This document shows positions 1 to 64,000 of a DNA stretch of 64,000 nt, in pieces. Under the pieces are notes generated by a model, which saw nothing but the letters and a program-made list of their open reading frames with translations, was not told where the DNA came from and ran no database searches. The stretch comes from Mayamaea pseudoterrestris (taxonomy: Eukaryota): positions 992,001 through 1,056,000 of the forward strand of contig BROI01000006.1 of the NCBI GenBank assembly GCA_027923505.1, in the 5' to 3' direction. The translations under genes and the position numbers were made by a program. Numbering within the stretch: the stretch's first letter is position 1; every line of letters begins with the position of its first letter.

Positions 1-383
1 TGCTGTTGACTGCCTTCTCCTTCATCGTCATGCGTGACGAGTCGAGGAATGGCTTCATGCGTCAAGTCCAGTCCTTGTCGAAGCGGACCATACTCTAGCG
101 TAAACTCGCGGCGGCGTTGTTCGAGCGACGAAAGTAAACTTGCACTTGGCGGTCGGTAGCGTAAACCCAGCGCCAGCTTTCGCACTGGGATTGTAGAATT
201 GGCCAATCCATGCAAAAGTGCAGTTCGTTGGAGAACGTAGCATTCCAAAACGCTCGAAGCATCCAAGCCTTGGGTGAGTGATGGGATGAGCGAGGCTGTC
301 AAAATTCGAGGAACTGTTGCAGGGTCGTTGCTGCTGCTGCTACTAGTGCTAGTTGCGGAGTTATCGCCTGCTGCAACGCTCAT
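1..383 (-). CDS. 5' part of a second copy of the uncharacterised single-TM protein (runs off the window start)
   Basis: Near-identical to 24750-25123, with ATG at 383 and a few substitutions and small indels. Confidence 0.6.
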   Translation of the reverse strand, partial: MSVAAGDNSATSTSSSSSNDPATVPRILTASLIPSLTQGLDASSVLECYVLQRTALLHGLANSTIPVRKLALGLRYRPPSASLLSSLEQRRREFTLEYGPLRQGLDLTHEAIPRLVTHDDEGEGSQQ

Positions 384-872
384 TTCCTCTTTTAAAAGAA
401 ATTCTTTCTATCTCTATGCTCTCTGCCATGTACAGTAACTGCCTGATAGGTGTAACAGGTGGATGAAAATGGCTACCGGTGGCTCATGGTCGCCATTCTC
501 TCGGCCGTTTTTGGCTGTCGCATCGGTTTGCGATCCAAGACTCGAGCAAGCGCAAAGCGATGGCAACATTGGCAACAAGTTGGGTAGCTATCACGACTCA
601 CCTGCGATACAGGTAGCTCTTCAAAGTCGAGCGATTCTAGCCTGATAGAAGCAGGTGGATACATCATAGAATTAGTGTATAAGTCCCTGTATGCTTGCGG
701 GTCCGACCGACTTTTCTACGTACCTCCAGCTTGCGCTTGAAGCGGCATTTCGGTTTAGGCGTTGTGAAGGAAAACAACTGGCCGTACAATCCATGTGTTG
801 GCTCAACTAAACAAATTATAGGAAGCAGATTGTTTCATATCAATATAAAGTTAATTATCCCGCTCCCGTCAT

Positions 873-3800
873 TTACGATGCATCCTCCGTCCCCAAGGAT
901 ACTCGTCGGTTTTCACGCTTCAAATAGGCCAGCTCCAATAAATGGCCCTTTGGTGGAGTAGCTGCGGCGTCGTGGGATCCGGCGTTAAGCAGCTCCATCT
1001 CATGGCCGGGTATCATTGCCTTAGAGTCGTCGGTACACTCCTCGACAGCCGGCTCGGGCAAAATGGCCGCACTTGTCGAAGAATGTTTGTTCGCTCGGCG
1101 CTCTCTTGCCATCTCACCAATACTTTTGCGCTCAATTCTTACAGGAGTTGTCGGTAACGAAATCGGCTGCTGCAAACATTTATTCTCCACGTGACTGGCA
1201 TTGATGTTTCCTACCTCCTCGACTGCAGCGTCGACCGTCGGGAGTTTCTCTGCCGAACTCAGTGTTGGCACCACCAAATTGGCTATTTCAAGGTCATGAA
1301 CAGATCCAGAAAGACGACGCGCCGACACAAGCGGCAGCAATGCGCTCTTATGTGGTCGATTAGCGGCTTTCTCCATAGACATTCGGGCCCTTCTGGCTTC
1401 GCTGAGTAGCATAGGGCTACCCACCGGCTTGACTCCAGCGTCTGGAGCGGATGGTATTGTCGTAAGTGATGGTTCGTCCGTCGTGAAACAGTCGGGAGGC
1501 TCGACAAGATCCTCCTTTTCTTTTACTAAATTGTTGCAAGCAGTCTCTATCACATGTATCAGAGATGATTGACCTTCTGGCGAAAGTAAAGCCTCCTTTT
1601 TGAATGTGCATTCAACTCCGGGCATCGTTTCTGCATTTGCCGCATTGATAGGGACTGATTCGGTTGGCATGCTCTGACATTCAGCTTCATGAGCTTTTGC
1701 TGAATTGTGTGTCTCCGAAGAGGAATTGAAATGTGGTAGCTTGTCGGTGTGCTTGACAACTGTTGCTTTCATTGGAGAGTGAGATGCAATCGGCTTTGTT
1801 GGTGACCGAAGAATTAGATTTTCAAAAAGTGCTCGAGCATGTTGGACACCGGAGCTCGGAACATTTTCCGGGTCATAGCTTTGTGGAGGCTCTGGCGTTT
1901 CCAACACTACGTGCGTCCTGCTATCCTCATTACAAGCGTTCTTGTCCATGGTAGCCAACGTACTGACTTTGTTGTCGCTCGCCAAAGTACCAACACTCCC
2001 AACACTGTTGCTCGCTGACGACGAGATAAGTTTCTCGCGCTCGTAGATGGCTTTCATGTGACTGCTCGGGTCCGGAATCAGTCGACCCTTCTTTAATTCT
2101 TTAATAGTTCGTTCACTAGCATTTTTTAATATTATTGACAAGGACTATTAGAGAAGCGCCTTCCTTTGGGTTCTTTGCGCTTAATGAGCCGCGGACTTGA
2201 ACTTGACAGACTCGATGTTTCATTTGCTCGTCTCTTTCTGACTCTATAGCTTCTCGTTCATCGTACTTCGCCAATGCCCGACTCAAGATAGTGGTGAACG
2301 ACGCGAGAATACCCAAAAGCGTAGTCGTCGGACCAGTCTGGAAACCTTCTCCACAATATCGGGAGAGTGCTTTACAATTATCAAGTGCTTGTTTTTTCAC
2401 AGCGTCGAGCTCACGAAAAGCAACGTTACCAGCTGAAAACTGTTCCACGAATGCACGATTGAATTTGAGCCCGAGTCAGTCTGCGTCAATAATTTGATTC
2501 TCTTCACTAGAATGCTTTGATTCTTTGACTTTATACTCAAGAAAACTGTTCGCGTTGACAAACCCATCGGATTTCTTCGCTTCGTGTCACTTCAGGTGCT
2601 GCTTCAGACTCTCTGGCAATCAGTCGCAACCATAGCGCGATGCTTCCATGTCATTACGCAGTTGATTTGGTCCGCTTTGGCTTGTTCCTTTTAAAGCATC
2701 TAGTTCGACTTGACACAGCTGTAATGAATCCTTCAAATTTTGCGTCTCTGCAATCAGATTCCAATTGCCATGCGGCTAGCAGTGTGACACCAGGAAATCG
2801 CTTGTCGATCCAATTTGTCGTTGTCCATTGACAAAAACCACCAAAAATCAAGACTGTTTTTTATTATCCTTGCTCTTTGTCTCGGTGAGTTTTAAAAGAC
2901 TGTCCAGCGTTGGTGCCCTCGTTCAAATTTCCGATGCGAAGGACCATACCCAGTACCTCTGAGTTTCGCTGCCCATTACTCTTGCTCTGCAAACAGTGGA
3001 CAAGAGATTAAAGTTTCCAGTACGTTTTTTTGACTCTTGCTCAAACGACTCCAGTCTGTAGCACCTGACCTTTGTTCATTGCTCAATGCTTTGAATATGA
3101 CGAACCATTGTTCAGCAGGTGTGAGAGCTATCTGGTCCATCATAAGTCGCACAAGTGAACGCGATTGTCGGCAAGAGTCCTCTCAGAAACTGAACCTTTA
3201 TCGCTGAATGCGTCTCAATGATGAGATTAGCCAGTATCAGCGAGTTCGATGGGATATTTAAAAGCCTTGAGGCTTATAGCAATGTTGTTCGAACGGGTCA
3301 GGATCCAGCAAATCTTGCTTTCCCTTTTCCTCTGTACCCAGATGGCTTGTTAGAAACGACCGCAGCTCCTTTGAAATAAATCAATTAATTTGCTAATGCT
3401 CGTGCTTCAGGTAACGATTCTTCTTCGTCCGCGGTTGGCGTTAGCAGCTTTCACACGCTTTGATCGAGTTTTCCGACACAGAACATTCCATGCAAAGAGA
3501 CAAGTACTAGATTGGCTTGTTGGGTGTCCTTCGAAGAAACTTTAGAATTGATTGATGATTGGTTGTTATGCGCCCCTATGCGACATAACCTCCCTTGCTG
3601 GCTCTTTCGTGCCTCATATTTTTTGGTACACCTCATCCTTTGGAATTTGAATTTCAACAATACCTTCGATAATTTGAAAGTCAAAAAGACTCGTCCTCAT
3701 CTGAAAGGACTGACTTCGACAAGGACTTTCGCGCCGTTTGCACCGCACATGGGTCAGAGTAGCGTGATCGTCGGTTGTCCGATTTCTTGGCTTCTGCAAG

Positions 3801-6145
3801 TTTTCGATCTCAACTTGTCGTGATTCTTTGTCATGCAGTGCTCAACCACCGATCGTACTTGATGCCCATTTTGTAACATTTTTCGATACTTTGTCACTAG
3901 CGCTTCTTCTTTGTCGGTCGTTGTGGCTTCTGCCTTCGATGTCGTGGGTACCGCATCAACCTTGCCGGGTCGCCTTTGTGGACACAGTGGCTGCTTTAGC
4001 ACCAAGCTTTGCTTCTAAACAGACTTTTTCAAATTCCCTGATAAAAGCGCTTTAGCAGCTGATCCGACAGAGCGAAATGGCTGGAATGGGGTGAGGATGG
4101 GTCGGGGTATCAGATGGTGGTTGATCGATTGAACGAATGCACTGGCAACTGTGTCACTTTCGTTGAGTGTTTGTCGTGTGCACTGATCCAGTCAGAACAG
4201 CAGATGGATCGTTCGCTCGCACCAATATCGAGCTTTGATACTTATTCGTGTCGTTGATGTCCTCTGGCGCAAGATATGTTTCAAGAAAAGTCCTGTCGTT
4301 CAGTGATTCGACATGTTGATCGTGAAGTGACGTTCGATCTGAAAGTATCAATATTCGTTCATTGTGAGCAACTCGTTGCATTTCATGCTATGGTACGTTC
4401 GCAAATTCCTTAAGCAATCGTCCGAGCTAGTGAACGTCAACCATTTGTGCGCGCTGACGCAGAGTTACGTCAACGTCAAGAGGACATGTCGAGCGAAAAT
4501 GTCTTGACATCGGAACGAGAAAGCTTCCAAAGCACTCGCGTCGTAGGATTATTGGGCTCAGATTGAGCAACCATTAGCAACTGACTACCGACAGTCACAT
4601 GAGCAACACAATTGTTCTTGAGTCCAGGCGTGTCCTTCAGCTTGAAAACTTTAGCATTTGCAACCTTGTTTTCCAATGAACAATCGTTCGGATCCTGTTT
4701 AGATAAGATGTCTTTGGCATCTTCGTCAACGAAACTTCGCGCTTGCTCTACGCGATCGTTATCATTTGGACAGATAGGCGAAGAAGTTTCACTTGAAAGC
4801 GAGGCGGCTGGTTGAAATTCATGCGAAGAAGAGCTCTTTTCGAAGTGACTCGTGTCCGATGACGATTCGAAATTCATTCGCATTGCCATACTGTGGGCGT
4901 TGCTCGAGCTTCCAGCCGAGGATGCAAAAATCGTAGTCAGCGCCGTTGAACTTGGCGTCGTCCCAGATGGTTGCTCCAGCGAGGTCGGACTGTCCTCAGA
5001 ATCGACATAACGCATTGTTGCATCGTCGCTTTCTTCGTATTGCTGGACGTGACGAAGCTTCAATGAGGCCCATTCCGGCGGCGGCAGTTCGTCGCTCGTA
5101 TCAGAGAGGCGCTGGGGTCTTGTTCGACGAATGAGACGGATTTGATGTTCTTATGATCCATTCGATGCCAAAACATCTGTTTTAACGCGTTCATTGGGTA
5201 TTTGGAATTGAATTGACCCAATGTAACTTCCCCAGTCCAGGATTAGAATCATCCTCGCCAAAGGCAGCGGGCCCGCAGGAGATGAGATTCGCGCTGGATG
5301 ATCGTCAGTCTTCCCTCTTCAAATCGGGGATCGGTGCTGCAGGTTAGCGTCGCAGTCAGATCAAGCTTTCGATGGCCATATAGCTTGTGTTCGCTCTCAT
5401 CATCGCCAGAAACTGATCTCATCGTAACGATTGCATCCATTGCTCCATCTGTCCTCGATTGCGATAGGTTGTTGTTCCAATGATCGTTCGTAAACGTTCG
5501 AGTGTACACAGCTGGCTCGTGTGAATTGCTGTGTTCCGAGTGAGCAGTTGGCCGTCCTTGAAATAGTCCGCATCGTCAGCAACTGTCAACGTCTTCGTCT
5601 GTTCGAGCTGCATGAAGTCCGTCGTCAATCTCATTTCGTCATTCTCCTCATATAATGCGACGCTCCCACCCAACGATGCTGTACGACGACCCCGATTGCA
5701 GATTGATCGCAACTCTCTTCAAGCGATGATGACGTCGCAAGTGAAGGCAATTGTGCGCACTTCCTTTTCCAAGGTTTTTGTCATTTACGACTTGTGTCGC
5801 ATGAAGGCATTCGACTGGCGCATGCTCCTTGAGATGCAGATTCATGGCGTTGAGTGCCGACTTTGTCTTGGAATCGAACTTGAACACTTTAGAAGGGCGA
5901 ACGACAGTTGGCGTCGGCGGCGTCTCTCCAGACAATACAGCTTTAAAACTTGACCATAGCTAGTCGATCAATATTTGAGTGATTTAAATGTGAGAGTTTG
6001 CAAATTCAAAGTTGTCATGCACATGAATGCATGCAGTTGAAACGTACCTGCGAGTGCTGCCCCGACACTTCGGCTTGCAGGATTTCAATAAACTCAGAGT
6101 AGCCATCCACTTCTTCCTCTGATGATCCGAGTACCGTCACTGAAT
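873..6145 (-). pseudogene. Frameshifted, 5'-truncated formin copy (true pseudogene or unpolished haplotype)
   Basis: Homologous to 25611-31110. Many 1-3 bp deletions between about 2140-4450 and 5100-5800 break the frame, and most of exon 1 is replaced by satellite. Confidence 0.75.
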
Positions 6146-9100
6146 GATGGGCCAATGCTTTGTGTCGTGCATCCATTTCTCTCCCACGTGTGCCATGGTG
6201 GGACTCAGCTTGCAGATCCAACAACTTGTTGAATCGGCTAGAAGTGCACCTCAAGTGGCACTTCAGACTGCCAGAACCACTTGTCAACACTGGAATACAA
6301 AGAACATTGTGTTTCAATTTGATTAGGACTCAAAAGCTGGTCATCTTGGGTGTGGAACCTATCCCTTTATCATGAGACTCCACACATTCAACCATTGGTT
6401 GAATGTGCCAGCAGTGCACCCTTTTTGGCTACAGGGACCATCAGCGCTGCCTTCTGAGCCCTGAAATCCTTTTCATTTTATGTTTGTTGTCTTGATAGGC
6501 CAATGCTTTGTTCAGTAGCATCCATTTCAGTCTCCACCACCATGTGTGCCATGGTGGGACGCAGCTTGCAGATCCAACAACTTGTTGAATCTGCTAGCAG
6601 TGCACCTCAAGTGGCACTTCAGACTGCCAGAACCACTTGTCAACACTGGAATACAACGAACATTGTGTATCAAATTGATTAGGACTCAAAGGCTCGTCAC
6701 CTTGGGTGTGGTACCCATCCCTTTGCCATGAGCTTCCGCACATTCAACCAATGGTTGAATGTGCCAGCAGTGCACCCGTTTTGGCTACAGGGATCATCAG
6801 CGCTGCCTTCCAAGCCCTGAAATTCTTTTCATTTAATGATTGGTGTCTTGATGGGCCAATGCTTCGTTCAGTAGCATCCATTTCAGTCTCCACCACCATG
6901 TCTGCCATGGTGGTACTCAGTTTGCACATCCAACAACTTGTTGAATCTGCTAGCAGTGCACCTCAAGTGGCACTTCTGACTGCCAGAACCACTTGTCATT
7001 ACTGGAATACAAAGAACATTGTGTTTCAATTCAATTAGGACTCAAAGGCTTGTCACCTTGGGTGTGGAAACCATCCCTTTGCCATGAGCTTCCGCACATT
7101 CAACCATTGGTTGAATGTGCCAGCAGTGCACCCTTTTTGGCTACAGGGATCATCAGCGCTGCCTTCTGAGCCCTGAAATCCTTTTCATTTCATGATTGTT
7201 GTCTTGATGGGCCAATGCTGTGTTCAGTAGCATCCATTTCAGTCTCCACCACCATGTGTGCCATGGTGGGACGCAGCTTGCTGATCCAACAACTTGTTGA
7301 ATCTGCACTCAAGTGACTCAGCCCCGAAGCTGCCAAATCTGGAATACAACGAACATTGTGTTTCAAATTGATTAGGACTCAAGGCTTGTCATCTTGGGTT
7401 TGGAAACCACCATGAGTTCATTCAACCATTGGTTGAATGTGCCAGCAGTGCTCCTTTTTTTGCTACAGGGATCATCAGCGCTGCCTTCTGAGCCCTGAAA
7501 TCCTTTTCATTTTATGTTTGTTGTCTTGATAGGCCAATGCTTTGTTCAGTAGCATCCATTTCAGTCTCCACCACCATGTGTGCCATGGTGGGACGCAGCT
7601 TGCAGATCCAACAACTTGTTGAATCTGCTAGCAGTGCACCTCAAGTGGCCCTTCTGACTGCCAGAATGGCCTGCCAAATCTGGAATACAATGGTCATTGT
7701 GTTTCAATTTGATTAGGACTCAAAGGCTCGTCACCTTGGGTGTGGAACCCATCTCTTTGCCATGAGACTCCGCACATTCAACCATTGGTTGAATGTGCCA
7801 GCAGTGCACCCTTTTTGGCTACAGGGATCATCAGCGCTGCCTTCTGAGCCCTGAAATCCTTTTCATTTTATGTTTGGTGTCATGATTGGCCAACGCTTTG
7901 TTCAGTAGCATCCATTTCAGTCTCCACCACCATGTGTGCCATGATGGGACGCAGCTTGCTGATCCAACAACTTGTTGAATTTGCTAGCAGTACACCTCAA
8001 GTGGCACTTCTGACTGCCAGAACCACTTGTCAACACTGGAATACAAAGAACATTGTGTTTCAAATTGATTAGGACTCAAAGGCTGGCGTTGGAACCTTTG
8101 CCAGACGCATCATCAAGGTGAATGTGCCAGCAGGCCTCATCCAGCGCTGCTTCCGAGCCCTGAAATCCTTTTCATTTATGTTTGTTGTCTTGATAGGCCA
8201 ATGGCTTTGTTCAGTAGCATCCATTTCAGTCTCCACCAATGTGTGCCATGGGGACGTGAGTGCAGATCCAACAACTTGTTGAATCTGCTAGCAGTGCACC
8301 TCAAGTGGCTGCCAGAATGGCCTGAAATCTGAAAATGACAGTTTGTAATAACTCAAAGGCTCATTCCTGTTGGAAACCACTTTGCCAAGACCACATTCAA
8401 CCATTGGTTGAATGTGCCAGCAGTGCACCCTTTTTGGCTACAGGACCATCAGGCGCCGCTTCCTCTGAGCCCTGAAATCCTTTTCATTTTATGTTTGGTG
8501 TCTTGATTGGCCAATGCTTTCTATAGCATCCATTTCAAGTCTCCACCACCATGTGTGCCATGTGGTTGGAGCTTTCTAGATCCAACAACTTGTGAATCTG
8601 CTAGAAGTGCACCTCAAGTATGGCACTTCTGACTGCCAGAATCCACTTGCCACCATTGGAATACAAGAACATTGTGTTTCCATTTGATTAGGACTCAAAG
8701 GCTGGTCACCTTGGGTGTGGAAACCATACCTTTGCCATGAGACTCCACACATTCAACCAATGGTTGAATGTGCCAGTGGGGCACCCTTTTTGGCTACAGG
8801 GATCATCAGCGCTGCCTTCTGAGCCCTGAAATCCTTTTCATTTTATGTTTGTTGTCTTGATAGGCCAATGCTTTGTTCAGTAGCATCCATTTCAGTCTCC
8901 ACCACCATGTGTGTCATGTTGGGATTTGAGCTCGGCTTATCCAACAACTTTGTTGAATCTGCTAGCAGTGCACCTCAAGTGGCACTTCAGACTGCCAGAA
9001 CCCATCGTCACTTACTGGAATACAACGAACATTGTGTTTCAGATTTAATTAGGACTCAGAGGCTCGTCACCTTGGGTGTGGTACCCATCCCTTTGACAAT

Positions 9101-11540
9101 GACTTCCGGACAGGGCATCTGCGCTAGCTCACACCTTCTCACATTCATTTGTTGTTTTCTTGATGGGCCAATGCTTTGTTCAGTAGCATCCATTTCAGTT
9201 TCCACCAATGCCTGGATGGCTCCGCAGCTTCTGGGATCCAACAACTTGCTGAATTGCGGCCAGTGCACCTCAAGTGACACTTCTGACTGCCAGAACCTTG
9301 TCAACACTGGAATACAAAGAACATTGTGTTTTCAATTTTGGAGAGGACTCAAAGGCTGGTCTCTTGGGTGGAACCTATCCTTCTTCCATGAGACATTCAA
9401 CCATTGGTTGAATGTGCCAGCAGTACACCGCACCCTTTTTGGCTACAGGGATCATCAGCGCTGCCTTCGGAGCCCTGAAATCCTTTTCATTTCATGATTG
9501 TTGTGAGGGGCCAATGCTGTGTTCAGTGAACATCCATTAGTCTGTTGCTGTGGGACTCAGCTTGCACATCCAAGGTTGAATCTGTAGCAGTCTCAAGTGG
9601 CACTTGCAGGAATGGCTGCCAACTGGAATAAGAATTGTGTTTCAATTTGATTGGAGACTCAGCTGGTCATCTTGGGTGGAACCTATCCTTCTATCATGGG
9701 ACTCCGCACATTCAACCATTGGTTGAATGTGCCAGCAATACACCAGCACACGGCTACAGGGAGCTCCTCCCTAAAATCCTTTTCTCACCTTTGGTACAGG
9801 AGGATCACAGCGCCCTTTGGCCTGTAATCCTTTCATTTTATGTTTGAGTGTCGCGATGGGCCAATGCTTTGTTCAGAGCATCCATTTCAGATTCCTGTTT
9901 GTATTGTCATGTTGGGACTCAGCTTGCAGATCCAACAGCTTGTTGAATCTGCTTTAGCAGTGCCTGGCGTGGCACTTCAGACTGCCAGAACCACTTGTCA
10001 ACACTGGAATACAACGAACATTGTGTATCAAATTGATTAGGACTCAAAGGCTCGTCACCTTGGGTGTGGTACCCATCCCTTTGCCATGAGCTTCCGCACA
10101 TTCAACCATTGGTTGAATGTGCCAGCAGTGCACCCTTTTAGCTACAGGGATCATCAGCGCTGCCTTCTGAGCCCTGAAATCCTTTTCATTTCGTAGTGGT
10201 GTATGGGCCAATGCTTTGTTCAGTAGCATCCATTTCAGTCTCCACCACCATGTGTGCCATGGTGGGACGCAGCTTGCAGATCCAACAACTTGTTGAATCT
10301 GCTAGCAGTGCACCTCAAGTGGCACTTCAGACTGCCAGAACCACTTGTCAACACTGGAAAACAAAGAACATTGTGTTTCAAATTGATTAGAACTCAAAGG
10401 CTTGTCATCTTGTATGTGGAAACCATCACTTCGCTTCACAGACACATTCACCATTGGTTTGAATGTGTGCCAGCATGCACCGCTTTTTGGTACAGGACCA
10501 TAGTGGTGCCTTCTGAGCCCTGAGATTTCTTTTCATTTCATGGTGTTGTCTTGATGGGCCAGCGCTTTGTTCAGTAGCATCCATTTCAGTCTCCACCACC
10601 ATGTGTGCCATGTGAGCTTGCTGATCCAACAACTTGTTGTTGCTAGCAGTACACCTCAGTGGTTTGGTACAGGAGGATCACAGCGCCCTTTGGCCTGTAA
10701 TCCTTTCATTTTATGTTTGAGTGTCGCGATGGGCCAATGCTTTGTTCAGAGCATCCATTTCAGATTCCTGTTTGTATTGTCATGTTGGGACTCAGCTTGC
10801 AGATCCAACAGCTTGTTGAATCTGCTTTAGCAGTGCCTGGCGTGGCACTTCAGACTGCCAGAACCACTTGTCAACACTGGAATACAACGAACATTGTGTA
10901 TCAAATTGATTAGGACTCAAAGGCTCGTCACCTTGGGTGTGGTACCCATCCCTTTGCCATGAGCTTCCGCACATTCAACCATTGGTTGAATGTGCCAGCA
11001 GTGCACCCTTTTAGCTACAGGGATCATCAGCGCTGCCTTCTGAGCCCTGAAATCCTTTTCATTTCGTAATTGGTGTCCTGATGGGCCAATGCTTTGTTCA
11101 GTAGCATCCATTTCAGTCTCCACCACCATGTGTGCCATGGTGGGACGCAGCTTGCAGATCCAACAACTTGTTGAATCTGCTAGCAGTGCACCTCAAGTGG
11201 CACTTCAGACTGCCAGAACCACTTGTCAACACTGGAAAACAAAGAACATTGTGTTTCAAATTGATTAGAACTCAAAGGCTTGTCATCTTGTATGTGGAAA
11301 CCATCACTTCGCTTCACAGACACATTCACCATTGGTTTGAATGTGTGCCAGCATGCACCGCTTTTTGGTACAGGACCATAGTGGTGCCTTCTGAGCCCTG
11401 AGATTTCTTTTCATTTCATGGTGTTGTCTTGATGGGCCAGCGCTTTGTTCAGTAGCATCCATTTCAGTCTCCACCACCATGTGTGCCATGTGAGCTTGCT
11501 GATCCAACAACTTGTTGTTGCTAGCAGTACACCTCAGTGG
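6144..11540. repeat. Satellite A, subfamily 1 (~356-bp unit, ~15 copies, partly degraded)
   Basis: Recurring CAGTCTCCACCACCATGTGTGCCATGG...CACATTCAACCATTGGTTGAATGTG at ~356-bp spacing. Confidence 0.95.
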
Positions 11541-11784
11541 TTGGGTGAGTCACACTTGTGACCAAATCCTCACATACATGAGTGAAATTGCTGACGATCG
11601 AGGTGTGAACCTCGACCGTAAACCCAGTGATAACGATGAAGAAGCGCACGAGTAGAGTAGCGAGTAACATCCACTATTCTAGCGATTGAGTTTGTTTGTT
11701 TGCTTTACGCTGGACAAAGAGGTTGATTGCTCCTATAGTCCATTGTATCCGCTGGAATAAAGGTTCGTCTGATATTATCGTGTC
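11541..11784 (+). mobile_element. Unique ~240-bp insert between the satellite A subfamilies, possibly the 3' part of an LTR
   Basis: Non-satellite sequence with AATAAA near its end and a ...GTGTCA terminus, with a copia remnant 3.5 kb away. No TSD or second LTR copy is visible. Confidence 0.3.
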
Positions 11785-14700
11785 AACCACCATGTATGCC
11801 ATGGTGCGACTCAGCTTGCAGATCCAACAACTTGTTGGATCTGCTAGCAGTGCACCTCAAGTGGCACAGACTGCCGGAATGGCCTGCCAATACTGGAATA
11901 CAAAACGCATTGTGTTTCCATTTGATTAAGACTCAAAGGCTTGTCACCATGGGTGCGGAACCCATCCCTTTGCCATGAGCTTCCGCACATTCAACCAATG
12001 GTTGAATGTGCCAGCGGTGTACCCTTTCTGGCTACAGGGATCAACAGTGCTGCCTTTTGAGTCCTCAAATCCTTTCCAATTCATGATTGGTGTCATGATG
12101 GGCCAATAATTTGGTCAGTTGCACCCATCCCAGTCTCCACCGCCATGTATGCCATGGTGCGACTCGGCTTGCAGATCCAACAACTTGTTGGATCTGCTAG
12201 CAGTGCACCTCAAGTGGCACTTCAGACTGCCAGAATGGCCTGCCAATACTGGAATACAATGCCCATTGTGTTTCCATTTGATTAGGATTCAAAGGCTTGT
12301 CACCATGGGTGCGGAACCCATCCGTTTGCCATGAGCTTCCACACATTCAACCAATGGTTGAATGTGCCAGCGGTGCACCCTTTTTGGCTACAGGGATCAA
12401 CAGCGCTGCCTTCTGAGCCCTGAAATTCTTTCCAATTCATGATTGGTGTCATGATGGGCCAATAATTTGGTCAGTTGCACCCATCCCAGTCTCCACCACC
12501 ATGTATGCCATGGTGCGACTCCGCTTGCAGATCCATCAACTTGTTGGATCTGCTAGCAGTGCACCTCAAGTGGCACTTCAGACTGCCAGAACGGCCTGCA
12601 AATACTGGAATACAAAGCGAATTGTGTTTCCATTTGATTAGGACTCAAAGGCTTGTCACCATGGGTGTGGAACCCATCCCTTTGCCATGAGCTTCCGCAC
12701 ATTCAACCAATGGTTGAATGTGCCAGCGGTGCACCCTTTTTGGCTACAGGGATCATCAGCGCTGCCTTCTGAGCCCTAAAATCCTTTCCAATTCATGATT
12801 GGTGTCATGGTGAGCCAATAATTTGGTCAGTTGCACCCATCCCAGTCTCCACCACCATGTATGTCATGGTGCGACTCGGCTTGCAGATCCAACAACTTGT
12901 TGGATCTGCTAGCAGTGCACCTCAAGTGGCACTTCAGACTGCCAGAATGGCCTACCAATACTGACATACAATGACCATTGTGTTTTAATTTGATAAGGAC
13001 CCAAAGGCTTGTCACCTTGGATGTGGATCCCATCCCTTTGCCATGAGCTTCCAAACATTCAACCAATGGTTGATTGTGCCAGCAGTGCACCCTTTTTGGC
13101 TACAGGGATCATCAGCGCTGCCTTCTGAGCCCTGAAATCCTTTCCAATTCATGATTGGTGTCATGATGGGCCAATAATTTGGTCAGTTGCACCCATCCCT
13201 GTCTCCACCACCACGTATGCCATGGTGCGACTGAGCTTGCAGATCCAACAACTTGTCAGATCTGCTAGCAGTGCACCTCAAGTGGCACTTCAGACTGCCA
13301 GAACGGCCTGCCAATACTGAAATACAATGACCATTGTGTTTAAATTTGATAAGGACCCAAAGGCTTGTCACCTTGGATGTGGATCCCATCCCTTTGCCAT
13401 GAGCTTCCGCACATTCAACCAATGGTTGAATGTGCCAGCCATGCACCCTTTTTGGCAACAGGGATCATCAGCGCTGCCTTCTGAGCCCTGAAATCCTTTC
13501 CAATTCATGATTGGTGTCATGATGAGCCAATAATTTGGTCAGTTGCACCCATCCCAGTCTCCACCACCATGTATGCCATGGTGCGACTCCGCATGCAGAT
13601 CCATCAACTTGTTGGATCTGCTAGCAGTGCACCTCAAGTGGCACTTCAGACTGCCAGAACAGCCTGCCAATACTGGAATACAAAGGGAAATGTGTTTCCA
13701 TTTGATTAGGACTCAAAGGCTTGTCACCATGGGTGCGGAACCCATCCATTTGCCATGAGCTTCCGCACATTCAACCAATGGTTAAATGTGCCAGCGGTGC
13801 ACCCTTTTTGGCTACAGGAATCAACAGCGCTGCCTTCTGAGCCCTGAAATCCTTTCCAATTCGTGATTGGTGTCATGATGGGCCAATAATTTGGTCAGTT
13901 GCACACATCCCAGTCTCCACCACCACGTATGCCATGGTGCGATTGAGCTTGCAGATCCAACAACTTGTTGGATCTGCTAGCAGTGCACCTCAAGTGGCAC
14001 TTCAGACTGCTGGAATGGCCTGTCAATACTGGAATACAAAACGCATTGTGTTTCCATTTGATTAGGACACAAAGGCTTGTCACCATGGGTGTGGAACCCA
14101 TCCCTTTGCCATGAGCTTCCGCACATTCAACCAATGGTTGAATGTGCCAGTGGTGCACCCATTTTGGCTACAGGGATCATCAGCGCTGCCTTCTGAGCCC
14201 TGAAATCCTTTCCAATTCATGATTGGTGTCATAATTTGGCCAGTTGCACCCATCCCAGTCTCCACCACCATGTATGCCATGGTGCGACTTGGCTTGCAGA
14301 TCCAACAACTTGTTGAATCTGCTAGCAGTGCACCTCAAGTGGCACTTCAGACTGACAAAAGCGAATTGTGTTTACATTTGATTAGGACTCAAAGGCTTGT
14401 CACCATGGGTGCAGAACCCATCCCTTTGCCACGAGCTTCCACACATTCAACCAATGGTTGAATGTGCCAGCGGTGCACCCTTTTTGGCTACAGGGATCAT
14501 CAGCGCTGCCTTCTGAGCCCTGAAATCCTTTCCAATTCATGATTGGTGTCATGATTGGCCAATAATTTGGTCGGTTGCACTCATTTTAGTCTCCATCACC
14601 ATGTATGCCATGGTGCGACTCAGCTTGCAAGTCCAACAACTTGTTGGATCTGCTAGCAGTGCACCTCAAGTGGCACTTCAGACTGCCAGAACAGCCTGCC

Positions 14701-14990
14701 AATACTGGAATAAAAAGCGAATGGTGTTTCCAGTTGATTAGGAGCCAAAGGCTTGTCACCATGGGTGTGGAACCCATCCCTTTGCCACGAGCTTCCGCAC
14801 ATTCAACCAATGGTTGAATGTGCCAGCGGTGCACCCTTTTTGGCTACAGAGATCATCAGCGCTGCCTTCTGAGCCCAACAAATCTAATCCAGTCATGTTT
14901 ACTGACATGATGGGGCCAATGGTTTGGTTGGTTGCACCACAAAGTCAGTTTTCATCACCATGTATGCCATGGTGAGACTTAGCGGATCCA
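11785..14990. repeat. Satellite A, subfamily 2 (356-bp unit, ~9 copies, homogeneous)
   Basis: Near-identical ORFs offset by exactly 356 (12119/12475, 12827/13183). Diagnostic variants include CCAATAATTTGGTCAGTTGCACCC and TTGTTGGATCTGC. Confidence 0.95.
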
Positions 14991-15349
14991 ACATCACATT
15001 GCCATAACAAGCTACTGCGGCATACTGTTAAAATGTACTTCTACTTTATATTAATTCATTGACTGGTCTATGTCCCTATGAAGACAAAAGGTGTGGTTAC
15101 ATGTCGCGATAGGATCGCTCCAAAGAACTGACAACGATCAGTGCCTCCTGTGTTCTGTCCAGATTTGTAGTCTTACTGCTACCAATTGAGTTGTCGGTGA
15201 CTGTCGGCTGATCGCTGTACTCGAATGTCGATACAATTCGCTTACTACTTTTCCACTGATACAATACATCATTCTCGCCAGTGTAGCCGTAGAACCTTCA
15301 AGCCATGGAAGTCTTTAGCAAGAACGTTTGAGTGGATTCACAATCAAGT

Positions 15350-15712
15350 CGGAACATCCTGGTTCTTCAGTGAAGCGAGCCGTCGACATGCAGTATTCGC
15401 AAGTTCAAAGCGAGATTCTGTGTCAGGGCCGCCCGCCAAGATCTTAAAGATGTGGCGTGCCAAGCGTGCAATGGTCCACCATAAGACTGATGTTTAACCT
15501 GATGATTGCTCACAAGCTCAAGTCGACCCAGATTGATTTCCGCAATGCTTTCGTTCAGTCTGATTTGCCAGAGCCGATTTACATCCAAGCTCCAGCGGGT
15601 TTGAATGACCCTAGCAAGAAGGATCACGTTCTTAAGGTCTTGAAGAGTTTGTATGGCGACAGGCGCGCACCCCAGTTATGGTTCAAGCATTTGTGCAAAG
15701 GATTGGAGATGC
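15350..15712 (+). mobile_element. Ty1/copia reverse transcriptase remnant (frameshifted)
   Basis: Frames read SIRKFKARFCVR and WSTIRLMF...TQIDFRNAFVQSDL.EPIYIQAPAG...VLKVLKSLYG.RRAPQLWFKHL, which are typical copia RT (RVT_2) motifs. Confidence 0.9.
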
Positions 15713-18700
15713 AAGCAAAACAATAGAAATTGTCGCCAAACGAAGTCGCGCATCATGGTACGGGGGTCGCCCACCACAATGAAAAGCTTCTGCGCTCGAG
15801 TCATGGCCACGTTAGAACGCTTTGGTTGGTTAAACATTCCCATGCTATGCTGAACGTCATGGCCCACTAGGTTCCAGTTACTTCGAGTTAAACTGAGAAG
15901 AATCACATCCCGTTCAACGGCCTGATAGTCTTCGACGAGGCCAACGTTGACAGCTCCCAATCCTCGTTGCCGCAGCAAATCACGAATCAATACGACTTGC
16001 GCGCGGAACGGTGCCATGATCCCAATGGATTGCGTGGACACTTCTAAACTCGTTAGCTCAGCTGCCAATTCGACAACGACTTTAGCTTCATCCTCGTTCT
16101 GCCACGAGTTGCCAGCAAACCCAGATTGTATCGTGACAGACTTGTCAGCACCCTTGACACCCCGCAAGTGAATCGGCCAACCATACTGCTTCTTCGCGCT
16201 AATAACATGCGGCACTGGATCCGACTGCGTCCCATCTGAAGCCACAACCACCGGCTCAGTTTGTAATTCTAAACGTCGAAGTTTTTCGCACCATCCCAGT
16301 CCGTCAATGATTGGAACTGCACTCTGCAACTTATCGTAGTAGAATAGGGCACTTGGCATCATCAGAAACGATGGATGTCCGCGATAATTGATTGTCAAGA
16401 ATATTGATAGGTTGTCTCGAAACGAAAGCTGGATAAAGTCAAGCATGCTGACCATGTCGGGTCCGAGCAAATGATTGTTGCCACCGCCAAGAGCCCCAAC
16501 TGGTCGAAGGAGGAGGCGCTCCATCCAGGATTTACCCATGCCGGCGGTCCGCGCCTGCGAAGAATATACCGAGGGTGATAGTTGCCGAGGGTCTCCACAG
16601 AGAACCAATTCCGCTTTGCGTACGCCAGGCGCTGTATCAGCAACAACCGACACCGGAATGAGGGACTCGGGCTCTGTCGCTTGGGCCGCCTCGTCAATGA
16701 ACAAATGAGTAAAATGGCACGAGTCAATTCCTTTCAAAATCACATCAACGTTGCATGACGCGCCAGCTTGTGCCACGTAATTAGCAAGATCTTTGCGGCG
16801 CACTCGAAGCTGCTGATTCGTCAAACCCTCCCCGTACAGTATATGAGCGTCTTCGCATGTCGAAACAATCACCTTAAAGGCAAATAAGTCTTTACGCGAC
16901 GGTATGCAAAATTCGCCCAATCCACCTGTGAGTTGTCGCGTGTATCCAAGAACTTGGACTGGAACAGTTTCAACTGCTCGTGAGCTGTCATAAAGTCGAA
17001 ATAGTTGCAGTCGATCCAAATGTTTGCTAAGCCGCGTGATAATGTTGTCAGCTGCAGCATGTGACGGCGTGCACATCAAGATATGCGCCGACGGATCTGA
17101 TGCCAGAACATGGCGGACGGCTGCCAGTTGAGTGTTGGTCTTGCCAGTCCCCGCTGGCCCTGTAAGAATGATCGGGCTCCGCATCGTGCCGAATTCAATA
17201 TGGCGCGTGCGACGCAACACGAGTTTGAGAAAGTCTCGCTGCTGCAAATTCAAGTCTTCCGAATAGACGACTCCATGATCAAGCGGAACATCGTCGTTAG
17301 GCGAGACTGGAGCCACAGACGGATATATGATAGGTGATAAATAGTCCAACGGCTGTTTGTAGAGCCAGTCTAATGCCGTGAGGCATCTCGCGTGCTTCGT
17401 CACTTGGGGAACAAAGCGTACGTTGAACGTCGACAACAGGGACGGCGCTGCCGTGAACAAAACGTTGTGCTTTGTTTGGTCAACCCATGTGCCGTGCACC
17501 AGGTCACCTTTTCGTTGAATTGATTGCACTGTGCAAAATATTTCAATAATGACGGGAGGGAAAAATCCGGCCGCCCGGCCCACTGCTGGATTGATGGGCA
17601 AGGCGATCGGACGCATCGAACGAACCAACATGACATCGCCCACCTGCAGGGGTGGATTCGCGTCGGCAATACCAAGCACCGTCGTTGAGCAAACGTATAC
17701 AATTGAGTCATCCTTCGTTTGCGCATGAAACGTGACGGGGTGGTTGTACTGGGAGTATCGCTCGTAGAGCAACGCCATTTCTTGTCGCTCCGTGGTCAAT
17801 AATCTGTCAAAGGTTGAACAGTAGCTCCCTAAATCCAAAGCGCTCTCTACTTGCGGCAGAGGAGGCAATTCATTGCTCGTCAAAGTCCCCATCAGTTTGC
17901 GGTGCCGATGCTCTATGGCAAAATAAAGCGAGTCGTCAACTGGAATAGTTCGGAAAGGACAGAGCTCATTATCGGGTACGGAAGCATATTGCTGTGGAAC
18001 CAAGATTACATCGCGACCAAACTGCATGCACGGTGGAGCAGATGCATACATGCGTGTGGCAAAAACTTCATTGATACGTCGAAATGATTCTGGCACATAG
18101 TTGGCGCTCAAGAGAGATGTCGATGCCAACTTCGTCGTAATCATTCCAATTTTATTGCCCTTCCCCTGAGGCTCTTTCGTCATGTTTTTGCTATTTCCCG
18201 GTAACTTGCCATTATATTCTGCAGCATCAGCTATGTGGGTCGCTATGGTCTGCAAAGCCGAATCAGCTTTCGACGAACTCGCAGCAATGACCTTCTCAGA
18301 CTTGCTTGGCGATTTTTCAATATGAGGATTGCTGCTTTCTGCATTCTTTTCAATGTCAGCGTTCCCGCCATTTGCGCAAGAGAGCGATGTGTCTTTTACA
18401 TTATATAAAATCTTTTTAGAAATACCGCCACACCCAAGCTGTTGTTGTGGAACGAAATTGCTGTCGAGCACTCCCAAGGTAAGAACATCTTGAACGTCAC
18501 CTTCGCTTGAAATTGAGGTTGACTCCAGTGTCGGCGAAATTTCCTTCTCATTCGCTTCGTCCTCATCTGCTGCTGGCTTGGAGTGACTGCTTGCGGTATC
18601 TGAAGCAAGTTTGCGGCCTTTTTTCAAGCGCTTGGGCTCCCCAATGCGAGCTCGTTCGCCACTGACATGAGTCAGCTCTGAAATTGCCACGTACGGCCAC

Positions 18701-19094
18701 TCTGAATCTTCCTTCAAGGTGACCAGGACAATGGAAAACTGTGCGATATCGCTACTTTCGTTGAGGCAGCTCATACTGCTTTCAACAACCTTGTCAGCCT
18801 TGATTCGCATTGAGTAAATCCCATCGGAGAGGAGCAACTGCATGAAGAAAAGTGAGGAGAAGATGATTAGAATCATGCGCTGTGCCAAGTACCAAGGAAG
18901 AACCTTCGATCTGCTTGACTCACCGTATTTGGATATATGCTAATATCCTGTCCAGCGTTGAGACAAATCGAAAGCACTTGCAGCAAATGCTCTTGTCCGA
19001 CGACTTCATTCTTGCATTCCGATTGATTCGCAGGCGAAGTCGCCGCCAAGGAGGCGATTGACGACAGCAAACCAGAAGAAAGCGTCGTTGACAT
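15676..19094 (-). CDS. SF1 (UPF1-like) RNA helicase of MOV10/SDE3/Armitage type with an N-terminal OB-fold-like segment; exons 19094-18924 and 18837-15676
   Basis: Motifs GPAGTGKT, DEAAQATEPE, GDPRQL, NYRGHP, YQAVERDVI and NVAMTRAQ. In-frame phase-0 intron ACG|GTGAGT...ATGCAG|TTG at 18923-18838. Confidence 0.85.
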
Positions 19095-19409
19095 TATAAA
19101 TACGTTTTTAGTCAATCTTTCCTTGCTATACCTGTACGTGCAGGTATCTCTCGGAAGCCTTTGCTTGTTTTCAATGTATGGATCGTTGCTTGAGTCGTTG
19201 AACAGTAACGCCAGAATGTGTCAACTTTTCGTCATCAAGTCGCTTGCAATCTCTTATTTCCCCGGTCAAGAGACTTTTAGAAGCTGTCTGGCCAAGGTAA
19301 ACGCCCGATGAAACTTTCAAGGGAATGCATTGGGTGCCGGCGGGTTCGTTCTGATTATTTTTGGATCGCCATGGTTTGCGCCTGTCGACAATTTTGCGGT
19401 ACGACGCTG

Positions 19410-19797
19410 TGACGTAATTGACACTGGCACTCGTTTCGTACTATTGCCTTAATGACGTAATTGACACTGGCACTTGTTTCATACTATTGCCTTATGACGT
19501 AATTGACACTGGCACTCGTTTCGCAACATTGTCTTGATGACGTAATTGACACTGGCACTCGTTTCGCATTATTGCCTTGATGACGTAATTGACACTGGCA
19601 CTCGTTTCATACTATTGCCTCATGACGCAGTTTTCACTGGCACTCGTTTCGCACTAAAGCCTTATGATGTAGTTTTCACTGGCACTTGTTTCGTACTATT
19701 GCCTTGTGACGTAATTGACACTGGCACTCGTTTCATACTATAGCCTTATGACGTAATTGACACTGGCACTCGTTTCGCACTATAGCCTTGTGACGTA
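19410..19797 (+). repeat. 42-bp minisatellite array 1 (9 units, A5-B2-A2) between the divergent helicase and aconitase genes
   Basis: Unit TGACG(TAATTGA|CAGTTTT)CACTGGCACTCGTTTCRYACTATTGCCTTR, with starts at 19410, 19453, 19495, 19538, 19581, 19623, 19665, 19707, 19749 and a terminal TGACGT at 19791. Confidence 0.97.
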
Positions 19798-20016
19798 TTT
19801 ACCATCTCAGTCGCGAGTGTCACGTGACGCGCCTCGAGGTTCGAGCGGCAGCTGCCGGATCCATTCGCTGTCGCTCGCTTGCTGCTGCTCTCGAAAAGGA
19901 TTCTTCCGTGCGAAGCACTTGGACGACTGGTCGCGAAGACATATATCTTCTCGCACTTTTCACTCTCTATATCAATCACTACTATAGCAGAAAAAGCGAG
20001 TCAATTAGCTACGACC

Positions 20017-22914
20017 ATGATGATGCTTGCTCACCGCCGCGTTGCGGCTCGAAGCTTGTCGACCTTGATGGGTCGGGTGAGTGCCGGCCGCAATTTGAAT
20101 CCAGCGACGTCTTGCCTAGGAACCATGCCTACGATGGATGTTACGATGTTGCAAGCCATAAGATCAGTTGTATCGTCATCTACGTTCAATCGCTCGTTTC
20201 ATTCGTCGTCTCCAGTGACATTATCAGCATCATCTCCATTTTTGAGCGACTACCAAAAGCACGTTGACGAGCGCGCGCAGATGGCAGCCGGCTTTGGAAT
20301 TGCGCCGCTGCCACTCAATGCCTCGCAAGTTTCGACATTGCTCAACGAACTGGAAAAGGAACCAGTCGATTCTGAAACCGCCAAGCAGCTTTTGGAATTA
20401 TTCACCGAGCGCGTTCCTCCTGGAGTCGATGAAGCCGCTTATGTCAAGGCGACGTGGCTGTCAAGCATTGCCAAGGGTTCGACGACTAGTCCTCACATGG
20501 ATCGTGCGCAAGCAATCAAGCTACTTGGAACCATGCAGGGCGGCTATAATGTTGCAGCGCTGGTGGAGTTGCTGGAAGATTCGGACGAAAGTCTTGCCGT
20601 ATTGGCGGGCGAGCAGCTGTCGCACACGCTCTTGGTCTTTGACGCCTACTATGACGTTGAAGCGCTTCATAAAAAGGGCGTCAAAGCTGCAACAACCGTT
20701 TTGGAAAGCTGGGCGAATGCCGATTGGTTTTTGAAAAAGCCAAAGGTTCCAACCAAAATGAGCGCCACCGTCTTTCGCGTCACTGGCGAAACAAACACCG
20801 ACGACCTTAGTCCAGCGCAGGATGCTTGGAGTCGACCCGATATTCCGCTACACGCCGTCAGCATGCTCAAGAATGCCCGCGATGGCATAGTGCCAGTCAA
20901 GGATGGAGAGATTGGGCCGCTCAAACAAATCAAAGAGTTGCAAGCCAAGGGATTACCATTAGCCTATGTTGGTGACGTGGTTGGGACGGGTAGTTCGCGC
21001 AAGTCGGCTACCAACTCGGTGCTTTGGTACATGGGTGATGCCATTCCGTATACACCAAACATTAAAGCAGGTGGTTTGTGCATTGGTCAAAAGATTGCGC
21101 CCATTTTCTTCAACACCATGGAAGACTCTGGTTCATTGCCGATTGAAATGTCCGTGGACGCTTTGAACATGGGTGATGCCATTGATGTTTATCCATATGA
21201 TGGCAAGGTTTGCAAGCATGAGACTGATGAAGTCATTTCCGAATTTACGCTCAAGACGCCTGTCATTTTGGATGAAGTCCGCGCTGGTGGACGCATTCCG
21301 CTCATTATTGGACGTGGATTGACGGCCAAGGCGCGCGAAACGCTTGGCCGAGCATCAGACTTGACGGATGTTTTTGTCATGCCGCAGCTTCCTGAAGGAG
21401 CAAACGAGCCAAAGGGATTTACGCTTGCGCAAAAGATGGTTGCCAAGGCGTGTGGATTACCAGAGACGCAAGGCGTCGTCCCCAATCAGTACTGCGAACC
21501 CATGATGACTACGGTTGGCAGTCAAGACACGACGGGTCCAATGACACGCGACGAACTACGCTCCTTGGCTTGCTTGGGATTTTCGGCCGATTTGGTCATG
21601 CAGTCGTTTTGCCATACCGCCGCCTACCCAAAACCAGTGGACGTTGTTACGCACCACACGTTGCCCGACTTTATTCGCACGCGTGGTGGAGTTTCGCTGC
21701 GACCAGGTGATGGAATCATTCACTCATGGATCAATCGCATGTTACTGCCCGATACGGTTGGAACGGGCGGTGACTCGCATACACGCTTTCCCATTGGAAT
21801 TTCCTTTCCGGCGGGTAGTGGATTGGTAGCGTTTGCGGCTGCAACGGGTATCATGCCGCTCGACATGCCGGAATCCGTCTTGGTGCGATTCAGTGGTGAC
21901 ATGCAACCTGGTATCACGCTGCGCGATCTTGTCCAGGCGATTCCATACACAGCCATTCAAATGGGACTGTTGACGGTGGAGAAGAAGGGCAAGAAGAATG
22001 TGTTTTCGGGACGCATTTTGGAGATTGAAGGCTTGCCAGACTTGAAGTGTGAGCAAGCGTTTGAGTTGTCGGACGCTTCGGCAGAGCGATCAGCGGCTGG
22101 ATGCACGATCAAGCTCAACAAGGAACCAATTATCGAATACATGAACTCGAACATTGTCATGCTCAAGTGGATGATTTCTGAAGGCTACGGCGATCGGCGC
22201 ACATTGGAGCGTCGTATCGCTCGCATGGAGGAGTGGGTTGCGAATCCAATCTTGATGGAAGCTGACAAGCAGGCGGACTATGCGTGTGTCATTGATATCA
22301 ATTTGAATGACTTGAAAGAGCCGGTGCTTGCTTTGCCAAACGATCCGGATGCCTGCGCCCTTCTGTCAGAGGTTGCTGGGTCCAAGATTGACGAAGTCTT
22401 TATTGGAAGCTGCATGACGAACATTGGTCACTTTCGCGCGGCAGGCAAGCTATTGAATCAGCTCCAAAAACCGCTTCCAACTCGTCTCTGGGTCGCCCCT
22501 CCCACCAAGATGGACGAAGCGCAGTTGATTGAGGAAGGATACTATGGCATATTTGGAGCGAGTGGAGCCCGCACGGAAATGCCGGGCTGCTCCTTGTGCA
22601 TGGGTAACCAGGCCCGCGTCGCTCCTGGATCAACGGTTGTTTCAACCAGTACGCGCAATTTCCCGAATCGCCTTGGACAAGGCGCGAACGTTTACCTCGC
22701 CAGTGCGGAATTGGCGGCCATTGCGAGCATCGAGGGTGAGCTTCCATCGGTTGATACCTACATGAAGTACATGAGCCAGGTCAATGCGACAGCTGCTGAT
22801 ACATACCGCTATTTGAATTTCGACGAGCTTCCGGACTATGTCAACTCGGCTGGATCAGTGGAGATTAGTGAGGAGATGAGAGCGGCGGCGCACAAGCTTT
22901 CAGCTGGACAGTAA
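20017..22914 (+). CDS. acnB: Aconitate hydratase 2 (AcnB type) with a probable mitochondrial presequence
   Basis: AcnB motifs ERVPPGVDEAAYVKA, LLGTMQGGYN, TNTDDLSPA, GTGSSRKSA, VFIGSCMTNIGH, PGCSLCMGNQAR and STSTRNFPNRLG. The N-terminus from ATG 20017 is R/S-rich. Confidence 0.95.
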   Translation: MMMLAHRRVAARSLSTLMGRVSAGRNLNPATSCLGTMPTMDVTMLQAIRSVVSSSTFNRSFHSSSPVTLSASSPFLSDYQKHVDERAQMAAGFGIAPLPLNASQVSTLLNELEKEPVDSETAKQLLELFTERVPPGVDEAAYVKATWLSSIAKGSTTSPHMDRAQAIKLLGTMQGGYNVAALVELLEDSDESLAVLAGEQLSHTLLVFDAYYDVEALHKKGVKAATTVLESWANADWFLKKPKVPTKMSATVFRVTGETNTDDLSPAQDAWSRPDIPLHAVSMLKNARDGIVPVKDGEIGPLKQIKELQAKGLPLAYVGDVVGTGSSRKSATNSVLWYMGDAIPYTPNIKAGGLCIGQKIAPIFFNTMEDSGSLPIEMSVDALNMGDAIDVYPYDGKVCKHETDEVISEFTLKTPVILDEVRAGGRIPLIIGRGLTAKARETLGRASDLTDVFVMPQLPEGANEPKGFTLAQKMVAKACGLPETQGVVPNQYCEPMMTTVGSQDTTGPMTRDELRSLACLGFSADLVMQSFCHTAAYPKPVDVVTHHTLPDFIRTRGGVSLRPGDGIIHSWINRMLLPDTVGTGGDSHTRFPIGISFPAGSGLVAFAAATGIMPLDMPESVLVRFSGDMQPGITLRDLVQAIPYTAIQMGLLTVEKKGKKNVFSGRILEIEGLPDLKCEQAFELSDASAERSAAGCTIKLNKEPIIEYMNSNIVMLKWMISEGYGDRRTLERRIARMEEWVANPILMEADKQADYACVIDINLNDLKEPVLALPNDPDACALLSEVAGSKIDEVFIGSCMTNIGHFRAAGKLLNQLQKPLPTRLWVAPPTKMDEAQLIEEGYYGIFGASGARTEMPGCSLCMGNQARVAPGSTVVSTSTRNFPNRLGQGANVYLASAELAAIASIEGELPSVDTYMKYMSQVNATAADTYRYLNFDELPDYVNSAGSVEISEEMRAAAHKLSAGQ

Positions 22915-23035
22915 GGATGTGAATCGAGCGTTGAATGTTTAATGTTAACTTCAGACTAAATATTTTGATGACAAATGTGACTCCATGTTAACTTGTGTAT
23001 TCGTTATGAGGTTATTCTACGTCTTCGTTTTATGA

Positions 23036-25123
23036 TCAATCTTCTTCCAGTGTTTGACTGCCATTACCAAAACCGACAGGCATGGCCACCTTGCTGCTAC
23101 TCGCCAGCGTTGGGAGGTCGACCAGATCTGGATCGCGAAACATACGCCTTGATATGTCGCCATTAGCAAGATTGCTCGTGCTAGAACTTCTCGACAGCGC
23201 ATTTACTGAAACATCAGTCTCAGACAAGCTATCAGCATGTAGTCGCACAGGACATTCCACCATTTCCATGTCCAGCCCATCGTCACCGGCGCCTAGTCCC
23301 CATTCATCATTTGCCGAATCGCTAGCGTCGTCATTCTTCTTCTTCCTTTTGCTCACGCGAGGAAGCGACGATTGAAGTCCGCCCATGGACAATGGAATAA
23401 CATTCTTCATCAAGTTTGCCGCCTGCGACTGCTGGCCGCCTCGTATGCTATCATCATTATCGTCCAGCAACATTCCATCACGCGTCGTGGCATTTGCATG
23501 GTGCATTGGATCGAACAAAAATCGTTGAAACTTGTAGAGCGGTCGAATCACTTGATAGTTGCGTCCCATGACTTGCTGAAGCAGCAGCAAAAAGCCAACC
23601 ATGCTAAACATTAAAACCATGAGCGCCAATATGTAATCACTGTAATCAGCGTCGGCAATCAACGAAGGGTGCGTCGCCGATGGCATGGCCGTGTTGACTG
23701 AAACAATCTGCAAATAGGGAGTCGTCAAGTTCACTCGATAGTAGTACGAGCCATCAAAGAATACATAAGCTTGCGCGGTGGTATTTGTCACTGCCAAGCC
23801 ATATCTTGGATTCTGAAAACATTGCGCAATCGTTTGCACCATGAGTGAACCATCTCCATTCAGCAGCGCTGTTTGATACATGCCAGCGGCTTGGGTGTGC
23901 GTTGCATTGGCAGCCTTTTTGGCCGCCTCGGCAGCAGCGGCGGCCGCCTGCGCCGCCTGCTCGTTTCCGGAGTGTTGCGCGTCCTCGGCAGCAGATTGTG
24001 CATCCTGTGCAGCTTCGGAAGCGTCTTGAGCAGCTTGACTGGCGTCATCCTTGTTGAGTGGAGCTACCGTCTTGAGCATTGTTGGTGCGAGAGAAACTGA
24101 TGGTTGTAGCGTTGGTGATTGTGAAATAGTTGCATTGGTCGAGTCGTTGATTGTTGCCAATGGCGTTGGTGCAACCGAGGTCGAGTCCAGCAGAGTTCTC
24201 AGCAGTAAGTCTTCCAGCGTCCGATGGTACCGTCCATTGTCGTTTCTCGACCGCTCCTTGCGCTTGCGATTACCAATGGTACGATTAGTCTTTCGCTGTT
24301 GTTCGTAAATGCTGTAGTTGGCCGTGGCCATTGAGGTTAAACAGTTGTATAGCTTGCTGTAAAACAGCGTCGGATCCAAACTATCAAAGTTATCATTGTT
24401 TCCAGCATGAACACGTTGAACGTCACTGGCAATCAAACGCAGCTGCCATCGGTTTGGAAGAATCAGAGGGGACAAGTCCACTCCAACATCCGCAAGATGC
24501 TGCAGGAGTGCAAGTAAAAAGTCGAGGTCACTGCTTGACTTTAGTAGCAGTTCATTCGTAGATTTCTTGTAGACACTAAAGGGCTGATACCGCCGTCGCG
24601 ACTTTGTCGGATAAGCTACAGCTGTCTGCAGTAGATTCTTTAGAACGGCGCCAGTCATGGTGGCAACGTAGGTGGCGGAATGATAGTCATTTGGACTTAT
24701 TCTTGTGGTGAAGTAAATGCGCGCCTCATTGTCCCAAGCAACAAATTTCTGCTGTTGACTGTCTTCATCGTCATGCGTGACGAGTCGAGGAATGGCTTCG
24801 TGGGTCAAGTCCAGTCCTTGTCGAAGCGGACCATACTCAAGCGTAAACTCGCGGCGGCGTTGTTCGAGAGACGAAAGTAAACTTGCACTTGGCGGTCGGT
24901 AACGTAAACCCAGCGCCAGCTTTCGCACTGGAATTGTAGAATTGGCCAATCCATGCAAAAGTGCAGTTCGTTGAAGGACGTAGCATTCCAAAACGCTCGA
25001 AGCATCCAAGCCTTGGGTCAGTGATGGGATGAGCGAGGCTGTCAAAATTCGAGGAACGGTTGCAGGGTCGTTGCTGCTGCTACCAATGCTAGTTGCGGAG
25101 TTATCGCCTGCTGCAACGCTCAT
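23036..25123 (-). CDS. Uncharacterised 695-aa protein with one predicted TM helix and an A/Q/D-rich linker
   Basis: Long ORF with hydrophobic segment YILALMVLMFSMVGFLLLL. No family recognised. Confidence 0.75.
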   Translation of the reverse strand: MSVAAGDNSATSIGSSSNDPATVPRILTASLIPSLTQGLDASSVLECYVLQRTALLHGLANSTIPVRKLALGLRYRPPSASLLSSLEQRRREFTLEYGPLRQGLDLTHEAIPRLVTHDDEDSQQQKFVAWDNEARIYFTTRISPNDYHSATYVATMTGAVLKNLLQTAVAYPTKSRRRYQPFSVYKKSTNELLLKSSSDLDFLLALLQHLADVGVDLSPLILPNRWQLRLIASDVQRVHAGNNDNFDSLDPTLFYSKLYNCLTSMATANYSIYEQQRKTNRTIGNRKRKERSRNDNGRYHRTLEDLLLRTLLDSTSVAPTPLATINDSTNATISQSPTLQPSVSLAPTMLKTVAPLNKDDASQAAQDASEAAQDAQSAAEDAQHSGNEQAAQAAAAAAEAAKKAANATHTQAAGMYQTALLNGDGSLMVQTIAQCFQNPRYGLAVTNTTAQAYVFFDGSYYYRVNLTTPYLQIVSVNTAMPSATHPSLIADADYSDYILALMVLMFSMVGFLLLLQQVMGRNYQVIRPLYKFQRFLFDPMHHANATTRDGMLLDDNDDSIRGGQQSQAANLMKNVIPLSMGGLQSSLPRVSKRKKKNDDASDSANDEWGLGAGDDGLDMEMVECPVRLHADSLSETDVSVNALSRSSSTSNLANGDISRRMFRDPDLVDLPTLASSSKVAMPVGFGNGSQTLEED

Positions 25124-25610
25124 TTCCTCTTTTAAAAGGAATTCTTTCTATCTCTATGCTCTCTGCCATGTACAGTAACCGCCTGATAGGTATAACAGGT
25201 GGATGAAAATGGCTACCGGTGGCTCATGGTCGCCATTCTCTCGGCCGTTTTCGGCTGTCGCATCGGTTTGCGATCCAAGACTCGACCAAGGGCAAAGCCG
25301 ACAGCAACAAGTTGGGTAGCTATCACGACTCGCCTGCGATACAGGTAGCTATTCACAGTCGAGCGACTGTACCGGTAGCTTGATAGAAGCAGGTGGATAC
25401 ATCATAGGATTAGTGTATAAGTTCCTGTATGCTTGCGTCTCGGACCGACTTTTCTACGTACCTCCAGCTCGCGCTTGATGCGGCATATCGGTTTAGGCAC
25501 TGTGAAGGAAAACAACTGGCCGTACAATCCATGTGTTGGTTTAGCTAAACGAATCAAGGGAAACAATATGTTTCATATCAATATAAAGTTAATTGTCCCT
25601 CTCCCGTCAT

Positions 25611-28600
25611 TTACGATGCATCCTCCGTCCCCAAGGATACTCGTCGGTTTTCACGCTTCAAATAGGCCAGCTCCAATAAATGGCCCTTTGGTGGAGTAGC
25701 TGCGGCGTCGTGGGATCCGGCTTTAAGCAGCTCCATCTCATGGCCGGGTATCATTGCCCTAGAGTCGTCGGTACACTCCTCGACAGCCGGCTCGGGCAAA
25801 ATGGCCGCACTTGTCGAAGAATGTTTGTTCGCTCGGCGCTCTCTTGCCATCTCACCAATACTTTTGCGCTCAATTCTTACAGGAGTTGTCGGTAACGAAA
25901 TCGGCTGCTGCAAACATTCATTCTCCACGTGACTGGCATTGATGTTTCCTACCTCCTCGACTGCAGCGTCGACCGTCGGGAGTTTCTCTGCCGAACTCGG
26001 TGCTGGCACCACCAAATTGGCAATTTCAAGGTCATGAACAGATCCAGAAAGACGACGCGCCGACACAAGCGGCAGCAATGCGCTCTTATGTGGTCGATTA
26101 GCGGCTTTCTCCATAGACATTCGGGCCCTTCTGGCTTCGCTGAGTAGCATAGGGCTACCCACCGGCTTGACTCCAGCGTCTGGAGCGGATGGTATTGTCG
26201 TAAGTGATGGTTCATCCGTTGTGAAACAGTCGGGAGGCTCGACAAGATCCTCCTGTTCTTTTACTAAATTGTTGCAAGCAGTCTCTATCACATGTATCGG
26301 AGATGATTGACCTTCTGGCGAAAGTAAAGCCTCCTTTTTGAATGTGCATTCAACTCCGGACATCGTTTCTGCATTTGCCGCATTGATAGGGACTGATTCG
26401 GTTGGCATGCTCTGACATTCAGCTTCATGAGCTTTTGCTATATTGTGTGTCTCCGAAGAGGAATTGAAATGTGGTAGCTTGTCGGTGTGCTTGACAACTG
26501 TCGCTTTCATTGGAGAGCGAGATGCAATCGGCTTTGTTGGTGACCGAAGAATTAGATTTTCAAAAAGTGCTCGAGCTTGTTGGACACCGGAGCTCGGAAC
26601 ATTTTCTGGGTCATAGCTTTGTGGAGGCTCTGGCGTTTCCAACACTACTTGCGTCCTGCTATCCTCATTACAAGCGTTCTTGTCCATGGTAGCCAACGTA
26701 CTGACTTTGTTGTCGCTCGCCAAAGTACCAACACTCCCAACACTGTTGCTCGCTGACGACGAGACAAGTTTCTCGCGCTCGTAGATGGCTTTCATGTGAC
26801 TGCTCGGGTCCGGAATCATTCGACCCTTCTTGAAATCTTCAATAGTTCGTTCACTTGCATTTTTTAGCATATTATTGACAAGGACTATTAGAGAAGCGCC
26901 TCCTTCCTTTGGGTTCTTTGCGCTTAATGAGCCGCGGGACTTTGAACTTGACAGACTCGATGTTTCATTTGCTCTTCGTCGTTCATTTCGACTCTTCATA
27001 GCTTCTCGTTCATCGTACTTCGCCAATGCCCGACTCAAGATAGTGGTGAACGACGCGAGAATACCCAAAAGCGTAGTCGTCGGACCAGTCTGGAAACCTT
27101 CTCCACAATATCGGGAGAGTGCTTTACAATTATCAAGTGCTTGTTTTTTTACAGCGTCGAGCTCACGAAAAGCAACGTTACCAGCTTTCAAAAACTGTTC
27201 CAATCGAGCAATGCCACCTTCGATTGAATTTAGCCCGGAGTCATTCGTATGGTCAATACTTGAATTTTCTTCACTAGAATGCTTTGATTCCTTTGACTTT
27301 ATACTCTCAAGAAATTGTTCGCGTTGAGCAAACCCATCGGATTTTTGCTTCGTGTCAATTTCAGGTGCTGCTTCCTCAGACTTGCCTCTGGCAATCGCCG
27401 CAACCATAGCCGCGATGCTTCCCATGTCATTACGCAGCTGATTTGGTCCGCCTTTATGGCTTGTTCCTTTTAAAGCATCTAGTTCGACTTGACACAGCTG
27501 TAATGAATCCTTCAAATTTTGCGTCTCTGCAATCAGATCTCCAATTGCCATGCGGCTAGCAGTGTGACACTCAGGGAAATCGCTTGTCAGATCCAATGTT
27601 TGTCGTTGTCCATTTTCGACAAAAACTTCCACCAAAAAATCAAGCACTGTTATTTTATTATCCTTGCTCTTTGTCTCGGTGAGTTTTAAAAGACTGTCCA
27701 TTTTGAAACCAGCCGCTCGCCCCGCTTTCGTGCCCTCGTTCATGAAATTTCCGATGCGAAGGACCATACCCAGTACTTCTTGGAGTTTCTCGCTGCCCAT
27801 TACTTGCTTGCAAACAGTGGACAAGAGATTAAAGTTTCCAGTACGTGTTTTTGACTCTTGCTCAAACGACTCCATAGTCTGTAGCACCTTGACCTTTTGT
27901 TCAATCCGCTCAATGCTTTGAATATGACGGAACCATCGTTCAGCAGGTGTGAGATTGCTATCTGGTCCATCATAAGCTCGCACAAGTGCAATCTCCGCGA
28001 TTGTCGGCAAGAGTCCTCTCAGAAACTGAACTTTATCGCCTCGAATGCGTCTCAATGGGTCGAGATTAGCCAGTATATCAGCGAGTTCCCTGGATGGGAT
28101 ATCTTTGAAAGCCTTGAGGCTTATAGCAATGTTGTTCGAACGGGTCAGATCCAGCAAATTTGCTTTCCCTTTTTCCTCTGTACCTTGTGATGGCTTGTTA
28201 GAAACGACCGCAGTCTTCTTTTGAAATAAATCAATTAATTTGCTAATGTCGTGCCTTTCAGGTAACGATTCTTCTTCGTCCGCGGTTATGTTAGCAGCTT
28301 TCCACACGCTTTGATCGAGCTCTTTTCCGGACAGAACATTCCAATGCAAAGAGACAAGCTTACTAGATTGGCTTGTTGCGTCCTTCGAAGAAACTTTAGA
28401 ATTGATTGATGATTGGCTGTTATAAAAGGCGCGCCCCACGACTGCGACCATAACCTCCTCGCTGGCTCTTTCGTGCCTCATTTTTTTGTACACCTCATCC
28501 TTTGGAATTTGAATTTTCAATAACCTTCGATAATTTGAAGCCAAAGACTCGTCCTCATCTGAAAGGACTGACTTCAACAAGGACTTCGCGCCGTTTGCAC

Positions 28601-31600
28601 TCGCACATGGGTCAGAGTGAGCGTGATCGTCGGTTGTCCGACTTTTCTTGGCTTCCTCGCTCGCGTTTACGATCGCTCTAACCTTGTCCGCTGCACTTTC
28701 CTTTGTCATGCAGTGCTCAACACGATCGTACTCGATGCCCATTTGTAACATTTTTCGATACTTTGTCACTAGCGCTTCTTCTTTGTCGGTCAGCTTGCTG
28801 GTGGCTTCGCCTTCGATGTCGCCAAGTACCGCATCAACCTTGCTGCCGGTCGCCTTTGTGGACACAGTGGCTGCTTTAGCACCAAGCTTTGCTTCTAACA
28901 GACTTTTCAAATTCCCCCTGATAAAAGCTTTAGCAGCTGATCCGACAGAGCCGGAAATGGCTGAGACGGGGCTCGATGGATGGGTGGCGGCATCCACGAC
29001 TGATGGTGGTTGATCGGCCATTGGAACGAATGCACTGGCAACTGTGTCACTTTCGTTGGAGTGCTTGTCGAGTGTAACTGCACTGGATCCAGTCAGAAGC
29101 ACATTGCAGGCAGATTGGGATCGTTCGCTCGCACTATCGAGCTTGATACTTTCATTCAAGGCGTCGTTGACGTCTTTCGTTCGGCGCAGACGACGATATG
29201 TTTCCAAGACGATATGCTCCTCGTCGTTCAGTGACTCGACATGAATGGATTCGTCGTGAAGTGACTCGTTCGATTCGAAAGTATCAATATTCGGTTCATT
29301 GTGAGCAACTTCGTCGCATTTCATGCTATGAAACACGTTCGCAAATTTTAAGCAATCGTCCGAGCTAGTGAACGTCAACCATTTGTGCGCGTCAGACCGC
29401 AGAGTCACGTCAACCGTCAATGAGGACATATCAAGCGAAAATGTCTTGACATCGGAACGAGAAAGCTTCCACAGCACTCGCGTCGTAGGATTATTGGGCT
29501 CAGATTGAGCAACCATTAGCAACTGACTCCCGACAGTCACATGAGCAACACAATTGTTCTTGAGTCCAGGCGTGTCCTTCAGCTTGAAAACTCTTGCATT
29601 TGCAACCTTGTTATCCAATGAACAATCGTTCGGATCCTGTTTACATAAGATGTCTTTGCCATCTTCGTCAACGAAACTTCGCGCTTGCTCTACGCGATCG
29701 TTATCATTTGTACAGATAGGCAACGAAGTTTCACTTGAAAGCGAGGCGGCTGGTTGAAAATTATGCGAAGAAGAGCTCTTTTCGAAGTGACTCGTGTCCG
29801 ATGACGATTCGAAATTCATTCGCATTGCCATACTGTGGGCGTTGCTCGAGCTTCCAGCCGAGGATGCAAAAATCGTAGTCAGCGCCGTTGAACTCGGCGT
29901 CGTCCCAGACGGTTGCTCCAACGAGGTCGGACTGTCTTCAGAATCGACATAACGCATTGTTGCATCGTCGCTTTCTTCGTATTGCTGGACATGACGAAGC
30001 TTCAATGAGGCCCATTCCGGCGGCGGCAGTTCGTCGCTCGTATCAGAGACGGCGCCTGGGGTCTTGTTCGACGAATGAGACGGCTTTAGTTTGATGTCTG
30101 ACCACGTGACTGATCCATTCGATGCCAAAACACTCTGTTTTAACGCGTTGTTTGGGTATTTGGAATTGAATTGACCCAACGTAACTTCCAGTCCAGGATT
30201 AGAATCATCCTCGCCAAAGGCAGCCGTGCCCGCAGGAGATGGCAAGATTCGCGCATATGGATGATCGTCAGCCTTCTTCTCCTCTTCAAACTCGGCATCG
30301 GTGCTGCAGGTTAGCGTCGCAGTCAGATCAAGCTTTCGATGGCCATATAGCTTGTGTTCGCTCTCATCATCGCCAGAAACTGATCTCATCGTTACGATTG
30401 CATCCATTTCTCCATCTGTCCTCGATTGCGATAGGTTGTTGTCCCAATGATCGTTCGTAAACGTTCGAGTGTACACAGCTGGCTCGTGTGAATTGCTGTG
30501 TTCCGAGTGAGCAGTGCTGTCGTCCTTGAAAATTGTCCGCATCGTCATGATCTTGTCAACGTCTTCGTTTGTTCGAGCTGCATGAAGTCCGTCGTCAATC
30601 TCTGCTTCGTCATTCTCCTCGTAATGCGACTCTCCCGATTCAACGACGCTGTACGACGACCTCGATTGCGAGATTGGATCGCAACTCTCTTCAAGCGATG
30701 ATGTCGTCGCAAGTGAAGGCAATTGTGCTGCAATCTCCTTTCCAAGGTTTTTGTCATTTACGACTTGTGTCGCATGAAGGCATTCGACTGGCGCATGCTC
30801 CTTGAGATGCAGATTCATGGCATTGAGTGCCGACTTTGTCTTGGAATCGAACTTGAACACTTTAGAAGGGCGAACGACAGTTGGCGTCGGCGGCGTCTCT
30901 CCAGACAATACAGCTTTAAAACTTGACCATAGCTAGTCGAACAATATTTGAATGATTTGAAAGTGAGAGTTTGCAATTCAAAGTTGTCACGCACATGAAT
31001 GCATGCAGTTGAAACGTACCTGCGAGTGCTGCCCCGACACTTCGGCTTGCAGAATTTCAATAAACTCAGAGTAGCCATCCACTTCTTCCTCTGATGCATC
31101 CGATGCTACCGTCACTGAATCAGTCGCGGTATGTTTGGCAACTTCGTCATGGCGATTAAATGCGTCCGTACCTCTCGGTGACGAGGTTGTTGATGACATA
31201 ATCGACGACGCGCGGACAATTTGTGCAGTCTCGATCGTCTCGTCGTCCATTACTTGCCCCTGGCTTTTATGCGAGCCTGGTACTGCATACCGCTGTTCTT
31301 CCGCGCGACTTTTGGGTCGTTCCTCTCGACTCTTCAATATCGGAATTCTACTCGGAGACAATGCAGTAGGTTTCGCAGATGGAGCCGGCTTGGCAATGTC
31401 ATCCTTGCGCCGACGCAAGCGCTCCTGCAGTCTTGATGCCATGGGAATTCGATCCGCGAGCCGCATTGAATTGCTGCTACTGTTGGTGCTGCTCCCAACC
31501 TGCCGGCTGCTGCGTCCCATGTTTCGAGCGTCGACAATACTGCTGCTGTTGCTTTGATTGCTGACGGCACTCGACGCCTTTTCCAAAATACGCGAAAAAT

Positions 31601-31994
31601 TTGGAATTTCCGTCGTTCGAACGCCAGAGCTACTATCCCTGGAAACTGGATTGCGCGTTCGAATCGGAGTGGCAAGGCGAGGGTGCTGCTGTTCGTCAGA
31701 TGAATTGGACAATCGAGTCGACTCTGGATCCAATTCTAGCCGCCGCTGCCGCGGCCCAATGAGTACGACGGATGGATCTCGAGGAACGTTTGGATGCTGC
31801 GTTGATTGCTGCTGCTTTTGCTGTCGCTGCGCCTTTATTGCTAGCTGACTGCTCGACAATGAAATGGTAGGCGATCCGCTGCTGCTAGTATCTGAAGTGG
31901 GCGGATCCATTACAGTCCTTGCATGAAAAGCTGATGGAGGCTCACAAAGCCGTCGCGCCACAGGCTCCCGGGGAGCTCGGCGAGGAAAGTTCAT
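25611..31994 (-). CDS. Formin (FH2-domain actin nucleator), ~2100 aa; exons 31994-31020 and 30932-25611
   Basis: FH2 hallmarks KLVSLHW...SVW, LLDLTRSNNIAISLK, LRIGNFMN and GFKMDSLLKLTETKSKDNKITVLDFL. In-frame intron CAG|GTACGT...GACTAG|CTA at 31019-30933. Confidence 0.92.
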
Positions 31995-32228
31995 TGCTGC
32001 AACGAGATCGTGTCACGCTGGATGAGGGACGATGCTGATTGTTCGCGTGGAGTTGAGGACTCATTCATGGTCTGCCTGCTTGCTTGCATGTCGTTAGCGA
32101 GGGTATCTTTTGGAAAGACGTCCTTGCACGCCTGCAGGTGTTTCAGCTTGAACCGGGTGAATTGATGCATCGCACCGGTACCCACCTTCTTGGATCCCAA
32201 CATCGCGCCAGCCGAGCCAGAAACGCCG

Positions 32229-35200
32229 ATGATTGTTCGACAGGCGCTCGCTCGTTGCATTGCAAAGGCGCCACTTTTAAAACTTGTTTCATTACATCCA
32301 AACGAGACGGAACGGAGCTCCATACAACATTTGCAGCAAAGTTTTACCATGGCGTCGACGAACGCTAGCGTCGTTACCGAAGATGCTTTGGTGTGGTACT
32401 TGACCGATGCCAGGCATTGGTGGCCGTCGCTCCTGGAGCAAGTCGATTCCGCAAAAATCGATCCGGAAAACTTGTCGGAGCAAGATGCCGCAGAGCTGTT
32501 CATTTGCATGGTTGACAAGTCTCCCCTCTATAGCGTCAAGCTACTTGGACGGAGCAGCGAGACGCTTCAGCTGATTTGTCCGAAGAGCAAGGAAGCTCGG
32601 ATTCGTCAGCCTTTTTTGACGTGGTTTCAAAAGTGTCAGGTGTTTGACGAAGTGCAGCAGCAAGAACTCTTTGGAGCCGAGCTTGCTGCAGAGTACGCCA
32701 AAGGTTGTGAAATGATGAGAGACCTTGTCATGGTATCGAAGAGTCGCTCCCGCACAAGTGAACAAGCCGCAATAGCTGCAATTTTAACCAATGGAAATGA
32801 GCCTCGACGAGTGTCAGTAGCGCCCGAGACGACAATGAAAGCGCAGCAGCAGCAGCCTCCTTCACTGGCTACGGCAATCGGCAACCAAAAGGACGGTTAC
32901 GCAAAAGAGAATGCTTCTCCGATTAACAGCGGCGACGATATCATACCTACGAGCAACAACAATGACGACGATAGCAGCGTACCAACCATGAACCTCGAAA
33001 TCAAATCGCATGACGACTGGGAATCAGTGTGGGACAAGCTTGATTGGGCCGGCTGGGAGAATGTCAATGGCGTCTATGCGAAGCCTGGAGTGAAGTATTT
33101 TCACGGCGATTCAAGTCTGGTGGATGGCGTCGACTATTTCACGACTTTGGAAGGCGTCCAAGAGTATGTTCGTAGCGCTTTTGGATGGACTGGTCCGCGT
33201 CAAGCTCGTTTGCCAACTAAAAAGCCTTTTGCTCGAGCGCAGCCTATTGAACGACAGCTATTTTCAACGCCTCCAGACCAGTCAACCGTTCCTCAGGATC
33301 CTGGCAAGCCTCTATTTTCATCCAGTGTCAAAGTACCTAGAAAGTCGGCGACCAAGAGCACCAAGAAGAAGAACAGCAGTGTTAAAACTCGTCGCGTCAA
33401 AGATTCAGTTGCCGAAGCAAAGTATCAGCGAGCACCATCGCGCATGACCAAGGAGCACAATAGCAAAACAGCTACCGTGAGAAAGGTTAGCAGCGGCAGC
33501 AAGAAGAAAAACGTATCGCTGCCGCAGTGGTGGATCAAGACGCCGTTGCCATCTACGAAACGTGTCTGGAAACTTTTGAAAAAGCTTGGATACACATGCA
33601 CGAAGACTGTCGATGGGGACTGCTATGAGCTCCCGGAAGGCGTCTACGGCGAGCCGCGAGAAGCGCCAGTCTTTGCATCCTTGTCGGGTCTTCGCAAGTT
33701 CCTCTGCAAATTCGGCATTCCAAAATATACAAAGAAATCCATTGGCATCGACGAAGCGACCTACTTGCAGCGTTGGGTTACTTTTGCAAATGTTCCAGTC
33801 ACTAAACGCGATAGTATTCGACAGCTGAAAAAGGTTGTTTTGCCGTCAACCACGAACCAGCTCTCCCTGCTGCTTGCCGACAACGGCTTTAGCACCATGG
33901 GCGGCAAGGTGTGGGCTCCAAACGTTAAGCACGGCAAGCACAATGACGAATTTGTCTTTGACATTGGGACGGAGCAAGACAAGCTCAAGGCTTTTATCCG
34001 TGGAGCATGGACGTTGGATTCAATGGCGCTTTCCATGGACATTGTAGACGACGACGAGCCGTTAGACATTGACCTGCTGCCAATCGGCAAGTACGCGCAT
34101 CGCACGAGCGATGCCAAGCATTTGGCACTTCGCTTTTGGGCCGTTGCTTCCGATGATATAATGCTGCCACGATTTGAAGCGACTGAGGCAAACTGTAAGG
34201 CGAAGCAGATTCGTTTTCTCGAAATGCTCGACGACAACGGTGCCGAGGACGAAACGAAGTCAGTCAGCAGCGACGAAACGTCAGTCTCTACAGAGAATGC
34301 CAGTAGCCAATCCGAAGCGACTCATTCGTCTGAAAGTGCCGCGGAAGGCACAGATGATGAAGGATTTGGATTACAGTCCGAAGCAAGCGATGATTCGCTT
34401 GACAACGGTCGAGTTGTCAGCCGGCCGGTCGCTCCACCAAAGCAAGCGACAAAACGAAAAGGCAAGAGCGAATCTGTAGACATGCCATGGTGGAAACATT
34501 GTGCGTTGCCTTCCTCCGACCAGGCGTGGGAGATTTTAGAGCGGCTGGGGTATCTGCATTTAGGTGGTATATATAAGCTTCCTTTGAAAGTCGACAAAAA
34601 TCAGCTACTGGCCTTTCAAAGTTTGACTGGCCTACGAAAGTTTCTTTGCAAGTTTGGTATACCAACATTTGATAGGAAACTTATTTCCGAGGCCGACGCC
34701 ACAAGCCTTACTCGCTGGGTGGAATTTGCCAACGTGCCTGTCGATAGTCGCAATAGTTTGAGCGTGCTTTCAAACGTTTCGAAACCAAGGACTCAAGATT
34801 ACCTGCGCAATCTGCTCACGCGCAATGGATTTACTACAGTTGATGGCAAATTTTGGGCTCCTGGATACAAAACCGCGATCAACAAGAAGGAGTTTATCTT
34901 TCATGAGTCTGAACTATCCGAAGGAAGCGATGGAAGAAGTCGCCTCAAGAGCTTCATCCGCGGCGCCTGGACACTGGATTCGAACACCATTTACACTGAA
35001 TCGACACCAGAGAAACATTTGAATGTCCTACTAGACGATTCACATCTTAAGTTGCGTGTTTGGGCAGCTGCAACGTCGGAGAGTCTGCCAACTTTCAAGT
35101 ATATGCCGGATAGGACCACGGAGGTAAAAATGATGGAGATGCTCCCCGACGTCAGTTTTACCGACGATGCTGCGGCGAGCGAAACAGAGTTCACTGACGA

Positions 35201-36410
35201 TGAACAATCTACGAAAGCAGCAAAGAGAGATGAATCGTGTGCCAAGCTTCCTTTGGTAGCAGACCTGCGCGCTTCACCAGCGAATGTCAAGTCAACTCGC
35301 AAAGCCAAGGAAACATCAACCGTGCATGAGCCGAGATTAACTACGAAGAAGCCCAAGACGCTTCCCTGGTACTATCACGAAGACACTGTTTACATGCGAG
35401 AAGACTGGAAGACGCTTACTGACATTGGCTGGAATTACGCTCCTAGCGGCTACTACCATCGACCTGAGTATCCGGGACAGCGTTTCGATCTGATGCAATT
35501 ACGTCAGCATTTATGCGCTCATGGCATTCTTGATATAAAGAAGCATCGACGCAAAATTGGACAGAAAGCGTTTGATCGACTGATCAAGTGGATACGTTTC
35601 GTTCATGTCCCAATTTTACCGAACTATTTTAAGCAAAAAATCCAGACGTTGCAGCCTCTGACCGATTTGGACGCCCTCGACGCTCTGACGAGTCAATTTA
35701 ACTTCCAAGTCAAAGGAGACTGGGTGTTCCTTCCCGGATGTGCATCCAAAGACGATCCTGTACATGGTGCCAACTTCGTCTACAAGAACGAAGTCGCCAG
35801 CTGGTTACGTGCTCAGGAAGTTTGGACTTACAACGGAGTGCCTTCATCTCGTCGTAATAGCCGCCAAAAATTAGATGCAGAGACGGAGAAACTCCAATTG
35901 AGGCTTCGGCTGTGGGCAGCTGCCAAAGATGATCCCCTTCCACAATGTCAAGGGGCGAGCGAAAGCGATTTAGTTGACACAGCCGCAGAAGACGCGAATG
36001 AAGAAGACGAATCGGGCGACGATTTGAATGGCCAAGACGATGACGCTAGCATGGAAGAGACGAACGACCTTGACGACAAGAGCTCCGAATACAGCGAGGA
36101 ACCCCAAAATCCGTCGTTCTGCAATCCCTTTGAGAAAGACAGACCAAAATGTCACCAAAATGTTCGTAAAAACTCGTTCGGCAGCAGACAAGACATAAAC
36201 AAAGATCCTGCTGTCGACACTCTTGCTCGCTTGTTCACACAACCTGAAATCGAGGTGCCATCGGACGAGAGCAGCGACGATGACGAAGATTTATTCAACG
36301 ATATGAGTCATAAACAGCAAGACCAGGATGAAGACGACGGCTCGATCGATTCATCATTCCATCGACAAAACGACAGTACAGACGAGCCGATCTTGCTCAC
36401 GCAAGCTTGA
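32229..36410 (+). CDS. Uncharacterised ~1390-aa protein with three ~200-aa internal repeats
   Basis: Long ORF with first ATG at 32229. Repeated blocks PWW...WxxLxxLGY...LRKFLCKFGIP...RWVxFANVP...FIRGAWTLDS...LRxWA, separated by acidic and K-rich linkers. Confidence 0.85.
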   Translation: MIVRQALARCIAKAPLLKLVSLHPNETERSSIQHLQQSFTMASTNASVVTEDALVWYLTDARHWWPSLLEQVDSAKIDPENLSEQDAAELFICMVDKSPLYSVKLLGRSSETLQLICPKSKEARIRQPFLTWFQKCQVFDEVQQQELFGAELAAEYAKGCEMMRDLVMVSKSRSRTSEQAAIAAILTNGNEPRRVSVAPETTMKAQQQQPPSLATAIGNQKDGYAKENASPINSGDDIIPTSNNNDDDSSVPTMNLEIKSHDDWESVWDKLDWAGWENVNGVYAKPGVKYFHGDSSLVDGVDYFTTLEGVQEYVRSAFGWTGPRQARLPTKKPFARAQPIERQLFSTPPDQSTVPQDPGKPLFSSSVKVPRKSATKSTKKKNSSVKTRRVKDSVAEAKYQRAPSRMTKEHNSKTATVRKVSSGSKKKNVSLPQWWIKTPLPSTKRVWKLLKKLGYTCTKTVDGDCYELPEGVYGEPREAPVFASLSGLRKFLCKFGIPKYTKKSIGIDEATYLQRWVTFANVPVTKRDSIRQLKKVVLPSTTNQLSLLLADNGFSTMGGKVWAPNVKHGKHNDEFVFDIGTEQDKLKAFIRGAWTLDSMALSMDIVDDDEPLDIDLLPIGKYAHRTSDAKHLALRFWAVASDDIMLPRFEATEANCKAKQIRFLEMLDDNGAEDETKSVSSDETSVSTENASSQSEATHSSESAAEGTDDEGFGLQSEASDDSLDNGRVVSRPVAPPKQATKRKGKSESVDMPWWKHCALPSSDQAWEILERLGYLHLGGIYKLPLKVDKNQLLAFQSLTGLRKFLCKFGIPTFDRKLISEADATSLTRWVEFANVPVDSRNSLSVLSNVSKPRTQDYLRNLLTRNGFTTVDGKFWAPGYKTAINKKEFIFHESELSEGSDGRSRLKSFIRGAWTLDSNTIYTESTPEKHLNVLLDDSHLKLRVWAAATSESLPTFKYMPDRTTEVKMMEMLPDVSFTDDAAASETEFTDDEQSTKAAKRDESCAKLPLVADLRASPANVKSTRKAKETSTVHEPRLTTKKPKTLPWYYHEDTVYMREDWKTLTDIGWNYAPSGYYHRPEYPGQRFDLMQLRQHLCAHGILDIKKHRRKIGQKAFDRLIKWIRFVHVPILPNYFKQKIQTLQPLTDLDALDALTSQFNFQVKGDWVFLPGCASKDDPVHGANFVYKNEVASWLRAQEVWTYNGVPSSRRNSRQKLDAETEKLQLRLRLWAAAKDDPLPQCQGASESDLVDTAAEDANEEDESGDDLNGQDDDASMEETNDLDDKSSEYSEEPQNPSFCNPFEKDRPKCHQNVRKNSFGSRQDINKDPAVDTLARLFTQPEIEVPSDESSDDDEDLFNDMSHKQQDQDEDDGSIDSSFHRQNDSTDEPILLTQA

Positions 36411-36566
36411 GCGCCATTGTACGGCAATGTATTTCGTTATGCTTGACGACGTATCGACTTTAAAGCTAAGTAAACCGATATTTCCATCGTGAACATGATC
36501 TGCTAAGTAGTAGTTCAAAGTGATAGTTTACCAGTTGTAACTCACTGTAAAGCGACCACTCAATTT

Positions 36567-37261
36567 TCATTTGCCTTGGCCTTGTAGCGTAATGACAATG
36601 TTTCGCTTGTGTCCGCCACCGTAACCTCCTTGATCGCGATGCTCACACAAGTAGATGCCCTGCCAAGTACCAAGAGCAAGCCTTCCCTTGGTGATTGGAA
36701 CGTTAACTGACGCTCCCATCAAACTCGACTTGACGTGGCCAGGCATGTCGTCGTCACCTTCCAGTGTGTGTTTAAAGGTTCCATCGCGGTTCCACTGAGC
36801 GGGTACAATTCTGTTGAGAGCCGTCTCCATATCTAGACGTACGTCGGGATCAGCATTCTCGTTAATGGTCAGTGAAGCGGATGCTGTGACAATGAGTGAG
36901 CAAACGTTTTAGTAGGACAATCTCCTGCCAACGTCACGAAACAACAACTGCACAATTTTCCCTTCACAAATGACCTACTATGCTGAATGAACAGGTTCAT
37001 GAGACCCATTTCCATTCCAGCCAGATCGTTTTGAATTGCTCGCTGAATCTGCGAGGTGACCAAGTGGCAGCCTCGGCTGGGAGCAGTAATGGAAATGGTG
37101 TGTTGAAAGAACAGGGGCTTCATGTTTGTCGTGCTGCTGCTATCGTTTGAAATCGTTAAAGCCAAACAAGTAGAAGATGAAGAGGCGAGTACTGGCAGAA
37201 CAAAGGATGCTGATAATGAAAGAAAGGAGGACAAGACCAAGATGGACGAAAGGATTCTCAT
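36567..37261 (-). CDS. yjbQ: YjbQ/UPF0047 family protein (secondary thiamine-phosphate synthase-like), probably plastid-targeted; exons 37261-36979 and 36883-36567
   Basis: The spliced product gives FIQHTSASLTINENADPDVRLDME, HTLEGDDDMPGHVKSSL and LALGTWQGIYLCEHR. The signal peptide ends in SASF. Confidence 0.9.
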
Positions 37262-37332
37262 GGTGGAAAACAATCGAAAATGCATTCGTTGTCGATGCCG
37301 AGTCAATACCGATGACTTGCACTTTCGTCTTG

Positions 37333-37713
37333 TGACGTAATTGACACTGGCACTCGTTTCATACTATTGCCTGCTGACGTAATTGACACTGGCACTCGTT
37401 TCGTAATATAGCCTTATGACGTAATTGACACTGGCACTCGTTTCGCACTATTGCCTTGTGACGTAGTTTTCACTGGCACTCGTTTCGCACTATTGCCTTA
37501 TGACGCAGTTTTCACTGGCACTCGTTTCGCACCATTGACGTATGACGCAGTTTTCACTGGCACTCGTTTCATACTATTGCCTTGTGACGCAGTTTTCACT
37601 GGCACTCGTTTCTCACTATTGCCTTATGACGCAGTTTTCACTGGCACTCGTTTCATACTATTGCCTTTTGACGTAATTGACACTCGCACTCGTTTAACAC
37701 TATTGCCTTCTGA
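37333..37713 (+). repeat. 42-bp minisatellite array 2 (9 units, A3-B5-A1) between the divergent yjbQ and small membrane protein genes
   Basis: Same unit as array 1, with starts every 42 bp from 37333 to 37669. Confidence 0.97.
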
Positions 37714-37893
37714 AGTACACGCACGTCTACTCCGTCTCTACGTAGGATCAGTACTGAATTCTCGTAGGCTCAAGTCGCTGGACAACCTCAAGCGTTGCGG
37801 CCATGACGAAAGAAGACCATTGGACGACTGTCGATTGATCGACTGCTTTCGTCCTGTGAACCATTGACACTAGAACGTCAATTACTACAAATA

Positions 37894-38640
37894 ATGTCTT
37901 CCGCCAATTACTTCAAGACTCTATTGTACCGCCAATTGGCTGGCTTCCGACGCACGCTTTCGAGCGAGGCCGTATGGATCGTTCCCGCTGGTCTTGGCGC
38001 TGGATGGCTCCTTTGGCCGGCCATGGACCATGAATGGAAGATGGAACTGGGACTGGCACGCGATCCTGACGCCGAAATGTTCAAGGTGCAAGAAATGAAG
38101 AAGCAGCGTTACGAAGCCAAGTTTGGCAAGAGTATGGACGCCAAGGATGAAGACGAAGAGGAGGAAGATGAGCCTGAAGATGACGAGGAGGAAAAGGAGG
38201 ACGGACCTGAAGAGGAAGCACCAGAGGAAGAGTCCGAGGAGGAAGGAATTGGCGGAGGTGATGATGATGCCAATGACACGGGCGACGATGACGACGATGC
38301 TGCTGGCGACGACGAGGAAGAGGAGGAAGAAGAAGAAGAATCACCAATTCAAGTGCCGCCCCTCTACGTTCCCACCAAGGGCAAGCTTACGCCAGAACAA
38401 GTGTGGGACAATTACACAATCAGGGTATGTATCGAGTGTAGGTGAGAGGTGCTGTTTGTGCGTCGATTCGCTGTCTAATTGGTTCTTGTTTTCTTAGGCG
38501 GTCAACTGGTTGGCAGACGACGATGATGACGAGGATGAAGGTACGTATTGTCGCATCGAAGGTTTTAAGTTTGTTAGCATATCAAATGACTCACTCTTTA
38601 ACGTTGCTGCATTTGTATCGATGCAGAGGATGACGAGTAA
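37894..38640 (+). CDS. Small single-TM protein with a long D/E-rich tail, possibly a small mitochondrial respiratory-complex subunit; exons 37894-38424, 38498-38540 and 38627-38640
   Basis: N-terminal AVWIVPAGLGAGWLLWPAM helix. Two GT-AG introns give an in-frame product ending EDDE*. The family assignment is tentative. Confidence 0.7.
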
Positions 38641-38993
38641 GCAATCGAGGATGGTTATGTTGGCATCCCGGCGTTTGCCTCGCTTGATCAAATTCATTGG
38701 GGTACAACCATAACTTGCTAATGAATCGTTGCTTGCGTTTATGTATAAACCAACTTTGTTGGTATAGGAGTAGGTTGCCTCATGGGCGAAGGGCCTTAGC
38801 TGATGTGCGAATGGGTGACGCATGTCGCGTCATGCATCGTCGCCGCATCACAGTCAATGCGGCAAAACCATGACAAAAGCGGCCGTCAATCCAACTCGCT
38901 GTACTCGTATAATATCAGCCAAAAAGTCGAGACGATATACTACAAGCACGATTGTTGTTGAATAAACTGAGTCCGAGGACAAGATAAATCATC

Positions 38994-39776
38994 ATGCCGC
39001 CGTTTCCAAATGCAACTCCCTCCATCATGATTTTCTTCTGCATCACGCACCTCCTTCTTGCATCGGCATTCGCCTTTACAACCAGCCCCAACCTTCCACA
39101 TCGCCATACACATACACAAACAAACTCCAAGACTGCACTCTCCATGGGTTTGACTCTCTACGGACATCCAGGAACTCGATCGCCCCTCTGCAACTGGGCG
39201 GCCAACGAACTGGGCGTGACGCTTCAGGCTGGCGATTTGCATCAGAATCCTCATCCCTTTCATCAACTCCCATGCTTGACGGACGATAATGACGTGCTCG
39301 TCTTTGAATCGGGCGCCATTCTCGCCTACTTGGTGCAGCATTACGGAGACGATAAACTTTCAAAGGCCGACAAGGCTTCCATCCTTGCGTGGATTGTATG
39401 GGCAAATGCAAGTTTGGATGGCATCTGCTTCAAGGAAACGCCCGACGGCAAGGTGTATGACACTGCATTACGAAACGCCAGCAACCAAAAGATGGCTCGA
39501 CTCGATAGCATTCTGCAGGAGCAAAAATATTGCTTGGTGCCGTCGGTTGGATTCAGTGTGGCGGACGTTGCCGTCGCTTCCTACTTGCTGTATGCGCTCC
39601 AGTTCTTTCCAGACTTGGACATGAGTCCATGGCCGGCCGTCAAGGAATACATGAAGCAATCTGCTAGTCGATCTGCCTATGGAGCAGCGTTTGGAGCGGC
39701 GGTGCAGTCGAAGCTGGTGAGTGCCCTTTCGAGCGATGTTCCGCCGACCAAGAAGAAGCTTTTTGGTGTATTGTAA
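38994..39776 (+). CDS. Glutathione S-transferase family protein, probably plastid-targeted
   Basis: LTLYGHPGTRSP, NPHPFHQLPCL, VFESGAILAYL and FSVADVAVASYL. Signal peptide with ASAFAF. Confidence 0.9.
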   Translation: MPPFPNATPSIMIFFCITHLLLASAFAFTTSPNLPHRHTHTQTNSKTALSMGLTLYGHPGTRSPLCNWAANELGVTLQAGDLHQNPHPFHQLPCLTDDNDVLVFESGAILAYLVQHYGDDKLSKADKASILAWIVWANASLDGICFKETPDGKVYDTALRNASNQKMARLDSILQEQKYCLVPSVGFSVADVAVASYLLYALQFFPDLDMSPWPAVKEYMKQSASRSAYGAAFGAAVQSKLVSALSSDVPPTKKKLFGVL

Positions 39777-39905
39777 GGAATGAACTACCGGCAAACTAGT
39801 GACAGAATAGAGTTCATAAATCTATATACAAGATGTCTATACACTATGTACAAGCTTATTCATAGTATTCTTAAGGCCATGCGCCAGCCAACTCGCATTG
39901 TCTTA

Positions 39906-41234
39906 CTACACAGTCGTTTGCGTCAAATGCATCCATCCACTCAGCATGACGAGCAACGTACCCAGCACATGCGCCCACGGCATTGGTTTGCCACGACCCT
40001 TCTCGCCTCCCATTAGTGACTCAATGACGCCGGCCAAGACGAGTCCAAACATGAGAGCAAATCCCTTGCTCACGGCGCCAGTGTGCTTGTGCACCAAGAC
40101 GGTCAAGACGCCGCCGAGTGCCTTGGAAACGACTGGATACCAGGTTTGATATGTCCAACCGTCAAAGAATGCAGTCGAGGTCTGCTTCATCTGCTGTGGT
40201 CCAACGTGTTTTCGCTTTCTACTTTGACGTTTCGTCGCAGCAATGACGGCGCGACTCACTGCCAGCGTCAAGGCCGAATACAGCGACACCTCCATGGCGT
40301 AAACGTAGGCGTTCCTTCCAAAGCTGCCAGTCGCCTGCACGCCCTTTTGACTCAGTGCACCCGCCAGTCCCGACAAGAGGGTGGCAGTGGCGCACGGCAA
40401 GACGCCCAACCAAAAGCGTTCCTGGCGTATTTTGGTAGTTGCGCCGGCAGCCGTAGCAGCATCGTTTGTCTTGGTCGTTTTGCTTGAGTTACTCTTCACT
40501 GTCGCATCATTGTCTCGCTGAAATAGCAGTGCACTAAAAAACAAGACACTGAGAGCCAGCATTTGCCGTAACGATTGCGACTTGTTGAGCAACAAGTAGC
40601 ACCACAGTGCGGCGCTCAGCGTCTTGGTTTGCGACAAGCCGTTAAAGGCTATCGCGTCAAGCTTTTGGTGCGAAACGTACTGCAGCACGTTTTGCAACGC
40701 ATATAATGCCGCAGGTAATCCAGCCACGACGAGACTGCTAGACAGTAGTGAGACTGCAGCAGTCTTGTCGGTCAAAACGTTTGCAACCTGCGAAACGACT
40801 GGCATCCACTTTTGCCGACTTGCCGTGGTCAGTAGCAATACACCTGCCAGTGAAGCTTTGGTGATTTCCTCCACGAGTGCGACTGACGTTGTAGAGACTG
40901 ACTTTGCAATGTATTTCTTGGATAGTCGTGGTTGGAGTGCGTAATGAACGGCTAAGAGCAGCATGTAGAAAATGCTCATGGGAGTGAGCGATGTAGAGGA
41001 AGGATGCTGCAATACATGCTGATACAAGGCTGCTGTTCCTCCTAGTAATGAAACGGGTGCAGCGACTTGTCGGATCCAATAGTGTTGGTGATGCGAATTG
41101 TTTAGGAGTACGTCGTTGGATATTTTTGTCATCCATAAAGGTGGTCGAAACGAAGATGATGAAAGAGTAATTTGATTTCTCTTTGATTTCCCTTGCGTCT
41201 TTCCTTTTGCTATGAATGGATGTTGCTGCATCAT
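39906..41234 (-). CDS. Nucleotide-sugar transporter (SLC35A, UDP-galactose/CMP-sialic acid transporter-like)
   Basis: Multi-TM protein with EEITKA, LPAALYALQNVLQY, LSQTKTLSAAL, LSGLAGALSQK and GGVLTVLVHKHTGAVSKGFA. Start codon uncertain. Confidence 0.85.
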   Translation of the reverse strand: MMQQHPFIAKGKTQGKSKRNQITLSSSSFRPPLWMTKISNDVLLNNSHHQHYWIRQVAAPVSLLGGTAALYQHVLQHPSSTSLTPMSIFYMLLLAVHYALQPRLSKKYIAKSVSTTSVALVEEITKASLAGVLLLTTASRQKWMPVVSQVANVLTDKTAAVSLLSSSLVVAGLPAALYALQNVLQYVSHQKLDAIAFNGLSQTKTLSAALWCYLLLNKSQSLRQMLALSVLFFSALLFQRDNDATVKSNSSKTTKTNDAATAAGATTKIRQERFWLGVLPCATATLLSGLAGALSQKGVQATGSFGRNAYVYAMEVSLYSALTLAVSRAVIAATKRQSRKRKHVGPQQMKQTSTAFFDGWTYQTWYPVVSKALGGVLTVLVHKHTGAVSKGFALMFGLVLAGVIESLMGGEKGRGKPMPWAHVLGTLLVMLSGWMHLTQTTV

Positions 41235-41284
41235 TTCTATATGAAGGAGTCTGTAGGTGTGAAGAGGCGGATCAGATATGATGA

Positions 41285-43538
<2,254 letters not shown>

Positions 43539-43584
43539 AAAGTTTTCAGGTTGGTCAATGCAAAAGTTAGTGTCGGTTTGTGTT

Positions 43585-43690
43585 GCTGTGCGGGAGCCAT
43601 GTTGCTGAGATCTGTCCACCTTGAATTGTTAAATTGGTGTACTGTACCGCTTGAACCTGATCCAAGTTAGTACTTGCGGAGGGAAACAGC
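43585..43690 (+). ncRNA. TPP riboswitch aptamer in the THIC 3' UTR
   Basis: P1 GCTGT...ACAGC, P2 GCGG...CCGC, CTGAGA, TGAACCTGATC, P5 CAAGT-TAGT-ACTTG and CGGAGGGAA. Starts about 46 nt after the thiC stop. Confidence 0.92.
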
Positions 43691-43894
43691 TCATAAACCA
43701 TTGTTAGTAAGAAAAGTTAATTTATTAATGCAGTTGTTGCTATGTATAGCAAAGAAACTTTGGACATAATAGCTTCCATGGGAGCTGAGTAGTGAAAAGT
43801 TCTTCCCAATAGTGGCAGCCAGCTACTGTGGACAAGCCTGGGGCCATGAAATTAAGGCTGTCCCTGTGACAGAACTTGGAGACAAGATGGGCTA

Positions 43895-44430
43895 GTGATG
43901 AATGCATTGCACTTTCTACATCATGAAACAATGCCTGTCAACTGCCAGCTATCAAGTTATACGTCTACCACTGATACCACGTGGCTAGCGCCAATGGGCC
44001 GTTGTTTCTTCCTCCCGAAAAACCATGGAATGCCACTCGCCGTCGGTTTCAACCCAGGCAATTGCCGTTCCGGCTTGGAGCTTCGCAATCATTGCATTGA
44101 GTTTACAGGACTACCGGAAGAAGTCTACAACTGGATGCTGGAGAACCCTCTCTTGGACATGTGGCTACAGGGTTGTCGCATAAGCCCAGAGCTCCTCCAA
44201 GTGGACACCGTCTTTCTGTCGCAGGTGGCGGACACTTGGAACGAGTGGAAGACTCTTCAGACGCGAGCCTCTTTCGACACGTTTAATCAGCCAGACTTGA
44301 CCCTTCGCAGTCGGGTAATCTGGGATCATCTCATCCACACATTGGAGGGTACATGGCCAGAAAAATTGAAGCAATTGGGCGCGCACGCAATGGACATTTT
44401 CGACAGGTCGCCAGAAATCGCACGTTTCCA
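43895..44430 (+). pseudogene. Coding-like fragment of unknown origin, cut off by satellite B
   Basis: About 175 codons of globular-looking sequence (RCFFLPKNHGMPLAVGF...IWDHLIHTL) that read directly into the 169-bp repeat. No family recognised. Confidence 0.35.
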
Positions 44431-46150
44431 CCATTCTGGTGTGATTTGGGTGTATATAGGGCATGTTATAGGGGCAATTGAATGTCACGGCATCTGCAGG
44501 CTGAGACTGGTGACAAGTTGTCACCAAATACATTGCAGTCTACTGAGACACCCCCCAGGCATGCCATCTTGTAGCGCAGAATGAATGATGATGTTGGCAC
44601 CACTCTGGTGTGATTTGGGCGTATACAGGGCATGTTATATGGGCAAGTGATTGTCAAGGCATCTGCAGGTGGAGACTGGTGAGAAGTTCTCACCAGTCAC
44701 ATTGCAGTCTACTGAGACACCAGCCATGCATATCATTATGTAGCACAGACGGAATAATGATGTTGGCACCATTCTGGTGTAATATGGGCAGCTACAGGGC
44801 TTGCTGTATGATAGGGGCGTTTGAATGTCACGGCATCTGCGGGCTGAGACTGGTGACAAGTTGTCACCAAATACATTGCCATCCCCTGAGACACCAGCCA
44901 AGCCTACCATCTTGTAGCGCAGCCTACATAATGATGTTGGCACCATTCTGGTGGAATTTGGGCACCTACAGGGCTTGCTGTAGGGGCGTTTGAATGTCAC
45001 GGCATCTGCAGGCCGAGACTGGTGACAAGTTGTCACCAAATACATTGCCATCCCCTGAGACAACACACAAGCCTACCATCTTGTAGCGCAGCCTATATAA
45101 TGATGTTGGCACCATTCTGGTGTAATTTGGGCACCTACAGGGCTTGCGGTAGGGCAATGGAATGACACCGCATCTGCAGGCTGAGACTGGTGACAAGTTG
45201 TCACCAAATACATTGCCATCCCCTGAGACACCAGCCAAGCCTACCATCTTGTAGCGCAGCCTATATAATGATGTTGGCACCATTCTGGTGTAATTTATGC
45301 ACGTACAGGGCTTGCGGTAGGGCAATGGAATGACACCGCATCTGCAGGCTGAGACTGGTGACAAGTTGTCACCAAATACATTGCCATCCCCTGAGACACC
45401 AGCCAAGCCTACCATCTTGTAGCGCAGCCTGAATAATGATGTTGGCACCATTCCAGTGTAATTTGGGCACCTGCAGGGCTGGCTGTAGAGGCATTTGAAT
45501 GTCACGGCATCTGGGGGCTGAGACTGGTGACAAGTTGTCACCAAATACATTGACATCCCCTGAGACAACTGCCAAGCCTACCATCTTGTAGCGCAGCTGG
45601 AATAATGATGTTGGCACCTTTCTAGTGTAATTTGGGCACCTACAGGGCTTGCGGGACGGTGACAAGTTGTCACCAAATACATTGCCATCCCCTCAGACAC
45701 CAGATAAGCCTACCATTTTGTAGCGCAGCCTGAATAATGATGTTGGCAGCATTCCGGTGTGTTTTGGGTGTATACAGGGTATGTTATAGGGGCAATTGAA
45801 TGACACGGCATCTGGGGGCTGAGACTGGTGACAAGTTGTCACCAAATACATTGACATCCCCTGAGACAACTGCCAAGCCTACCATTTTGTAGCGCAGCCT
45901 GAATAATGATGTTGGCAGCATTCCAGTGTAATTTGGGCACCTACAGGGCTTGCTGGAGAGGCGTTTGAATGTCACAGCATCTGCAGGCTGAGACTGGTGA
46001 CAAGTTGTCACCAAATACATTGCCATCCCCTGAGACACCTGCCAAGCCTACCATCTTGTAGCGCAGCCTAAATAATAATGTTGTCAGCATTCCGGTGTGA
46101 TTAATAGGTTGCACTTGCAGAGGCTTGTTGAAGGGCATTTGAATGTCACG
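44430..46150. repeat. Satellite B, left arm (169-bp unit)
   Basis: Recurring GAGACTGGTGACAAGTTGTCACCAAATACATTGCCATCCCCTGAGACACC. Confidence 0.95.
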
Positions 46151-49100
46151 GCATCCTGGGCCTGTGATGACTCGCATCCCATGAGTCTACATTTTTGGCA
46201 GTTATGAGATCCAAGCCATTCAACTGGTAAGTCAATCCAACATGAGTCCACCATTTTGTATTTGGGACAATCCAATCCAAGGAGCATCACTTACTTCGCA
46301 GTAGAGATTGATCCATCACCACAAGCCATCCCATGTGTACTTGCGGGTTACGGTCAATGCACCGCATCCTGCCGTTGATGATTCACATCCCATGTGTCTA
46401 CGAGATTGCCAAGCCAATTTTTGCCAGCCTGAATAAGATGTGCAGCATTCCGTTGTAATTTGGGCACCTGCAGGGCTTGTATAAGGGGCGTTTGAATGTC
46501 ACAATCGGGCTGAGACTGGTGACAAGTTGTCACCAAAACATTGCCATCCCCTGAGACACCAGCCAGGGCCCACCATCTTGTATTTTGGGACAATCAATCC
46601 AAGGATCATTGCTAACTTGCAGTAGAGATTGATCCATCCAAGGAGTTTATGTAAACTTGCGGTTATGGTCAATGCACCCCGCATCCCATGGGTCCATGTT
46701 GATGATTCACATCCCATGTGTCTACATTTTTTGGCAGTTATGATTGATCCAAGCCATGGGTTCAACTTATTTTGTGGTTAAGGTCAATCCAAGCCATGAG
46801 TCCACCCTATTTTGTATTTAGGGACAATCCAATCCAAGGAGCATCACTTACTTGCAGTAGAGATTGATCCATCCAAAGAGTTCATGTTAACTTGCGGTTA
46901 TGGTCAATGCACCCCGCATCCCATGGGTCCATGTTGATGACTCGCATCCCATGTGTCTACTTTTATGGCAGTTATGATTGACCCAAGCCATGGGTTCAAC
47001 TTAATTTGTGGTTAAGGTCAATCCAAGCCATGAGTCCACCCTATTTTGTATTTAGGGACAATCCAATCCAAGGACCATTGCTAACTTGCAGTAGAGATTG
47101 ATCCATCCAAGGAGTTCATGTTTACTTGCGGTTATGGTCAATGCACCCCGCATCCCATGGGTCCATGTTGATGACTCGCATCCCATGTGACTACTTTTTT
47201 GGCAGTTATGATTGACCCAAGCCATGGGTTCATCTTAATTTGTGGTTAAGGTCAATCCAAGCCATGAGTCCACCCTATTTTGTATAAGGGACAATCCAAT
47301 CCAATCCAATCCAAGGATCATCGCTTACTTGCAGTAGAGTTTGATTCATCCAAGGAGTTCATGTTAACTTGCGTTTATGGTCAATGCACCCCCAATCCTA
47401 TGGGTCCATGTTGATGACTCGCATCCCATGTGTCTACATATTTTGGCAGTTATGATTGATCCAAGCCATGGGTTCATCTTAATTTGTGGTTAAGGTCAAT
47501 CAAAGCTATGCGTCAACCCTATTTTGTATTTAGGGACAATCCAATCCAAGGATCATTGCTAACTTGCAGTAGAGATTGATCCATCCAAAGAGTTCATGTT
47601 AACTTGCGGTTATGGTCAATGCATCCCGCATCCCATGGGTCCATGTTGATGACTCGCATCCCATGGGTCTACATTTTTTGGCAGTTATGATTGATCCAAG
47701 CCATGGGTTCAACTTAATTTGTGGTTAAGGTCAATCCAAGCCATGAGTCCACCCTACTTTGTATTTAGGGACAATCCAATCCAAGGATCATTGCTTACTT
47801 GCAGTAGAGATTGATCCATCCAAAGAGTTCATGTTGACTTGCGTTCATGGTCAATGCACCCCGCATCCCATGGGTCCATGTTGATGACTCGCATCCCATG
47901 TGTCTACTTTTATGGCAGTTATGATTGACCCAAGCCATGGGTTCAACTTAATTTGTGGTTAAGGTCAATCCAAGCCATGAGTCCACCCTATTTTGTACTT
48001 AGGGACAATCCAATCCAAGGATCATCACTTACTTGCAGTAGAGATTGATCCATCCAAGGAGTTCATGTTTTTGCGTTTATGGTCAATGCACCCCGCATCC
48101 CATGGGTCCATGTTGATGACTCGCATCCCATGTGTCTACTTTTTTGGCAGTTATGATTGACCCAAGCCATGGGTTCATTTTAATTTGTGGTTAAGGTCAA
48201 TCCAAGCCATGAGTCCACCCTATTTTGTATTTAGGGACAATCCAATCCAAGGACCATTGCTAACTTGCAGTAGAGATTGATCCATCCAAGGAGTTCATGT
48301 TTACTTGTGGTTATGGTCAATGCACCCCACATCCCATGGGTCCGTGTTGATGATTCACATCCCATGGGTCTACATTTTTTGGCAGATATGATTGATCCAA
48401 GCCATGGGTTCAACTTAATTTGTGGGTAAGGTCAATCCAAGCCATGAATCCACCCTATTTTGTATTTAGGGACAATTCAATCCAATCCAATCCAATCCAA
48501 GGATCATTGCTGACTTGCAGTAGAGATTGATCCATCCAAAGAGTTCATGTTGACTTGTGTTTATGGTCAATGCACCCCGCATCCCATGGGTCCATGTTGA
48601 TGACTCGCATCCCATGTGTCTACATTTTTTGGCAGTTATGATTGATCCAAGCCATGGGTTCATCTTATTTTGTGGTTAAGGTCAATCCAAGCCATGAGTC
48701 CACCCTATTTTGTATTTAGGGACAATCCAATCCAAGGATCATCGCTTACTTGCAGTAGAGATTGATTCACCCAAGGAGTTCATGTTAACTTGCGTTTATG
48801 GTCAATGCACCCCCAATCCTATGGGTCTATGTTGATGACTCGCATCCCATGTGTCTACATTTTTAGGCAGTTATGATTTACCCAAGCCATGGGTTCAACT
48901 TAATTTGTGGTTAAGGTCAATCCAAGCCATGAGTCATCCCTTTTTTGTATTTTGGGACAATCCAATCCAAGGACCAGTGCTCACTTGCAGTAGAGATCAA
49001 TCCACGCAAGGAGTTCATGTTAACTTGCGTTTATGGTCAATGCACCCCGCATCCCATGGGTCCATGTTGATGACTCGCATCCCATGTGTCTACATTTTTT

Positions 49101-49397
49101 GGCAGTTATGATTGATCCAAGCCATGGGCTCAATTTATTTTGTGGTTAAGGTCAATCCAAGCCATGAGTCCATCCTCTGTTGTATTAAGGGACAATCCAA
49201 TCCAAGGATCATTGCTAAAGTGTGGTAGAGATTGATCCATCCAAGCAGTTTCTGTTAACTTGTGGTTATGGTCAATGCACCCCGCATCCCATGGGTCCAT
49301 GTTGATGATTTGCATCCCATGTGTCTACATTTTTTGGCAGTTATGATTGATCCAAGCCATGGGTTCATCTTAATTTGTGGTTAAGGTCAATCCAAGC
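46150..49397. repeat. Satellite C (~234-235-bp unit, ~12 copies) nested inside satellite B, with a mixed B/C zone at 46150-46600
   Basis: AAGCCATGGGTTCA recurs at 46751, 46985, 47219, 47463, 47698 and 47932. Some units carry (CCAAT)n expansions. Confidence 0.95.
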
Positions 49398-49399
49398 CA

Positions 49400-52300
49400 A
49401 GCCAAACCATCTTTTAGCATAGGAATAACTGATGTTGGTATGTCAGCATTCTGGTGTGATTTGGGTAGCTACAGGGCTTGTTGTAGGGGCGTTTGTATGT
49501 CACAGCATCTGCGGGCTGTGACTGGTGACAAGTTGTCACCAAATACATTGCCATCCCCTGAGACACCAGCCAAGCCTACCATCTTGTAGCGCAGTCAGAA
49601 TAATGATGTTGGCACCATTCTGGTGTAATTTGGGCACCGACAGGGCCTGCTGTAGGGGCAATTGAATGACACAACATCTGTGGGCTGACACTGGTGACAA
49701 GTTGTCACCAAATACATTGCCATCCCCTGAGACACCAGCCAAGAATACCATCTTGTAGCGCAGCTAAAATAATGATGTTGGCACCATTCTGGTGGAATTT
49801 AAGCAGCTACAGGGCTTGCAGTAGGGGCATTTGAATGTCACGGCATCTGCGGGCTGAGACTGATGACAAGTTGTCATTAAATACATTGCCATCCCCTGAG
49901 ATACCAGCCAAGCCCACCATCTTGTCGCGCAGCCTGAAGAATGATGTTGGCAGCATTCCTGTGTAATTTGGGCACCTACAGGGCTTGCTGTAGGGGCGTT
50001 TGTATGTCACAGCATCTGTGGGCTGAGACTGGTGACAAGTTGTCACCAAATACATTGCCATCCCCTGAGACACCAGCCAAGCCTACCATCTTGTAGCGCA
50101 GCCAGAATAATGATGTTGACACCATTCTGGTGTAAATTGGGCACCTACAAGGCTTGCGGTAGGGGCGTTTGAATGTCACGGCATCTGCGGGCTGAGACTG
50201 GTGACAAGTTGTCACCAAATACATTGCCATCCCCTGAGACACCAGCCAAGCCTACCATCTTGTAGCGCAGCCTGAATAATGATGTTGGCACCATTCTGGT
50301 GTAATTTGGGTGTATACAGGGCATGTTATAGGGGCAATGGAATGTTACGGCATCTGGGGGCTGAGACTGGTGACAAGGTGTCACCAAATACATTGCCATC
50401 CCCTGAGACACCAGCCAGGCCTACCATCTTGTAGCGGGGACTGCAGAATGATGTTAGCGCCATTCTGGTGGAATTTGGGCAGCTACAGGGCTTGCAGTAG
50501 GGGCCTTTGAATGTAATGGCATCTGCAGGCTGAGACTGGTGACAAGTTGTCACCAAATACATTGCCATCCCCTGAGACACCAGCCAAGCCTACCATCTTT
50601 TAGCGCAGCCTGAATAATGATGTTGGCAGCATTCCGGTGTGATTTGGGTGTATACAGGGCATGTTATAGGGGCAATTGAATGACATGGCATTTGAGGGCT
50701 GAGACTGGTGACAAGTTGTCACCAAATACATTGCCATCCCCTGAGACACCAGCCAAGCCTACCATCTTGTAGCGCAGCCTGCATAATGATGTTGGCGCCA
50801 TTCTGGTGGAATTTGGGCACCTACAGGGCATGTTATAGGGGCAATTGAATGACATGGCATTTGAGGGCTGAGACTGGTGACAAGTTGTCACCAAATACAT
50901 TGCCATCCCCTGAGACACCAGCCAAGCCTACCATCTTGTAGCGGGGACTGCAGAATGATGTTAGCGCCATTCTGGTGGAATTTGGGCAGCTACAGGGCTT
51001 GTAGTAGGGGCCTTTGAATGTAATGGCATCTGCGGGCTGAGACTGATGACAAGTTGTCATTAAATACATTGCCATCCCCTGAGATACCAGCCAAGCCCAC
51101 CATCTTGTCGCGCAGCCTGAAGAATGATGTTGGCAGCATTCTGGTGTAATTTGGGCACCTGCAGGGCATGTTATAGGGGCATTTGAATGTCAAGGCATCT
51201 GCGGGCTGAGACTGGTGACAAGTTGTCACCAAATACATTGCCATCCCCTGAGACACCAGCCAAGCCTACCATCTTGTAGCGCAGCCAGAATAATGATGTT
51301 GGCACCATTCCAGTGTGATTTGGGTGTATACAGGGCATGTTATAGGGGCAATGGAATGTCACGGCATCTGGGGGCTGAGACTGGTGACAAGTTGTCACCA
51401 TATACATTGCCATCCCCTGAGACACCAGCCAAGCCTACCATCTTGTAGCGCAGCCGGAATAATGATGTTGGCACCATTCTGGTGTAATTTGGGCACCTAC
51501 AGGGCCTGCTGTAGTGGCGTTGGAATGTCACGGCATCTGCGGGCTGAGACTGGTGACAAGTTGTCACCAAATACATTGCCATCCCCTGAGACACCAGCCA
51601 AGCTCATCATCTTGTAGCGCAGCCTGAATAATGATGTTGGCACCATTCTGGTGTAATTTGGGCACGTGCAGGGCTTGCGGTAGGGCGTTTAAATGTCACA
51701 GCATCTGCGGGCTGAGACTGTGACAAGTTGTCACCAAATACATACATTGCCATCCCCTGAGACACTAGCCAAGCCTACCGTCTTGTAGCGCAGCCTGAAT
51801 AATGATGTTGGCACCATTCTGGTGTAATTTGGGCACCTACAGAGCTTGCTGTAGGGGCGTTTGAATGTCACGGCATATGAGGGCTGAGACTGGTGACAAG
51901 TTGTCACCAAATACATTGCCATCCCCTGAGACACCAGCCAAGCCTACCATCTTGTAGCGCAGCCTGAATAATGATGTTGGCACCATTCTGGTGTAATTTG
52001 GGCACCTGCAGGGCATGTTATAGGGGCATTTGAATGACAAGGCATCTGTGGGCTGAGACTGGTGACAAGTTGTCACCAAATGCATTGCCGTCCCCTGAGA
52101 CACCAGCCAAGCCTACCATCTTGTAGCACAGCCGGAATAATGATGTTGGCACCATTTTGGTGTAATATGGGAACCCACAGGGCTTGCGGTGGGGATGTTT
52201 GAATGACATGGCATTTGGGGGCTGAGACTGGTGACAAGTTGTCACCAAATACATTGCCATCCCCTGAGACAGCAGCCAAGCCTACCATCTTGTAGCGCAG

Positions 52301-55300
52301 CCAGAATAATGATGTTGGCACCATTCTGGTTTAAATTGGGCACCTACAAGGCTTGCGGTTGGGGCAATGGAATGTCACGGCATCTGCGGGCTGAGACTGG
52401 TGACAAGTTGACACCAAATACATTGCCATCCCCTGAGACACCAGCCAAGCCTACCATCTTGTAGCGCAGCCAGAATAATGATGTTGGCACCATTCTGGTG
52501 TAATTTGGGCACCTACAAGGCTTGTGGTAGGGGCGTTTGAATCTTACAACATCTGCAGGCTGACTGGTGACAAGTTGTCACCAAATACATTGCCATCAAC
52601 TGAGACACAAGCCAATCTTACCATCTTGTTGTGGAGACGGAATAATGATGTTGGCACCATTCTGGTGTAATTTGGGCACCTACAAGGCTTGCGGTAGGGG
52701 CGTTTGAATGCCATGGCATCTGCGGGCTGAGACTGGTGACAAGTTGTCACCAAATACATTGCCATCCCCTGAGACACCATCCAGGCATATCATCTTGTTG
52801 CATACACTGAATAATGATGTTGGCACCATTCTGGTGTAATTTGGGCACCTACAGGGCCTGCTGTAGGGACGTTTGAATGTTATGGCATCTGCAGGCTGAG
52901 ACTGGTGACAAGTTGTCACCAATTACATTGCCATCCCCTGAGACACCAGCCAGGCATACCATTTGTAGCGCAGCCTATATAATGATGTTGGCACCATTCT
53001 TTTGTAATTTGGGCATTTACAGGGCCTGCTGCAGGGGTGTTTGAATGTCACAGCATCTGCAGGCTGAGATTGGTGACAAGTTGTCACCAAATACATTGCC
53101 AACCCCTGAGACGCCAGCCAGGCATATCATCTTGTAGCGGAGACTGGACAAATGATGTTGGCACCATTCTGGTGTAATTTGGGCACCTACAGGGCCTGCT
53201 GTAGGGGCGTTTGAATGTCACGGCATCTGCGGGCTGAGATTGGTGACAAGTTGTCACCAAATACATTGCCATCCCCTGAGACGCCTGCCAGGCATATAAT
53301 CTTGTAGCGGGGACTGCAAAATGATGTTAGCACCATTCTGGTGTAATTTGGGCACCTACAGGGCCAGCTGTAGGGGCGTTTGAATGTCACAACATCTGCA
53401 CACTGAGACTGGTGACAAAATGTCACCAAATACATAGCCATTATCTGAGACACCAGCCAATCTTACCGTCTTGTAGAGCAGCCTGAATAATGATGTTGGC
53501 ACCATTCTGGTGTAATTTGGGCACCTACAGGGCCTGCTGTAGGGGTGTTTGAATGTCACAGCATCTGCGGGCTGAGATTGGTGACAAGTTGTCACCAAAT
53601 AGATTGCCATCCCCTGAGACGCCAGCCAGGCATATAATCTTGTAGCGGGGTCTGCAAAATGATGTTGGCACCATTCTGGTGTAATTTGGGCTCCTACAGG
53701 GCCTGCTGTAGGGGCGTTTGAATGTCACAGCATCTGCGGGCTAAAACTGGTGACAAGTTGTCACCAAATACATTGCCATCACCTAAGACACCAGCCAACC
53801 TTACTGTCTTGAACCGGTAGCGCAGCCTGAATATTGATGTTGGCACCATTCTGGTGTAATTTGGGCTCCTACAGGGCCTGCTGTAGGGGTGTTTGAATGT
53901 CACAGCATCTGCGGGCTGAGATTGGTGACAAGTTGTCACCAAATACATTGCCATCTCCTGAGATGCCAGCCAGGCATATCATTTTGTAGCGCAGCCGAAA
54001 AAATGATGTTGGCACCATTCTGGTGGAATTTGGGCACCTGCAGGGCCTGCTGTAGGGGCGTTTGAATGTCACAGCATCTGCGGGCTAAAACTGGTGACAA
54101 GTTGTCACCAAATACATTGCCATCACCTAAGACACCAGCCAACCTTACCGTCTTGTAGCGCAGACTGAAAAATGATGTTGGCACTATGCTTGTGTAATTT
54201 TGGCACCTACAGGGCCTGCTGTAGGGGCGTTTGAATGTCACGGCATCTGCAGGCTGAGATTGGTAACAAGTTGTCACCAAATAAATTGCCAGCCCCTGAG
54301 ACGCCAGCCAGGCATATCATCTTATTGCGCAGCCTATATAATGATGTTGGAACCATTTCTGGTGTAATTTGGGCACCTACAGGGCCTTCTGTAGGAATGT
54401 TTGAATGTCACAGCATCTGCGGGCTGAGATTGGTGACAAGTTGTCACCAAATACAGCCATCCCCTGAGACGCCAGCCAGGCATCTCATCTTGTTGCGGAG
54501 ACTGAATAATGATGTTGGCACCATTCTGGTGTGATTTGGGTGTATACAGGGCCTGCTGTAGGGGCGTTTGAATGTCACAGCATCTGCGGGCTAAAACTGG
54601 TGACAAGTTGTCACCAAATACATTGCCATCACCTAAGACACCAGCCAACCTTACTGTCTTGAACCGGTAGCGCAGCCTGAATATTGATGTTGGCACCATT
54701 CTGGTGTAATTTGGGCACCTACAGGGCCTGCTGTTGGGGTGTTTGAATGTCACAGCATCTGCGGGCTGAGATTGGTGACAAGTTGTCACCAAATACATTG
54801 CCAAACCATGAGATGCCAGTTAGGCATATCATTTTGTAGCGCAGCCGGAAAAATGATGTTGGCACCATTCTGGTGGAATTTGGGCACCTGCAGGGCCTGC
54901 TGTAGGGGCGTTTGAATGTCACAGCATCTGCGGGCTAAAACTGGTGACAAGTTGTCACCAAATACATTGCCATCACCTAAGACACCAGCCAACCTTACCG
55001 TCTTGTAGCGCAGACTGAAAAATGATGTTGGCACTATTCTTGTGTAATTTGGGCACCTTCAGGGCCTGCTGTAGGGGCGTTTGAATGTCACGGCATCTGC
55101 AGGCTGAGATTGGTGACAAGTTGTCACCAAATACAGCCATCCCCTGAGACGCCAGCCAGGCATATCATCCTGTTGCAGAGCCTGAATAATGATGTTGGCA
55201 CCATTCTGGTGTAATTTGGGCACCTACAGGGCCTGCTGTAGGGGCGTTTGAATGTCACAGCATCTGCGGGCTAAAACTGGTGACAAGTTGTCACCAAATA

Positions 55301-56540
55301 CATTGCCATCACCTAAGACACCAGCCAACCTTACTGCCTTGTACCGGTAGCGCAAACTGAAAAATGATGTTGGCACCATTCTGGTGTAATTTGGGCACCT
55401 ACAGGGCTTGCGGTAGGGGCAATGGAATGTCACGGCATCTGCGGGCTGAGACTGGTGACAAGTTGACACCAAATACATCCCCTGAGACAGCAGCCAAGCC
55501 TACCAAATTGTAGCGCAACCAGAATAATGATGTTGGCACCATTCTGGTGTAATTTGGGCACCTACAGGGCTTGCGGTAGGGGTGTTTGAATGTCACAGCA
55601 TCTGCGGGCTGAGACTGGTGACAAGTTGTCAATAAATACATTGCCATCCCCTGAGATGCCAGCCAGGCATATCATCTTGTTGCGGAGACTGAATAATGAT
55701 GTTGGCACCATTCTGGTGTGATTTGGGCACCTACAGGGCCTGCAGTAGGGGCGTTTGAATGTCACAGCATTTGCGGGCTGAGACTGGTGACAAGTTGTCA
55801 CCAAATACATTGCCATCCCCTGAGACACTAGCCAAGCCTACAATCTTGTAGCGCAGCCGGAATAATGATGTTGGCACCATTCTGGTGTAATTTGGGCACC
55901 TGCAGGGCATGTTATAGGGGCATTTGAATGACAAGGCATCTGCGGGCCAAGACTGGTGACAAGTTGTCACCAATCACATTGCCATCCCCTGAGACACCAG
56001 CCAGGCATGCCATCGTGTAGCGCGGACAGAAAAACGATGTTGGCAGCATTCCGGTTTGATTTGGGTGTATACAGGGCATGTTATAGAGGCAATGGAATGA
56101 CACGGCATCTGCGGGCTGAGACTGGTGACAAGCTGTCACCAAATACATTGCCATCCCCTGAGACAACGGCCAAGCCTACCATCTTGTAGCGCAGCCTGAA
56201 TAATGATGTTGGCAAAATTCTGGTGTGATTTGGGTATATACAGGGCATGTTATAAGGGCAATGGAATGTCACAGCATCTGCAGGCTGAGACTGGTGACAA
56301 GTTGTCACCAAATACATTGCCATCCCCTGAGACACCATCCAAGCCTACCATTTTGTAGCGCAGCCTAAATAATAATGTTGGCACCATTCTGGTTTGATAA
56401 GGGCATATACAGGGCATGTTATAGGGGCAATTGAATATCCTGGTATCTGCTGGCTGAGACTGGTGACAAATTGTCACCAATCATATTGCAGTCTACTGAG
56501 ACATCAACCAGGCATACCATTTTGTAGTGCAGACTGAACA
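49400..56540. repeat. Satellite B, right arm (169-bp unit, ~42 copies)
   Basis: Homologous ORFs offset by 169 (49807/49976/50145). Same orientation as the left arm. Confidence 0.95.
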
Positions 56541-56559
56541 TGACATTTGCTTGATTGTT

Positions 56560-57078
56560 GTTAATAGAAGGTGCTCCCCATGAGAGTGGGTTCCATACAA
56601 GGCAAACCTCCTCCTTACTGCTGCTGTTGCTGCTGCAGCGCAGTTTTTTGTCCGATGATGGCCTGGAGTGGAACAATGTTTGGGTACTATACGAGCATTA
56701 TTACAAAGTGCAAGACAAGTCAAGAGGTGAGAGAAGTTTGAATCCAACATGACATTGACACGAGCACACCCTCACGACGTAATTGCCTCATCACAAAAGC
56801 CTCACCATGTGAAGCAACCTGATGACAACGACGAGGCACAATTTCAAACACAAGTCTTGTTCATTTTTCATATTCACCTTGTCATTGCGCTAATTCAAAT
56901 CCTTATTCTCACGTGACAATGTAATGACGGTCTGAAGCTCCTCAATCATGGTCTTTTTGCGCATGCGAGACTCTCGGGCTGAAATGCAGTTTTGCTCCAA
57001 GCGTTCCTTGCGCTTGCGCACCTTGGTGTCCTCATCATCGTTGGCTTTGGCGTCATTGTTGTTGTTATCAGATGACAT
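56560..57078 (-). pseudogene. bZIP transcription factor pseudogene
   Basis: Basic region RKRKERLEQNCISARESRMRKKTMIEELQ plus a zipper interrupted by TAG. A downstream frame reads YPNIVPLQAIIGQKTALQQQQQQ*GGG with another stop. Confidence 0.75.
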
Positions 57079-57428
57079 GGTGGATGATAGTGAGAGCGCT
57101 TATGTATAAAGAAGGTCAAAGAGGCGAGAGGAGGTGACTTGTGGAGGCCGAGGCACGGCAAGCAGCAGCGAATTACTTTGCTTTGCAGACTGGCTAATTT
57201 ATTCGCCGGAGAAGTGCTTCTCGTTCGGTGGAGCTCAGAGCTCACGGGATCGAGTTTTCACAGTCAATGGTTGCACGACTGAAAAGTCATCGTCTCGTGT
57301 TTCCTTATGACCATGGCGCGCCGGATGGATTTTCACCAGTTCATTCATCCATTCGCGTACTGATAGCGCTGCCTTGCTTCTTGCTACGTTATGATACAAA
57401 CATTTTCGTCTGAAGGTCTCTTCAAAAC

Positions 57429-58175
57429 ATGACTGCTGCTCATCTGGTGATTCTTTATGGCTTCGGTGGCCTTAGTGACGTTGGTCGACACGCCGTCGTT
57501 GCCGCATTGGAGCGATCCAAAGACGAAATCTCCAAAATTACAGTCTTGACCAAGCACCCAAAGCTGTTGGACGAGAGTAATTGGAATTGTGCATGCGTCG
57601 GTGGGCATGGAGCGCTCACGGAGGAGCAAAGGGAGCGAGTCAATGTGGTGGCGTTGGACGACTATAGCGACATTGCGACTCATATCCAAGGAGCCACGGC
57701 TGTAGTTTCCTGTCTTGGCAATCGTCAGCCATTCTTTGGCTTTCGGGATGCCTGCGAAGGAACGACGGCATTACTAGAGGCCATGCGTTCCAACAAAATT
57801 AAGCGGCTTGTCTGCATGACAAGTGTTGGCATTGCCGAAGACTGGCCGCCAATGGAGCGTCACTGGTCGCGGTGGATCATGACTGGGATATTTTTGACGA
57901 TCGGTCGTCCATCCTTCAACGACTTGTCGCAGATGGAGAAAGCTGTCCGAGCGGATGATGACTGCGACTATCTTTTGGTTCGACCTGTTGGTATCAGCGA
58001 AGACATGGTTCCTGTCAATCAGTGGTACATTCAAAAGACCAAGTGGGAAGATGCGCCCTACTTTAACATGGCCAAGCTTGACGTGGCGCGCTTCATGGTG
58101 GGAGAAGCCATTCAGCCTACTCGAATCAAGGATGCAGTAGTGATTGGCGCCGTTCCGCCGGAGACGTCAACGTGA
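57429..58175 (+). CDS. NAD(P)-binding Rossmann protein, flavin reductase/BLVRB-like
   Basis: VILYGFGGLSDVGRHAV, ATAVVSCLG, KRLVCMTSVG, DYLLVRPVG and DVARFMV. Confidence 0.8.
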   Translation: MTAAHLVILYGFGGLSDVGRHAVVAALERSKDEISKITVLTKHPKLLDESNWNCACVGGHGALTEEQRERVNVVALDDYSDIATHIQGATAVVSCLGNRQPFFGFRDACEGTTALLEAMRSNKIKRLVCMTSVGIAEDWPPMERHWSRWIMTGIFLTIGRPSFNDLSQMEKAVRADDDCDYLLVRPVGISEDMVPVNQWYIQKTKWEDAPYFNMAKLDVARFMVGEAIQPTRIKDAVVIGAVPPETST

Positions 58176-58474
58176 TCTGCAGTCTGAGTTAGTGTGAATG
58201 TTAACGCGCTCTCTATTTTAGGACAACTTTTATTGTAATGCAACACATTTCAGTTTGCGGGATTGTTTGTAACCTAATTGCTCTTGTACAACGACCGGTC
58301 CGTGCGCTGCGGGATTACTTCGAAAAGACGAAATCGAAGTGTGTCGCATTGAGAACCACTACGATCTTAAGGCACGCCTCCGTGCATCGCATTCGCCGAC
58401 ATCATCGCTGTCAAGTGTGGACCCTTTTGCCTCCCCTACAACTCTCCAGGAGATTACCGGTAGAAGTGACTATC

Positions 58475-60850
58475 ATGTGGAGCAAAAATACATTTCAATT
58501 TTCAGTGCGTCACAATTTCTTCCGTCGCGACACCTTTTCGACATCAACAAGATTCCGTCACGCTCATGGCAGCAGACGAACCTTTCACTTTGCGACGACA
58601 GAATATGCAAAATGCTTTCTAGACTTGCCGCAACCCGATCCTGTCGCTCTTCGAAAACAAGCAATTGAATTCATCGACTCGTTCGACAAGAATCTGTGGT
58701 ACGATGAGCCGGTGAGTGATAGGCTAGTTGTTCTTTCAAAATCCTTTTCGGTTTCTGCATTCTGACACGACGTTATGATTGCTGCTGCTCCAGATGGTTA
58801 CACTACTATGCGGAAATGCACTGACTGATAACTCATCGGCACCCGTTGATACGATTGACGCACTCGGATCGATCAATGGTAAACAAATCATGGCGTCTCC
58901 CGAACAAATCCAGCAGTTGAAGGAACACGTCAAAACCTTTGTCTCGCCCTATACTGACTTGCGACAAAAAATGCGAGCAGTCGAACAAGAGTTACTGACC
59001 AATTATGCTGGTTTTCTAATTGGTATCCAATGCATTGACTTTCAAAAGCAAGATGGCATTACAGAGGCAAGTACGAAGTACCGGTTGCGAGTAGGCGTTT
59101 TATCCCATATATTGTCATGTTTACTCGTCCACTCGTTCTTTGATAGATTGAGGAAGCAGTCATGGCCAATGCCGTCGAGCGTCGATTGAATGATTTGCTC
59201 TTGAGGGACGAAGCACTCAAAATGGTTCACATTGATCGACGACCAATCTATGTTTCGTGCGTCTCCAACTTTAGCAACTTTTTGGATCTTTTTCGAAAGT
59301 CGATTCGATCGTTAGAAGTCGGAGTGCCTGTTGTAATACTTGGGCGGTCAAACACGGCGCAACACTGCTTTCGCTGGACGCAGTTGCTGGTCCAGCTCAT
59401 GACGGAGCAAGGTGTGGATCCTGGAATGGTCACTTTTCTTTCTTGCGCACTGGACGATATTAAAGATATTACTAGATCCTGTAAAGACCAAACCGGCAAC
59501 TTGTACACGACATGCTCGCGAGAACTGGCTGCGGCGATCAAATCTGACTATCCGAACACTGTGGCATCAACTGGAGGCCCCAACACGCTGGTGACAACCC
59601 AACTGACCGACGCTGTCAAGCAGGCGGTCCAAACGAGTGCAAGTATCGAGTCATCTGGTCAGTGCACAGCCTTGCGCCATTGTGTTGTTCCACTGGACAC
59701 GAGCGATGAAGATTTGGAGGGCGTCTTTGGATCGATCCATGAAATTAACGACGCTCCACACGCTGTCAAAAACTTGCAGTTTGATGGAGTCTTTAGCAAT
59801 CATAAAGGCAGTGCCGCGCCGGACGACGGCAGCGGTTACAAGCGGCATGCAAACGCCGATGCTTATTACAAGATTAGTGATGAGCTTCCGCCAGCAGGTA
59901 TGAATGAGTACTGGCGACGAGTCGCTATTGATTTTTCAAAATTGGATTTGCAGGCGAATGGCAATGTAAACAAACTTGCCACGTGGCTTAATACGAATCA
60001 GCCAATTTCGCTGGCCGTGAATGGTCCACGTAAGGAAGCACTAAAGCTGGGTTTAGAGCTATTTGGAAAGACTGGTATGGTTGTAAACACGATTGGAAGT
60101 ACAGACGATGCCGACATGGCACCGGCAATGACTTGCCAAGCTCGACCCCAGGAAGCAGAAATATTTGGAGAATTTCCACCGCGAACTGATTTGAACAAGT
60201 ATACTCGCTTTCCAGTCGTTGTTCCTTCCTCGAATCCATCGTATGGAGCTACCTATGTGGAAGCATTCTTGGCGAATAAGACTATCCCGTCATGGTTTGG
60301 GGAGTCAACGAAGAATCTGCTCGGTGAACTAGAAAGTCCATTGGTCAGAGGATACTGCGTGATCCTGATCAAATACCTTCAAGACGTTGCACGCCAAAAT
60401 CCAAAACAAGGCTTTGGGAAGAGTCGAACAGCCGTCTGGGGTCTTCAGCGTCCCCCGCTTGGCACAAAGACGATTCTGCGCTGCTCGCCGTCAGTTGACT
60501 GGGATGGTGTTTGCCCCATTTTTGTGCTGTTCCATGCGACAAATGCTCGACCACAGGTCGAGTTGTCCATCGACCCAGCCAATAAGGAGCTCGTTGATCT
60601 CTGCCGCAAGCATAACCTGTCTCATGACGTGGAAACAGCTGTTGAGGCGGAGGAACGAGCAATGTCGCAGCCGGACCTCATGTTTAACACAGTTCAAGTC
60701 GAGGAGCATTTGCTTAGTAGCTTTCCCATGGCTGGGAACTTTGTCAGTCTCTACTTCCCGCTCGGTCACATTAAAAGCACGAAGCCCAACGACCTCGAAT
60801 TTACATTGTTAGCGCGACTTTCCGACAAGTGGCTCAACACACTCTTTTAA
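58475..60850 (+). CDS. Divergent aldehyde dehydrogenase-superfamily protein with a probable mitochondrial presequence; exons 58475-58711, 58794-59066 and 59147-60850
   Basis: VSNFSNF, GVPVVI, GVDPGMVTFL, STGGPN, SSGQCTA and EIFG follow ALDH motif order. The exons join in frame via one GT-AG and one GC-AG intron. Confidence 0.75.
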
Positions 60851-61191
60851 CGTACAAGCAACAACATATTGTAACGAATAGAATGAGTTATCTGACGTGT
60901 CAAAAAAGTCTTTTGTGTACTCGGGCGGTCATGTTGTGTTGTTTACCAGTGAAGCTGCGCCCATCACCGTAGTTGTGGCTTGAAAAGCGCATGTCGGTCG
61001 CCAGCGTTGTCCAAAGAACAATTTGACTGCTTTTGGTGTGCGCGCCTCTATGCGTTGATCGTTGCACAAGCGCAGCCGGCTAAGATCCACGTTCGACTTT
61101 TGCAGATTCTGATAGCATCGAGCCATGTAGATTGCTCCAACAGATATTCGTGTTCCGTATGCAGCTCCGCTCATTCATTTACAAGACGGAT

Positions 61192-62565
61192 TCAAGTTTG
61201 CCCGCCCAATGACTTCTTGAACACCAAACTCGCCCTTGACGCCACCTCTCCCTTGGCGTCAGCCTTTTTTACAGTATGTTGGTAAGTCTGCTGACAATTT
61301 CCAAACATGTGCGTGACATCGCCGTCCATGACCCAAAACGAGTGCACTCGGCCACGCGAGTCTGCGTTCTCCCGAAAGGCAAACCTCCTCGTTGCCCCAA
61401 TGCTCACCACGGCCGTATCAAACTCCCAGAGTGTGCCTTGGTCAGGATCGGAATGGTAACGCATGGCACTTGTGCCATCGTAGTAGTGATTGATCAAGCA
61501 GCAATCGTAGTCAATGCCGAGTGGAATTTTCAACGCATCTCGCGTCGTTTGCACCAATGGTGACCAATCTTGCCGGCGCATGCTCTTGCCCGAGTACAGA
61601 AACGGGCCAACCGACGTTTCGCCCTGCCACGCCGTCCGCCGTCGTTCCAAAACGGGCAAGCCCTGGTTAGTCTTAATGGTTGCTTCATCGCCGCTTGCAA
61701 AGCTGACCTGCGACAAGAGGCTGTCGACGTTAAGATGAAGTGCACTGGGTCCCTCGTTTAATGCAACGTTTGCGCAAAGGTTTGGATGAATGCGAAACGG
61801 CAAGCCCAGCTCATGATAGGCTCGTTCAATGTGGCTTGGTACGAGAGGAAGCGAGTAATTGCCCCGTGAGGCACTCATCGAGCGTAAGCCCTCCAGCGCC
61901 CAAAACAGTCCCGACAATTGGTGCGGTTCAAATGCTTTGAGCTGGTCGACTGTAACGTCACTCCAAAAGTTCATTAGTGGATATGTAATGGCTCGTAACC
62001 AATTGCTTGACATATCAGTTGGTTGGTTCTTGACTAGAATGCGAATTACGACAGAAGCCGCTTTTGTTGCGTCAACTAGCGATCCGATGGATTGGTGATT
62101 ATACGGCATCCGGCTCAGCAAGCGATGCAGAATGAATTGAGCGTCGTCGTCACCGTCGCAGTCGAGCAAAAGTGGAAGACTCGCTGCTGCTGCGGCTGCA
62201 TCGATATCTCTCTCGCTACAATTTTCTGCTTCATTTGCATATCTTTGCTGGTTGTCGAGTGCGACAAGCTGCTTGCAGAGCCGAGTCCAAATGAGGGCGT
62301 TAATGTGAAGATAGTCGCCGCTGGCTTCACCATGACATGCTTGAAACCCCAACGGCCGAGCGACTCGCTGCAAGAGTCCTTCCGGCGTGACGCACTGCTG
62401 GAGCGTGGCAATGAGACTGCTACTTGTACTGCTGCTGGAGCTTGTCGTTGTTGATAAAAGGTGCGTCGCTTGTCGGCGCGTGGTGCCGATCGGGCGAACA
62501 ACAAGTGCACCAACACCGACATGCAGCAGCAATGAAAGCGTCACAGCGACGCTCGTCCTTCGCAT
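61192..62565 (-). CDS. AlkB-family 2OG-Fe(II) dioxygenase (ALKBH2/3-like C-terminal domain) with an N-terminal targeting peptide
   Basis: RRRTAWQG, FLYSG, CLINHY.DG, YHSD (HxD), VSIGATRRFAFR, QQTYQHTV and RASLVFK. Confidence 0.85.
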   Translation of the reverse strand: MRRTSVAVTLSLLLHVGVGALVVRPIGTTRRQATHLLSTTTSSSSSTSSSLIATLQQCVTPEGLLQRVARPLGFQACHGEASGDYLHINALIWTRLCKQLVALDNQQRYANEAENCSERDIDAAAAAASLPLLLDCDGDDDAQFILHRLLSRMPYNHQSIGSLVDATKAASVVIRILVKNQPTDMSSNWLRAITYPLMNFWSDVTVDQLKAFEPHQLSGLFWALEGLRSMSASRGNYSLPLVPSHIERAYHELGLPFRIHPNLCANVALNEGPSALHLNVDSLLSQVSFASGDEATIKTNQGLPVLERRRTAWQGETSVGPFLYSGKSMRRQDWSPLVQTTRDALKIPLGIDYDCCLINHYYDGTSAMRYHSDPDQGTLWEFDTAVVSIGATRRFAFRENADSRGRVHSFWVMDGDVTHMFGNCQQTYQHTVKKADAKGEVASRASLVFKKSLGGQT

Positions 62566-62733
62566 GATTGCAGCAGCCGTCTTTCTTTTGGACTATTAAA
62601 ACAACAACTGCAGATGACAATGGTTCCTTTGCTAATCATAAAGTGTGATGAAGCGCATGAATGGCTCCGCCTTGGTCGAAAGGCGTTCAAACAGTAAATG
62701 GCGACATGCGGCACAGTATCAACCTAATAAAAA

Positions 62734-63128
62734 ACGTCATGAGGCAATAGTACGAAACGAATGCCAGTGTCAATAACGTCACAAGGCAATAGTACGAAAC
62801 AAGTGCCAGTGTCAATTACGTCACAAGGCAATAGTATTAAACGAGTGCCAGTGAAAACTGCGTCATAAGGCAATAGTACGAAACGAGTGCCAGTGAAAAC
62901 TACGTCAGAAAGCAATAGTAAGAAAACGAGTGCCAGTGAAAACTACGTCACTAGGCAATATTGCGAAACGAGTGCCAGTGAAAACTGCGTCTCGTAGGCA
63001 ATAGTGTGAAACGAGTGCCAGTGAAAACTGCGTCGCAAGGCAATAGTACGAAACGAGTGCCAGTGTCAATTTCGTCACAGGGCAATAGTACGAAACGAGT
63101 GCCAGTGTCAATTTCGTCCCAAGGCAAT
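62734..63128 (-). repeat. 42-bp minisatellite array 3 (9 units, A2-B5-A2, inverted) between the divergent AlkB-like and RluA genes
   Basis: Reverse complement of the same unit, with unit ends at 62781, 62823, 62865, 62907, 62950, 62992, 63035, 63077 and 63119. Confidence 0.97.
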
Positions 63129-63190
63129 GTATGGCCATTCACTTGTGCATTGCTTTACTTCCATCCTGCCATCAGGAACAGATTGAGATC

Positions 63191-64000
63191 ATGTTTAGCT
63201 TGCTGACAAGGTCTGGAAAACAAAGCGGAGTTTGCATCAATTACCGTCACTTCAGTCAAGCGATAGCGCAAAAAAAAAGCATCAGTCGAGAACCAGCAGC
63301 CGCACTGCCGACTCCGCAAGTTCTCTACACCAACAACCATTTGCTCGTCGTGAACAAGCCTCCAGGATGGCACAGCATGCCAGGCACTGATCGAAAGAGT
63401 ATTGTTTCGTATCTTCAGTCGCAGCGACTCGGTGGCGGCTCGCAAAACACTTACTTGACGCCACTCCATCGCATCGATCAGCCATGTTCGGGCGTGTTGA
63501 TGCTGGCCAAGACGAAACGCATCGCGCAACGAATACAATCGAACTGGAACAAGGCCGTCGTTCGAAAAATTTATTTTTGTGTCTTGGATGACTCGGTGAA
63601 TCTGGAGCGACTGGAGCAGGCATCATCGAAATGCGTCAATGACGAGTGGATGGAACTGACTGGATATCATTTGCCGACGCGTCAACAACATCAAGGCCAA
63701 ATGATTCATGGCACTGCGCCCAAAGGATGGTCCGTGACCATGGCACTGCATGTAAATGATGCGAATCAAGCTGATTGCATGCGAACCATTCAGTGGCGGC
63801 GAGCAGTTGTTGAAGACAGCAACGACACGAGCCGCAACAATACACTACTTGCCATTGAGACGCACCAAGGATCTCGACACATGATTCGAGCACTGCTGGG
63901 CATGGTGCAGTGTCCAATCGCCGGAGACGTTCGATATGGAGCAAGACGACCGCTGCCGGATTGGTCGGTCGCCCTTCATGCGAAACGATTGGACCTTTCG
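63191..64000 (+). CDS. RluA-family RNA pseudouridine synthase (runs off the window end; absent from the supplied ORF track)
   Basis: Hand translation from ATG 63191 gives LLVVNKPPGW, LHRIDQPCSG (catalytic Asp), GSRHMIRA, PIAGDVRYG and ALHA. Confidence 0.92.
   Translation, partial: MFSLLTRSGKQSGVCINYRHFSQAIAQKKSISREPAAALPTPQVLYTNNHLLVVNKPPGWHSMPGTDRKSIVSYLQSQRLGGGSQNTYLTPLHRIDQPCSGVLMLAKTKRIAQRIQSNWNKAVVRKIYFCVLDDSVNLERLEQASSKCVNDEWMELTGYHLPTRQQHQGQMIHGTAPKGWSVTMALHVNDANQADCMRTIQWRRAVVEDSNDTSRNNTLLAIETHQGSRHMIRALLGMVQCPIAGDVRYGARRPLPDWSVALHAKRLDLS

Follow-up and report, generated by a model that had tools for sequence, protein, structure and literature searches.

Three arrays of a 42-bp unit in a 64,000-nucleotide stretch of DNA (the window) from the freshwater diatom Mayamaea pseudoterrestris, to which a 100% protein match also assigns it, are best read, at roughly even odds, as a dispersed, high-copy block repeat that spread whole, in the manner of a mobile element, into promoter gaps, where it then became a putative transcription-factor platform. 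The evidence for this reading comes from the common anatomy of the three arrays, from the occurrence of the unit at many other loci in contigs of public sequencing runs, and from the bZIP-type motif that heads each unit.

Results

Three arrays follow one block plan

Tandem Repeats Finder located three arrays of a 42-bp unit, two of them at the coordinates given in Table 1 (9.2 and 9.3 copies) and a third, on the opposite strand, at 62734-63128 (9.4 copies). The units are arranged head-to-tail with 87-88% matches among them, array GC is 43%, and the distances between arrays are 18 and 25 kb. An in-register cut yields nine full units of 42 or 43 bp in each of the three, or 27 units in total, and confirms the nine full units per array described in an earlier note on this DNA, a fixed length that is based on three arrays only. 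The 16-base core of the unit, allowing two or fewer mismatches, occurs 27 times in the window against 0.03 occurrences expected, and 27 was reached in none of 100 shuffles. A profile search with all filters off recovered just these 27 units and found no solo or decayed unit in the window outside the three arrays, the next match having E = 0.48.

Table 1. Coordinates of the three arrays and of the genes flanking them in the window.
Feature	Position	Strand	Details
Array 1	19410..19797	+	units of 43, 42, 43, 43, 42, 42, 42, 42, 42 bp; order A A A A A B B' A A
Array 2	37329..37717	+	nine 42-bp units at 37333-37710; order A A A B' B B B B A
Array 3	62733..63133	-	nine units, 63119 down to 62740; order A A B B B' B' B A A
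SF1-type helicase gene (AAA_11/AAA_12 domains)	15676..18876	-	ATG 18876, ~534 bp from array 1 left edge
Bacterial-type aconitase B gene	20017..22914	+	first ATG ~220 bp from array 1 right edge
UPF0047/YjbQ gene, two exons (Pfam match covers exon 36567-36830 only)	36567..37285	-	candidate ATGs 37285 or 37123, 48-210 bp from array 2 left edge
183-aa acidic protein, no Pfam family	37894..38445	+	ATG ~181 bp from array 2 right edge
2OG-Fe(II) oxygenase (AlkB-like) gene	61192..62565	-	ATG ~169 bp from TGACGT-box end of array 3
RluA-type pseudouridine synthase gene	63131..64000	+	runs off window; in-frame ATGs 63131 and 63192, 3-64 bp from array 3

All three arrays share a plan in which a short unit tail is followed by nine units and then by a TGACGTA-type closing box, making a block of ~385 bp. 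Array 1 is closed by a tenth box, TGACGTA, at 19791-19797. In array 2 a CTTG tail fragment precedes the units and the closing tenth box has decayed to TGAAGTA, and array 3, read on the minus strand, begins with a 14-base tail fragment (63120-63133) and closes with a tenth box, TGACGTT, at 62739-62733. The phase of the edges is identical throughout (3 of 3 arrays): on the left each array opens at a unit start that follows the tail fragment, and on the right it stops after a TGACGTA-like head. Each block contains ten TGACGT/C boxes set 42 bp apart, which corresponds to four helical turns.

The unit head reads TGACGT in A and B' units and TGACGC in B units. TGACG is intact in 23 of the 27 units (position 1 is altered in three and position 4 in one), and the letter at position 6 is T in 17 units, C in 8 and A in 2. 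Non-major letters occupy 15 of 783 cells at the near-invariant unit positions 1-29 and 28-59 of 378 at the variable positions 30-43, a contrast whose p-values are inflated because the units are related copies.

The A/B orders that the earlier note had given, 5-2-2, 3-5-1 and 2-5-2, came out the same in the in-register cut (AAAAA-BB-AA, AAA-BBBBB-A and AA-BBBBB-AA). A layout AA..BB.A is common to the arrays: in all three, A occupies unit positions 1, 2 and 9 and B occupies positions 6 and 7, and the orders diverge solely at unit positions 3, 4, 5 and 8. The mean distance between units is 0.150 within arrays versus 0.153 between arrays (p = 0.23); units of one array are no closer to one another than to units of the others, so that neither growth nor homogenisation took place locally. 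The earlier proposal that units turn over while total length stays fixed finds no support in this result. Descent from one ancestral nine-unit block would explain the equal length and the AA..BB.A layout without selection on length. The accompanying claim that the arrays are not neutral minisatellites holds in the sense that they are not independent ones, because length, both end phases, the layout with A units outside and B units inside, and location in a divergent gap are common to the three.

The arrays lie in divergent promoter gaps

Each of the three arrays is situated between head-to-head genes, as had been observed before (helicase/aconitase B, YjbQ/acidic protein and oxygenase/RluA-type synthase), whereas the distance of 65-320 bp to the start codons reported with that observation must be widened, the array edge lying ~3 to 534 bp from the nearest in-frame ATG (534/220, 48-210/181 and 169/3-64 bp). 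The first in-frame ATG of the RluA-type pseudouridine synthase gene (63131) falls within the tail fragment of array 3. About six divergent gaps are present in the window, of which three hold an array and three do not, and by our own count over about 16 gaps in all, the chance that 3 of 3 arrays fall in divergent gaps is ~0.05. The six flanking genes have no pathway in common. In a protein-cluster search aconitase B matched bacterial clusters only.

To the right of both array 1 and array 2, at a distance of 107-136 bp, is a 15-base match (E = 0.05). Array 3 is without it, and the match was rejected as a joint motif and taken as chance.

The unit head, by sequence match, is the diatom aureo-box/CCRE bZIP motif, and it is located here in promoter DNA. 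The aureo box recognized by aureochrome is TGACGT, with a spacing of 100-150 bp in the available part of the aureochrome paper (PMC4937327), and the target of PtbZIP11 in CO2/cAMP-responsive promoters is TGACGT/C according to the available part of a second source (10.1101/2023.09.20.558591). To the extent of these partial sources, the arrays resemble aureo-box and CCRE promoters in placing a TGACGT/TGACGC motif upstream of genes, several per promoter. Unlike those promoters, which in the same sources have two or three motifs, the arrays have ten candidate boxes locked at 42 bp, and the repeat also carries an invariant 16-bp core. The conserved 29-bp block, the TGACGT/C boxes and the 42-bp period make a protein-binding role plausible, and the 29-bp block could equally reflect a host function under selection.

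The unit recurs at many other loci

The contigs that aligned to an identical 19.9-kb stretch numbered 2744 and 2111 in two public sequencing runs (X1 and X2) versus 67 and 64 in two others (X3 and X4), and 1742 of the X1 contigs fit two places in this stretch. Summed depth in the two array bins reached 31904 and 38600 in X1, versus roughly 70-230 in other bins, and 5520 and 7402 in X2, versus 22-53 in other bins; summed contig depth is not copy number, and the number of loci is therefore only roughly bounded. Loose ends of contigs fill 24 listed rows and 267 further ones, and several contigs per listed row enter differing sequence, for example five contigs after TGACGTA at 19713 and six before the unit start at 37542/37543. 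In X1 and X2, which have thousands of array-like contigs, the unit is found at many further loci with matching end phases and many different flanks, and contigs of both runs also join the left flanks to arrays 1 and 2. The contigs revealed neither an empty site nor a presence/absence allele, and no listed joint skips a whole array. The family is thus far more abundant than the earlier note could tell from the window, and this abundance agrees with a dispersed, mobile-like repeat no less well than with a dedicated chromosomal element.

In X3 and X4, whose kind of run is unrecorded, summed depth in the array bins is 1.05-2.89, and because contigs can show neither transcript starts nor levels, no conclusion on transcription is drawn from these runs. 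A few contigs of these two runs end in array sequence and then enter other DNA, one of them an ATG-containing stretch.

The compact genome of M. pseudoterrestris measures 30.6 Mb, with 11,019 genes, and was assembled from long reads with a read N50 of 8.6 kb, short reads also having been produced (PMC9724779). If short reads polished the assembly, which is our assumption, the letters of the repeat may be blurred between copies. The repeat table of that paper lists 0 DNA transposons, 0 satellites and 6633 unclassified elements, the last totalling 2,255,301 bp or 7.4% of the assembly (PMC9724779), from which we calculate a mean of about 340 bp per unclassified element. The word 'tandem' is absent from its main text (PMC9724779), and a search of the literature on this species and on diatom tandem or promoter repeats found no description of the 42-bp repeat.

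A metagenome scan with the 16-base core returned at least 117 stretches, with one match in each of the 80 listed; because none of the 117 holds the longer unit or a second core, these matches are attributed to chance. Viral contigs gave 17 single core matches, 0 of 17 with the longer unit, and contigs of prokaryote genomes gave 0 matches to a pattern of 23 specified bases. A protein search for ORFs encoded by arrays elsewhere, using the through-ORF of array 2 as query, yielded 3039 word-sharing candidates, none of them at E <= 0.001.

The block lacks the ends of familiar elements

The six 400-bp flanks are unrelated, their best common stretch being 14 bases, and the array ends carry neither terminal inverted repeats (TIRs) nor target-site duplications (TSDs), in agreement with the earlier note, which had seen no shared flanks, TIRs or TSDs. 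The left end is TGACGTAATTGA and the right end, when reverse-complemented, is TACGTCACAAGG; the two have only the palindromic ACGT in common, and BLAST of the flanks found no inverted match adjoining the arrays. No direct repeat is present at the edges of any of the three arrays, the TGACGTA at both ends being part of the repeat period, and the window contains no transposase or reverse transcriptase. The block is nonetheless akin to a MITE (miniature inverted-repeat transposable element) in measuring ~385 bp, being non-coding, and having many dispersed copies with unrelated flanks.

ARAGORN detected 0 genes in the window. Against Rfam, the window had 0 matches at gathering score, and array 2 had 0 even when E was allowed to reach 1. 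As a single strand the array folds more weakly than shuffles (z = +2.0), 99 of 100 of which equal or surpass it, so that no cruciform or hairpin feature is indicated. An RNA gene was rejected, neither gene nor structure being found by Rfam, ARAGORN or single-strand folding. A SINE or other retroposon was likewise set aside, given the absence of a pol III-type head of tRNA, 5S or 7SL origin (Rfam, ARAGORN) and of any A-rich or simple-repeat tail, or duplication, common to the three copies. Helitrons begin with 5'-TC and end with 3'-CTRR, carry a subterminal hairpin and insert between A and T; the diatom array begins TGACG and ends TGACGTA, and with a strand that folds worse than shuffles it was rejected as a Helitron-type element.

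Discussion

We propose that the three arrays are copies of one dispersed ~385-bp block repeat of M. pseudoterrestris, which would have spread whole by a copy-and-insert process resembling that of a mobile element. The block would land, or survive, in open gaps upstream of genes, and its A/B borders may later have been shifted by small conversion tracts. Each inserted block would set ten phased bZIP-type boxes and the invariant 16-bp core 3-530 bp from start codons, and would then most likely act as a promoter-proximal transcription-factor platform for one or both neighbours. A stronger form of the idea, which we regard as unlikely, is that several hundred or more of these fixed-length blocks may fill a large part of the divergent promoters of this diatom as a dedicated, selected device. 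Such a device could be a standard cassette combining bidirectional promoter and insulator, or else a platform of origin-like kind that is connected to aureochrome or cAMP-bZIP signalling, and selection, beyond descent alone, would keep it at nine units.

Among the alternatives, it is possible, though we consider it doubtful, that the arrays constitute a host cis-regulatory module, that is, a dedicated bidirectional promoter or enhancer platform whose length and symmetry are under selection and which is recruited to defined divergent pairs. Location in divergent gaps near start codons in 3 of 3 cases, equal length in all three arrays, bZIP-type boxes at a 42-bp period and the pairing, in each unit, of a conserved block of 29 bp with a linker of 13-14 bp that varies are all consistent with such a module, but the six flanking genes lack a common pathway, three further divergent gaps in the window are without an array, the abundance of the unit in X1 and X2 contigs exceeds what one regulon would lead one to expect, and common descent of the block accounts for both the equal length and the layout. 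An element of chromosomal maintenance, whether it served as a replication origin, as a chromatin boundary separating divergent genes or for the loading of SMC complexes, is improbable. Spacings of 18 and 25 kb and the abundance in a 30.6-Mb genome are compatible with origin-like spacing, and some ten sites in roughly 385 bp recall multi-site insulators and viral plasmid-maintenance repeats; against this, diatom episome-maintenance sequences are low in GC, the arrays have a GC of 43%, and the array strand, folding worse than shuffles (z = +2.0), offers no cruciform or hairpin.

Ordinary minisatellites that expanded separately at each of the three promoters, starting from one shared short seed, are disfavoured and very improbable. 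A head-to-tail unit of 42 bp with 87-88% matches lies within the 10-100 bp of minisatellites and VNTRs, yet the unit number does not vary (nine in 3 of 3), both end phases and the A/B layout are identical in the three arrays, homogenisation within arrays is absent (0.150 versus 0.153, p = 0.23), and the window holds no solo seed unit. That the arrays arose as an assembly or polishing artefact, the genome being rich in repeats, is scarcely credible: multi-mapping short reads can, as a general caveat, mis-polish letters in high-copy repeats, but contigs of X1 and X2 run from the unique left flanks into arrays 1 and 2 at matching places and carry the unit at very high summed depth, and the long reads (read N50 8.6 kb, PMC9724779) greatly exceed the ~385 bp of an array.

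The dispersed block repeat that we favour shares traits with several known systems. The gypsy Su(Hw) insulator places about 12 sites in about 350 bp, the family of repeats of EBV oriP is a multi-site protein platform, and the as-1 element of CaMV 35S pairs two TGACG motifs, a TGACGTAA-type site and a TGACGCA-type site. Like these, the diatom arrays bring many copies of one candidate site into a few hundred bp, and the as-1 pairing resembles their A and B units; unlike the diatom arrays, all three are single-locus or element-borne and have a known binding protein, and none is a genome-wide diatom promoter repeat. Vinces et al. 2009 reportedly described variable tandem repeats in yeast promoters that are locus-specific and vary in copy number. 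The diatom arrays are similarly tandem repeats in promoters that could tune expression, but here one block recurs at many loci, with an equal unit number in the three copies seen.

Transposons that bear tandem repeats include Tetris of Drosophila and the foldback elements. As in those transposons, we observe a dispersed tandem array, in what may be a mobile unit, whose copies have a common internal structure; their arrays, however, sit inside recognisable transposon ends, whereas the diatom array reaches both block edges. The same likeness and difference apply to Porphyromonas gingivalis, in which a minisatellite lies inside a MITE, as described in the available part of the source (PMC4596501). 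Short non-autonomous elements also amplify transcription-factor motifs near genes, as reported in the available parts of papers on plant MITEs (PMC5950925) and on degenerate MITEs of Epichloe (PMC3227409). The diatom block is like the MITEs of these partial sources in being short, non-coding, high-copy and near genes, with unrelated flanks and motifs carried into promoters, and unlike them in showing neither terminal inverted repeats nor target-site duplications and in being a tandem array throughout.

The absence of the usual transposon ends makes this element unusual, and its spread could reveal an unfamiliar route of dispersal. The block family could help explain the 7.4% of the assembly labelled 'unclassified repeats', and the block would offer a ready-made modular promoter part for diatom engineering. 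If the abundance is true, one repeat has put ten phased bZIP boxes beside a sizeable fraction of the genes of this organism (11,019 genes in 30.6 Mb), which would amount to a natural rewiring of promoters by a repeat in a group whose cis-regulation is poorly known.

Three nine-unit arrays between head-to-head genes

Three blocks of a 42-bp repeat in the window are confirmed as a real, structured and promoter-associated element. The near-invariant 16-base core of the repeat unit occurs 27 times at no more than two mismatches, nine times in each array, against an expectation of 0.03 and with none of 100 shuffles reaching 27. Cutting in register into units of 42 or 43 bp reproduces the nine full units per array described in an earlier note on this DNA, together with its layout of outer (A) and inner (B) unit subtypes: AAAAA-BB-AA, AAA-BBBBB-A and AA-BBBBB-AA in arrays 1, 2 and 3, respectively. 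A profile of the 27 units, run over the whole window with all filters off, recovers just those units (next match, E = 0.48), and the window is thus without solo or decayed units.

Array 1 also shows a longer rhythm. Tandem Repeats Finder scores a three-unit period of 128 bp (615) above the 42-bp period (553), and unit columns 30-32 run strictly GTA/ATA/GCA, GCA/ATA/GCA, GTA/ATA/GCA. This rhythm is absent from arrays 2 and 3; the program does report a 126-bp period in array 2. A block of three units, present three times, may make up the nine.

Coordinates of the arrays, their neighbouring genes and other features of the window (repeat statistics of the arrays from Tandem Repeats Finder)
Feature	Position	Strand	Details
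Satellite	6145-8084		large, non-coding
Satellite	11786-14983		large, non-coding
SF1-type helicase	ATG 18876	minus	left of array 1
Array 1	19410-19797		42-bp period, 9.2 copies, 87-88% matches
15-base match	~19919-19933		right of array 1
Aconitase B	20017-22914, ATG 20017	plus	right of array 1
Protein of 1393 aa	32229-36410		no Pfam family
UPF0047/YjbQ, two exons	first exon 36869-37285, ATG 37285 or 37123	minus	left of array 2
Array 2	37329-37717		42-bp period, 9.3 copies, 87-88% matches
15-base match	~37820-37833		right of array 2
Acidic protein of 183 aa	ATG 37894	plus	right of array 2
ThiC	41285-43538		overlapping frames 41285-42697 and 42561-43538
Satellite	44429-46102		large, non-coding
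Satellite	46578-49399		large, non-coding
Satellite	49447-56538		large, non-coding
2OG-Fe(II) oxygenase	ATG 62565	minus	left of array 3
Array 3	62734-63128	minus	42-bp period, 9.4 copies, 87-88% matches
RluA-type pseudouridine synthase	ATG 63131 or 63192	plus	right of array 3

All three arrays lie in gaps between divergent genes, as the note had stated. The distances from the left and right array edges to the nearest start codons are about 534 and 220 bp for array 1, 48-210 and 181 bp for array 2, and 169 and 3-64 bp for array 3; without the arrays, the gaps would measure about 750, 230 and 230 bp. Counted from ORF lists, some 6 of about 16 intergenic gaps in the window are divergent, so that chance alone would place three of three arrays in such gaps with a probability of about 0.05, and a preference for divergent gaps is suggestive and no more.

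Two of the neighbouring genes have features of their own. If translation of UPF0047/YjbQ starts at 37285, which lies about 48 bp away from array 2, the protein would begin with a hydrophobic stretch resembling a signal peptide (MRILSSILVLSSFLSLSA...). Aconitase B is of the bacterial type and carries all three AcnB Pfam domains on a diatom nuclear contig; an N-terminal extension puts the beginning of the first domain, counted on the longer ORF, at residue 124.

Anatomy of the repeat unit

In an alignment of the 27 units, positions 1-5 (TGACG), 9-10 (TT) and 13-29 (the core) are near-invariant. Positions 8, 11 and 12 always change together: 15 units read A..GA there and the other 12 read G..TT. 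At position 6, T is found in 17 units, C in 8 and A in 2, and the four B units with a T at this place are designated B prime. The remaining variation falls in the unit tail, chiefly at columns 30 (G/A, at a CpG), 31 (T/C) and 43 (A/G). Letters outside the major one or two states occupy 15 of 783 cells at positions 1-29 and 28 to 59 of 378 at positions 30-43 (Fisher p = 9e-6 to 8e-18; the relatedness of the units inflates these values). The unit therefore consists of a conserved block of 29 bp and, after it, a loose linker of 13-14 bp. Since 42 bp corresponds to four turns of B-DNA, successive TGACGT/C heads, hereafter boxes, would be aligned along one face of the helix. The arrays have a GC content of 43% and give no sign of hairpin or cruciform character in single-strand folding, which is worse than that of shuffled sequences (z = +2.0, equalled or bettered by 99 of 100 shuffles).

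Ancestry and spread of the arrays

The three arrays resemble one another to their ends. Read in the direction of its units, each has a short piece of unit tail ahead of its first unit start (4-14 bases in arrays 2 and 3, scarcely recognisable in array 1), and each closes with an extra head, TGACGTA, TGAAGTA and TGACGTT in arrays 1, 2 and 3, giving ten boxes per block. Every array has A at units 1, 2 and 9 and B at units 6 and 7, with differences confined to units 3, 4, 5 and 8. Had separate minisatellites grown or been homogenised locally, the units of one array should be closest to each other; instead, mean unit distance is 0.150 within and 0.153 between arrays (permutation p = 0.23), and the end phases and A/B layout common to all three likewise do not fit local growth. 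Units at the same position across arrays are closer solely through the A/B pattern (p = 0.06, rising to 0.74 once the four diagnostic columns are removed). The data fit descent of the arrays from a single nine-unit ancestor, which would have been copied widely before short conversion tracts, few in number, altered the copies. The note had proposed a turnover of units under a fixed total length; given this fit, active maintenance of length is not needed.

The array block behaves like a dispersed mobile block, and we give roughly one chance in two to its having been inserted by a copy-and-insert route resembling that of a mobile element, the most likely mechanism. The note's statement that shared flanks, inverted ends and target duplications are missing holds for the three arrays: nothing longer than 14 bases is shared across their six 400-bp flanks, no terminal inverted repeat links the two ends of any array, and no target duplication is visible at their edges. 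Nor do the copies have a common tail, the arrays or window match a tRNA-like or other known RNA family, or the window encode a transposase or reverse transcriptase. Membership among MITEs, SINEs and Helitrons fails on these features. Separately, arrays 1 and 2 have in common, 107-136 bp beyond their right edges, a 15-base match that includes TTGGACGACTG (93% identity, E = 0.05); array 3 has no such match alongside, and the resemblance is probably due to chance.

Occurrence beyond the window

We compared the stretch 18500-38400, which includes arrays 1 and 2, with contigs of four public sequencing runs, X1-X4. Matching contigs number 2744, 2111, 67 and 64, respectively, and 1742 of those from X1 match two places of the stretch. 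Summed contig depth, which is not equivalent to copy number, reaches 31904 and 38600 in the two array bins of X1 against roughly 70-230 elsewhere, and 5520 and 7402 against 22-53 in X2. At least 24 loose ends are listed (with 267 further), several of which hold three to six low-agreement contigs running into different DNA. The number of distinct array-like contigs and these loose ends indicate that many other loci carry the array. X1 and X2 contigs that run from unique left-flank sequence into array 1 or array 2 (records 1, 8, 9 and 16) argue against an assembly artefact.

Among the matches listed, left loose ends fall at unit starts (37459, 37542/37543 and 37626) and right loose ends directly after TGACGTA (19713, with five contigs, and 37423), reproducing the end phases of the window arrays. 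Others fall elsewhere in the unit (19642 and 37600), so truncated or variant copies also exist. No empty allele is seen in this stretch, as none of the joints listed for X1-X4 skips a whole array.

Mayamaea pseudoterrestris is a freshwater raphid diatom, diploid with 2.97% heterozygosity, and its 30.6-Mb assembly comprises 41 contigs and 11,019 genes (PMC9724779). A rough guess puts the genome total at hundreds of arrays; scaling three per 64 kb to the genome yields about 1400, which is only an extrapolation. Repeats make up 19% of the genome in table S3 of the same paper, with 10.79% Ty1/Copia, 0.4% simple repeats, 6633 'unclassified' elements (2,255,301 bp, 7.36%) and 0 DNA transposons, and the word 'tandem' is absent from its main text. 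That table also lists 0 satellites. In the window, large satellites occupy about one quarter of the sequence; their periods are 356 bp (3.3, 1.9 and 9.1 copies), 169 bp (7.2, 2.6 and 41.9 copies) and 235 bp (11.9 copies), and none of them is matched by the profile of the 42-bp unit.

In metagenome and viral collections, none of 134 core loci among the matches listed exceeds a chance core, and the specific unit pattern has no match in a prokaryote collection. The literature searched yielded no published description of the 42-bp repeat.

Two coding regions of the window also merit mention. ThiC is divided between two frames that jointly cover the Pfam model, which implies an intron or frame change; the public M. 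pseudoterrestris protein to which the ThiC reading frame is 100% identical has 628 aa. Inspection by eye of the 1393-aa protein shows a module, a few hundred residues long, that occurs three times; LRKFLCKFGIP and IRGAWTLDS are examples of the motifs that recur.

A putative transcription-factor platform

The A heads (TGACGT) match the 'aureo box', the recognition site of aureochrome bZIPs in diatoms (PMC4937327), and A and B heads (TGACGC) both satisfy the TGACGT/C definition of the PtbZIP11 target in CO2/cAMP-responsive promoters (10.1101/2023.09.20.558591). An invariant 16-bp core, a distance of 3-534 bp from start codons and ten boxes that would share one face of the helix favour a putative transcription-factor platform as the most economical functional reading. 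Enhancer-like looping between spaced aureo boxes is a speculation of the aureochrome paper (PMC4937327).

The earlier note thus correctly recognised a real, structured, promoter-associated element, but its interpretation as a length-selected chromosomal device has less support from the evidence than a dispersed block repeat of high copy number with bZIP-type boxes. The closest comparators found in the literature searched are MITEs by which binding motifs are amplified and a MITE with an internal minisatellite. The array family is a binding-site-bearing dispersed repeat, a kind already known, and is unusual for such a repeat in lacking transposon ends, in the constant phase of its ends and in its ten phased boxes.
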